Positions 1 to 64,000 of a stretch of 64,000 nucleotides of DNA are shown here, in pieces. The stretch covers positions 130,859,522-130,923,521 of the forward strand of contig NC_092370.1 of assembly GCF_030028105.1 (NCBI RefSeq), written 5' to 3'. This DNA comes from Mobula birostris (lineage: Eukaryota). The stretch's first letter is position 1. Each line of letters opens with the position of its first letter. A model generated the notes under the pieces. That model was given only the letters and a program-made list of their open reading frames with translations. It was not told the DNA's origin and ran no database searches. A program made the translations under genes and the position numbers.

Positions 1-230
1 GGGAAAGAAGACTGCATGGCCTGGATAGTGGAGATCATCTATATCCAGCCCCAGTTCCTTGATCCAACTTGTCAAAAGCTGCAGCTGGGTCCACAGATGT
101 AGTTATTATTGATATTGTGAGGTTCCTCGACTTCCCATATCTTGCAGGAGTGTTCCACTGCCCTAACTTCCACCCTGCCTACATGTTCAGTTTGTCAAGC
201 TCTCTGGAACCACGGTTTCAGCTGGAGACA
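1..230 (-). mobile_element. Degenerate CR1-type LINE ORF1 (N-terminal zinc-finger/coiled-coil) fragment
   Basis: Reverse complement resembles the start of the intact CR1 ORF1 at 63261 (tacatctgtg...cagctgcagctt...ggaactggggctg...gatgatctc). Confidence 0.55.
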
Positions 231-589
231 AAACCATGTTCCCAACCCCTGCTGTTCTCAATCCTAACTCTAAATCTGGCTGTATACTGCTTATTCATAT
301 TTCACTGCATGCTCACAAGAAATCAGATGTAACCTTCTCAAAGCAAATCGGATTCACCCAACACCACAGGAGAAAGCTTGAGCTACACACTATATTTGAC
401 AAAACTCAGTCAGCAGAGAGCAATAGTAAGGGGGCCTTTGCAAATCAGATAAATTACAGAGCTTATACATAGAGCTTGTCAATTATTTTGATCAGTCCAA
501 AACAACAGTCTTAATTCAAACAAGGGAAACTATATCAGTACAAGAGATGAGTTGGCTAAGAAAAGTACTTGAAATCTTTGGCAATAAGC

Positions 590-910
590 TATGGGAGCAG
601 AATTTCCCCATTCAGCCCATCAGCTCTATTTTACCAATTATAGCTGATTTTTTTCAACCTCATTCTCTCTCTTCTCCACATAATCCGTAACCCCTCCTTA
701 TCAATCAAGAACCCATCAATCTCTGCTTTAAACACACATGATGACTTGGTCTCCAATGCTCTTTGATACAACGAATTCCACAGATTTATCACCATCTGGC
801 TGAAGAAATTCCTCCTCATCTCAGTTGTGAAGGGGTATTCCTTTATTCTGGGGCTGTGCCCTAGGATCCCAGGCTTCCCAACTGATAGAGACCATGTCTT
901 CTCCAGGTCT
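590..910 (-). mobile_element. CR1 LINE 3' end fragment
   Basis: ORF 631-957(-) contains GHSPRIKEYPFTTEMRRNFFSQMVINLWNSL, the typical CR1 ORF2 C-terminus. Confidence 0.8.
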
Positions 911-1526
911 TTCAATTGTCTTTGCATGCTCAGCCTGTCGAAGTTTTCTTCAGACACTTTGGAGGTGAAGTTGGAGCAGGATAGATATAAATAAAGTCTT
1001 CTTAAATATTCCCTTGGGAATCATGGATAATTTGTTTCTACTCAATGTCTGTGTACTCTAAAGGAGCTCATGAGGCCAATTTGAAATATTCAGTCCCTAC
1101 CACCAGTGGAGCAGGTGCTCAACAGGGTGTATCAGTGAGAAAACATGCATTTCCAGCATTAAAGCTGTTTTGTGTGTCCTCCCAATACATGGAGGTAAGA
1201 TTAATAATGCCATCCCAAAAAATTCTTTATAATTTTGAACACTCTTGGACTAGGAATTTTCACGAGTCTTTGGGGATATTACACGTTTTTCAAAGAGGCT
1301 TAGAAAACTGTTAATTGGCAAGACAGAGTCTGAAATAAATCTACAGAATCTGGTGTTAGGTAAATGACTGACCAAGTCTGCCTACAGGAGTAGTTCAGTT
1401 GTAATTAGGGCCACAGTGAAAGTTCATTGCCTGCAAGAAGAAATAAATATTTATTCAATCTACCTGCCAGTGAACTTGGAAGATTTTGCACAACTAGAAT
1501 TCAAATTTAAAGTCAAAGTAAATATA

Positions 1527-2043
1527 CACTTACTGGCTACTTTATTAGGTACACCTTTACACTTGCTTGTTAATGCAAATATGTAATCAGCTGGTCATGC
1601 ACCAGCAACTCAGTGCATAAAAGCGTGCAGACATGGTCAAGATATTCACTTGTTGTTCAGACCAAGCATCAGCATGGGGAGGAAATGTGATCTCAATGAC
1701 TTTGACTGTGAAATGGTTGTTGGTGCCAGTCAGGGAGGTTTGAGTATCTCAGAAACTGTGATCTCCTGGGATTTCCATACACGACAGTCTCTAGATTTTA
1801 CAGAGAATGGTGCAAAAAAACAAAATTTATCTAGCAAGTGGTGGCTCTGTGAGTGAAAACGTCTTATTAATGAGAGAGATCAGAGGAGAACGACCAGACT
1901 GATTCAAGCTAACAGTAAGAAAACGGTAACTCAGATAACCATGTGTTACAGCAGTGGTGTACAGAGAGCATCTCTGAATGCACAAAATGTCAAGTCTTGA
2001 AGAAGATGGGCTAGGATGTACCTAATAAAGTGACCACTGAATA
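1527..2043 (+). mobile_element. Non-autonomous Tc1/mariner deletion derivative
   Basis: Terminal inverted repeats cacttactggctactttattaggtaca / tgtacctaataaagtgaccactga flanked by TA. The interior encodes a Tc1 N-terminal HTH-like peptide (MGRKCDLNDFDCEMVVGA). Sister copies at 42762 and 56395. Confidence 0.8.
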
Positions 2044-3239
2044 TATATGTTACCATATACTACCTTGCGATTCTTGTACGCATCTAGAGGAAAATAACGG
2101 AATACAATAGAATTTATGAAAAATATACACAAAGACTGACAAACAACCTGCGTAAAAAATAAGACAAATTATGCAAAGAAAAAATAAATACTGAGAACAT
2201 GAGTTGTAGAGTCATTGATTGTAGATTGTAGCATCTCTGCAGTACCTTGAGGTGTTGAGATAGTGATCTATGTGTCAGAAGCATACAAAAAGATAAGGAT
2301 TACCACTGCCCAGAAGACCATGGCATATCTTGATCTTCAAATATCTTTTTTTCTTCAGAAGACCAAAGATTATGCTGGGACACAGAAAGCAAAGATGAAA
2401 TTCACCATAGGACAGTAAATAAGAATTACTAACTTTGATAAATGTATAAATCATCTAGAAATATACATTTTGAAGAAATAAAAATGCCAAGGAAGAAGCA
2501 TTCCATGTGCAATAAACAAAAGAAGTTAAAAATAATAAGCAGAAAAGCCTGGAAATACCCATGAGGTCAGACAGCGACAATCCAACGTCCTTACATTGAA
2601 ACAGTTAGCAATTAAAGATCATTGAGACTCAGAACATTGGCAATTCTCCTCTCCCTCAATCCCACAGATACTGCTCAACCCTCTGAGTTCCTCCAGCATT
2701 TTGTTCTTCTTTTTTTGCTCCAGATTCTAGCATCTGAAACCTCTTGTGTCTTCTAGTTATCTCAAGGATTGAGAGGATTTTATTATTCAGGAAATGATAA
2801 CCAAGAAATTAATCATGGAAAATAAAATACAGTAAAAGATTCCAACAATATGAAAAGCATTAGCGAGTTATTTCATCTTCCATTCTTCCATGATCTCTTC
2901 TTCCTTTGTATAAAATTCTTGTCCAATATTCTCAGTCGCCCTTTGTCCCTGTCATCTCATATATCCTTTCTCCTGCTAACAGTAATCACAGATAAAGAAC
3001 TCCTGATCACGTCCACGCCCATGTATTGTTCTCCATCTAAAATCTCAGAATAGTTATAGCAAACGCAGGTGTCCATGCAGCCTGTTTAGTTTGTATTAGC
3101 TCTACAGCAGAATAATTGAGCTGGCCCCTCTCTCCGTAGCATTGCAAATTATTTCTCAAAAGATATTCATTTATTCAACTCCCTACAGAATACTAAAATT
3201 AAATCTTCCTCCACTTATGTTGGTTGAGGTCAACCATAG

Positions 3240-4780
3240 ATGTTACGTCCCAGCTATCTAGTTATTGGTGCAGCGCCGTCAGTAGCTGACGAGATGAATG
3301 CGAGAGTAGCAGTCTCTGTTGCAAAGGTCACATCCATAAGCAGTTCCTTTCTATGAGCTTGTTTGTCTTCTGCTGCTTTCATGAATTTGTCCAGCCTGAC
3401 TTAAGGTGTTGTTTCAGGGTGCTTCTACATCTACTGCAGTTAGCTTCCAGTTCTTCCCAGGACTCAGTGTTAATATCCAGCCCCTCATGTTCCCCTTGCA
3501 GACATCCTTATAGCACAGTTGCTCGTGGCCAGTTGTTATGTTGCCTGAAGTCTGCTCACCATAGCGGATATCTTTTGGGATGGGGCCATCCTGCATTCAG
3601 CAGACATGACCCAGCCAGTGCAGCCTACATTGTGTGAGCAGAATGCATATGCCAGGGAGGCCAGCATGAGAGAACCTCAGCATTGGGTACTTCTTTCCCT
3701 CCAGTTGCCCAAGATACGATGATGTCCCCTTAAATAAAAAGTGCCAAGCCTTCTCTCCTGCTTAGCATATGATGTCCAAGCCTCGCAGCTGTACAGCAGT
3801 GTGCTGGCGACACAAGTGTTGTAAATTGTTATCTTTGCTTAACTGAGTTTGGAGTTCTCCCAGTCTCCTGGTGAGGCAGGCAAGTGTTCATGCAGCCTTT
3901 CCAATATGCTTGCCAAATTCTGCATTGAAGGAGAGGTTATCACTGATTATGGACCCCAAGTATGTCAACTAATGAACAACACCGTCTTTGAATTTACGAC
4001 TGGTAATGACTGATGTCCTGTCCCAAACTGTTTGTCTTTTTCAGGATGATAGTCAGCCCAAATCCCTTGCCGGCCTGGGAGAAGCAATCCATCAAGCTCA
4101 GGGATGTTGTGGAGAGTGGGTTGCGACTGCAAACATCATCAGCAAACAGCATGTCTCTAATCATACCCTCGAGCACTTTGGTTTGGATCCTAGGCAAGCA
4201 AGGTTAAAAAGCCAGCCATCTAATCTAGTGCGGAGGTAAGTCCCCTCTTTTGCAGTGTAAAATGCATGCCTCAGAAGAGCAAAGAAGACCCTGAAGAGCA
4301 TGGGGCAAGAACACAGCCTTGCTTAACACTACTAATTATGTCAAAGGGCTCCAAAGGGTTGCCACTGTACTGCACAGTCCCTTTCACATTGTTGTGGAAG
4401 GATTTGATCATGGTCTGTAGTCTTAGTGGGCAGCTTAACTTAGAGAGGATCTGAAAGAGCCCATCTCTGCTGATCTAGTCAAATGCCTTGATCAATAAAC
4501 GCAATGTAGAGCGGTTGCTTTTGTTCTCCGCAATTCCGGAGCTAGTGGGGAGAAAATCTATAGTTGACTTTCCAACACAGAAGCCACTCTGTGACTCCAG
4601 GTAGACGGGTTCAGCCAACTTCTTTACCAACAACATTCAAGAGAGAGATGCCCTTGTAGTTGTTACAGTCAATTCTCCTACCTTTGTTTTTGTAGAAGGT
4701 AATGACCTTGGCATCTTTCTTATCCTGTGTTACAGCTCCCCCCTGCCAGCAGTGACAGAAGACTACATGCAGTAGGGTAA
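3240..4780 (-). mobile_element. RTE-clade LINE, 3' part (reverse transcriptase), degenerate
   Basis: Minus-strand peptides IRDMLFADD (RT catalytic motif) and DGPIPKDIRYGE; frameshifted. Coding sequence continues at about 7190 across a CR1 insertion. Confidence 0.8.
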
Positions 4781-4782
4781 TC

Positions 4783-7190
4783 CATAAGATATAGCAGCAG
4801 AATTAGGCCATTTGGGCCCTCAAGTCTGCCCCGTCATTTCACCATAGCTGATCCACTTACCTCCTGTCTTCTCCCTGTATTCTTTCGTGCCCTGACTAAT
4901 CAAAAATCTATCAACCTCTGCCTTAAGTGTACCTAAAGAATTGACCTCCACAGCTGCCTGTGGCAATGAATTCCACAGACTCACTGCTCTCTGGCTGAAG
5001 AGATTCCTTCTCATCTGTATTCTAAAGGGACGTGCCTCTATTCTGAGCCTGTGTCCTCTGGTCCTGGACTCTCTGGTTCTCTTGAAATGAATGCTAACAT
5101 TGCATTTGCCTTCCTCACCACTGACTGAATCTGCAAACTAACCTTGAGAGAATCCTACACAAGGACTCCCAAATCACTGTGCATCTGATTTTTGAATTTT
5201 CTCTCCATTTAGAAAATAGCGTACCCTTTTATTCCTTCTATCAAAGTGCATGACTATACACTTCCCGACACTATCCCATCTACCACTTTCTTGACCATTC
5301 TCCTAATCTGTCTAAGTTCTTCTGCAGCATCTCTATTTCCTCAAAACTACCTGCCCTTCCACTTATCTTCCTATCATCCGCAAGCTTTGCAACAAAACCA
5401 TCAATTCCATCATCCAAGTCATTGACATACAACATAAAAAGAACTGGTCCCAACAGAGACCCCTATGGAACACCACTAGTTACTGGCAGCCAACCAGAAA
5501 AGGTTCCCTTTATTCCCATTCGTTGCCTCCTGCCAATCATCCAATCTTCTATCCATGTTAGTATCTTTCCTGTACTACCATGGGCTCGTAACTTGTTAAG
5601 CAGCCTCATGCGTGGCACCTTGTCAAAGGCCTTCTGAAAATCCAAGTACACAACATCCACCAATTCTCCTCTGTCTATCCTGCTTGTTATTTCTTCAAAG
5701 AATTCCAAAAGATTAGTTAGGCAAGACTTTTCCTTGACGAAACCGTGCTGATTACAACCTATTTTATCATGTGCTTCCAAATAGCCTAAAACCACATCCT
5801 TAACAATCAACTCCAATATCTTCCCAACTACTGAGGTCAGACCAACTGGCCTATAATTTCCTTTTTTCTGCCTCTCTCACTTCTTGAAGAGTGGAGTGAC
5901 ATTCGTAATTTTCCAGTCTTCCGGAACCATTCCGGAATCTAGTGATTCTTGAGGGATCATTATTAATGTATCCAGTCTTTTCAGCCACCTCTTTCAGAAC
6001 CCCAGATGCATACCATCTGGCCCAAGTGACCTATCTACTTTCAGACCTTTCAGTTTCAAGAACCTTCTTCCTAATAATGGCAACTTCACACACTTCTGCC
6101 CTTTACACTCTGGAACTTCCACCATACTGCTAGTGTCTTCCACAGTGAAGACTCTTGCAAAATACTTATTCAGTTTGTTCGCCATTTCCTTGTACCCAAT
6201 CACTATCTCTCCAGCAACATTTTCCAGTAGTCCAATATCCACTCTCACCTCTCTTTCACACTTTATGTCTCTGAAGAAGATTTTGGTATTCTCTTTAATA
6301 ATATTGGTTAGCTTACTTTCGTATTCCATCTTTTCTTCTTAATGACTTTTTAGCTGACTTTCATTGGTTTTAAAAACTTCCCAATCCTCTAACTTTTGCT
6401 CTGTTATAGCTCTCTCTTTGGCCTTTATGCTGACTTTGACTTCTCACGTTAGTCACGGTTGAGGCATCTTGCCTTTACTGTTTGGGATGTATAGATCCTG
6501 TGCCTTCCAAATTGCTTCCAAAAATTCCAGTCATTGCTGCTCTGCTGTCATCTCTGCCCGTGTCCTTTTCCAATCAAGCCAGCTCCTCTCTCCTGCCTCT
6601 ATAATTCCCTTTACTCCACTGTAATACTGATACATCTGACTTTAGCTTCTCCTTTTCAAATTTCAAGGTGAAATCAATCATAATATGATAACTTTCCCCT
6701 AAGGGTTCCCTTACCTTAATCCCTCTAATCAATTCTGGCTCATTGCACAACACTCAATCCAGAATATCTGATCCCCTAGTGGGCTCAACCATGAGCTATT
6801 CTAAAAAGCCACCTCGTAGGCATTCTAGAAAATCCCCCTCTTGGGATCCGGCACCAACCTGATTTTCCTAATCTACCTGCATATTGAAATCCCCCGTGAC
6901 TATTGTAACATTGCCCTTTTTGGCATGCATTTTCTACCTCCCATTGTAATTTGTAGACCACATCCTTACTACTTTTTGGGAGTCTGTAAACAACACCCAT
7001 CAGGGTCTTTTTACCCTTCCAACCCTATCTCACCTCTTTCTAATGACTTGATTTCATTTTTTACCAACAGAACCATGCCACTCCCTCTGCCTACTTAACT
7101 GTCCTTTCGATACAATGTGTATCCTTGGATGTTAAGCTCTCAGCTATAATCTTCTTTTAGCCACGTATCAGTGATGCTCACAACATCAGA
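4783..7190 (-). mobile_element. CR1 LINE ORF2 fragment nested in the RTE element
   Basis: Peptides QHGFVKEKSCLTNLLEFFEE, DVVYLDFQKAFDKVP, VTSGVP and RRNLFSQRAVSLWNSLP; CR1 3' tail near 4783. Confidence 0.9.
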
Positions 7191-9560
7191 CATATCACGC
7201 AGTGTTTGATCTGGCCTGGGGAAATTCCATCATTACTTGCTGCCTTACCTGAGGCCAAGCTGACGATGGCCTCGCTGAGCTCCTCTGGGGTTGGCGCTGT
7301 GTCCAGTTCTTCCATTGTCAGCAGGCACTCAGGAGTCCGGGGCTGAGATGGTGACAGTGTTCACTCTGGAGCTGAGGTCAGAGTAATGTTCTATCCATCT
7401 CTCCACCTGTTTGCCCCGACTGTAATTACTTCCCCATTGATGAATTTGAGGCAACACATCCTGCTCTGAGATGGGCTGAAGGCTTTCTTAGTGCCATCAT
7501 ACATACCCCCGATATTGCTGGTCGGTGTTACAGTCTGGATGTCTTCACTGAACTGCATCCAGTACTTGGCGCAGCGCCTGGCAGTCTGCCGAACTTTTAG
7601 CATCCTTCCTTTCAGTTGGTGAATGCTTATACTCAGCTGGGGCAGCACGATTGGATTCAGTGATGGGGGATATCTTGTTGGACATGGCTTTGGACCAGTC
7701 ACTTCTTTCGGAGGTCTTCCTTCCACATGTAGCCAAGGCTGTGCTGCAGATGGCGTTCCATTTCTCTGCGAAAGAGTTTTCAGGCTGCTGGGCACTCAGC
7801 TCTTTCTTGAAGGCCTTAGCAAACTACTCCAGACATCTTGCTGACATCAATGCAAGGGTTTTCTTCTTGTTTAGTATGGTGGAATTTCTTTGACTGCGGT
7901 CTGATCTTGAAACACACCAGCACGTGGTCTGTGCTGCAGTCTGTTCGACGGTAGGAACGCGTTTAAAGCAGGCAGCTGAAGGAGGAGCACCTGACTAGGA
8001 TCAAGTCTAGCTGGTGCCAGTGTCTGGAGCGAGGGTGTCTCCAGGAAACCTTGTGTTGAAACTTGGTCTGGAAGTATGAGCTGGTGATACATAGATCATG
8101 ATAGGTGCAGAACTCCAGCAATCGGTGTCTGCTCTCACTCATCTTGCCTACATTGTGACCTAGGCAGGAGGTCCATAAGTCACGATCTGCACCACCCCTG
8201 GCACTGAACACACCCAGGAGAACAAAATGTTCTTAGCTGGGGGTACTCCTTACAGTGGCTGCAAGGTTCTCATAAAACACATTCTTTGCCTCACATGTGG
8301 GGCACAGCGTGGGAACGTACACACTGGTGAGAGTAACTGGATGTTTGGTGATGTTGAGGTGAAGAGTAAGAGTTACTCAGATGCAATGCTGCTTGGTTTC
8401 ACCATCTTCAACAATGTGTTCCTCACCACAAAGCTTACTCCATGCTCTCTGGGCTCATCAGGGCCCTTGCCTTGCCAGAAAAAGGTGTAGTCTTTCTTCT
8501 TTAATGTGCCTGAGTCAGCCAGATGCATCTCCTGGAGGTTGGCTATGTCTACATGAAGTCTTTCGAGCTCCTTGTTTATTACAGCTGTCTTCCTGACATT
8601 ACAAATATATTGGAGGGTATCAGAGAGGCCAGTTATGATTATCCAAACAATCCAACATTCCAATTTTAGAGCTGGTCTCTTTCATTGTGTTGTCTTGCCC
8701 GGTGAAGTACATTCAGTCTGCAGTTCAGATGAAACTAATCCCCATTCACCCAATGAGGAAAGCAGGCCGTGGTGGCACAGCACCTTTTTGACTGGGGGCT
8801 GCCCAGCTTAAGGCAGGCGGTAGCTGTCCAGTGAGATCCAAGCATCTCCCCCACTGTCGGAAGCAACCCCTGGCACCACCCACACGCTACGTCAATCGAA
8901 CATTGTGGGCCATAACTGGTATTTGCTGCTTCCCATGTTGTGTTAACGCCACAAGGCGAAGCAGGGGTGTTCTCTCCTGAATATTGTTGACGTCGCAAGG
9001 TGAGGTTGATATTCAAGCCAGTACGCAAGCTAAGCTAGTACAATATGGAGAGCAAGCTGTTGATCATGTAGCAGACTCCACCTTTCCACGCAGTCGAGGA
9101 ATCCAAAGCAACGGCAGAGACTGACACTGCTTGGCACCAGCGGCATTGCACAAGTTGCCAGTCAGCATCGATCTCAATATAGGCCTGCCTTAGTGACTCC
9201 AGCTCCAGATTTTAACCCCAGGTTTACTCCTGAAGCCTTCCCTATGAGTGGGTATAGCCACAAGGCAGCACCAATTTATCAGGGTTCTCCTTCTCCTAGA
9301 TGAGCTTTCAACCACGGCTGACAAGCCCCATCTACCCAAAGCAACTAGTTTTAAGGTGCCGGTAACCCGCTTTGCCCTTCTCCTGTCAGTAGGAACGGTC
9401 CTACCAGGCTTAGTAGCTAAGCCACACATGAAGCATGAAGGGGAGCTGGACTTGATTGTCAGAGGCTATTTGAGACACACAGCATTTGGGAGCATTTAAT
9501 AGATAGTGGGAGTTTATCCCCACTTACCACCATCCCCCTCACCCCCACCGGCTATGACAA
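7190..9560 (-). mobile_element. RTE-clade LINE, 5' part (AP endonuclease and 5' region), degenerate
   Basis: Peptides VDIANLQEMHLADSGTLKKKDYTFFWQGK and LCITSSYFQTKFQHKVSWRHPRSRHWHQLDLILVR, typical of the RTE AP endonuclease. The 5' boundary is uncertain. Confidence 0.8.
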
Positions 9561-10559
9561 CTTTAAGGAACTTCCACCACTACAACATATTCCATATGAT
9601 ATTAACTCACTGCTTTTTTTTGCATGTCACTTTTAGCTCTTTTGTCAATCCGTTTCATTCTATGTACCACAGAGCAGCTGTCAGTGCTGAAGAGATTAAA
9701 GTCAAGAAGACACAAGCAGTAAGATCCAGAAGAGCACAGGTATTTTTGTTCAATTGCTTTTCAACAAATGGAGTCTGTCAATTTTCTACTTGAGTTTGCT
9801 AATGGTGAACGACCAACTGAGGTAACCACAAAATTACGTCCAAAAAAAGGGGCACACAGAAATCCTACGCAAAAACCAAAAGAGCTGGAAAATTCAGCAT
9901 GTCAGACTGCTTCTATGGAGAGAGAAAATGGTTCAAGTCAATGGTTCTAATCAGTAACCGTTCAGCAAAACAGAAAAACACTCAAAAAATGTTCTTAAAG
10001 TGGTGAGCAGGGGATGCGATGGAAAGAGAACATTTGTGATAGAGCACTGACAAAGAAACACATACAAAATGCTGGAGGAATTCAGCAGGTCAGGTATTGA
10101 CCAAGGTTGCCCTGGTAAAGAGATGTGACCGAGAGAGTAACAAATTGGACATCATGAAGTGTTTGAATACAGTAAATAATGGCAGAAAGACCAAGAGCTG
10201 AAGGACACAAATTTAAGGTGATTAGCAAAAAAACAAAGGACACGAGGAGATGTACACCAATGATCTGAAATTCAGTTTGAACTGAAAACAGACTCAGTTT
10301 TGGCTTTCAAAAGTTAATGAGATAAATTCCAAAGTAATAGTGCTTACAACACATATCAAAGATTGGCAGAATAAATAGGTTTTATTTGACAGATCAATAA
10401 ACGTTTACATATTAGGTAAAGGGAATGAAATAAATACCTAAATAATAAGTAACTGACGGTGTTTAGAACATATATCAAAGACTGAAAGAACATTTAAGAC
10501 AAAGACCAATAGATTTTTACATATTAGGTGAATGAAGCACTATGGGTTTAATACAGATG

Positions 10560-11300
10560 TGGTGATATAACTGTACAGTCCCGACCTTACTGCATCGAAA
10601 ACACGAGATACCGAATGGCTTTTCCAATTTTAACCGGTGTACTTTTTCAAACAAAACAGCGCAAACTCAGTGTGCGGACCGGGAACTCCTATGCTGGAAT
10701 TATTCTATATTGCAAATACAGGTACGATAAACCATGCGTGTATAAGGCACAGGAGTTTTTTTTCATAGCTGCCATCTTGTAAACATTGTAATTTGCGACT
10801 TTTTGAAACAGCGATCCCCATACTTTAAAGTTTGTAGTTTAATATCGGACGCTCTTACAAGTTCTGTCTTCCATTAATCAAAAACAAGCCGAAAGTTTTA
10901 AAAGAGAAAATAAAAGCGTTGCCCAGCGTGGCGCGTTTCCATGGAAACCCAAAGCCCAACGCCGATGGAAATGAACAAGTTATTAATTTTAATTTAAAAT
11001 ACGCGTCTTTCTTCAGGATATAGCTACAATACGTAAGTTAATGGACAGTTATCTAAAAGTTTGTACCTGCACATTCACACGAGACCTCCCAAAGGAAAAT
11101 CCAAAGTCTCTTAATTCCTTTCTACCCAGAAACCTACGCGGCGGAAACGGAGAGAACCTCAGTACGTCATCGGCGCGAAATTTGAAACTCAGAAATGTAG
11201 CACTTCCCCTACGGGAAAGTACGTCCAGTACCCCAAACTTTGATTATGTTTCATCGATGTATTTTATTCTCTCTCCGGCAGCGATGTAATCCAATATCAC
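10560..11300 (-). promoter_or_regulatory. CpG-rich promoter, probably of SPAG1 (by synteny)
   Basis: Local CpG enrichment in otherwise CpG-poor DNA. Perfect palindromic RFX X-box GTTTCCATGGAAAC at 10935-10948; E2F-like GGCGCGAAA followed by CHR TTTGAA at 11172-11186; CCAAT at 11291. SPAG1 follows POLR2K on the same strand in human. No SPAG1 coding exon was recognised in the window, so gene and strand are inferred. Confidence 0.55.
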
Positions 11301-11724
11301 CTACCACCCTCTCTTACCTCTGGCTGAACCCTGATCCAGACATCGTGCCAGCACCAAGATTGTACCTTTCCGCAGTATCAGTTGACTCTAAAATGATCAA
11401 TATACTGTACATCCAAAATCGTCACGCAAATCATTCTTGCACTTCACTTTTTCAATACTCAGCCTCATTTTCTCCAACGGAGGTAAAATTGTGGTCAACC
11501 AAAATTTATGTCGATGTTGTCCCTCCTAAAACAATAGTCTCAAAACTAGTATTCTTCCTTCGCAGCATCACCGTTTACTACAGCTTTCCAATCTTTCAAA
11601 TCTTGTCTCATTTGTTCTCCATCACTGGCAGACCTACTTTCAGCTACCTAGGTTCTAAACTCATCCGTCTTTCTTCTTCCATTTAAGACTGTTCCAGAGG
11701 TAGTTTGGCTATAACAAGGTATAT

Positions 11725-12047
11725 ACATAGAAACATACATAGAAAATAGGTGCAGGAGTAGGCCATTCGGCCCTTCGAGCCTGCACCACCATTTATTATG
11801 ATCATGGCTGATCATCCAACTCAGAACCCCGCCCCAGCCTTCCCTCCATACCCCCTGACCCCCGTAGCCACAAGGGCCATATCTAACTCCCTCTTAAATA
11901 TAGCCAATGAACTGGTCTCAACTGTTTCCTGTGGCAGAGAATTCCACAGATTCACCACTCTCTGTGTGAAGAAGTTTTTCCTAATCTCGGTCCTAAAAGG
12001 CTTCCCCTCTATCCTCAAACTGTGGCCCCTCGTTCTGGACTTCCCCA
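11725..12047 (-). mobile_element. Young 5'-truncated CR1 LINE 3' end
   Basis: Uninterrupted peptide SRTRGHSLRIEGKPFRTEIRKNFFTQRVVNLWNSLP, followed by a 3' UTR and a short (tttctatg)-like repeat tail. Confidence 0.85.
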
Positions 12048-12055
12048 TATGATGC

Positions 12056-12317
12056 TGTAAGATTACGATCTCATTGTTGGTGTTTGATATTTAAGTAATA
12101 TTGTAAATCTATTGCTTGATTGAGTATTCTTTGGTTAAATAATTAATTACGAAGTATCTGTAAAAGTATGTGAATGGCATACTTAAGTGTATAAGTGTGC
12201 TTATACTTATTGTATAAGTGTGCGCCTCACTGGTTAAAAAAAAACGTACATGAGTTATGCCCAGCTCCGTGTTTTTCTTTCAATTAGTTTTATGTTTTGG
12301 AGTTACAAAACATAACA
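12056..12317 (+). mobile_element. Probable solo LTR of a Gypsy-type element
   Basis: TG...CA termini (tgtaag...cataaca). Similar to the reverse complement of the paired LTRs at 52460-52675 and 54915-55110. No clear target-site duplication. Confidence 0.55.
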
Positions 12318-12739
12318 CTCTTAAATACTGTATCAGCCGCTTACTCTTTTGAATGCAAGACTCTTTGTGATAGCTTTCAAAGTTAGATTGGATACATCAG
12401 TTGAATATATGTAGCTGTTGCAGTTCCTGCCACCTGGTTAGTTTGCACATTTCACATGAAAAATAATTGAATCTACATACTACACAGGCCATGAGGTTCA
12501 GAGTATAGGTGAGATTGCGTGAACCACACAAAAAAAGTGTGCTGTCCAAAGAGTGATACTTCAAGCTTAAGAGAATGGGAAATTCTGGTGGACCTTGTGG
12601 AAAATGACCCTGGCTAGATATCAAAGATAAATTTTATTCACTATCTACATTCACATGTATTAGGAATTTGTTGTGGTGTGTTATTCAGGTGCAACATGAT
12701 AAAATGGCATTCAACAATTATAAATAATAATAATGGGCA

Positions 12740-13060
12740 ACCTCACACCCAAACATCAGATAATATGGCGAGTATCCAGTAGCTTCATTCCGTGTACAGT
12801 TGTAACAATGAACCAGATGCCCAATATGTTGACTCCACCTGCTCTTCTTGCTGATCTCCAGGGTCCCAAGCATGTCGAGCAAGGACCCATTAAACCTCTC
12901 AGGCTGGGATCACCCTGTGGGTGATAGGGCGTGGACCTCAACTTCTCAACTCCAAGCATTCCCAGGAACTCATAGATGAGTCTGCTCTCGAAGTCCCGTC
13001 CCTGGTCACTATGTATCCGCCTGGGTAGGCCATAATAAATGAAATGCTTCTCCCATAATT
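12740..13060 (-). mobile_element. Gypsy LTR-retrotransposon integrase fragment
   Basis: ORF 12756-13121(-) contains YGLPRRIHSDQGRDFES...STPYHPQGD, the rve integrase core. Confidence 0.85.
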
Positions 13061-13880
13061 TCCGATTAATTGGGACATATCGGGGCTGGTATGATTTGGG
13101 ACGATTAAATGGCTGCCCCAATTAGCTGAAGATTCATGGAAACAGTTAAAAAGGTATAAAAAAAATTAACTGAGCAACAAATTATGTATTTAAATGAAAT
13201 ACAGAATGAAATAGAACACTACGACTACTATAAAACTGTGTAATAGTTATAGTTATTGATGGAGGAATTCAGTGTTCACTGAGATATTCTTTTGATTGAA
13301 TATAAATGAACAAAATTGATGCAGAAACTTGGGACAGATAGTGGACTGCCTTCAAACAAGGCTTTCAATGATTGCATTCTCCAAATCTTCATTTTAATTG
13401 TAGCAGTCAAGATGATTGTCAACACCTCCAAATTCTTCATAGTTCCTAACTTGTTAAAGCAGTGAAATCATTTCGTTTTCATTCCTGGCCATTTCTGGCA
13501 TCTCTGAACCTGAATGCTTGAAACCGCAGCGGGCAAAACAGTGCTGAATTGTCTTTGTTTATTAATCGCCAACTATCAGTGACAAAAATCACTGATTTTT
13601 GAACACACACACACGTGATGCTATTTGAAAACTGTTTGCTCTAAGCAGCGTAGTGTCAAACGGCCACACAACATGCATATGACTGACGCTTGTCAGAACA
13701 GGTTCAGCAACTGTCGCCTGCCCCAATTAAACTGCAGTGTCCCAAATAAATGAAGGGAACCCTGGCTGTTTTCTCGATTTGTTTGTGTCTACTGTTTTTG
13801 TTAGAATGTTGTTCTAAGAATGGTCACAAATGAGCAGCTGCCCTATTAACCGTTGGCCACATTAATTTCAATCCATTGTA
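13061..13880. mobile_element. Non-autonomous DNA transposon, Tigger/pogo-like
   Basis: Ends carry related ccaattaa/gctgcccca motifs, and the right end aatccattgta resembles a CAGTGGATT-type TIR next to TA. Non-coding. Confidence 0.4.
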
Positions 13881-15059
13881 TATAAACAAAATAAAGTTAG
13901 AAGTTAAAGTACAGATATGGAATAAAAAATGCAGAAATAGATAAATAACAGCATGCATTTTGGAAGAATCAAAGCTTATGAAAGGTGAGGAAAGTTTTTA
14001 GTACAGATGGAGATGTTTTCTAATCTTCGTGGTCAAAAGAGGATTGAATGACTGCATTACTCTGATTTATTTGCCTTCGTCTGTGGCTGATCCAGCATTA
14101 GACAAGTGGATTTGCCTTTGTTCGCAGCTGACCCAGCAGGAGATGAGGAATTGCTGTGTAGTTTTTCTTGAAGTAACATGTCTCCAGGACAACTTCCCAT
14201 GTACCATCAGTCTCCAGTCCATGGCACTCAGGGACTTGTGATGATGTTATTTTGTGACTGTATGTGCTGAATCATACTATGTCCTTTGGCCCCTGGAGGA
14301 ACGATGTTTCATTTAGCTCTATAAATGTGAATGGTTGAATGACAATTAAACTTGAAGACCTGGGTACAGTGGATCTGGAGAAGTTTTGCTTCACACCACC
14401 AACTTTATTTCCTGTCACTTACCTTATGTACAAACACTCCTGTGCCTAAGATCACTTTATGGACATACATATATTGATTGTATATAAGCTATCTTATATG
14501 TTTATTGTATTTTTTATTATTGTGTTCTTTATTAGTTTTTTCCTGCTGCATCAGATCCAGAGTAACAATTAATCATTCTCCTTTACACTTATGAACTGGA
14601 AATGACATTAAATAAACTTGAAGCTATTAGGAGAGCCTAGGATCTAAGGACGCAGCCTCAGAATAAAGGGATGTCCCTTTAAAAGTGATCGGAGGATGGT
14701 GATTCAACCAAAGGGGAGTGAATCTGTGGTCAGATATCAATGAGGTTTTTGGTTAGTAAGGGAGTAAAGGACGATGGGGAGAAGGCAAAAGAATAGTGTC
14801 GAAAGAAAAATAAGACCAATGCTGATTCAGGAGCCTGATGGTTGTAGGACAATTACTGTTCTTGAACCTGCTGGTGAGGGACCGAAGGTTCTTCTAACTC
14901 CTACCTGATGATAGTAGCGAGAAGAGTGCAATGCCTGGATGGTGGGCTTGAACTTATCCCGGTAATGCGTAGTAAGGTTATACATCTTTCCATCAGCACA
15001 TTGTTGAGATTAAACACAAGGGCAATATTTTTATGTTGAAATACTTAAAAATGGCATGG

Positions 15060-15335
15060 AAGCACAGCAGTCAGCACAATGGTTTACAGCAGCAGCTGTA
15101 AAGATCAGTGTCTATTTCTCATCATGGCTATGACTGCATGGGTTTCTTCCACATCCCAAAGATATATAGGTTAGGGTTAGTAAGTTGTGGGTATGCTATC
15201 TATGTTGGCACCTGAAGTGTGGCAATACTTGCAGAATGTCCCCAGCAACTCTATGGACTATATTGGTTGTTAAAGCAAACCACACATTTCACTGTGTTTC
15301 TATGTACATGTGACAAATAAAGCTAATCTTTAATC
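15060..15335 (+). mobile_element. SINE (V-SINE/HE1-like), degenerate
   Basis: Homologous to the copy at 26745-27050 (gggtttcttccacatcccaaaga...tgtacatgtgacaaataaagctaat). Confidence 0.6.
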
Positions 15336-15443
15336 TTGAATGGAAAAGTACAGAGTAGTTGATTATTCAGTGATTGTTCCAATATCACATTTTATCAAAT
15401 AAAACACTGTACAATTTGAAACATTCAAGAAATACAATAAATG

Positions 15444-15449
15444 TTTAAT
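15444..15449 (-). terminator. POLR2K: Probable POLR2K poly(A) signal ATTAAA
   Basis: ATTAAA on the minus strand about 100 nt after the stop codon, followed by T/GT-rich sequence. Confidence 0.5.
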
Positions 15450-15545
15450 TCTAATGTAGTAAATTTAAAAGGCTTCTCTCCTGAAATTTAGAAGTTAGAT
15501 TTTGAAAGAAACAAGAACTAGAAGTAAATGCTTTAGAGAAAAAGT

Positions 15546-15568
15546 TCATCGGGCGTCAAAAACAACCA
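15546..15568 (-). CDS. POLR2K: POLR2K last coding exon: (L)VVFDAR*
   Basis: cag|TG GTT GTT TTT GAC GCC CGA TGA. Phase matches the upstream exon, and total CDS is 61+93+23=177 nt (58 aa). Confidence 0.96.
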
Positions 15569-15789
15569 CTGTGAATATTCAGGTTAAGAAAAAAAAGTAT
15601 AAATAATGAAGCTATTATTTTAAAAAAGTAACGAGTTTCTTTTCTAACACTCATGATCTATAATTATCCCTACAGTGTTCCACAAGTGAAGAATCTAATT
15701 CCAATCTGGTAAAACTAACTTTCATTTGGGAAAACTTACAACATAATAGGAAAAGAGAGAGCATATAATACAAAAAATGTGGGTAGTTA

Positions 15790-18530
15790 GAGGATTGTGA
15801 AGCTCTTAAAAACCAACAGAAGGTAACTAAACAAAGCCACAAGGAAAAAAAATGGAATACAAAAAGTAAGCTTGATATAACATAAAAGAGGATACCCGGA
15901 AGTTCTTTCAGATATAAAGAGTAAAAGAGGGGGAGAGTGGTTATTGGTCCACTGAAGATTGACGTTGGATAGTAGTCGGAGATGAAGTAATGGCAGATGA
16001 ACTTAATAAGTATTGTGCATCAATCTTCACTGTGGAAGACATTAGCAGTATGCTAGAAATTTGAGAAAGTTGGGCAGAAGAGAATGCATTTGACCTCTAA
16101 AGAGAAGGTGCTTGGGAAGCCGAAAGATCAGAAGGTAAACAAGTCACCTGGACCAGATGGACTACAACCCAAAGTTCTAAAAGTGATAGTTGAAGAGATT
16201 ATGGAGCCAAGAGTAATGACCTTTCAAGAATCACTAGATTCTGGCATGGTTCCAGAGGACTAAATAAGTGCAAATGTCACTCCACTCTTTAAGAAAGGAG
16301 AGAGGCAGAAGAAAGGAAATTATAGGCCACTTTGCCTGACTTCAGTGGTTGGGAAGATGTTGGATTCCATTATTGAGGTTCAGGTTTCGGGTACTTGGAG
16401 GCACATGATAAAATGGGCCACAGTCAGCATGGTTTCCTTAAGGGGAAATCTTGCCTGACAAATCTTTTGAAAATAACAGGTAGTATGGACAAAAGTCTGA
16501 GTCAGTCGATGTTGTTTACTTGGATTTTCAGACTAGCATTGTTATGCCAGAGTACTTAGAGGTAAAGAAGGAGGTAATATTAGGTCCCTTAAAGAGTATT
16601 AAGGTGGATAAGACCCCGGGGCCTGATGAGATATACCTCAGGTTACAGAGGCAAGAGAAGAAATTGCTGGGGCCTTCATCAGTATCTTTGTGTGCTCTAT
16701 AGCCACAGGTGAGGTCCCAAAGATCTGGTGCATAATTAATATTATTTCATTATTCAAGAAGGGAACAAGGGATAATCTTGGAAACTATAGGCCAGTGAGT
16801 CTCACATCAGTGATAGGGAAGTTACTGGACAGAATTCTTAGGGATACAATTTATGAGCATTTGAAAATCTATGGCCTAATTAGGGAGAACCAGTATAATT
16901 GTGCAAGGCAAGTTGTGTTTTACCTACTAGATTGAGATTTTGACGAAGTGGCAAGGGTGATTGATGAAGGTACAGCTGTGGATGTTGTCTACGTGGATTT
17001 TAATAAGGCGTTTAGTAAAGTCCCTCATTGTAAACTCATCCAGAAGATTACGATGCAAAGGATCCAAGGTAAATTAGCTGTTTGGATTGAGAAATGGCTT
17101 ACCGTAGAAAACCGAGGGTAGTGGTCAAAAGGACTTATTCTAGCTGTCATTAGTGATGTTCTGCAGGGATCTGTACTGGGACCTCTGCTGTTTGTGATGT
17201 ATATAAATGGCCTGGATGAAAATGTAGATGGGTGAGTTAATAAGTTTGCAGATGATATGAAGATTAGCGGTGTTGTGGATAGTGTTAATGACTGGCAAAG
17301 AATACAAAGGGGATATAGATTAGTTGCAGATATGGACGGAAAAATGGCGGATGGAGTTTAAGCCGACCAAATGTAAGTGTTGCAACTTGGTAGGTCAAAT
17401 GCAAACACAGGGTACACTGTTCAGGGCAAGATACTGAACTGTGTTGAGCAAAGGGACTTTGGAGAGGGTGCAGAAGAAGTTTACCAGGGTGTTGCCTGGA
17501 TTAGAGGGCAGGGGCTACAAGTGAAGGTAAAGCGAAATTAAATTATCGAAGTACACATATGTCACCATATACAACCCTGAGCTTCATTTTCAAGAGGTTA
17601 GACAAAATCTGGTTATTTTCTCCAGAGCAGCAGAGGCTGAAGGGAAATCTCAAAGGATTACAAGATTGTGAGGCATAGATATAGTACACAGCCAATATCT
17701 TTTTCCGCCCCAAGCGTTGAAATGTCTAATACCCAAGGACATGCACTTAAGGCAAGAGGGGGTAATTTCCAGGGAGATGTGAGGGGCAATTCATTTTACA
17801 TAGATTGGTGAGTGTCTGGAATGCAGTGCCTGGGGTGGTGATAGTGGCAGAAACATTAGAGACTTTTAAAAGATGTCTAGATAGGCACATGAATGTGAGA
17901 AAATAGAAAGTTACGGGCATTCGTGTAGGCGGAAGTGATTCATAATTTAGTTAGCCATTTGATTACTAATTTAATTGGTTTGGAATAACAGTGTGGGCCA
18001 AAGAGCCTGTTCCTGTGATGTACTGTGATATGTTCTATTACTCCGGGAATGAAAAGGCATGGATTAGAAGGGCCGAGATGGCCTGTTTCCATGCTGTAAT
18101 TGTTATATGTTATATGGTTAGCGTACAAGGAGTGTTTCATGGCTCTGGGTCTGTACTTGCTGTTTAGAGGAATGACAGGGCATCTCATTGAAACCTATTG
18201 AATGTTGAAAGGCCTAGATCAGGGTCTAGGACCAGAGGGCACAGCTTCAGAACAGAGGGATGTCTATTTAGACAAGAGAAGAGGAGCAATTTATTTAGCC
18301 AGAGGGTGGTGAATCTGTGGAATTCATTGCCACAGACGGCTGTAGAGGCCAAGTCATTGAGCCTACTTAAAGCAGAAATCGGTAGGTTCTTGATTAGCCA
18401 GAGTGTCTAAAATTACAGGAAGAAGGCAGGAGAATTAGGTTGAGAGGGTTAATGAGTCAGCCATGTTGGAAAGGTGGACCAAAAACCGCTGGGCGAAATG
18501 GCCTAATTCTGCTCCTATGTCATATGGTCT
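15790..18530 (+). mobile_element. Cluster of CR1 LINE ORF2 fragments (at least three pieces)
   Basis: Peptides VDKTPGPDEIY, GNYRPVSLTSVIGKLL and RTRGHSFRTEGCLFRQEKRSNLFSQRVVNLWNSLP; tttgcagatgat (FADD) near 17244. The RT N-terminal region occurs twice, implying separate insertions. Confidence 0.85.
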
Positions 18531-18929
18531 TATACGCCGCACCAGAGCAACACACAAAATTCTGGTGAAACTCAGCCAGTCAGGCATCATCAATGGAGGG
18601 AAATGATCAACTCTGGTCAGAAGAGCAGAAAGCAAGAGAGACACAAGAGGTACTGCAATCTGCTGGAGGAACTCAGCAGGTCAAGCAGCATCTGTACAAG
18701 GCAAGGGATTGTCAATGTTTTGAATTAGGATTGATTGGAGATGTGAGGTGGCCAGTACAAAGAGAAGGGGAGTAGTGAGACAGGAGATAAAACTGATGGA
18801 TTGACAGAGGAGGGTGTAAAAAAAACAGGCAGGTTGCATCAGGTAGGGAAGGGGAGTGATAATGAATGTGACAAATGAGTGGTATATTTAAAGCATCAGA
18901 TTTAAAAAGCAACTAGGATCTGTCAGGAC

Positions 18930-20190
18930 TTTCTGTGAGAATTGAGATTATTCGGATTAATAGGCACCTGGCAAGAGCTAATAAAAAGTTAGGTTTAAGA
19001 GGAGCGGCTATTGTGGGAGTGGGCCAGTGTTAGAGCAAGAAGGCTTCAGCAAGGACAGGCTTGGTTGCGTTTCTGTCCCTTTCCTTATTAGTGCTGATCC
19101 AGAAGAGTAAGAATAGATTCCAGGTCAGTGGTGTGTTTCTTATGCAAGTTGTGGGAGATCTGGAAGAACTCCAATCTCCTTGATTACTACGTCTGCAAGA
19201 AGTGCATCTAGGTGTAGCTCGTTACAGACTGTGCTGGAGAACCGGAGCTGAATGAACTTCGGCTCATTCAGGAGAATGAAGAGTTGATAGGAGCTACAGA
19301 GTGTTAGTGACCCCTAAGTAGGCGGAGGCAGTTAGCTGGGTGAACATCAGGAGGGAAAGGTTATAGGCAGTTAGTGAAGAGTATCCCTGTGCCTATTCCC
19401 CTCAATAATAAGTATACCGCTTTGTATACCGTTGGGGTGGATAACCTACCTGGGGAAAGTCACAGCATCTAGTTCCGGGACTCAGTCTAGCTCTGTGGCT
19501 CAGAAGAAAAGGGAGAAGAATAGGAGAACAATGGTGATAGGGGTTTCAATCATTCAGGGATCAGACAGGAGATTCTTTAGATGTAAAAACATGGTATTTG
19601 CCTCCTAGGTTCCAGGGCCAGAGGCATCTCAGATGAGGTCGGCAGCATTCTTTAGGGAGAAGGCAGTCAGAAGTTGTGGCACATATTAATACCAATAACA
19701 TAGGTAGCAAAAGGGATGAGGCCCTGAAGGGAGAATATAGTGAGCCGAGTAGGAAGCTGCAAAGCAGAACATCAGGGTTGGTCACCTCTCGATTGCCATG
19801 TTCCAGTGAAGTAATAGGATGTTTTGACAGATGATTGCGTGGATGAACAATTGATGCAAGGGGTGTAAGGGGCAGGGCTTCAGATTTGTGGATCACTAGG
19901 ATCTCTTCTGAAGAAAGCCTGTCTAGATGGGAACCAGAGTGACAAGTCAGAAGATGAGGCAGTTGGTGTAATATGTAAGGAGACTGTGAGAAAGGATCAC
20001 AGTCAATACAGCAAAATAGCAGTCAGTGAGATGAGTTGAAATATGTCTGTTTTAATGTGAAAAGCACCAAGAACACGGATAATGAATTTAGAGCATGGGT
20101 CAGTATGTGGAACTACAACATTGTGGTCATTACTGAGACTTGGCAGTCGCAAGGGCAGGAATGGCTGCTGGATATTCCTAGGTTTAGATG
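18930..20190 (+). mobile_element. CR1 LINE 5' part (ORF1 and start of ORF2), degenerate
   Basis: Colinear similarity to the intact ORF1 at 63261 (cccctcaataataagta, accaataacatagg) and to the endonuclease motif attactgagacttgg (ITETW). Confidence 0.75.
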
Positions 20191-20335
20191 TTAGTACAAT
20201 CATCTGCAGGACAAAAGTGACTCTAACAATAAAAGTCCAGCTTGCATCATCATAAATAATACACTAACTTTGTAAATTGAGCAGAACACTTAAACATTAT
20301 TAAAATTATATTGTATACCACACGCTCAAGGATAC

Positions 20336-20428
20336 ATCTCTTTGTTCTCTTCTTGTACATTATTCTGTAACCACATTCTCGGCATCGGATCGGATCTCTT
20401 GCTTTAATTTCATTTTCAGTGTGACACT
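20336..20428 (-). CDS. POLR2K: POLR2K middle coding exon: (E)[30 protein letters not shown]
   Basis: Near-identical to the RPB12/RPABC4 zinc ribbon. Acceptor ttatttcag, donor GTATCCTT, 93 nt. Confidence 0.98.
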
Positions 20429-22099
20429 CTGAAATAAGTAAACAACATCTCATTGTTCAACACCACTAAATTACATTTGTGTCAACATTATCTAATTAAC
20501 TACTTGCGTATATTTATCTGCTAAAGGGAGAAACATTCACTTTTTGATAAAGGTTATGTAGCTAGAAGAATGGCTTGGAAATTTGCTGGAGAATTACTGC
20601 CAGTCTACACTGGCGCATTTTTCGTCATTGATATCGGTGTCCATTTTAAACTCTGGTATTAAGGAGAAATATTTGCTATAAACAAAGTGCTCTAAAGCTG
20701 CTTTACAGTTTGCAAAAATATAATAAAAAATCCTAAGTTTGTTTTATAAACCCTCACGACAAAGCATTAAACAGACCAGCATTGCTAAGAACTTCAGAAT
20801 TGATTGGCTTTACGAAATACATATTATTGTGGGCATTATAGTCAAGGCAAAACAGATTGATATTTGTACAAAAGTGTTAGAATTTATTAAACTCCAGTCA
20901 CAAATGTCTAAATAAGTTAGTTTTAAATCACTTGCATAATAATTATTGCTACAAGAAGATTAGTGAAGGAAGTAAAATTTATGTGCAGGATAATCTATTC
21001 AGGTTTCTTTTACTGGATGTATAGTGGGAATAATGACCAGAATTTTAAGCTTGGATTTCACCAGTTATCTGGGAAAAGTTGTTTGGAAAACTTATCAGTG
21101 GTATCATCAGACACCGAGTGTTTGGTTTTTCAGGACAGGATTATGCAGCTTTGAAAACATTCTATGGTTCTAATTGTTAGATCCAGTAGATCTATAAAAG
21201 TCAGTGACCAAGTAGGAGCTTGTTGAAGTAGATCCCAGTGGAACACGGGAATGCAAGAACTACTTCGTACTTTAACTAAAGGACATCGCGGCTGATCCAA
21301 CTCTATTTCCCGTAACAGCTTTGCTTCTGTTAACACTGAACCTAAAATTATAGCAAAAGTATTAATTCCCCTTGGCAGGCAAAGAGTGTTCCAAATTAAC
21401 CTCAACTTTTGTCAAATACCTTCCAGTGATCCTTACATTGTCCACCTGTCCACAACTTTAGTACCCATTGGGAAACAAAAAGATTTTTCAACCATTAATC
21501 AACTGAATATTTTCTAAGTATTTGATTTCTATGTCCCAAACTATCACCAGATCCAACAATTTTCCAACATGTTTGGTTAAATGGCCTATAATTTCGCTCC
21601 TTCATATGTCATTTTCCAAATATGAAGGAGCAGTTTCTGAATCAACATAGTCTAGGAGATTCAGTCACTCATTTCCTTTTGAAGCCTGGAAATCATCTGA
21701 TCATTTAGCGCCTTTATTTGATTGGATTTTTTGCATCACTATTTTTATAGAAACATCGATTCAATCTTAATTTTCTGATATTAATGGGAATTGGCTTTCA
21801 CCAGTACACCTAAACTCCTCTTTCTTTACTATAAATATCAAAGTAAAATTCACCACTTAATTTACTTTTCTCTACAATATCATTATCATTTAATGGAGCA
21901 CTTTGGTCCTGATCACTATTGTTTTTATAATGTAATTGGAAAGGATATGTGATATTCTTGATATCCCTTTGATGTTTCCTTTACATTTCACCCAATTGTA
22001 GCTCTATCAATGTTCCCCCCCATTTACTGCTGTCAGGACTTGCACCAGTCTTTATATTTTCTTTTAATTTTACACTCTCCTCATCTTTTTGGTAGTCTT

Positions 22100-22580
22100 T
22101 AGAACATGGAACAGTTCTGCACAGGAAGAGGCCATTCAGCCCATGATTTTGTACCTAATTAAGCTAGAGATCAAACGCCTAATAAACTAATCCCTTCTGC
22201 CTACACAATGTCCATATCCCTCCATACTCTACGCAAGAGAGTGTCTGTATCTAATAACCTGTTAAGTGCCTTTATCATAGTTGCATGCACCACCACCTCA
22301 GGCAGCACATTCCAGGCATCCACCATTGTCTGGTAAAAGAAACTTGTCTACACATCAGCTTTGAACTCCCCCCCCACTCCCCAACCAGGTTAAATGCACG
22401 TCCTCTATTAGACATTTTGACCCCAAGAAACAGAATCTGACTCTATTCTCTCAATCTTATAAACCCCTAACAGGTCTCCCCGATCTCTCACTGCTCCAGA
22501 TAAAACAATCCCAAGTATATCCGAGCTCTCCCTATAGAACATATCCTCTAATCTAGGCGACATCCTGGTAATTCCAGGTG
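22100..22580 (-). mobile_element. CR1 LINE 3' fragment
   Basis: Minus-strand peptide RGDLLGVYKI and a CR1-type 3' UTR. Confidence 0.6.
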
Positions 22581-23010
22581 CAAAAAAGGACTTGTCCACA
22601 AGATAAGGATGCATGGATTGGGAGTAATATATTAGCATGGATAGAGGATTTATTCTAACCCAATAGTTAGGATAAATGGACGCTTTGGTGGTTGGCAGTC
22701 AGTGGGAAGCCCACAGTGGGATGATGCTGGGCCTGCAACTGTACCTGATATATAGTAACAATCTGGAAGGAGGATGCATGTACAGAATGCGATAGGATTC
22801 TCTTCAACCTGACTCTCCTTTTCATCCTCCCCTGGCTCTCCTAATGTTCAAGTTATTTTCTAGCTTCTTTATAATCCTCATGGGCTCCCACTTTTTTTCC
22901 ATAAGTAGTATCTGTAGCACCTACCAACCGCAGCAGTACCACCTCATTTTATTAAGAACCCTGCCACATTTCAAGACTTGTCATCAACAGCAATACTGAG
23001 TAGAAAACAC

Positions 23011-23107
23011 AGCATTAACAGGAAAAGTGTAAACTCTTGTCTTTGGTTTCAGTGGGGCATTTCCACTGAAACCAAAGACAAGAGTTTACACTTTTCCTGT
23101 TGATGCT
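23011..23107. repeat. 45-bp near-perfect inverted repeat with a 7-nt loop
   Basis: 23011-23055 is the reverse complement of 23063-23107 apart from one mismatch; the inner 39 bp are perfect. Confidence 0.97.
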
Positions 23108-23980
23108 ATGATTTTGGAAACCTAAATTAAAATGAAATGGCCATTCATGATAATATATAAGATCATGAATTGTCTCTGCCACTTTGCATCCCTACTTTTC
23201 ACTGCACTACAGTACATCCCTAGTTACCTTCTATATCATTAAGCCAGTCATTTAACTTAATCATATGTCACTTCTTTGCAAACACACCATTCCTATATCC
23301 CTTTACTGCTCAGTATTAGTCCAAAACCTTTAGTTAAGACAGGCAACTTAAAGCTGCAAGTTCCTGTCTTCTACTCCAGAATAGTGATATCCCCATTTTG
23401 GCATGCTAGACCAAAGATAGGAAAACTAATGGATAAGAATGCAGAATTTACAACTTAAAAAAAACACAAAGCAAGCTGAACTTTGCAAGACTGTAGGTAA
23501 TGCCAAGTGATGAGGTGCATCTTTGCGGGTACTCTGGACATTGGTGCTGAATACTAGCAGGGATTCCCAACCTATTTCATGCCATGGACTCCGACCATTA
23601 ACATAGGGGTCCGTGGACCCCATATTGCATTATGCCTGTATTTGCACTAAGTAGTGCAAAACAAAAACTAACCGAACGACTTAAAAACATTTCAGAACAC
23701 GCTTACTCCATGTGAAGAAAGAGGAAAAGAAAGTTGTACCAGTAAAAGGTATTACATATTAAGAGTGAGATCTAGGTATCCAAATCCTGTCATTTTGAAT
23801 CAGGTGCATTTAATGTGACAGATACGGCATCTTTCATTTATCCTTTAAACCACTTGAAGCTTCTTGATTTAGTAAGAGTTTCAGAGGTGAATTAAGTACA
23901 TAAAAACACCAGCTTCATCTCACTATAATCTTTATTGTAGTAAAAAAAAATGTTGATATTAAGTTCATCAATTGTGATCA

Positions 23981-24079
<99 letters not shown>

Positions 24080-24440
24080 TTAAGCCGGAAGTCAAGCACC
24101 CAAATTAAGCAGTATTAAAAATCTCTGAGGTGGCAAAACACAGGTAGAATTGTCACTCTTAGGAAAGGGATCATTGTGAAATTAATCAATACAAATGCAA
24201 GAAAAGTGTTCCTTTACTCACAGGATCACACAGTTTAACTGGAGCAATCATCACAAAGATAAATACAACAACAAGATATAAACATAGATAAGAATTTGAA
24301 AACAATGGCTCCAAATGGTATCAGTAGAAAAAGAAATTCCACTGGTATCGGCATTATATAACTAATAGAAAAGTATAAAAAGATTAATGACAGGAGAAAG
24401 ATAAAACTCTATATCTTCCAAAGCTGCTTCTAAGAACTAA

Positions 24441-24580
24441 GACTCCCGATGAAGGGTCTCAGCCTGCAATGTCGACTGTTTATTCCCCTCCATAGACACA
24501 GCCTGACTTGCTGAGTTCCTCCAGCATTTTGTACATCTTGCTCAAGATCTCCAGTAACTGTACAATTTATTGCATCTACA
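24441..24580 (+). mobile_element. Penelope-like element tail with a degenerate hammerhead motif
   Basis: ctcCCGATGAagggtctcagcctGCAAtgtcgactg followed by the family tail gctgagttcctccagcatttt. Confidence 0.7.
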
Positions 24581-24772
24581 AAAAACCCAGTAATTCTCTT
24601 GGTTTAAAGTAGAATGTTGATTGGTACATGATAAATACATTAGAACAAAACCAGTAATATACTATGTTGGGGTTGTTAACTTATCCAGTTTATTGGAATC
24701 AACAATAAAAATATTCAAATTCTATTCAAAACTAAAGATTTGAAAATTCTGTGAGATTTATACGAGGTATTA

Positions 24773-26055
24773 AAATTGTTCCTGTACCTAAAAAGACCAA
24801 GGTAACATGTCTGAATGACTGGTGTCCTGTCGCACTCAGCTCAATAATAAGCAAATGCTTTGAGAGGCTGGTCAAGGACTACATCTGCAGCTTGCTACCA
24901 CCCACACTGGACCCCCTACAATTCACCTACTGACACAACCGATCAACAGATGATACAATAGACACAGCTCTACACACTGTCCTTACACATCTGAAGAGGG
25001 ATGCTTACGTGAGAATGTTGTTCTTGGACTACAGTTCAGCATTCAACACCATAATTCCCTCCAGGCTTGACAAGAAGCTCAGCGACCTTGGCCTTCACCC
25101 TGCCTTGTGCAGCTGGATCCTGGACTTCCTGTAAGATCGCTGGCATGTGGTAAGAGTGGGCTTCCTCACTTCTGCCCCTCAACACAGAAGCCCCTCAGAG
25201 CTGTGTCCTAAGCCCCTCCTTTATTCTCTGTATACCAATGACTGTGTCGCCACCCACAGCTCCAATGTGCTAATTAAGTTTGCTGACGGTACCACATTCA
25301 TTGGCCTTATCTTAAATAATAATGAGGCAGCCTACAGACAGGAAGTCATCACCCTGAAACAATGATGTCAAGAGAACAACCTCTCCTCAATGTCGCAAAA
25401 ACACAGCAGCTGGACGTGGACTACAGGAGGAATGGAGACAGGCTAACCCCCATTGACATCAATGGATCTGGGGTTGAGAGGGTGAACAGTTTTAAGTTCC
25501 TTGGCATACACAGTAGCAAGGATCTCACATGGTCTGTATGGTGTGTGGTGAAAAAAGCACAAAAGCATCTCTATCACCTCAGATAGATGAAGAAATTTGG
25601 CACAAGTCCCCAAATCTTAAGGACTTTCTACAGGGGCACAATTGAGAGAATCCTGACTGGGTGCATCACTGCAGGAGGCCACAGAGAGTGGTGCGGACAG
25701 CCCAGCGCATCCGTAGATGTGAACTTCCCACTGTTCAGGACATTTACAGAGACAGATGTGTAAAAAGGGCCCAAAGGATCATTGGGGACCCGAGTCACCC
25801 AACCACAAACTGTTCCAGCTGCTACCATCTGGGAAACGGTACCACAGCATTAAAGCCAGGACCAACAGGCTCCAGGACAGCTTCTTCCACCAGGCCATCA
25901 GACTGATTAATTCACACTGATATAATTGTATTTCTATGCTATATCGACTGTCCTGTTGTACATACTATTCATTACAAGTTACTATAAATTGCACATTTAG
26001 ACAGATTTTTACTCATGTAAGAAATAAAGGATGTAAGAAATAAAGTCAATTCAAT
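24773..26055 (+). mobile_element. Rex1/Babar-like LINE RT fragment, 5'-truncated
   Basis: Peptides IVPVPKKTKVTCLNDWCPVALSSIISKCFERLV, LDPLQFTY, LIKFADGT and VNSFKFLGIH. Ends in aataaagtcaattcaat. Confidence 0.8.
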
Positions 26056-26744
26056 ACTTAAGAGCTGTTGATGCAACCTGTTAAAAATTCCTAACTGAAA
26101 TCAAATATCAGTTGCAAGCATCTAATTAAAAAAAAAACAATCGAACCATATTCATTAAGCCACTGAGAAATTGGAATGAAAGTCCCTAATCCTAAGATTG
26201 ATACCCCAAAGCAACGTATATTCTATTATATTTATATTTAATTTTTTTTTAAAGTATTAAAGTGTTGGAAGAATTGCAGCCAAATTTTACCAAAAAATCT
26301 CCTGTAAACATCAACGGGTTAAATAACTAAATGATCCATTTAAGAGTTAGTTTCAGAACTAAATTTGGCCAGAATACTAGGAGAAACTTCACTTGTCTTC
26401 TTTCAAATTCAAAATCTGAAACTAGCAGTCTTTCAAAATATAACATACATTTGGAATTAAAGTCAGATTACATCAGCTTAATTTATAATTAACTTAGCTT
26501 AATATTAGAGAGTAGTGTAACATTTACTAATGTCCATTTGGTACCCAATATCACGAAGGTCAGGCTCAGTAATAGCAGCCTAGCTCCATCTGCCCTTGTC
26601 TACATTGGAAAACTAAAACTGGCTAATATAACCAAGGCCAAATGGGGCAGCAGTCCTGGAACAATTTGTAAAAATTGGCTTGGTGTTGGGAGCATAATGG
26701 TTGAGAGTAGTTTTTGTTTTGTGACTGGTAACCTGTGATCAATT

Positions 26745-27300
26745 GTGCAGTGGCAGCACAGTAGCACAATCGCTTTACAGCGCTGTCGATCACTGATTGG
26801 GCTTCGAATCCCACCGCTGTCTATAAGGAGTGCGCACGTTCTTTCTGTGAATGTGAGGGTTCACGCCAGGTGCTCCGGTTTCCTTCCACATTCCAAAGAC
26901 GCACAGCGAGGGTCAGTGAGTTGTCAGCATGCAATGTTGGTGCCGGTAGCACGGCAACACTTGCGGGCTGCCCCCAGCGCAATCATTCAAATATGCTGGT
27001 TGCTGACGCAAAACAACTCATTTCACTGTACATGTGACAAATAAAGCTAATGCAGTATATATTTAACATAGATCAATAGTAGAACCCCCACAGTTTGTTA
27101 TATGGGGGGCGTAACAGTTAGCATAATGCTATCACAGTACCAGTGACCCGGGTTCAATTCCTGCCGCTGTTCTTTATACATACTCCCCATGACTGCATTG
27201 GTTTCCTCTCACATTCCAAGTTAGTAGGCTAATTGGTCACATGGGTAATTGGGCAGCATGGGCTAGCTGGGCCAGAAGGTCCGATTATCTTGCTGTATCT
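26745..27300 (+). mobile_element. Two adjacent SINEs (V-SINE/HE1-like)
   Basis: B-box-like gcttcgaatccc and ggttcaattcc; conserved core ggtgctccggtttccttccacattccaaagac. Confidence 0.65.
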
Positions 27301-28159
27301 CCAAATTAATTACTTAACTAGTTGGATGTAAATGCAGGAGGTGTGACCACTAAATTTCAGAAATTACTAAATATTATATTTACTAAGTTTACCACCAAAT
27401 GCAGAATTTTTTGATTGACAGGGTAGTTATGATTATAATAATTTAGCAAATGGGCAGAGAAATAACAGATGGAATTTAGTCCAAAAAAACTGCAAGGCAA
27501 TGCTGTTTCAGAGGACTAATAAAGTCAGGATACATACAATGAATGTTGGGACCCTAAAATGTAACAAGGAACAAAGGGATTTTGATGTACAAATCCAAGA
27601 ATCCACAGTTAGCAGCAGGCAGATATGGTGTACATCTTCTTGTCCTCATTATCTGACACACAGAATGTAAGCAGAGAAGGATGATCGTAAAAAATTTTTT
27701 ATAAAATATTAGCTAACCCACAGCTGAATACACGTGCAATTCTCATCACCACACTTTGGGAAAGATGCAATTACACCAGATCACCAGAATGTTGTTATGG
27801 GCTATGAGGAGACATCGGATAAACTAGGCTCGTTTTCTTTGAACAGCAACGCCTGAAGGAGATCCAAATTGAACTATGCAAAACTATGAGAAGCATAAAT
27901 TGGGTATATTATGGAAAATGTTTCCCTTTGGCAGAGATACCAATCACAGAAAAGGATATATTTAAGAAAGGAGTTACAAGATTTGGAGGAGAATCAAGGT
28001 GGGATATTTTTCAATCACTAATGGTTATAATTTGTACACAAGAGATTCTGCAGATACCAGAGACCCGGAGCAACACACACAAAATGCTAGGGATTAGGAA
28101 CAGGCATCATGAGTCGAAGTACAGTACATATTTCAGTGTGGTATTACTCTATAGCTCAC

Positions 28160-28760
28160 ATCATTATCAAAGCCTCATGCCACTAAGGCACCCCGGTGAA
28201 GAGTCCGCAACTCCCAGCCCCGCAGAAGCTTCTGAACTGACACAAACCGCAGAACCATCTCAGCCCACCCCTACTTTAAGAAATGTTTTCCTCACCAAGC
28301 TACTGCCAGGGATTATTTCCACACCAAAACGATCTAATCCCCGCAACCTCACATGAGGCCGACGACCAGTCTCCGAATAGGCTCCCGGGGACAGGCGCGT
28401 AACTTCCGGGCGGTCGTCAGCAAAACGGCCGGTGATTGGCCCCACGCGCCGACAAATGAGGAACTTGGACACGAAATTCGAACGCGGAGGCTGCGGTTGG
28501 TGGCGGGACGTCAATGGGTGGCTGGAGGTTTGCAGCCAAAGCCGCCTCGGTTTAGCGAGTGGTCGTTCCGGGGGAGCGTCGTCTGTCGAAGTTCGACGAG
28601 GTCATTTCACTTCGCTATTTATTGTGTGTGAGTATCTTTGGCTTTTAATGACTTGGTGAACCCGAGCACCGGGTCCTTTTTCTGCGGTCGGCGACTTCTA
28701 CCTATGGAATTTGTTACCACAGACGGCAGTGGAGACCGAGTCACTGAGCGTATTTAAAGA
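28160..28760 (-). promoter_or_regulatory. POLR2K: CpG island, promoter and probable non-coding exon 1 of POLR2K
   Basis: Strong CpG enrichment about 4.3 kb upstream of the first coding exon. ETS motif acttccgg (~28402), CCAAT box (gattgg ~28434), CRE-like gacgtca (~28507), candidate minus-strand donor cat|GTGAGG at 28352. Confidence 0.75.
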
Positions 28761-29008
28761 GGTTCTTGATCAGAAGGACGTCAAACGTTGTGGGAAGAAG
28801 GCAGGACAATGGGTTTGAGAGGGATAATAAATCAGCTGTGACTGAATAGTTGAACAGACTCGATGGGCCGAATGGCCTGAGTCTGCTCCATTGTCTTAAT
28901 TATTGTATTAAGTAGGATGAAAGAGCTGCCTATTGGTTTCTTTTTTCACGTATGTACGACTTGATTCGCAGTTTTGGTGAAACCCGACTGTCTTCTTGTT
29001 GAATCACG

Positions 29009-29140
29009 AACACGAGAAAATCCGCAGATGCTGGAAATCAAAGTACTAATACAAGGTTTCGGTCCGAAACGTCGACTGTTTAACCCTTTTCCATAGATGC
29101 TGCCTGGCTTGCTGAGTTCCTCCAGCATTTTGTGTGTTAC
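29009..29140 (+). mobile_element. Penelope-like tail with the 3' half of the hammerhead motif and an inverted remnant
   Basis: aggtttcggtccGAAAcgtcgactg...gctgagttcctccagcattttgtgtgtt, preceded by a minus-strand piece of the same family terminus (gcagatgctggaaatc). Confidence 0.7.
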
Positions 29141-29216
29141 ATTGTGTTGTGGTTTGAATTTTTGTGTCTGTGGCAAAGGAAAAGTGATAATTCGGAGCAC
29201 TAGTTCTGTTCTGCAA

Positions 29217-29502
29217 TATAGGCACCCGTTAGTCTCATGAGACCATGGATTTGCACCTTGGAAGGTTTCCAGGGTGCAGGCCTGGGCAAGGTTGTATGGA
29301 AGACTAGCAGTTGCCCATGCTGCAAGTCTCCCCTCTCCACGCCACTGATGATGTCCTAAGGGCATTAGGACCCATACAGCTTGGTGTCGTCGCAGAGCAA
29401 TGTGTCGTAAAGTGCCTTGCTCAAGGACACAACACACTGCCTCAGACAAGGCTCGAACTAGCGACCTTCAAATCCTTAACCACTTGGCCACGCGCCAACA
29501 CT
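29217..29502 (-). mobile_element. tRNA-derived SINE
   Basis: Minus strand begins with A-box tggccaagtgg and B-box agttcgagcc, then gtgtccttgagcaaggcactt. Confidence 0.7.
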
Positions 29503-31299
29503 CTGAATGTACAATGCAACTCTGATATTTGCCTTCTCCAGATAGTCATGAAATACAGAAAGAACATAATCAATTCCCTCTGCACAAAAAAGAAAAACAA
29601 ATAAAACTCTCAGACCCCAAAAGCTCCCTCACCATAGAAAAACAGTGTCAATAACAATTCCTGGCTCCCTCACTCTCAAAATAAGAACAGCAACAGTAGC
29701 ATCAAAAATTTGCAAACCACCCCCCCCCCCCAAAATCACCCAGCTGTCAATTGGCCACAAGAAAGAAAACACCAAAAAACTGAAGGAGACCAATATAAAG
29801 TACAGTCCACATAAATCTCATAACATTGAACAGTCCTTCTGTGACTCGGAGCTTGCACCTGGTCCTAACCTGTGGCACTGAAGCAAAATCCTTGCCTAAT
29901 CACCTGGTCTTGATCAGATTAACCATCTGGGAGGGGAGAGTGGAGAAATTGTGTCTCTTTTCCTTGGAGTAGAGGAGATTAGGATGGGAAATGTTTGAAG
30001 CATAAACGTGAGATAGGATAGACTAAAGGAAGACTCCTCTCTCCACCCCTCTAATCCCAGATGGATAAAACAAGAGGGCATGTCTTAATGTAAGGGGAAT
30101 TCATTTTTGGAGGAGATAGGAGGGGGAGCTTCATGTAGGTGGTGATTAGTATTTGGAATGCCTGAGAGAATGGTTGAAGCTGGTTTGACCACAGCTCTTA
30201 AGTAGGTCGTGGATGATCTCTTCAAACACTTGGGCATAGAGTATAATGAACCAAGTGCTAGGTGATGGGTGTCCATAGGTTGACATGATAATTTGTGCCA
30301 AATGACATGTTTCTATGCTGTATTATTGAGTAGGGAAAATAGATCAAGGCATGTGAAAGAAGATGGGTTAAATTCCAATCCTCTGATGTAAGGAGCATCA
30401 CCCATAGAAATATGATATTATTCTAATCATGAATGTTCCAGCTACTTTGGAAACTCCAAAAATCCAAGGTAGCCTTGTGTTGGGCATGATTTGTGGATGC
30501 TGGAGAGGTAAGAAGAGGGGCATTGCAGTATTGATTAGAGAACATGTCTGACCAGGTTCCTCTAATAAGACCATATTGGTAGAAGTTAGAAGTAAGGAAA
30601 GGGCAATCACTTGGAGCCTTGTAGTATAACCCCAATAACAGTCAGTGGGAGACAAACTGCAGGAAGGCAGAAGAACAATTGAGTTATAATCCAGTTTATT
30701 CTGTGCACAAGTACAGTGAGGTACAGGTACAATGAAAAACTTGTAGCAGCATCCCTAGTGCAAAGATTTTCTGACAACACACAAAACATTGTTACAAGAC
30801 AGTGAAGGAGGAGGATTGGTTACTGCAAATTACAACACATAGCTGTGGGGAATTTTAACTTCTCCAGTATTGACTGGTGGTCTCCTATTGTGAGGGGCCT
30901 AGATGGTTCTAAATATGTACAGTATTTTGAAGCCAATGCCAAAGTGATCATTCCAGAGAAAGAACTGCCCTACACCTAATCTTGAAAAGTGAAACTGGGC
31001 AAGTGTCAGTGAAGAAGTGTTTTTGGGAATAATTATGTAAATTTCAAAGTAGTTCAGGTGAAAGGTGAGGATGATCTTCAAGTAGGGGTCCTAAACAAGT
31101 TTAGGAAGAGCCAGTTGATTAAGAACAGCAATTTGTGGGTAAAGCAACATCCAGCACCCTTTTCAAAAGGGAGATGGTGAGAGTTCAGGGCCAACATGTT
31201 CCCATGAGATTGAAAGATAAGGATGGCATGATTGGGAACCTTGGATAATGAGCAATGTTGAAGGGGTGGGGTGGAATAGAAGTATATGAAAGGTATGGA

Positions 31300-31860
31300 T
31301 TAAAGTTCAGAGTTACCATATACTATTTTGAGATTTGTTTTCTTGCAATATTTAGCATTTACAGGAAAAAAGAATTGCAATAATATTTTATGAAAGTCTA
31401 TACATAACAGATAAAGATTGACAAACAACCAATGTGCAAAAGACAAACTGATAATAAAATTAATACTATGAAGGTAAGTTGTAGAATGTTCTTGAAAGTG
31501 AGTCTGTAGGTTGTGGAATCAGTTCACAGTAGTGGTGAAGAAAGTTATCCACACTTGTTCAGGAGCCTGATGGTTGTAGGGTAACAACTTTTCCTGAATC
31601 TGGTGGTGTGGGACCTAAGGCTCCTTTTCTTCCTTCCTGAAAGCAGCAGTGAGAAAAGAGCATGGCCGTGATGCGTTCTGTGACAGGGCTCCATGCCAAT
31701 GTGCTCAATGGTGGGAAGTGTTTTTCCTGTGATGGACAGTGCTGTGACCACCACTTCCAGTAGACTATTCCATCTCTTGGCATTGGTGTTCCCATACCAG
31801 GCATGATGCAGCCAGTCAGGATACTCTCTACAGTGCATCTATGTGTCAGTGTTTGGTAAC
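31300..31860 (-). mobile_element. Rex/Babar-like LINE 3' end
   Basis: Peptides CTVESILTGCI and HALFSLLLSGRKKRSLRSHTTRFRKSCYPTTIRLLN. Related copies at about 50030-50520 and 57340-57845. Confidence 0.7.
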
Positions 31861-32398
31861 GCAAGGCATAGGCGACTGAAAGAAGTGTACCTTTTGGAAT
31901 ATGGAGTGTAGAACATGGAACAGCGAGGGCCCTGCAGCCTCCAATATTGTGATGACCAATAAACTACATGATTGGTCTAATCTTTCCCTCCTACACAGTC
32001 CACTTCTCTTAAATCCATGAGCTTATCCAACAGTCTTCAAAATATCACTGCTGCCTCAGCCTCTGCCACCACCACTGGCCGTGTTCCAGGCTGCACCTGA
32101 GAACCTGTTTCCAATTTATGCTCCCCATTTCCTGCCTAATACCATTATAATTAACCCTTCCCCAATCAAATCTCACCAACTTTCTAATTTATCTGCTGCT
32201 ATCCTTGACCATAGCTATCCAAAAGATCATGGAGTTATGATCATTATCCCCAAAATGCTGGCCCACAGAGGTCTGTCGCCTGACTAGGTTCATTGCCTCA
32301 TGTTAGATGCAGTATGGCCTCTTCACTAGTCGGCCTGTCTACATACTGTGTCAGGAATCTTTCCTGTATGCATTAAATGAACTCTGTTCTATCTAAAC

Positions 32399-32479
32399 CA
32401 GGGGTTCCTAACCTGGGGTCCACTGACTCCTCAGTTAATGGTAGGGGTCCACAGTATAAAAATGGTTAGGAACCCCTTA
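32399..32479. mobile_element. Tiny hAT-type MITE with 8-bp target-site duplication
   Basis: TIRs caggggttcctaacc / ggttaggaacccctt flanked by atctaaac at 32391-32398 and 32480-32487. A partial sister copy lies at 23558-23622. Confidence 0.85.
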
Positions 32480-33989
32480 ATCTAAACCTTCAGTACCAAG
32501 GAGATGCCAATCAATATTGGGGAAGTTGAAGTGACCTGTGACAATACTTAATTTTACACTTTTCCAAAACAAAATCTGCCTACTAATCTGCTCCTCAGTG
32601 TTTCTGTTGCTATTGTGGGTGGGGGTGGGTCTATCGATTACTCCTAATCAAGTTATTGCTCCCTTCCTGTTTCTGACTTCCACCCACACTGACTCAGTAG
32701 AAAATCCTTCCACAATATCCTCCCTTTCTGCATCTGTGATACTATCACTGAATAACAATGTCATCCCTCCCCATCCTTTACCTTCCCTGTCTCTTTTGAA
32801 ACACCTAACTCCAGAATATCATGCAGCAAATCCTGCCCTTGTGACAGGCAAGTGTCTGTTATGGCTCTGTAGGAGAGTGTTTAATAAGGAAATTGGGAGG
32901 ATTAAAAAGGCCCCATGAAGCAGTTTTGTGTGCCAGTGATTCAGATTTATTTCACACATGTACATGGAAACATAGATGAAGTACATCATTCGTGTTAACA
33001 ACCAACACCCAAAAATGTGCTGGGCCAGCCCACAAATGTTGCCTCACACGCTGCTGCTAACATAGCATGCCTACAAGCAACAAAACAATCCCCTTCCCTC
33101 CCTCCCCACCCACACATGGACTGGCTTTTAGCCCTCCAGTCTCTGGCCATCTGGCTTCAACTTCCAGGTTTCTGATCAATCTTTGGGCTTCGATCTTTGG
33201 CTGTTGACAGGACCTGAACTTGGGGCTTATGGACTCACTGGTCCTCATGCCTCGGATCCCAGTACTCTCAGACCTGGGATGCCCCAGGAGCCACAGATGT
33301 CCTTTGATGCATGTCCACATTGCTGGCCTTTGAGTGTGGAGCATAGACCTAAACTGTGGATGTCTTTTCCCATGTCCACATCACTGATAAATCCAAGTAC
33401 ATTAGGAGAAAGGGGAACCAAGAAATGAACAAGTACCTCTTAATCCCCCAAAGGGGAATCAGTGATGGTGGGGTATGTATTTATGTGACCTTCTGATCTA
33501 TATTTATTGAGGAAAACAACATGGTAGAGTAAGGGTGGCTGAGTAGAGATGTGATAGAATTATACTAAATTGATTAACATTGACAGGAGGAAATGTTTCC
33601 CCTATGACTATCAAAAACCAGCAAGCGTGGATGGAGGATGAACTTTTTTCCATAATGTTTGGAATCTGGAACGTTATGGCCTGATGGCTGGTGGAAATGT
33701 CTACCTGTTCATTTAATAATGATCACGTGAATTGCCAAGGCATAGAAACCTACAATTTAAGAACTGGTAAATGGGACTGGTGCAGATGGGTACTTGGTGA
33801 TCAGAATTCTAAAAGCCAACTTGCCGTTTGCCTTCCTAATTGCTCACTATTCCTACACATTAGCTTTCAGTAACTTGTGTACTACAGTCAGCTCTCTTCA
33901 TGCATCCACATTTCTTGTTCTTTCACCATTTACAAAAACAGACAAAGCAGTGGTACCTCATTTCTTAATTTTGTTCTCCATCTATAAGG

Positions 33990-35415
33990 CATAGGTGCAG
34001 TTTTAGGCCACTTGGCTCATTGATTCTGCCTTCTCCCCACAATTTTTGATGCCCTTACTATTCAAGAACCTTTTATCCTCTGCTTTAAATATACCCAATG
34101 ACTTCAGCTCCACAGTTGAGCATGGCAATGAATTCCACAATTCACCAGCCAATGGCTAAAGAAATTTCTCCTCATCTCTGCTCTAAAGGGACATGCTTGT
34201 ATTCTGAGTCTGTGCCCTCTGATCTTGGACTCTTCCCCTGTAGGAAACCTCTTTTCCACGTCCACTTTATCTAGGCCTTTGAATACTTGATCTGTTTTAA
34301 TAAGATTCCTTCTTTCCTCCCCCCCCCCCCCACAAACTCCAGTGAGTACAGGCCCCCAAGCCTTCAAACAGTCCTCGTTCCCAGGGTCATTCATGTGACC
34401 TCCTCTGCACTTCCTCTAATGTCAACACATTCTTTGTTAGACAAGGGACCCAAAATTGCTCACTATACTCCAAATATGGTCTGACCAATGCCTTATAAAG
34501 TCTCTGCATTAAATCCTTTTATACTGTGTACTTGCTGCCCATTATGCCACTGGTGTTGAGGGCAGCAATGAAGGTCCTTCATCTCTGGCAATATTCAGGG
34601 CTTGCTTCATCATGTCAGTAGCTTTCTCTCGGTTTTCACTACTGGCAGTCATGCATGTCCCGGGTGGAGACTCAGGAATACCATTGCACTCAGATGGAAA
34701 AGGATTCTTCATTGCTGTTTGCATACCAATTTTATTTTACCAATCAGAGTTGTTAGCCTTGAGCTGAACCCTTAAACCTGGAGGACCCGTGGGCCACTCT
34801 TAGTCTGGCCTCTACTCTTTGACCTGTTTGGCATGAGTGACCCTACCAAGAGCCAAAGCACAAAGCCCTAACTCCAGCCAAGTCTCTAAACCCAATGACA
34901 GGGTTAAGGTCCTCTTGAAATGAATGCTAGCATTGTATTTGCCTTCCTTATACAGACTCAACCTGCAAGTTAACCTTTAGGGAATCCTGCACTAGGACTC
35001 CCAAGTCCCTTTGGACTTCTGATTTCTGAATTTGTTCCCTCTTTAAAAACACCTTTTTTTTTCTGACAAAGTGCATGACATGTATGACTATACATGTCCC
35101 TACACTGTAATCCAACTGCCACTTTGTTCATTCTCCTAATCTGTCCAAGCCTTTCCTCAACATTCCCTGGGTGCCCACCTATCTTTGTATTGTTTCCAAA
35201 TTCACCCCCCCCCACCCAGCCATCAATTCCATCATCCAGATCATTACATATAATGTGAAAAGAAGTGGTTCCAATACCAAAACCACTAGTTACCAGCAGC
35301 CAGCTAAGAAAGGTCCCCTTTGTTCCCACGCTGCCTCCTGCCAGTCAGTCAAATATCAATGCTAGTATCTTTCCTGTCATATCCTGGGCTGTTGGCTTAT
35401 CTTATTTAGCAGTCT
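33990..35415 (-). mobile_element. CR1 LINE ORF2 fragments, interrupted at about 34530-34910 by another repeat
   Basis: Peptides RGHRLRIQACPFRAEMRRNFFS and ICNDLDDGIDG; colinear with the CR1 at 4783-7190. Confidence 0.75.
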
Positions 35416-35479
35416 CATGTTATTGCCCACCCCCTCTGCTCGTCCTCTTTATTTCCTTGTCACTACCCGGATTCTCGAC

Positions 35480-36600
35480 TACTTTGTCATCGGAAATGTT
35501 ATATATGATCCCTGCTGCCAAATCATCCACACATTGAATAGTTGGCTCCAGGTACTGAACGCTGCGGTACTCCGTCAGTAGAAGTACCCGTTTGTCTTTC
35601 TGCCGGCATTTGTAGTTCTTATTTTTTTAAAAAGGAGCGTTGTTTCAGAGTACAGTACCTACTTGAGGTAAAGGGCGGAGTTTGGAAGCGATTACTTGGG
35701 TTTTTGTATGCTACAAACGGACAGTTTTTAATCGTTTTGTACGGAGTAATTGTTCACGTGACGAAATGGGCATTTTTTTTAATGAACTACTAATCTCTAT
35801 ATGGTTTAAAGAGCAGGGTGTTTGTTGACAGTTGCTTTTTTGTTTGGCGGTCATTTAAACCTCGTTTAGCGGGCAAATGCAAACAGCTGGCTTGCGTTGG
35901 AGTGGCGCAAAATTCAAATCCAAACGAGGGAACCTGCGGAAAAAAGCTTCGCGTGGAGGCAGCATCTGGTTCCCAAGACGATGGGCGGGGAGTGGAGCGG
36001 CCGAGCGCGTTCTCGGCTCGTTACCATCACAAATTGCTCATTTCCAGCACCAGTTGCCCCTCTAGCCTTGCTCGAGGCTCCCGGTGTTACAAATCAACGC
36101 AGTGTTCGTCACCGGTTACAATTAACCGTGTCACTCCACACCAGAGCTCACGGTGTGCTAGCTGCGCAAAGCGGTGATCGGAGCGATTCGTTCTGAAAGG
36201 TGACTTTCCTTTGGAATTTGTCATTTTAAAAAAATCAGTTACACTTGGGTTCAATTTGTGCCAGCGTGTTTTCGGTTTATTTTCCCTACTGTAGTGCCCA
36301 CTTCAATGTCTTCATCCTATCTTAAAAGGGTATTGTACTCCAATCGGGAAAACGGTGGTAATATTCTATACTGGCGAACTTTCGCAAAAGTAATCGTTTA
36401 AATTTTCTAGAAATCAACCTACTGCTGCATTCCAGGATGCTGGAATACGTGTTACGGGACGCACTGAAGCTCTGTTTAGCCACTTCAAGGGCTCGTTAAG
36501 AGTCGAACCCTACACTGTGCTCCTTCCGCTACTGCAGAGGCCGAGGTGGGGTGAGGAACCCCTCAATTATTGTAGAAATGTACCCACCCCAGGGGGCCAC
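35480..36600 (+). promoter_or_regulatory. FBXO43: CpG island, promoter and probable non-coding exon 1 of FBXO43
   Basis: CpG-rich region about 4.4 kb upstream of the main exon. CDE/CHR-like ggcggtcaTTTAAA (35846-35859), reverse CHR TTCAAA (35913-35918), candidate donor aag|GTGACT at 36200. Confidence 0.7.
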
Positions 36601-38086
36601 ATGAGTAGCAACAGTCCTATTCGTTTCAAGGAATGTAATATAACACAACTTGGAGCAGTGACTGTGAATGTAAGAATGGAAAGGAAATGGACAGTATTAT
36701 TGTAAATATTTTTAATTATGAATTTTTTAAAGCCCATTAGTATCCCCTTTACCCCCGCTCAGTTTCAATGTTTCCGTGTTGGGATAAATTCAAAGTTTGC
36801 CGCATTTGACTTACTCCTGCGCAATTTTACATGTTATTATTTAATTATTTATGGTTCTATATTGCTATATTTATACTCTATTCTTGATTGGGGCAACTGT
36901 AACGAAAATCAAGTTCCCTCGGGATCAATAAAGTATGACTATGAATTAAGTTTAATGTTAGCAGATTATTCCTCTGACCTCCAGTTGTCAATATAGACTA
37001 GGGAAAGCTGTTCTCCCCATCTGCCCTGCATAGCTGATCGTGAACTATCTTTACAGTACTATCAGGAGTTAGTAACTAAAAGTCTCTTAGGCAATTTGTG
37101 CAAATAGTATAGCATGTTTTGGAGATGGGCCTATGATTATTCTGCATGTTTCAGAGAGAAGGCTGAATGGTTCAAGAGTAACTTTCCAAAGAGGAAAGAA
37201 ATTGAAGAGTAGGTGCATGTTGTAAGATCAGTGGATGTAGGATGGACAAAAGCTGGATTGCTGTTTGCTTGTGTTTTGAAAATTAATGCCATATCTCAAA
37301 TATAACATCAGCATGCGGTTGAAATTGGGCAATGAGTGTTAACTTGATGTAAGTGGTGGACTCTTCCCCTTGATTAACACGAGTGATGTAATTTACACAA
37401 ACTAGCATCAGTTCACTGGGAACTTTTTATTGCATTATGCTCATTCAATTCTTGCTTTCCAATCGAGGAGTCATCATACTTTTAATCATCAATGAAAACT
37501 TGTACTATATCTCAGTAGCTTGAAACTAGATCTTGATATTAGTAAATGTATAGCATCTACTGTTGATTCAAGGTGGATTTTATTTTCCCTCACTAGGCTT
37601 TATTTCCTATCTGGTACCCTAATGAGCACAAATTTAGAAGATTTTGTCTTTTGTGGTAACCAGAAGAAAGGAGAGGGCAGTTTTAACTTGTAGCTTGGTA
37701 TATTTGATTAGTTCCAAAAGTAGTCTTGCACATGATTGCATCAGGGCAAGCAAGAATTGACCACTTGGTATGTTTGTGACCATCTCAATTACCTTTGTAC
37801 TTTAGCACTTCATGCCTGTATATGGACACGTTTGCAATGTTCCCATTCCAGATGGCTAAAGACACCTTTTTTAAGAAGTAAATCTTAATGGTTCAAACTA
37901 TTTAATCTTCATCCTCTTGTCACTGTCAATAATGTAGTTCATGTTCTCTGGAGCCCCTCACCCCATGCAGAAGGATTGAGCCTACAAGTGTTGTTGTGTG
38001 AACCAATAATCTTAAATCAAAGGGCAGTTGAAGCATGTTGCACACAGCAAGTTTTGTAAAGCAATGTCTGAAAGCAGAAACGGTTA

Positions 38087-39742
38087 CAGTGCATATAAAA
38101 GTATTCACCCCACTTGGAAGTTTTCGTGTTCTGTTTTACAATATTGAATCACAGTGGATTTAATATGGCTTTTTGACACTGATCAACAGAAAAGACTCTT
38201 GTGTCAAAGTGAAAACTAATTTCTACAAATTGATCTAAATTTATTACAATTGTTAAACAATAATTCCATGATTTCTCACTCCCTTCAAGTCAGTATTTAT
38301 TAGATGCACCTTTGGCAGTAATGACTGCCTTGAGTCTGTGGATTGGTCTTGATCAGCTTGGCACATCTGGACACTGCAATTTTTGCCCATTCTTCTTTAC
38401 AAAATTGTTCAAGCTCTCTCAGATTGTGTGGGGATTGTATGTGAACAGCCCTCTTCAAGTCCAGCCACAAATTCTCAATTGCATTGAGGTCTGGACTCCA
38501 ACTTGGCCACTCTAGGACATGAGTTTAGTTGTTTTTAAGCCACTTGTATGTAGATTTGGTTTTATACTTGGGGTCATTGTCTTGCTGGAAAACAAATCTT
38601 CTCCCAAGTTGCAATTCTCTTGTAGACTGCATCAGGTTTTTGTCCAGGATTTTCCTGTATTTTGCTGCATTCAGTTTACCCTCTACCCTCACAAGCCTTC
38701 CAGAGTCTGCTGCAGTGAAGCATCCCCATAGCATAATGCAACCACCACCATGCTTCATGGTAGGAGTAGTATGTTTTTGATGTGCAGTGTTTGGCTTACC
38801 CCAAACATAGCATTTAGTCTAATGACGAAAAGCTCAATTTTGTTTTCATTAGACCATAGAACCTTATTCCAGATGATTTCATGTGTGTATTTTTCAACAG
38901 TGGCTTTCTCTTTGCCACTCTTCCATAAGGCTGTGACTGGTCAAGTACCCTGGCAGCAATCTCTCCCCATCTCAGCCACTGAAGCTTGTAACTCCCCCAG
39001 AGTTGTCACACTGGTAAAGCCTCCCCACTGTTGAGTACATCTAAACAAAATGTTGTCACAGGAAAGCAGCATCCATCATCAAGCACCCCTACTGTCCAGG
39101 ATGTGCTCTCTCAGGAGTATGAGAGCCTCAGGACCCACACTGCCAGGTTGAGGATTCTTGGTGGTCTCCCTCACTGGTCCCCTTCATGCACGGTCATTCA
39201 GTTTGAGGGCGGCTTGATCGAGACAGATTTACAGCTGTGCCATATTCTTTTAATTTCTTGATGATTGACTTGGCTGTATTCCAAGGGATATTCAGTGACT
39301 TGGAAATTTTCTTGTACCCCTCCTGATTTAGGCTTTTCAATAACCTATTCACAGCATTGCTTGGAGTGTTCTTTTGTCTTCATGGTGTAGTTTTTGCCAG
39401 GATCCTGACTCGTCTGCACCGTCTAGATACAGATGAGCTTTAACTACAATCAATTGAAACACCTTGACTGCATACAGATCTCAATTTTACTAATTATGTG
39501 ACTTCTAAAACCAGTTGGCTGCACCAGTGATGATCTGTCATATTAAAAGGGGTAAATACCTATGCAAAATACTTTTGTACTTGTAGAGATCACTTTGTAG
39601 AGATCTGTTTTCACTTCGACATGAAAGTCTTTTTCTGATGATCAGTGTCAAAAAAAGCCAAATTAAATAGCCTGTGATTCAATGTTATAAAACAATAAAA
39701 CATGAAAACTTCCAAGGGGGTGAATACTTTTTATAGGCACGG
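38087..39742 (-). mobile_element. Tc1/mariner transposon with both ends and a decayed transposase
   Basis: Long TIRs (cagtgcatataaaagtattcacccc... / ...gggtgaatactttttataggcacgg) flanked by TA. Minus-strand peptide KHGGGCIMLWGCF...FVFQQDNDPK belongs to the Tc1 DDE domain. A small LINE fragment is inserted at about 39020-39150. Confidence 0.92.
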
Positions 39743-40239
39743 TATGTAATTGCTTGGGAAAGGAACTAAATGGCAATAATTCTTTGAGTTCCTTTCAATG
39801 TGTGGTTCAAGGGGGTAGGTTCAAAGGGGATATGAGGACAAACTTTTTTACTCAGTGGTGGACACCTGGAATATGCTGCCTGATATGGTGGTAGAGGGTA
39901 ATCTATCAGTGGCTTTTGGGACATTTAGATAGGCCCATGAATATGAGAAAGATGGAGGAATGTGGACATTGTGTAGGTAGGAGGAATTGGTTTTTGGGGA
40001 TTTCTTGATTTACTTTTTAGCTGTTTCAGCACAACATTGTTGGCTGAAGGGCCTGTTCCTGTGCTGTACTCTTCCATGAAACAGCAAAAATATTTGGAAT
40101 TTTTAAAATTTCTTTATTTTAAAGAACAATTGGTAGAATAAAACCATACAATTTAATAAGGAAATTTATTAAGAGCAACAAAATTGATATCTATCCAATG
40201 TGACCACAGTTATTAACAAAAATTTACATTTTGGATAAA

Positions 40240-40550
40240 GATAGAAAGATTAGCTTTATTTTTCACACGTACGTCAAAGCATACAGTGAAATGCATTGTT
40301 TGAGTCAAATCAGTGAGGATTGTGCTGCGGCTGCCCGCAAGTAACACTGTGCTTCTGATGCCAACTTAGAATGCCCACAACTTAATAATCTGAACATTGG
40401 TCATTTCTTTGGAACGTATGAGGAAACCGGAGGAAGGCCACGCGGTCATGGAATACGTAGAAACGCCTTACAGACGATGACAGGAATCAAACCCTGATTG
40501 GTGATCACTTGCGCCGCAAAGCAATTGCGATAATCTCTACACTGCTGTGC
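40240..40550 (-). mobile_element. SINE (V-SINE/HE1-like)
   Basis: Reverse complement resembles the SINE at 26745-27050 (attagctttatt...ctttggaacgtatgaggaaaccggag). Confidence 0.6.
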
Positions 40551-40681
40551 TGTCAGATCATTGCCGTTCTAATAATGCAAATTCACAAAACTGTAACTTA
40601 TGGCATGAAGCAAACTTTTTTAAAATATGTTTGTTTGTTTCTAGGGGCTGCTGGTGACATCATATAATCTGTTGTGTCAAG

Positions 40682-42111
40682 ATGTTGAAGTTACTGAACT
40701 ACTCGTATGACCTGCTGACCATCTCTGACCTCCAGGGAGCTAATCCTGAAAAGTTTAAATCCTCTGACGAAGAACCATTCAGGGAGAGTGGCTATAATGA
40801 AGGAGAAAGTGAAGTACACTCATTTAGATATTTCAATGGAGCCATACAAGAGCTTGGTTCCCATACTGTTGCTATATCTCCAGTAGTGGGAAAGGAAAGA
40901 CAGTCCTTTAGTGCAAGGGCCTTCTCTACTGAAAGAAGTTTCGATGGGAAAAGAACCAACACTCTTTCACCAATTTCATTGGAAACTCCTAGGAGAACTG
41001 GCAAGACAATCACGTTGCGGCGGAGACTTCTTGACTCCCACCTCTCCTCAAGTGAGAAAGTGCGGTTGCACAAAACTGTTCAATCCTCTGCAGCTGGTAC
41101 AGAAGAATGGCCTTGCACCAGAATATGTGATAAATTATCCTTTTCAGATAGCTCATTAAATTCTCCTGGAGACTTGAATTTTGAAGTTTTATCAACCAGT
41201 GCCCTAAGTGATGAAAGTGGTGCTTCATGTAGAACTAAAAGGTATTTGTTTGCACAACAGCGAACCTCCACAATAGATGATTTAAAGTGTAAAAATCGGT
41301 TAACATATGAAAATGCATCTTCTGATCCATGCACTTCATTCAGTAAACTTGACCTCAGCAGTTTCTCTTGCTCTGAAGATTGTGGTGAATGCACCCTGTC
41401 TGAACCCTTTGTAACACCATCTAGACAGGGAAAATTCAACACATCTGGAGCTGACCAGTTTGTTACTCCAGTAAATTTCAATTTAAACCTGTCTGCAGGA
41501 GGAATGTTACAAAGAACCCAGTCACAGGACAAATTGGATACCTCAACAGAAGACAGTGGGTATAATTCGGTTGGTTTGGAAAAATCATCTGATTCCTTCT
41601 CAAATGAGAATTCCTTTCCAGAATTGGTGAAAAATCAAAAAAAACCCAAGATGCAAGAATCTAAGAGGTCTGTTAGACAATTGGAAAGAACTAAGCGTCT
41701 GTCCACTCTCAGTGAGCGCAGCTCCCAATCTGAGACTGAAGATGAACGTAAAGGAATTCTTCCAAGGGGGTCAAATTACAAATTCAAATCTCCCGGTAAA
41801 GATGATGAGTTGGTCTTTGAAGAAAATAATTGGGAGGACTTTCTAAAACTTGGGAATTTGTCTCATACCCCTGCGTTGCAGTTAATACAGGAATTATGCA
41901 TGAGGAAAAAAAGGTCGGAAAATATCACCAGTAAGGATGAGAATGGGTTTGAGGAAAAGGCACTAAGTGAATCTGTGCCTTCACTAAGTGGACTAATTGG
42001 CCGAAAAATGGGTTTAGAAAAAGTGGATATTCTGAAAGAACTATTGAACAGGAACTTGACACACGTTCTCACTATAATTTTGTATTGCTTCACTATAGAA
42101 GATATCTGCAG
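40682..42111 (+). CDS. FBXO43: FBXO43 (Emi2/XErp1, APC/C inhibitor) first coding exon
   Basis: 476 codons plus 2 nt. Emi2 motifs: AQQRTSTIDD (CaMKII/Plk1 docking), DSGYNS degron, RLSTL...SQSETE (RSK/PP2A-B56 region), LIGRKMGLEKVDILKEL and the F-box start. Acceptor at 40644, in-frame TGA upstream of the ATG (40655), donor AG|gtaaga. Confidence 0.95.
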
Positions 42112-42761
42112 GTAAGACTGGAGGAATGCAAATAGGTTTTTCCAAGTCTTTAGTCTGTTTCCCCTTTGCTTCTCTGCACCTGCACCCCTTCGAAAGAAGT
42201 CCTTCAAAGCATTTAAATACTTTGACTAGGATGTAAACTTACTATCATAAAACCATAAGACATAGGAGCAGAATTGGGCCATTTGGCCCATTGAGTCTGT
42301 TCCACCATTTAATCATGGCTGATTTTTCTTTTCCTCAACCCCATTTTCCAGCCTTCTCCTCGTAAATTACAAATATTCAGATTCTTGAAGTGACGAAAGG
42401 AACGTATATGATCTTTCATACCTTAACTTTTAATCTCACTATCTATACTAGGTACCTATTTATAAGAACTTTTTGTGCTTGGGGCTGCTTCCTATCTTCC
42501 CAATTCCCCATCTACTACCCTCTCTGGCTTCCAACTTCCAACATTTAATTAACTGCATTTTTCATTAAACTGCTACAACATTTTGGAGACATGGAATAGA
42601 ACTTTTTTTTTAAAGGAAGATATAACTACTGACTAGAAAAGATTTTACAAGTTGCATACATCAGCGTGCACCTTAAGCCTTTGACAGCTTAAATGGAGGT
42701 GATTATCATAGCCTATTCTAAATATTGTTTTTCCTAAGTAGACAGAACTGATAAGAAAACT

Positions 42762-43274
42762 CACTCAGTGGCCACTTTAATAGGTACAGGAGTGGAAACC
42801 AGTGTGATCTTCTGCTGCTGTAGCCCATCCACTTAAAGGTTTGACATGTGCGTTCAGCAGTGCTCTTCTGCACACCACTGTTGTAATGCATTATTGAGTT
42901 GCTGTTTTCTTCATGTCATCTTGAACCAGTCTGACCATACCCCGACCTCTCTCATTAATAAGGCATTTTCACACATGGAACTGCTGTTCACTGGATTTTT
43001 CTTTTGTTTTTCACACCATTCTCTGTAAACTCTCAGGAAATCAGCCGTTTCTGAAATACTGAAACCACCCCATCTAGCACCAACAATCATTCTACAGTCA
43101 AAGTCACTTACAAAATTTTTCCCCCCTTATGATGTTTGGTTTGAATGGTAACGGGACTTCTTGACCATGTCTGCATGGTTTAATGCATCAAGTTGTTGCT
43201 GCATGATTGGCTGATTAGATTTTTGCAGTAACAAGCTGGTGTGAAACTGCACCTAGTAAAGTGGTAACTGAGTA
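42762..43274 (-). mobile_element. Non-autonomous Tc1 derivative (same family as 1527-2043)
   Basis: TIRs cactcagtggccactttaataggtaca / gcacctagtaaagtggtaactgagta; interior is the reverse complement of the 1527 copy. Confidence 0.8.
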
Positions 43275-43745
43275 TGTAGGTCGTCTCTGGGTTAATACAC
43301 TCGCATTATTTTAAATTGCAAAGCTGAACTTGGATACATTCATCTCTGGCAGGGAAAGAGAAAACCAGCTCTGCCATTTCCAAAGGGTCTCGGCCCGGAA
43401 CATCGAATGTAATCTTTTCCACAGATGTTGCCTGGCCTGCTGAGTTCCTCCAGCATTTTGTGTGTTGCTTCCTCTCCCTCCTGTTTTAGTCATTGTTCAG
43501 TCTTGTGTGCTTTATACCTTTTCATACCAATACTGTGAAAGTATGGTTACTATTTTGTGTACTTTCTGAGTTGCATATAAAATCATTTTGTTGAGTGTCT
43601 ATAAAGTTGGAACCAGGGACAGTCTTTTAACAACAATAATGCACACTTTTTAAAAATGCTTAAAAACAAATGAATGTTAGACACTTGTTTAAATCGGATC
43701 CAGCAAGCTGGCTGTTGTTCATCTTGTTCTGGACTAAAACAATGT

Positions 43746-43779
43746 GTCCTGATGAAGGGTCTCTGCCTGAAATGTTGAC
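43746..43779 (+). ncRNA. Minimal type I hammerhead ribozyme motif (Penelope-like tail), catalytic core intact
   Basis: gtc-CTGATGA-a-gggt-ctct-gcct-GAAA-tgtt-gac: helix I gtc/gac, helix II gggt/gcct, predicted cleavage after GUU. Activity untested. Confidence 0.6.
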
Positions 43780-44312
43780 TGTTTTTTCATCTCCATAGAG
43801 GTGGCTTGACCTGGTGTGTGTCTGGCAGAATCTATTGTATTTGTTTTGATATCTTTTTGTTAATCTTGAGCACTCTTGCAATACTCCATTCTTCAGTGCT
43901 TCAGGCCTCACTGATCTCTCACACACCAGGTTGATGTAATAAACTAAATGTAGGCTAAATATTTTATTTCATCAAGCCCTCAAACAAAAGTGAGGACTGT
44001 AATTGCTGTCCATGTTCAGATGAACAAGTGTACTTCATATTTCATCGATGGTCAGAGCGACTCCTGCCAACTCAATAAGTCATAAAAAACCTGCTCTGCC
44101 CATCAGCAGTTATTGTTGACTGACGTGGTTCAATAAGCATTACATCAGGTCCAAAATCATCAATACTTTGCAGGACTTGTGTACAGAAACTTGTTTTGTC
44201 ACTAACTGTAGACCCTTAACTTTAAATATCATCTGGCAGTGCTGCAGGTTACCCACTAAATGCACAAGTTTTTGTCTTTATTTTGCAAATTAAATTCTTG
44301 CCTTCAAATAAG

Positions 44313-44415
44313 AGTATGGAAAGTGAGCAAAGTCTGGAAGAAAATCATCAAGCAAGACCAAACACTGTGTCTCAAAAGAAAGCAGTATCTGAATGAAGTT
44401 CAAAATCACAGAATG
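44313..44415 (+). CDS. FBXO43: FBXO43 coding exon 2 (F-box end: VWKVSKVWKKIIKQD...)
   Basis: aag|A GTA TGG...ATG|gtatgt; 103 nt; phase fits both neighbours. Confidence 0.93.
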
Positions 44416-44634
44416 GTATGTTTCTTTATATAATCTTTTGATAAATCATCTATTTTAGTTTAGAAAATCAATGAGCTATTTGCTGTAAGTTTGTCACTTT
44501 TGTCCTTGATGTGAAGCAGTGAGTGGTGAACTTGTATTCTTCCCAGTAGGAAGAGTATTTCCATAGAAATATCAGGAATCCAAAATGAAAACTGAAATAT
44601 GCTCAGCTAGTCAGGCAACATGTAGAAAGAGAGC

Positions 44635-44730
44635 AACACACATCAAAGTTGCTAGTGAACGCAGCAGGCCAGGCAGCATCTGTAGGAAGAGGTGCAGTCG
44701 ATGTTTCAGGCCGAGACCCTTTGTCAGGAT
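44635..44730 (-). mobile_element. Penelope-like tail with a mutated hammerhead motif
   Basis: Minus strand atc-CTGACAA-a-gggtctcggcct-GAAA-catc-gactg, then gatgctgcctggcctgctgc. Confidence 0.7.
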
Positions 44731-45359
44731 GTAGAAAGAGATTTTGGCTGGAAGCAGTCTTTGGCATGAAACGTTAACAGAGTCTCTTTCCACAGTTGTT
44801 GGCTGCATGTTCCTGTCACATTCTTGATATATGGTTCATTCAGGGTGGAAGGGAAGTGTAACAGCAACAATTATGACAAATGAAATTAGGCTGCCACTAT
44901 TCAAGAATCCGATTAACCATCTGCAGAAATCTGATATATCAAGTTGTAAAATTGGCTATTTTTTTCCACAGGAAGTTGAAGTGCATCTGAACATATAATT
45001 TCAATCAATTGGATTAAATAGAGATAGATAGTTGAAATTCACAGGTCTCTGAACAGTGCTGTGGGGCAATCCTTGGAACTGATTCGATGCAAGGGGCATA
45101 TAAGCTGTGTTCAAAATATAATGCAACAATCTGATAAGCAAGCTTTGAGCCAATAATGTTTCAAGGTGATGTGAATTTTTGAATGTGTTTTGCACAAGAG
45201 GTTTTTCTAATGGACTTTTGATCATGGGTATCATGGGCAAAGGGAACAGCAGAGGTTTATTGCAATGACCAGCTAAATGCTTGTTCCGGACATAGCTAGT
45301 CTTGGACTGAATAGCTGAAGATTTTGAATTTGTAAATGGATACCAAGTGCTTCAGTCAC

Positions 45360-45850
45360 TTAGATAGATAGGTAGACATTCTTTATTGATCCCGAGGGAA
45401 ATTGGGTCTGATTACAGTTGCACCAACCAAGAATAGAGTGTATGTATATGTGTCTGTGTATATATATATATATATATATCAATATAAAACCATTAAATAA
45501 TAATATGTAAATTATGCCAGATGAAAATAAGTCCAGGATCAGCCTATTGGCTCAAGGTGTCTGACCCTCCAAGGGAGGAGTTGTAAGGTTTGGCCACGAC
45601 TTCCTATGACACTCAGAGTTGCATCTCAGTGGAATGAGTCTCTGGCTGAATGTATTCCTGTGCCCAACCAGTACATTATGTAGTGGATGGGAGACATTGT
45701 CCAAGATGGCATGCAACTTGGACAGCATCCTCTTTTGAACACCACTGTCAGAGAGTCCAGTTCCATCCCCACATCACTGGCCTTATGAATGAGTTTGTTG
45801 ATTCTGTTGGTGTCTGTTACCCTCAGCCTGCTGCCCCAGTACATTTGGCA
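45360..45850 (-). mobile_element. Rex/Babar-like LINE 3' end with (TA)n tract
   Basis: Peptide WGSRLRVTDTNRINKLIHKAS, and a tail aataaagaatgtctacctatctatct on the minus strand. Confidence 0.6.
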
Positions 45851-46071
45851 AGCTTGTCTGTATTCAATGTGGGAAAATATTAAGAAATGAGTTCTTTCCA
45901 TTACTGCATCAGTTTGTTTAATTTGTGATGATTCTACAGGAGAAAGTTATCTAAGTGTTTTGAAATGTTTGATTTTTAGATTTGTTAACTGATAAGTTGC
46001 TTGTTCAAATTTTTAATATCTCCAATTGGGGTATATAAGATCTGAAAATAATATCTTATTTTTTTCAACAG

Positions 46072-46257
46072 CATAACCAATTTTGGGCCACAGATGTTGA
46101 AAGCAGATGTAATCTCCTAGATCGTCCTGCTTTGAAATCTGTTCAGGCACAGGCAAGGGTTGTCTTCACACCAACTCGCTCTACTCGACAGGAGCTAACC
46201 ACTACTGGATACAGTAGTGCTTCCAAGTCAATTAGTAAACGAGAAGAATTCTTACAG
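46072..46257 (+). CDS. FBXO43: FBXO43 coding exon 3 (D-box RPALKSVQ)
   Basis: tttttcaacag|CAT...TTA CAG|gtaagt; 186 nt open frame with RPALKSVQAQA and SKREEFLQ. Confidence 0.93.
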
Positions 46258-46462
46258 GTAAGTGTAAGAATATCTATTGGAGTTTCCCATAGACAACATT
46301 GAAATTTGCTGAGTTAGCTGGTTTGATAGAAACTGTGTATTTTCATTTAGATTTGTCTCTTTGAGAGACAATTTTGGTAGTGTTCGTATAGCTGGTATGG
46401 AATTACCAAAACATGCCATCAGTTCGCACATCAGTATTTCCTGCTGGCCTACAAATATAAGT

Positions 46463-47666
46463 ACACAAACAAAAAGTCTGCAGATGCTGGCAGTCCAAGC
46501 AAAACACCCACACACACCACCCACACACAATGCTGGAGGAACTCGCCAGGCTAGACAGCATCTATGGATAACAGTATAGTCGATGTTTTGGGCCGAAACC
46601 CTTCGGCAGGATTGGAGGAAAAAATGCTGAAGGAGTAGATTTGAAAGGTGGGCGCGAGGGGAGAGAGAAACACCAGACAATAGGTGAAACTTAAAGAGGG
46701 AAGGATGAAACAGAGCTTGGAAATTCATTGGTGAAAGAGACAGAAGGCCATGGAAAAAGTGGGGAGAGTGTACTAGAGGGAGGCAATGGGTGGGCAAGGA
46801 GATAATATGAGAGGGGGACAAGGGGAGGGGAAATGGTGATTTTGGGGTGGGGGGGCGGAGGCATTACTGGAAATTTGATAAATCTATGTTCATGCCACCA
46901 GTTTGGAGGCTATCCAAACAGAATACAAGGTGTTGTTCCTCCACCCTAAGTGTGGCCTTATCCCGGCATGGAGGAGACCATGGATGGGAAGTGGAAATAA
47001 AATGGGTGGCCACTGGGAAATCCTGCTTGTTCTGGTGGATGGAGCGTAGATGCTTGGTGAAGCAGTCTCCCAATCTTCTGGCAGACAGTGTGTAGATTGG
47101 GAGACCGCTTCATCGAGCATCTACACTCTATCTGCCAGAACAAGCAGGATCTCCCCGTGGCCACCCATTTTAATTCCACTTCCCATTCCCATTCCAATAT
47201 GACCATCCATGGCCGCCTCCACTGCCAGGATAAGGCCACACTTGGGTTGGGGGAGCAACACCTTATATTCCGTCTGGGTAGCCTCCAACCTGATGGCATG
47301 AACATTGACTTCTCAAACTTCCCGTAATGCCTCCACCCACCCCACCCCCACCATCACCATTTCCCATCCCCTTGTCCCTCCCTCCATGTTGTCTCTTTGC
47401 CCACCCCACCCATTGCCTCCCTCTGGTGCTCCCCACCCCCTTCTTCCATGGCCTTCTGTCTCTTTCACTAATCATCTTCCTAGTTCTTTGCTTCATCCCT
47501 CCCCCTCCAAGTTTCACCTATCACCTGGCATTTCTCTCTCCCCACCCCCCCAACCTTTCAAATCTACTCCTCGACTTTTTTTTCTCTAGTCTTGCCAAAG
47601 GGCTTCGGCTCAACATGGACTGTACTTTTTTCCATTGATGCTGCCTGGCCTGCTGAGTTCCTCCAG
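46463..47666. mobile_element. Inverted (fold-back) pair of Penelope-like element 3' fragments
   Basis: Minus copy 46463-47076 and plus copy 47094-47666 both encode the GIY-YIG C-terminus (LGDRFIEHL...PVATHFNS...EQHLIFRLGSLQPDGMNIDF), followed by a pyrimidine-rich UTR and a hammerhead-derived tail. Confidence 0.9.
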
Positions 47667-48223
47667 TAAGTGCTATAGTTATAGAGTGCAGTGCAGAGAG
47701 ACAAAAGGTGTAAGGTAAGTTATGAAGTCGAGTGAATCTTGTCATGCTAGGGAACTGTTCAGTAGTTTTATAACAACAGTACAAAAACTATCATTGACCC
47801 TTGGGTTGTGTGCTTTCAGGATTTTTTTTTGATGTTCTGCCCCATATCTTCTCCCGCATGACTATGTCCACAGTGGTTTGGGTCTGTTACAGTGTTAGTT
47901 GCTTTACCGAAGCAGTGAGAAATGTGGACAGAGTTCATGGAGTGCAGACTGGCTTCAGTGATGTGCTGAACTGTGTCCACAACACTCTGCATCTGCTCTT
48001 CGTCATGGAGGGAGCAGTTGCCATACTAGGCTGTAGTATACCACAATAGGATGTTTTCTATGGTGCATGAATTAAAGAGTAAAAGGCTGTGTGCCGAAAA
48101 GTAGTGTTTACTGTGTAAATTGAATATAAACTGAGTCTAATCCTTTCCAAATAAGGTTCTTGATCAATTCCTAGAACTTGGTGTTCAGTTAAATTTGCAA
48201 TCACTTGTTTGTTCCTAATTGCA

Positions 48224-48428
48224 ATGCAAATACTGAAGGAACTCAGCAGGTCAGGCAGCATTGGTGAAGAGGAATAAACAGTTAATATTTTGGGCTGAGA
48301 ACCTTCAAGACTTGGCCTAAAACTTTGACTATTTATTCCCCTCAATAGATGCTGCCTAACCTGCTGAGTTCCTCCAGTATTTTAGGTGTTAATCTGCATT
48401 TCCAGCATCTACAGAATCTTTTGTGTTT
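48224..48428. mobile_element. Short inverted pair of Penelope-like tails
   Basis: aaatactgaaggaactcagcaggtcaggcagcat... is mirrored by ...atgctgcctaacctgctgagttcctccagtattt; the junction falls within the hammerhead helix II region. Confidence 0.8.
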
Positions 48429-48640
48429 ACATTCCTAATTGCTTAATTTGTTGGCCTTTAGCTAGAAATTAGTTTTGTCCTTGGCTCTGGCTTTGACTAT
48501 TTTGCAATGCTTATTCATGGATAGAATTATGTTTTTTTTTCTCCCCTCTTTTTCTCCCCCCCCCCCCAACAAAATGTATTTTATTTGGTGACATTAAAGG
48601 GTGAAAATTTGGAACCTAAACTATGAATTGTTGCTACCAG

Positions 48641-48889
48641 GTTGCCAAGACATTGTTTAATGATGAGGCTTTAAAACCATGCCCACGGTGCCAGTCACCT
48701 GCCAGGTACAATCCAATGAAGAAAAGAGGCCTCTGCAGTCGAGAAGATTGCGCCTTTGACTTCTGTACACAATGCTTCTGTGTTTTCCATGGATCCAGGG
48801 AATGCAGCAGTAAGTCTGTCAAACACTTTGGCAGCAAAGGTGGAACACCAGGAAGTGCTCAAAGCAAGAGGAACTTGCGAAGATTATAA
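48641..48889 (+). CDS. FBXO43: FBXO43 last coding exon (zinc-binding region and RL tail)
   Basis: [21 protein letters not shown]...[24 protein letters not shown]...[13 protein letters not shown]. Total CDS is 1430+103+186+249=1968 nt (655 aa). Confidence 0.97.
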
Positions 48890-49550
48890 ACTTTAAAGAA
48901 AATGTAAACTTGTATATGTAAATAGAACCATGCAGACTCCCTAATCCCTTCTAACACTGTATACTTGGTTTCCTTAGTTGTGTGCATATGTATAAACATT
49001 TTGAAGACTTTTTAAACTACTTTCAATTTGTACAAATCATTTTTCAGTTAGTGGGGGAGAACGTGTATCGAAGATTAGTTTTCGGATTTTATTTGCTCTA
49101 ATTTGCACATCTGATTTCAGCAAACAATTTTTGGGGGGGGGGCAGGGGGTTGGATCTTCAGAATAATCAGTAATGCTGTCATGTCAGCAAGCCTGCTTCA
49201 AAATCATTGCAGTTTTTCATGTTTCTCAAGGGCACAGTTAAAACAAACTGCATAGCAGTAATCAGAAATGGATGAATTAGAAACTCGATGTACAAAATTT
49301 GCAAACCATACCTATACTCTTATTCTAAGCCCCCTTAATGTTTTCAAAGGCATTGGCTCCATGAATTTCTCCACTGTACTTTAAGTTCATCTTTCCTTAA
49401 TTTCTGAAACATTGTGCAAAATCAAGGTAGCAGGAATGTGTCAAGGTTATTTAAGACATTTTGTATATAGTTTTATACATGTTAAGCCAGTGGACATTTT
49501 TAAGTGAATTTTAATGTTACACGCTTAATAAAAATTTTTCATGAAATGGA
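48890..49550 (+). promoter_or_regulatory. FBXO43: FBXO43 3' UTR with CPEs, Pumilio elements and poly(A) hexamer
   Basis: PBE TGTAAATA 48917-48924, PBE TGTATATA 49462-49469, CPE TTTTAT 49471-49476, CPE TTTTAAT 49509-49515, AATAAA 49527-49532. Confidence 0.75.
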
Positions 49551-52009
49551 GTGAATGCATTTTCTTAATTGTTAATTGTTTGGCTTTAAAAGAAATTTCT
49601 GCCAACTTTCAAATGTATGCACAGGCATTTTGCATCATCACATATGCGACTTTAATTCTTTGGCAAAACTAAATTTTCTTAAATATGACTCATAAATTTG
49701 AAGTTGAAGTGTGGCCTAACCAACAACATGTTCAACTGTAACATGATGCCCCAGCTCATTCTCAATACTTCTGCTTGTGAAGGTAAGCAATCTAAATCCT
49801 ATCATCTATCTCCATAGTATTCTTAAGCCGGCTAATCTGTATCCTTGGGCAGCCATCCTCACTACATGCTACTCCTCCAAGTTTGCTGACACTTCCATTC
49901 TCAAAAGTCGTATCTGTCTGCAGCTTGGGGCCTCGGCCTCAATACCTCCTTTGTGCAATTGGATCCTTGATTTCTGCATTTGCTGACCCCAGTCAGTAAC
50001 ACATTTAGCCATATAGCCAGCAGCTATATTGTATTAGGAGTTTAGGGAGATTTGGTATTTCTCCAAAGACTCTACCAAATTTCTACAGTTGTACTATGGA
50101 GAACATTCTTACTGTTGCATCACTCTCTAGTATGGAGGAGCCATACACAGGATCAGAAAAAGCTGCAGAGGATTGTAAACTCAGCCAGCTGCAATCATGG
50201 GCATAGAGGTGATCTTCAAAAGACAATGCCTCAAAAAGGTGGCATCTATCATTAAGGCCCCCACCACCCAGAATATGCCCTCTTCTCATTAATACCATCA
50301 AGGAGGAGGTACAGGAGCCTGAAGGCACACTCAACATTTTAGGAAAAGCTTTTCTTCTGCCATCAGATTTCATAAATACTACCTCAATATTTTTGCTCTT
50401 ATTGCTCTACTTGTATACTGTAGTATAGTTATTGTAATGTTTTGTCTATTGTGCTGTACTGCTGCTTCAAAAGAAATTGCATGATATGTGTCAGTGATAA
50501 TAAACCTCACTCCAATTCTGATTAAGCTTTTTTCCCCCTAAAGAAAACTGTCTTCTTTGACCTTAGTTAAGATATCACTATAACATGGTAAAAGCCCTTT
50601 GAAACTCCAGTATGTCCAATGAAGTACCCTATTAACATTTTATTATTTTTCCTGTGATTTCATCCAGGTTTCTTTTTTGAAATCTTTGATTACTGTCTTA
50701 AATTTCTGGACTGAGATTGCATGGTGTATTTTGGCATTTGTTTAGAGAACTATTATGCGCTTGTCAAATGGTTTAAAAATAATAAGTACTTTATTGATCC
50801 TGAGTGGGGAAATTATTTTGTTACAGCAGCAACATTTAAAAACATAATATAATGTATAGCATAATAGCAATGTGCAATACTGTACAATAATGTATGAAAT
50901 AATGGAACAAACTATTGTACTATGATGAATGTTCTCCTATCGCACAGAAATGAACTGTTGTATATTAGGGAGAAAGCTTTGAAAATTCAGCCTGGGGCTG
51001 AGGCTGCACACTAAGCCAAATACATTTAGGATACACACATGCAATAAACTTGAAATGTCACCACAGTACCAATACAATATGGGATGCAATTTTCTTTAGT
51101 CCTGTGGCTTTTCCCCATTGCTGTCTTTTTTTCTGGCATCATTTGTTCTCTGAGCTTGATTCAGATTTATTTATCACGTGTCCATCAAAACATCAATGAT
51201 ATGCATTATGTGCATTAACAACCAGCCAGTGTGAAACTAAAACTAATTTATTTACAGCATATTTCTCAATCTTTTCATAATTAATGTCTAGAAGAATAAG
51301 GGGTGATGTCAACACATTTGGATGCAGTGGCCACTCCAGGTCCAATCAAAGGTGTAATTGATCAGCTTCATGTCTTTTTTATGATCACACGATGCTGCTG
51401 GACATTAAGAACATCAAGTACTGCAGGACTATCCCATCAGCAATTTGCTCAATAGCAATGGAGCTGGACCTATTGTATACCATTATTGTGTTGTTGCCTG
51501 GACTTGTTGCATACTGTTGCTGTGCCAATACAGTGTGATGTTTTTATTGTGCTCACAACACACTGAATATTAGTAATGTGTACTGCAAGACAGGTTCATT
51601 GTGTTGCCTCAGTTGTGCAGGTTGCATCTTTCTGCTGCCCTGGGAGGAGATGCCACAACAGGTGTGTGAGACAGAGGCCTCAGTGGGTATGCTGGAATCT
51701 GTATTGAGTTGCAAACTGGCAGTGCCGTGCGCCCCCACCCCGAATCGGTGCTCCCTCTGGTGTCCGCTTGCTGGAAAAACAAGCTGGACCCAAACAACTT
51801 GCCATCAATCTTGTATAGGCCATGCCACTCAGGGACTTCGGCAATATTTGTTTTTCTTTGTGACTATGTTTTTCTGCTAGTGTAACCATTTGTGCTATGT
51901 CCAGTGTGCTGTTGGTAATGTATTTTGCAGCTTGGCCCCAGAGGAACACTGTTACATCTGGCTGTATTCATGTATGGTGGAATGATAATTAAACTTGAAC
52001 TTGGTTGAA

Positions 52010-52330
52010 CCTATCGACTATTGAAAGGCCTAGCTAAGGTGGACATGGAGAGGATTTTGTTTCCTATAGTGGGACAGTCTAGAACCAAGGACACACTTAA
52101 GAATATAAGGAAGTCCTTTTAGAACAGAGATGAGGAATAATTTTAGCCAGAGGGTGGTGCATCTATGAATTCATTGCTGCAGATGGCTGTGGAGGCCAAG
52201 TCATTGGGTACATTTAAAGCAGAGGTTAATAGGTTCTTGTTCATAAAAATGTAAAGGGAAAAAGGCATGGGATTGAAAGGAATAATAAATCAGCCATGAT
52301 GGGATTGTAAAATTCTGCTCCTGTGTCTTA
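52010..52330 (+). mobile_element. CR1 LINE 3' fragment
   Basis: Similar to 18200-18530 (agccagagggtggtg...gaggccaagtcattgggta...). Confidence 0.7.
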
Positions 52331-52459
52331 TGGGCACTGAGGTGGGGGAAGGGATTCAGGGTCCTGGATCACTGGGATCTCTTTTGGGGTAGAGCTGACC
52401 TATGTCCTATGAGTGATGGGTTGCATTTGTATCCTAGCAGAGAAATTTGTTATTTTCAT

Positions 52460-55110
52460 CATGTGTTTTGTAATTGAAATAAAACAAAGTCTGGAATAAC
52501 GTATCAAACTTTGCGTTTACTTTAAATGAGGTCTGCACTTATCATGTGGTAGCATGATGTATGTAATTCATTTACCTTTACATATAACCTGCAGTGAATT
52601 ATTTAAATAAACAAGAATGCTTAATCAAACACATTTATAATATTACTCAAATATTACTGACATACTAAATGTACAGCATTCTGCCCTGCTTAGCTATAAG
52701 CTCCAACTCTATAGAAAGCATTTCAACTATATACGCAGTGTACTATATAATACAACTACTAGATACAGACATCCACAGCATAGTAATTTTTCAAGTTGTC
52801 ACATTCATACCTAAAGATTTACTCGCTATGGAGGCTTTCTTACTCTTGTGGGATAACTTTTCCTGACCAGGGGGATCACTGCTTGGCAGGTGAGACTTGT
52901 GGCTGTGGAAGAATCTCATGTACTGGGGCCTCAGGTGGTTGTAGGAGCTGACTCTGGCACTGTGGGAAGTAGTTCTGACAGCTCTGGACACCTGTCCTTT
53001 TTTTTTTCTCTTCTTTCTAGTTTGTGCATCTTAATCTTGGGAAGGTGCATTTAGTTCACTGGAGTATTCTCTTATTAATCCTTCTGTTACTCCCTTTACA
53101 ATCTGATCTCTACTCTTGGTTTCCTCATCCACAACATCACCCGATGAATCCTCTGCTTTTCTATCCCCACATGGAGTTCATACAATAACCTTAATGCATG
53201 AGGAGTAGATTCCGATTCTTCATACTCACAAAAAAAAATGCTTGCAATATTCCTGAAGCTCATTGAACTCTCCAGCTTAAAACCAAGCTATATTTTTAAA
53301 ACTAACTGCCTGATTAACATATCAGAAGCTTTCTCAGATATGTTGCTTACAAAAACCATTGTAGTCAAATACCTGCTTTCATCACGTTCATGCTTTCTCT
53401 GAGCAGCATAGCCCTCCCTTGGTTCAAAATGCTTTCTAACCAGAGGTACAGAGGTTGGCACCAACAGCTGTTTGCCCTCTTGGGCAATGGCTCATGGTGT
53501 TCAGCATGGAGAGAGTTGTGGCATCATACAGTACCTTCCTTAATTCACTTTTAGTTGACTCTATTACAGGGGACATGGCATGCAAATCATGAATGGATCT
53601 CAGCTGCTCATGATTCCACAATGCTGGTCCTCCTGTTTTTACCATATTCAAGTTCAATGTGGTTTTTGTTCTTTGTTAGGAATGTCATTCCCACAGGAGT
53701 TAAGATTTCTCCAGTATAAGTTCTTACTTGGATATCTGCAAGCTTCAGTTCAGTATCTTTGAAATGCCATTCAAACTTATTTTGTGAAATGGCTAAAAAA
53801 GCCAAGGCAGTGTGCAATTTCATTTTAATGAATTTGCTGTTCACTTCTGGTGAAAGCCATATTGTCTCCTGTTAATTTTCACTGTATATATTTCAAGGCT
53901 ACCCAACCCTGTGTCATTCTCATCATTATCAGATTTTGCACCAACAGCACTACAGATTAGTGCTCTTTTTGGAACTGAAACTTGACTTTTTCTCTTTTCC
54001 TCTTCCCTGTGCAGTCCAATTACTTTTGTCATGCTCTTTGTATGTGTCCTAATTGATGGCATTTTCAGCAGTTTTGCCTTTAAGTCTGCATTGGTCTGGT
54101 GAGTGTGAGGCCCTGCCACAGTGTTAATACAATTTGTTCAACTAAGCCATTTTCTGTTTAGACATTGCAATTTTGTTTATGCTTACTTTCATTCCTGACT
54201 GCAACTCAATTGCATCTCTGTCTGCTATTTCCATTGATACAGCTATTGCAACTGCTCTTTTAAATGAAATTTGTACTTCAGTTAGGAGCTATTTTTCAAT
54301 GCTTTCTTGTAAGATTCCCCAAATGAAATAATCTCCCAGTGCATCACTGAACTGACAATACTCAGACACCTTCAATTCAGCCACATATGCTGAATTGGAT
54401 TTCCCTTTTGGTTCCACTTATGGAATCTAAAGTCCTCTGCAATCAACAATGGTTTTGGTTTTAAATTTTTCAGCGTTACTTTCACAATATCAACAAAGCT
54501 CATTTCAGCTGGTTTGGTTGCAGCAATCAAATATCTAATCAATCTGTATGCTTCTAAATCCAATGCACTCAGCAAAATTGGCATTCAATTCTCATTAGCT
54601 ATTTCATTTGCTTCAAAAATATTGCTCAATACACTCAGAATACAGGAACCAGTTATCTGTTGTGCAATGGAACGTGTCAATCTTTCCGATATAGCTGACC
54701 ATTTCTGTTTGTTTTTGTTTATTATTATTATCATCCGGTACTCACTGTTTAGGAACCCGTCAATTCTACCGTTTTCTGCCTTTTTTAAGAACTCAATTGT
54801 CTTTCCTTTTGCAAAGAAAACATGCTGCTCTGAAGAAAAAAAAATGTGCTGTGCTTTTTAAAACCCCTACCATTTCTCACTGAGCTTTTCTTTAACTCAA
54901 ATGTTTCACTGACAAGGGAGTCAGGAATAATATATCTAACTTCAAATATACTTTAAGCAAGGTGTACACATATCACGTGGTAGCATCATGACATATGCAA
55001 TTCACTTATTTTTGCAAAAAACTTGTAATGAATTATTCAAACAAACAAGAATGCTTAATCAAACAATACATTTACAATGCTATTCAAATACTGCTGGAGT
55101 ATTGACAACA
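52460..55110 (-). mobile_element. Degenerate, internally deleted Gypsy-type LTR retrotransposon with two LTRs
   Basis: Direct repeats at about 52460-52675 and 54915-55110 share tatcaygtggtagcat and aaacaagaatgcttaatcaaaca. Internal minus-strand gag-like (ILLSALDLEAYRLIRYLIAATKPAEMSF) and protease-like (IKMKLHTA...VRTYTGE) peptides; purine-rich tract next to the 3' LTR. Confidence 0.75.
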
Positions 55111-55649
55111 CTAAGGAAGGTTTAGATTAGATTGGCAGAGCAGTGTCACTCAAGTGAAGTCACTGAGAAGACAGGAACCAAAGTGTGTAGAGCTAGCAAT
55201 CAGGATAGCCATGTTTACAATGAAGGGTCAGACAGGACCACTGCCTTAAATTACATCTATTTCAATGCACACAGCTTGACTGGTAAAACAGATGAAATGA
55301 GATTGTAGATTGCCTTAGGGATTGGCTTATGGGGAGAAGGAAAAAGAATGGGGTTGAGAGGGATAATAAATCAACTATGATGGGATGGTGGAGAACACTC
55401 GATGGGCTGGATGGCCTAATTCTGCTTTTATGTCAAAGTTTTATTAATGTTTCAGAATTAATAAAGTTACTGCTAAAACAGTATGTATCAAGTCCAAATC
55501 TTATTCAGTGAGGATTAATTAAGGAAATGGATGATAGCATTACTGCTAAAACAAGATGTATCAGGTCTAAATCTGATGCAGTGATGATTATGTAAATTAT
55601 ACTGTATAAAATTTCTTTCCCTTTCCCCTCACTCTTTAAACTGCAACGG

Positions 55650-56227
55650 CCTTCCTTAGCTCACGAATTGGGGTTGTGATTTGCTGCTTTGTGACGTTTG
55701 ATCACTTGCTGGTGTTCTCAAACAAAGCGAAAGCAGTGTTGGAAAGATCAGCGGTGAGGGCCAAGGGAGCAACAGATGTTTAGCAGGTCTGGACTACAGT
55801 TTAGGTTACGGGGCAGACACAGATCTCGCTGGCGGTCGCAGACATTGAAATTTGCCTGGTCATATAGATGTTAAAATTGTCAACTGAGCAGACAGGTTAG
55901 AGAATTTTGGTATCCCAGTTGAAGGACGAAGATTGCGAGAGCATTTGTTTGTTTAGGTCGCGATTAAAGTTTCTCCGTCTACCTCCATAGCAACACAATT
56001 CGACACAAAACTGCTGCTCTCATTGGGCGGGCTCAACATCACCCATGTGCCTATTTCCTGCTGAAAATTACAAAAGAAATTAATTGCAACGTGCGATATT
56101 CCACAAGCAGAACTGAAAGCCGAAATTCTTCCTTTTCTAATTGCGCTTTCCCCCCCCCCCTCGGGAACATTTACAATCGGTGCCGAAATTGCGGTAATCG
56201 AGGTTGCACGGAACCCAGACGTTGCCG
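55650..56227 (+). promoter_or_regulatory. CpG-rich promoter/5' UTR of the RGS22-like gene with RFX-like sites
   Basis: CpG enrichment; X-box-like ctccatagcaac (55983-55994) and gttgcacggaac (~56203); GC box gggcggg. Confidence 0.6.
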
Positions 56228-56264
56228 ATGGAGCAAGAAAACGTGTCAGGCAAATTGAGCACAG
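56228..56264 (+). CDS. RGS22: Probable RGS22 first coding exon: MEQENVSGKLST + 1 nt
   Basis: ATG in good context (ccgATGG) and a strong phase-1 donor CAG|GTAAGG inside a CpG island. RGS22 follows FBXO43 on the same strand in human, and its N-terminus (MPEKRLTAE) is weakly similar. The assignment rests mainly on synteny. Confidence 0.6.
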
Positions 56265-56394
56265 GTAAGGTGATGGCAGGGAACAACACTCTTTGGGAAT
56301 TAGATTTCTCAGTCCCACCGTTTGTTCACCCGTCCCTTTTCACTTGAACTTCAGCGAAGAGTCTGATGTGCCAAATGAATGTTCAGCAAGTTTC

Positions 56395-56928
56395 CACTCA
56401 GTGGCCTCTGGTACCTAATAAAGTTGCCATCGAGCGTATGTCCGTGATCTTCTGCTGCAGTAGTCCATCCACGTCAAGGTTCGACATGTTGTGCATTCAG
56501 AGATGCTATTCTCCACACCACTACTGTAATGCCTGGTTATTTGAGTTACTGTTCCCTTCCAGCCAGCTTGAACCAATCGGGCCATTCTCCTCTGACTTCT
56601 CATTAACCAGGTGTTTTCGCCCACAGAACTGCCAGTCACTGGATTTTTGTTTTGTTTTTCTCACCATTCTCTAAACTCTAGAGACTATTGTGCCTGAAAA
56701 TCCCAGGAGATAGTAGCTTCTACCAAACTCAAGCCACCTGTCAGGCACCAACAAGGTTAAGGTCACTTTCATCCCCATTCTGATGTTTGGTCTGAAAAAA
56801 CATCTGAACTTCTTGACTATGTCTACATGGGCTTTTATGCACTGAGTTGCTGCCACATGATTGGCTGGTTAGATATTTGCATTTACAAGCAGGTGTACAG
56901 GTGTACCTAGTAAAGTAGCTACCGAGTG
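56395..56928 (-). mobile_element. Non-autonomous Tc1 derivative (third copy)
   Basis: cactcagtggcc start and gtgtacctagtaaagtagctaccgagtg+TA end; interior matches 42762-43274. Confidence 0.78.
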
Positions 56929-57339
56929 TAATTACTGGTGTGTAACTTTAAAATGGGAAATATCATTAATTTCAATGGCGTGTTTTTAATGCTGTTTGAG
57001 ATTTATCACAAGCTCTTTTATTCATTTGTACAGGTTAGATACATTTTAGAAAGTCAAAGATTTGACAATATATTTAGAATCGCTGTAATTTAATTATTTC
57101 CAATTACTGATTCCCCAATCCCACCCTCTAAGTGACAAGCAATGAATTTAGCTACTCTCTCCCTTTCAATGGAACTTTAGAAACTTTTACTATAAATCAT
57201 TTTGTATTATTTGCTACTTTTTATTCTTTGCTAGTTCATAGCCATATTCTGTTTTCTTCATCATTCTTTGCATGTTTCTAAAAAATATTCCAAATCTTCT
57301 TGCCTGCCATTAATCCTTGCAACATTGTATTGTACGTCT

Positions 57340-57845
57340 AAAAACAGTGGTGGATATGCCCCAGTCCATCACAAGAAAAGCCCTCCCCATCATTGAGCAC
57401 ATTTACAAGGAATGCTGCTACGAGAAAGCAGTATCCATCATCAAGGGCCCCCATAATCCAGGCCATGCTCTCTTCTCTCATCTACCACTAGGCAAGGGGT
57501 ACAGGCACTTTAGGTCCCACACCACCAGGTTCAGGAAGCCTACAACCCTATGACCATCAGGCTGCTGAACCAGAGTGGATAACTTCAGTCAACTGAACAT
57601 TCAATTAAATTCCAAAACCTATGGATTCACTTTCATGTTCTCATTACTACTTACTTAATAATTTTTTTTGTATTTGCACACTTTGTCTTCTTTTGCACAT
57701 TGGTTGTTTGTCAGTCTTTAGTTTTCCATTGATTCTATTGTACTTTTTTGTTTTATTGTGAATGTCCACAAGAAAATGAATCTCAGGGTAGTATTTGGTG
57801 ACGTATATATACTTTGATGATAACTTTGCTCTGAACTTTGAACTC
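57340..57845 (+). mobile_element. Rex/Babar-like LINE 3' end
   Basis: Peptide KAVSIIKGPHNPGHALFSHLPLGKGYRHFRSHTTRFR; ends in (tgaactt)-like repeats. Confidence 0.7.
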
Positions 57846-57967
57846 CTCCTTTCTATAGAACTGTAGAAACAACTTTTACCGTGTATTACTTGCTACTATT
57901 TATTAATTACCAGTTTAAAGCCATATTCTATTTTCTTGTTTAGTTTGCACTCTTTGCCTGGGCAGAG

Positions 57968-60600
57968 TCATAGAACACAACAGCACAGAAACAGGCCCTA
58001 TGGTCCATCTAGTCTGCGCCAAACCATTAATCTGCCTAGTCCTATCGACCTGCACCTGGACCATAGCGGCCACATACCCTTTCGTCCATGAACATATCTA
58101 AATTTCTCTTACATTTTGAAATCGACTCCGCATCTACTGTTTCCACTGGCAGCTTGTTTTACACTCGTAACTCCCTGAGTGAAAAAGATCCCCCTCATGT
58201 TCCCCTCAAATATTTCACTTTTCACCCTTAACCCATGACCTCCATTTGTAGTAGAGCTACAGTAGAAAAAGCCTGCTTGTATTTACCCTATCTATACCCC
58301 TCATAATTTGTTTACCTCTATCAAATCTCCCCTCAATCTTCTACGCTCCAGGGAATAAAGTCCAAACTTGTTCAACCTTTCCCTATAACTCAGGTCCTAA
58401 AGTCCTGGCAACATCCTTGTAGATATTCTCTGCACTCTTTCAATCTTATTTACATCTTTCCTCTATGTAGGTGACCAAAACGGCACACTATGCTTAGACG
58501 TCATCAATGTCCTGTACAATTTCAACTTAACATTCCAACTCCTGTACTCAATACATTGATTTATGAAGGTCAATCTGCCAAAAGCTTCCCTTATGACCCT
58601 ATCTACCTGTGACACCATTTTCGAGGAGTTATGGATCTCTATTTCCAGATCCCTCTGTTCTATTGCACTCCTGAGTGTCGTACTGGTCATGTATTGAGTG
58701 ACCTACCCAGGTCAGTCTTCCCAAAGTGCAACACCTCACGTTTGTCTGAATTAAATTCCATCTGCCATTTTTCAGCCCATTTTTCCAACTAGTCTAGTTC
58801 CCACTGCAGGCTTTGCTAATCTTCTTCGCTGTCAACTACATCCTCAATCTTGGTGTCATCCGCAAATTAGCTGATCCAGTTTACTACATTATCATCCAGA
58901 TTGTTGATAGAGATGATAAACAACAACAGACCCAGCACCGATTCCTGCAACTCTGCACTAGTCACAGGCCTCCAGTCAGGGAGGCAGCCATCTACAACCA
59001 CTCTCTGACTTCTTCCTCGAAGCCAATGTCTAATCCAATTTACTACCTCATCGTGAATGCCAAGACCAAACTCCCATGTGGGGCCTTGTTGAAGGCCTTG
59101 TGAAAGTCTTTGTATACGACTTCTACTGCCTTACCTTCATTAACTTTCTTGATAACTTCCTCGAAAAACAGTATAAGATAGGCTGGACATGAGTTACCAC
59201 ACAGAAAGCCATGATGACTGTCCCTAATCAGTCTCTGTCTGTTCAAACACTTATATACCGTATCTGGTTCCTTAGAGTACTTTCCAATAACTTTCCCACT
59301 ACTCACATCAGGCTCACTGGCCTATAATTTCCTTTCTTAAACAATGGAACACCATTATCTATTCTCTTATCCTCCAGCACCTCACCTGTAGCTAAGGATG
59401 CTTTAAATATTTCTGCTAGGGCCCCTGCAATTTCTGCCTCCCTCAGGGTTCAAGCGAACACTTTGTCAGGCCCTGGGAATTATCCACCTTAATTTGCTTC
59501 AAGATTGTAATCACCTCCTTCTCTGTAATCTGTATAAGATCATGACCTCACATCTTTCGATTCTGTGCCCATCTCCTGAGTAAATACAGATGCAAACATT
59601 CCATTTAAAATAACCCCCATCTCTTCGGCTCTCAGCATGTTACCAGTCTGATCTTCCAGAGAACCAATTTTGTCCCTTGCTATCCTTTTGCTCTTAATAT
59701 ATCTGCAGAAGCCCTTAGAATTCTCCTTCATCTTACCTGCTACAGCAATCTCATTATTGTCTTTTAGCTCTCCTGATTTCTTTCTTAAGTGTTCTCTTGC
59801 ATTTCTTATACTTCTCATGTACCTCATTTGTTCCTGCCTGCCTATACCAGCTAGGTACCTCCCTTCTTTTTCTTAACCAGAGCCTCAATATTTCTCAAAA
59901 GCAAAGGTTCCATGTTATCCTTGCTTTTTATCCTGTACATACAAAATCTGTACTCTCAAAATGTCACTTTTAAAGGCCTCCCCCTTACCAAGTACACCTT
60001 TGCCAGAAAACAACCTGTCCTAATCCACAATTGCCAGATCCTCTCTGATACCATCAAAGTTGGCCTTTCTCTAATTTAGAATCTCAATCTGAGGACCAGG
60101 CCTATCCTTTTCCATAACTACCATGAAACTAATGGCATTATGTCATTAGATGCAAAATGTTCCCCTGCACAAACTTCTGTCACCTGCCCTGTCTCATTCC
60201 CTAATAAGAGATCTTGTATCAACTCTCTAGTTGGGAAACTTTCTTGAACATATTTGACAACTGCTTTCCCATCCAGTCCTTTTACATATGGGAGTCCCAG
60301 TCAATATATGGAAAGTTAAATTTGCCTATTATCACAGCCTTATGTTTCTTTCAACCGTCACTGATCTCTCTACAAATTTACTGCTCTAAATCCGGCTGAT
60401 TGATGGGTGGTCTATAATATAATCCAATTAATATGGTCATACCTTTCTTATTCCTTAGTTCTACCCATAAAGCCTCACTAGACGAGCTTTCCAGTCTGTC
60501 CTAACTGTGCACTGACATGGCATTTTGCCTGACAAGTAATGCCGTCCCTCCCCCTTTAATCCCTCCCACTCTATCATGTCTGGAACAATGTGTCCTGCCC
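57968..60600 (-). mobile_element. CR1 LINE ORF2 fragment
   Basis: Peptides LIRDSHHGFLCGNSC...VVYKDFHKAFNKAPH, MKENSKGFCRYIKSKRIARDKIG and IEYRSWNVKLKLYRTL. Confidence 0.88.
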
Positions 60601-61059
60601 CAGTTCTAAATAAAATCTAAATGTACGTGACTGCCATTAATCCTTGCAACATTGTATGTCTTCTTTCAGTCTTCAGTGGGGCCTTTCTCACTGGAATATA
60701 CCTCTGGTGAGACAAATGAAGTATCTTCTTAAACGAGTATCCCTGCTGACCCATAGTCTTTAATCTTAAATATATTCCCAGTCCATTTTGTCAACTCTGT
60801 CTGCATTCTTCCACTAATGCCTATGCCTCCCATTTACAAGTGTCATTAGCTGTGTGACTAAAACTCTGCTGTGTACTGTAGTTAGAATCTTTTCTCCCCT
60901 TGACTTGAGTCATAGATTTTCTTTTCCTTTTTGCTCACTTCTATGAGCTTCATTCAGTCAAATTATAATTCTGTTCAGAGCCTTCTGCTTCTTCAAAGCC
61001 AACTGTGGAACGTAGCTATGTTCGGTAATTTAACACAATGCCTTTTTCCCCCAACCCTC

Positions 61060-61290
61060 TACCTTCCCCATCACATGGTTTCACTTATCACCTGCCAGCT
61101 TGTACTCCGTCCCTTCCCTCCACCTTCTTATTCAGGCTTCTTCCCTCTTCCTTTCCAGCCCTAATGAAGGGCCTCGGCACAAAACACCGTGATTATTCTC
61201 CTCCATAGTTGCTGCTGGATCTGTTAAGTTCCTCTGACATTTTGTGTGTGTTACTCGACATTTCCAGCATTTGTAGGATCTCTTGTGTTT
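61060..61290 (+). mobile_element. Penelope-like tail with a degenerate hammerhead motif
   Basis: cagccCTAATGAagggcctcggcacAAAAcacc... followed by the family tail. Confidence 0.65.
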
Positions 61291-61694
61291 ATGATTTGAT
61301 TTCTTTGTGTTAGTCTTGAACACTTTTGCAATATTCCTTTCGTCAGTGCATTGACAAGTCTCACTGATCTCTGTGATAAACTAAATGTGTGCTTAGTATT
61401 GTATTTCATAAAGCCCCCAACACACAAGTGAGAACTGTTATTGCCATCCACGTACAGATGAACAAATACATTTCATAGATAAAGTCTTATCAGTGTTGAC
61501 TCCTGCCAACTCAAAATAAATCAACTCTGCCCATCAGTAGCTGTCATGGTTGACTGTCATAGCTCACTACACATTTCATCAAGCCCAAAGTCACCAATAC
61601 TTTGCATGACTATGATTTCAAGTTCAAATATCAACTTCAAGTGATTTTAAATTAATGCTTTTAAGTTTGGCTCTTTGGGGTGGATGCAGTTACA

Positions 61695-62372
61695 ATGATC
61701 CGGTGCTCCTGGTGCGGCCTCCCCTACATCGGTGAAACCCGACGCAGATTGGGGGACCGCTTCATCGAGCACCTCCGCTCCGTCCGCCACAACAGACAGG
61801 ATCTCCCGGTTGCCACGCACTTCAACTCTGCTTCCCATTCCCATTCGAATATGTCCATACGTGGCCTCCTCTACTACCATGATGAGGCTAAACTCAGGTT
61901 GGAGGAGCAACACCTCATATACCGTCTAGGTAGTCTCCAGCCCCTTGGTATGAACATAGAATTCTCCAACTTCCGGTAATTCCCTCCCCTCCCTTCCCCT
62001 ATCCCTATTTCACTCTACCCCTTCCGCCAGATGCCTATCACCTCCCTCATGGTTCTGCCTCCTTCTACTACCCATTGTGTTTTCCCCTATTCCTTCTTCA
62101 CCTTTCCTGCCTATCCCCTCCCTGCTTTCCCTCCCCCACCCCTTTATCTTTCCCCTTACTGGTTTTTCACCTGGAACCTACCAGCCTTCTCCTTCCCTTC
62201 CTCCCCCCACCTTCTTTATAGGGCCTCTGCCCCTTCCCTCTTCAGTCCTGACGAAGGTTTCCGGCCCGAAACGTTCACTGATCATTTCCACGGATGCTGC
62301 CCAACCTGCTGAGTTCCTCCAGCGTGTTGAGAGTGTTGCTTTGACCCCAGCATCTGCAGAGTATTTTGTGTG
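61695..62372 (+). mobile_element. Penelope-like element 3' fragment: GIY-YIG endonuclease, 3' UTR and hammerhead motif
   Basis: ORF 61680-61979: IRCSWCGLPYIGETRRRLGDRFIEHLRSV...PVATHFNS...EQHLIYRLGSLQPLGMNIEF. CpGs are retained, so the copy is young. cagtc-CTGACGA-a-ggtttccggccc-GAAA-cgtt-cactg at 62243-62280. Confidence 0.92.
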
Positions 62373-62949
62373 TAGAATGATGCTATTACAGCTCAGGGCG
62401 TTGGAATTTGTTGTACAATCCCGACATCCTCTGTTGGGAGACAATATGTCCTCCACTGCGTGTATTTTATCCAGGTGCTCTGGTTTCCTCCCACAGTCCA
62501 AAGACACAACAGCTAATGGGTTAATTGGTCATTATAAATTGTTCTGTGACTAGGCTAAGTTTAAATCTGGAGTTGCTAGTGGTGTGGTGGAACAGGGGGA
62601 TCTGAGAATACAGATGCATAATTCCTTGAAAGTGGCATCACAGGTAGATGGGGTCATAAAGGAAGCTTTTGGCACATTGGCCTTCATAAATTGAAGTACT
62701 GAGTACAGGAATTGGGATGTTAGAGTGGTGATGCCAATTTCAGTGTATTATGTGTAATTCTGGTCATCTATCGGCGGGAAAGGGATCAATAAGATTGAAA
62801 GAATACAGAAAATGTACAATGTAGGACTTGATGAACCGAGTTACACGGAAAGGTTGAATGAGACCAACAGACATAAGAGCAGAATTCGGCCACTTGGCCC
62901 AATGTATCTGCTCTGCCATTCCACCATGGCTGATTTATTATCCATCTCG

Positions 62950-64000
62950 TTTGATTCGAAGAAGGAGTCTGAGAGTCTGAGTGGGAGTGCCGAGAAAGAC
63001 ATTTTTGAAATTTTCGTTATTTTTTTTTCTCCAACGGCGTTCTGAGAGGCGGGACTGCGCAGGCGTGTGACGTCGGGCTGTGCAGCGCGGCAGATTTAAA
63101 AGGAACAGAGCCTCATAGAGCGGGCAGCGGAGTTTGCGGGCTGCGGAGTGAGCCGGGAGCAGAGTGAAGACTTAAGGGCTTCGGCTCAACGGGCTTAGGC
63201 GGAAACAGGCGAGGAAGGTTTGGCATTCATTTTCTGTTGTTATTTGAGGAGAGGGGCAGTATGAGTGTGAGGGCAGTTTGTTGTTCTCGGTGTCGGATGT
63301 TGGAGGCCCTGGAGTCTCCAAGCCTCCCGGACGTCTACATCTGCGCCAAGTGCATCGAGATGCAGCTCCTAAGGGACCGCGTTACGGAACTGGAGCTGCA
63401 GCTCGATGACCTTCGTCTGGTCAGGGAGAGTGAGGAGGTGATAGAGAGGAGTTGCAGGCAGGTGGTCACGTCGGGGCCACAGGAGGCAGACAAGTGGGTC
63501 ACGGTTAGGAGGGGGAAAGGGAAAAGTCAGGTAATAGGGAGTACCCCGGTGGCTGTGCCCCTTAACAACAGGTACTCCTGTTTGAGTACTGTTGGGGGGG
63601 ACAGCTTACCCGGGGGAAGCGACAGTGGCCGTGCCTCCGGCACAGAGTCTGGCCCTGTAGCTCAGAAGGGTAGGGCAAGGAAGAGGAGGGCAGTTGTGAT
63701 AGGGGACTCGATAGTAAGGGGGTCAGATAGGCGATTCTGTGGACGCAGTCCAGAGACCCGGATGGTAGTTTGCCTCCCTGGTGCCAGGGTCCGGGATATT
63801 TCTGATCGTGTCCAAGATATCCTGAAGTGGGAGGGTGAGGGGCCAGAGGTCGTGGTACATATAGGTACCAATGACATAGGTAGGAAAAGGGATGAGGTCC
63901 TGAAAGGAGAATATAGGGAGCTAGGAAGGGAGTTGAGAAAAAGGACTGCAAAGGTAGTAATCTCGGGATTACTGCCTGTGCCACGCGACAGTGAGAGTAG
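62950..64000 (+). mobile_element. 5' end of a young CR1-type LINE (5' UTR plus ORF1), running off the window
   Basis: CpG-rich 5' UTR followed by an uninterrupted ORF1; inserted into an older CR1 3' fragment. Confidence 0.9.
63261..64000 (+). CDS. CR1 ORF1 protein (zinc finger, coiled coil, SGNH/GDSL esterase), open to the window end
   Basis: Hand translation gives 246 codons with no stop: MSVRAVCCSRC...YICAKC...LLRDRVTELELQLDDL...PLNNRYSCL...VVIGDSIVR...CLPGARV...VVVHIGTND. Absent from the ORF track because there is no stop in the window. Confidence 0.9.
   Translation, partial: MSVRAVCCSRCRMLEALESPSLPDVYICAKCIEMQLLRDRVTELELQLDDLRLVRESEEVIERSCRQVVTSGPQEADKWVTVRRGKGKSQVIGSTPVAVPLNNRYSCLSTVGGDSLPGGSDSGRASGTESGPVAQKGRARKRRAVVIGDSIVRGSDRRFCGRSPETRMVVCLPGARVRDISDRVQDILKWEGEGPEVVVHIGTNDIGRKRDEVLKGEYRELGRELRKRTAKVVISGLLPVPRDSES

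Follow-up and report, generated by a model that had tools for sequence, protein, structure and literature searches.

The window analysed here is a stretch of 64,000 nucleotides from Mobula birostris, and about 5% of it (3.3 kb, as summed profile-match coordinates) is a single dispersed repeat. The original prediction listed 11 positions, and all 11 hold the repeat on the strands given there. We searched the window with an nhmmer profile built from four of its copies, so those four seeds match by construction. There were 22 matches, of which we kept the 19 with E<=0.3 as pieces (approximately 13 insertions) and excluded three with E of 1.3–6.7; the reversed window, used as a control, gave two matches (E 0.79 and 2.5). 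Eight pieces are additional to that list: 2628+, 9921-, 10094-, 18604-, 18722-, 28098-, 29005-29054- and 44757+. Pairwise identity among the copies is 54–88%, which implies several subfamilies (Table 1). Seven of the 11 listed copies are in introns of an FBXO43-like gene and, because four of these are sense and three antisense, there is no sign of purging of sense copies. When we scanned bacterial and archaeal genomes for stray copies, there were three matches with about one expected by chance, and no homology extended beyond a 20-mer region.

Table 1. Positions of the repeat-derived features in the window
Feature	Position	Strand	Remarks
Divergent tail remnant	2628..2749	+	long extension; E 1.8e-09; outside the span of the finding
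Two tail remnants	9884..10094	-	E 0.1 and 3.9e-06
Two tail remnants in tandem	18544..18722	-	no complete hammerhead
Short copy	24443..24577	+	decayed hammerhead (U4C, A13C), long tail
Tail remnant	28034..28098	-	long extension; E 1.2e-06
Inverted pair	29005..29140	.	minus arm is long-tail extension only (29005-29054); plus arm begins within helix II, has ACGU intact and a short end
Short copy	43380..43470	+	subfamily of 46609/47592/29055; core position 6 is C but lies at the copy's 5' junction
Copy 43749	43744..43845	+	sole strict-descriptor fit (43744-43781); tail internally deleted; sense in FBXO43-like intron
350-nt segment	43827..44177	+	common to 61275-61611, directly after long tail, 73% identity
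Minus copy with weak plus partner	44628..44805	.	hammerhead 44695-44732 (G8A); partner 44757-44805, E 0.23
Left arm of 1.2-kb inverted insertion	46462..47076	-	GIY-YIG end, 3' UTR, hammerhead 46577-46614 (A6C, G12A), long tail
Right arm of 1.2-kb inverted insertion	47094..47668	+	GIY-YIG end, 3' UTR, hammerhead 47587-47622 (C3U, A6C, G8A, 2-nt deletion), short end
Small inverted pair	48229..48431	.	both arms truncated inside hammerhead; minus arm short, plus arm long tail
Copy with 115 nt of 3' UTR	61041..61611	+	decayed hammerhead 61156-61193 (G5A, G12A, U16.1C), long tail, shared 350-nt segment
5'-truncated PLE ORF end (GIY-YIG C-terminus and stop codon)	61703..61979	+	start set by 9-bp TSD candidate
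Pyrimidine-rich 3' UTR part of pseudo-LTR	61980..62242	+	83% C+T
Minimal hammerhead (copy 62248)	62243..62280	+	11/11 invariant core bases; one mismatch each in helix I and helix II
Spacer, conserved tail, long (optional) 3' extension	62281..62375	+	

The element in the window is ordered as the end of a GIY-YIG endonuclease ORF, a stop codon, a pyrimidine-rich UTR, a minimal hammerhead and a tail. Three arms carry the 3' end of the ORF, with the motif approximately 270 nt after the stop. When translated, these ends are 74–85% identical to proteins derived from Penelope-like elements (PLEs) of Hypanus and Mobula (E 4e-45 to 4e-37), and tblastn gave E 1e-49 for 61703..61979 and E 4e-35 for the right arm at 47094..47668. 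The Pfam GIY-YIG match of the window fragment was weak (E 0.09), with its relatives at E 5e-4 to 9e-4, and all of these are below the cut-off. The repeat had been predicted to be a Penelope terminus bearing a minimal type I hammerhead, and the ORF end upstream of three arms bears this out and places the motif in the 3' pseudo-LTR of a PLE.

According to PMC8557442, a CX2-5CxxC linker marks Neptune and Nematis. A regular expression found this linker in five of the ten named ray and skate protein matches, and the copies in the window end before the linker and the RT. By this linker, the closest ray proteins would be of the Neptune/Nematis type. We found no RT-coding part and no full-length element in the 64-kb window, so the presumed autonomy of the parent element is argued from homologues; a PLE-type RT is present in ray and full-length relatives. 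We believe, with a probability of about 0.85, that the pieces are old, 5'-truncated insertions of a Penelope-like retrotransposon that was autonomous, carried an endonuclease and a Neptune/Nematis-type linker, and had several subfamilies.

The anatomy of the insertions has the hallmarks of endonuclease-bearing PLEs, with 5' truncation, inverted copies, an optional 30–40 bp tail and a TSD all found in the window. PMC8557442 describes 5' truncation, a 30–40 bp tail at one end and an inverted, one-arm-tailed layout with TSDs of 8–10 bp, and its Neptune and Nematis elements are like the ray copies in these features and in the C-terminal GIY-YIG. The 3' ends of the 19 pieces fall into two classes about 35 nt apart: nine are at profile positions 380–392, six at 348–356, and the other four are earlier. 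Of the four inverted pairs, three have the long tail on a single arm and the fourth lacks it on both. Every copy had been said to carry the same tail; in some it is incomplete, being internally deleted in 43749 and shortened in 47592 and 48308. Around the small inverted pair at 48229..48431 there is an exact 11-bp TSD (48212-48222 and 48432-48442; p 0.0013 against random flank pairs, at one of 15 loci tested), and this is the only locus of the 15 with a convincing one. A 9-bp candidate with one mismatch is at 61694/62376 (p 0.034, uncorrected), and the remaining 13 loci gave nothing above background.

The motif as reconstructed is a typical minimal type I hammerhead of PLEs, with a core of CUGANGA, GAAA and UH and with helices I and II. 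There is no two-sided covariation, and the retention of helix II (33/36 cells) is compatible with neutral decay (P 0.10), so the case for the structure comes from the reconstruction and its likeness to published motifs. Minimal hammerheads in PLE repeats were published in 2014, mostly as single dispersed motifs with thousands in a fish or amphibian genome (Cervera and de la Pena, PMC4209133), and the ray motif has the same build, especially as the Neptune motif of Acropora digitifera (Fig. S3 of that paper). Common to both are the CUGANGA core, an extra base before helix II, a G10.1-C11.1 pair, a 4-bp helix II with a 4-nt loop, a loop-less C-G palindrome (presumed ancestral in the ray motif), type I closure, the site 3' of the endonuclease, and dispersed copies that are mostly single or on opposite strands. 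In contrast to the published elements, a full element with two repeats is absent from the ray window. Fig. S3 (56 rows) and Table S1 list no shark, skate or ray, although further supplements of that paper, or those of bioRxiv 10.64898/2026.07.22.740005, may include the ray family.

The individual copies depart from this reconstruction. Seven of the 11 listed copies span the core, and in 29055, 43380, 48308- and 48309+ the CUGANGA half is partly or wholly missing. Only 43749 and 62248 retain every one of the 11 invariant core bases. The strict descriptor matches just 43749 and a relaxed one adds 62248, with shuffled windows giving 0.03–0.47 matches each. The ACGU palindrome predicted for helix III is intact in two of 11, and the majority base at position 16.2 is A (6 A, 4 G, 1 T), with positions 15.2-16.2 reading CG in two copies, CA in five, TG (wobble) in two, and TA and CT in one each. 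The pattern of CpG decay would point to an ancestral ACGU; the nine-row majority used for the reconstructed motif has a G/A tie at 16.2. The extra base between 9 and 10.1 is A in 9/9 aligned rows (one row being flank), and in the nine rows the 10.1-11.1 pair is G-C five times, G-U three times and unpaired once. Rfam scans of the whole window and two sub-regions, up to E 10, gave no hammerhead family, and the top matches were miRNA models on the inverted repeats.

We read the copies as fossils in which CpG loss is dominant because only two of the 11 cores are intact, the core decays like the tail, CpG sites are lost, and no pair has changed on both sides. Non-CpG mismatches are at 10/82 in the core and 45/335 in the tail (p 0.86), while CpG sites are mismatched at 26/83 versus 143/864 for other sites (p 0.0015), and 23 of the 26 CpG changes are C>T or G>A. 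Covariation of helices I and II, whose absence had been named beforehand as one refuting result, did not appear in the window, with 0 two-sided changes in eight pairs of nine copies, a weak test of low power in that the copies here are all old, with no young ones. Core and helix positions differ less than the spacer (25/199 vs 73/330, p 0.008), a comparison confounded by spacer misalignment, and this lower divergence would fit constraint in the master elements. In the tail, a covariation search yielded no more than a consensus stem of 4 bp (-1.1 kcal/mol), and we claim no conserved structure there. After insertion, copies would decay neutrally, and rapid inactivation would follow from their four or five CpGs, of which two fall on the catalytic G8 and G12.

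Host use of single copies as working ribozymes would be most plausible for 43749, which is sense in an FBXO43-like intron, has all 11 invariant bases and is the one strict descriptor match. With a loss per core base of approximately 12% for non-CpG and 37% for CpG sites, however, two intact cores among seven core-spanning copies are unremarkable. In copy 43749 the 10.1-11.1 pair is also a wobble, helix I has only 3 bp, helix III is absent and the predicted catalytic-dimer energy is only -3.4 kcal/mol. We consider retention of single copies by the host highly improbable.

The short copies had been suggested to be a distinct non-autonomous family, retrozyme-like or SINE-like, which here would mean copying in trans by the PLE protein, perhaps via circular RNA. 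Coding sequence is indeed absent in 16 of the 19 pieces, and 10 of the 19 start within a hairpin zone of about 45 nt (0.021 ends per nt vs 0.004 and 0.0025 elsewhere), a pile-up that is inflated by non-independent arms and a profile seeded from four copies. Two copies also have 350 nt in common beyond the tail, with the same 3' end and different 5' ends, and a recent preprint (bioRxiv 10.64898/2026.07.22.740005) reports retrozyme families averaging 363 bp, derived from PLE repeats, in one chondrichthyan. Animal non-LTR retrozymes (PMC7229834 and the same preprint) resemble the ray repeat in type I hammerhead, PLE ancestry, and most copies having no coding capacity. As described, however, they are tandem units, each with a complete and usually canonical hammerhead, and they have circular RNA (PMC7229834). 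The window has no tandem array among nine TRF rows (longest period 17) and no tandem unit with a complete hammerhead, the sole tandem remnants (18544-18722 and 9884-10094) having no complete core. No tandem dimer was found either: motifs on the same strand come no closer than 372 and 1087 nt, and the spacers between them are unrelated; the inverted arms are on opposite strands, so no dimer is possible within one transcript. The 5' ends are heterogeneous and in none of the 19 pieces at the scissile bond, the nearest being at +6 and -9. Upstream flanks of short copies are unrelated, and there is no tRNA gene in the window (a weak test for decayed heads). The short copies 29055 and 43380 fall in the ORF-bearing subfamily, being 79–88% identical to 46609/47592, and the short copies in general have the anatomy of ordinary truncated PLE insertions (inverted, tailed on one arm, TSD-flanked). 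These data do not support the suggested family, and we regard it as distinctly improbable.

Truncated insertions of a PLE, which we prefer, would arise by steps inferred from published PLE biochemistry. The PLE protein would nick the target and start reverse transcription at one of two internal RNA sites, giving the short or long tail, and synthesis would commonly stop early, leaving most copies with the tail and hammerhead only. Priming on both target strands would yield inverted pairs of which one arm bears the long tail. The hammerhead hairpin probably stalls the reverse transcriptase, and we propose that 5' ends therefore pile up inside the hairpin and make the family look SINE-like. Poseidon of Anolis carolinensis (Frangieh et al. 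2024, PMC11167929) likewise has a hammerhead in the pseudo-LTR, and the two 3' end points behind it set off an optional tail; it differs in belonging to another clade and in that its ORF starts inside helix II. We considered the tail as the ORF start of the ray element, with no full-length ray ORF found for comparison among the protein relatives searched, and the ORF start was thus not located.

On its own, the motif is predicted to form a rod that hides the cut site by pairing core bases 5-8 with 15.2-17 (-14.5 kcal/mol vs -10.5 for helices I and II only), and the catalytic dimer is disfavoured, at -19.9 vs -37.3 kcal/mol for the best dimer; these energies leave out tertiary contacts. Since helix III lacks a loop and the cut site would lie hidden in the rod, we infer that the hammerhead of the master elements was a weak self-cleaver that depended on dimer formation or on protein. 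The same fold, together with the missing Rfam match and covariation and the A6C change in one subfamily, would also suit an accidental or vestigial likeness, in which the PLE ends in a plain hairpin, such as a signal for transcription start, splicing or protein binding, that was never cleaved in the ray lineage. The anole element did not require cleavage to insert in vitro, and RNA ends were not found at its cut site (PMC11167929); eight of nine Xenopus dimer elements had no cleavage (bioRxiv 10.64898/2026.07.22.740005). However, the reconstructed motif fits the full descriptor (the core and four extra PLE-minimal features) and none of 20,000 shuffled 3' ends do, and conservation of this motif extends from corals to reptiles (PMC4209133). 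As judged from sequence, a chance origin of the likeness is excluded, because no shuffle fits and the motif sits at the expected place in the element. A vestigial state in some subfamilies is possible, unlike chance, and we think this alternative unlikely overall.

The arrangement is already known from many animals, and the window does not support a separate new family or a working ribozyme. What it does is extend a known PLE hammerhead feature to batoid fishes and give the repeat its correct label. What PLE hammerheads do is an open question in the field, and their role would become testable from genomes alone in a vertebrate family of very high copy number that has both A6 and C6 subfamilies and whose truncations concentrate at the hairpin.

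The change at position 6 is in both arms of the 46.5–47.7 kb insertion and probably in 43380 (two to three decayed copies), whereas all 56 rows of Fig. S3 in PMC4209133 have A there. Lunse et al. on PLE variants aside, we found C at this position described only for the phage Bcep176 hammerhead, whose A6C ribozyme in vitro nearly loses cleavage in Mg2+ and keeps it in Mn2+ (PMC3088659, PMC7151607). The C is common to both; the phage ribozyme was assayed in vitro, and the ray one is known from decayed genomic copies. Our tentative reading, which we hold to be somewhat doubtful, is that one subfamily amplified from an A6C master and that the hammerhead, tail and 350-nt unit (43744-44177 and 61041-61611) may be a small PLE-mobilised non-autonomous element. 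If true, a genome holding A6 next to C6 subfamilies would offer a natural experiment to show if the PLE ribozyme is needed at all, or is metal- or protein-gated. Reading the repeat as a PLE end leaves the shared 350-nt segment unaccounted for; it has no PLE protein match, no third copy in the window and no Rfam match. The upstream flanks of its two copies are unrelated (score 29, equalled or exceeded in 69 of 300 shuffles). A 60-residue frame in the segment has two weak protein matches (E 2e-4 and 5e-4).

The hammerhead repeat is real, yet it is what decayed and truncated insertions of a Penelope-like element (PLE) are expected to carry. All 11 copies listed in the original prediction are present in the window (vertebrate DNA, repeat-rich, 41% G+C), and its recognition of the motif as a PLE minimal hammerhead was correct. 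A profile search seeded with four window copies gave 22 matches, of which 19 had E <= 0.3; we discarded the three weakest as chance (a reversed-window control gave 2 matches, E 0.79 and 2.5). After we merged inverted and neighbouring pieces, the 19 pieces came to about 13 insertions.

Coordinates of the repeat copies and other features in the window
Feature	Position	Strand
Copy 43749	43744-43845	+
Copy 62248	in 61703-62375	+
Copy 61161	in 61041-61611	+
Copy 29055, plus arm of inverted pair	in 29005-29140	+
Copy 43380, short	43380-43470	+
Large inverted insertion	46462-47668	left arm -, right arm +
Hammerhead with C6, left arm	46577-46614	-
Hammerhead with C6, right arm	47587-47622	+
Hammerhead with probable C6, copy 43380	43371-43386	+
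GT/AC expansion	46505-46529	
Hammerhead-tail spacer (example)	24478-24497	+
Shared 350-nt segment	43827-44177; 61275-61611	
Emi-family gene	at least 40658 to 48889	+
Emi-family exon ends	42111, 44415, 46257	+
Emi-family last exon	from 48641	+
Hairpin	23012-23105	
LINE-type RT (Pfam RVT_1, E 4.5e-12)	5466-5876	-
Other mobile-element fragments	634-1020; 12759-13121; 38303-38818; 53439-54857	-

In the reconstructed motif, a helix I of 5 bp is followed by the CUGANGA core and one extra A; next come a helix II of 4 bp closed by a tetraloop, then GAAA, a C-G step that lacks a loop, and UC. Core positions are given in the usual hammerhead numbering. The motif satisfies the full descriptor, as did none of 20,000 dinucleotide shuffles of a 399-nt element end. 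Individual copies mostly fail it: the strict form accepts 43749 alone and the relaxed form adds 62248, for a total of two, with a background of 0.03-0.47 matches per shuffled window. Truncation has cut the core in 4 of the 11 listed copies, and all 11 invariant core bases are intact in only 2. The predicted ACGU palindrome is intact in 2/11 copies only and is otherwise inferred from a CG/CA/TG pattern that fits a decaying ancestral CpG. At position 16.2, A is the majority base among the listed copies. Rfam searches of the whole window and of sub-regions returned no hammerhead match, which we find unsurprising because the motif has no helix III.

Upstream of copy 62248, and of each arm of the large inverted insertion, lie the end of a GIY-YIG ORF and then ~270 nt of pyrimidine-rich UTR. 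The named proteins nearest to the coding piece belong to the rays Hypanus and Mobula (74-85% identity) and to a skate (65%), which makes a batoid fish the probable host. On their own, Pfam matches to the GIY-YIG fragments are weak; the PLE identity rests on similarity to ray proteins whose sequence runs on into a PLE reverse transcriptase (RT), and on the full-length RT-EN relatives of these, which have 800-1000 residues. By regex, 5 of 10 named ray/skate matches carry the CX2-5CxxC linker, a mark of Neptune and Nematis according to PMC8557442. We found no further PLE coding remnants elsewhere in the window. Ray gene models under the names mucin-2, DIPK1C, ABHD14A and LAMP3 (P0001, P0002, P0011, P0012) incorporate pieces of the ORF, as either exonisation or annotation artefacts.

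The 3' ends fall into two clusters about 35 nt apart (9/19 and 6/19), with 4/19 stopping earlier; the profile contributes to this gap, but the second motif is visibly absent from the short copies. There are four inverted pairs, and in three the long tail is restricted to one arm; in the pair at 29005, the inverted arm is the tail extension alone. Target duplications flank 2 of the 15 loci tested, with none at the other 13: an exact 11-bp one at the pair 48229-48431 (p 0.0013) and, with a single mismatch, one of 9 bp at 61703-62375 (p 0.034). In the PLE layout outlined in PMC8557442, repeats are inverted, one end carries a tail of 30-40 bp, and TSDs measure 8-10 bp; in the anole element of PMC11167929, the tail corresponds to the interval from one RT start site to the other. 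The short copies match this layout, and therefore no separate family is needed. The long tail in the left arm of the large insertion contains a short GT/AC expansion.

It had also been proposed that the short copies are a retrozyme-like family. Retrozymes are described, in PMC7229834, as tandem units that each have a complete hammerhead. TRF found nine short arrays in the window, with periods of at most 17, and the motif is in none of them; short copies 29055 and 43380 share 79-88% identity with the arms that bear the ORF, so this proposal is not supported. A distinct unit among the short copies is hinted at only by a shared 350-nt segment (73% identity, E 1e-53), which lies directly downstream of the long tail in copies 43749 and 61161 and has the same 3' end in both. 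It has no third copy in the window, its upstream flanks are unrelated, and no protein or Rfam identity was found. It may equally be the element's own 5' region, a host capture (described for rotifer PLEs) or a local duplication.

The share of non-CpG positions that mismatch the consensus is 10/82 for the invariant core and 45/335 for the tail (p 0.86 between these two); it is 15/117 for the helices and 73/330 for loops and spacer. Of CpG sites, 26/83 are mutated, against 143/864 of the other sites (p 0.0015). Helix II pairing is kept in 33/36 cells, within neutral simulation (P 0.10), and the anticipated helix covariation did not appear, no pair showing two-sided change in the window copies. 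Introns hold seven of the 11 listed copies, 4 in sense and 3 in antisense orientation. These mismatch, pairing and orientation results fit dead copies. Core and helices together diverge less than the spacer (p 0.008), which hints weakly that the master elements were under constraint.

The best lead from the PLE hammerhead is an A6C subfamily. Core position 6 is C in the two arms of the large insertion and probably in copy 43380, and all three of these copies have A at 16.2. Since the two arms are one event, C6 has been seen independently twice at most. In Fig. S3 of PMC4209133, position 6 is A in 56/56 motifs, whereas here it is C in one subfamily. For the hammerhead of phage Bcep176, PMC3088659 and PMC7151607 report that A6C lowers activity in Mg2+ but leaves activity in Mn2+.

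Under a nearest-neighbour model without tertiary terms, the inferred ancestral motif is predicted to fold as a rod (-14.5 kcal/mol; helices I and II alone -10.5) with core bases 5-8 paired with 15.2-17, and the catalytic dimer is predicted at -19.9 vs -37.3 for the best dimer. These predicted energies agree with the low in vitro activity of PLE minimal hammerhead dimers (PMC4209133) and with protein-assisted cleavage in the anole PLE (PMC11167929). Ten of the 19 pieces have their 5' end inside the hairpin zone, and none at the cut site. The zone has 0.021 ends per nt at risk, compared with 0.004 and 0.0025 elsewhere (binomial p 1e-4 to 1e-3). Either stalling of the RT or annealing of strands at this hairpin would account for the SINE-like look. 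The pile-up is only a lead because arms of one insertion are non-independent and the upstream profile is thin.

Our search of literature outside subscription journals found no paper on a PLE hammerhead from sharks or rays; in those journals or in repeat databases the family is probably already annotated as a PLE. The hammerhead is of a known kind, and the host lineage is new for that kind. One chondrichthyan was sampled in bioRxiv 10.64898/2026.07.22.740005, with retrozymes and PLEs found.

The spliced Emi-family gene is called FBXO43-like. Its last exon matches solved structures of FBXO43 (E 3.5e-22) and FBXO5 (E 1.1e-20), and its long exon matches FBXO5 only (E 2.6e-5). Its introns contain 8/19 repeat pieces in about 5 kb, a density above the rest of the window. 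Introns are frequent in PLE repeats. The hammerhead-tail spacer has a pyrimidine run and then YAG and ATG ~20 nt past the cut site; judged by sequence, this arrangement suggests a candidate splice acceptor, and the first five bases of the core a branch point. Two reading frames are open throughout the tail. The near-perfect hairpin (about 40 bp, 5-nt loop), which matched a plant miRNA model, is probably a small inverted-repeat element. Beside the LINE-type RT, we take the remaining mobile-element fragments, by eye, to be an integrase-like piece, a Tc1-like transposase and LTR-element pieces.
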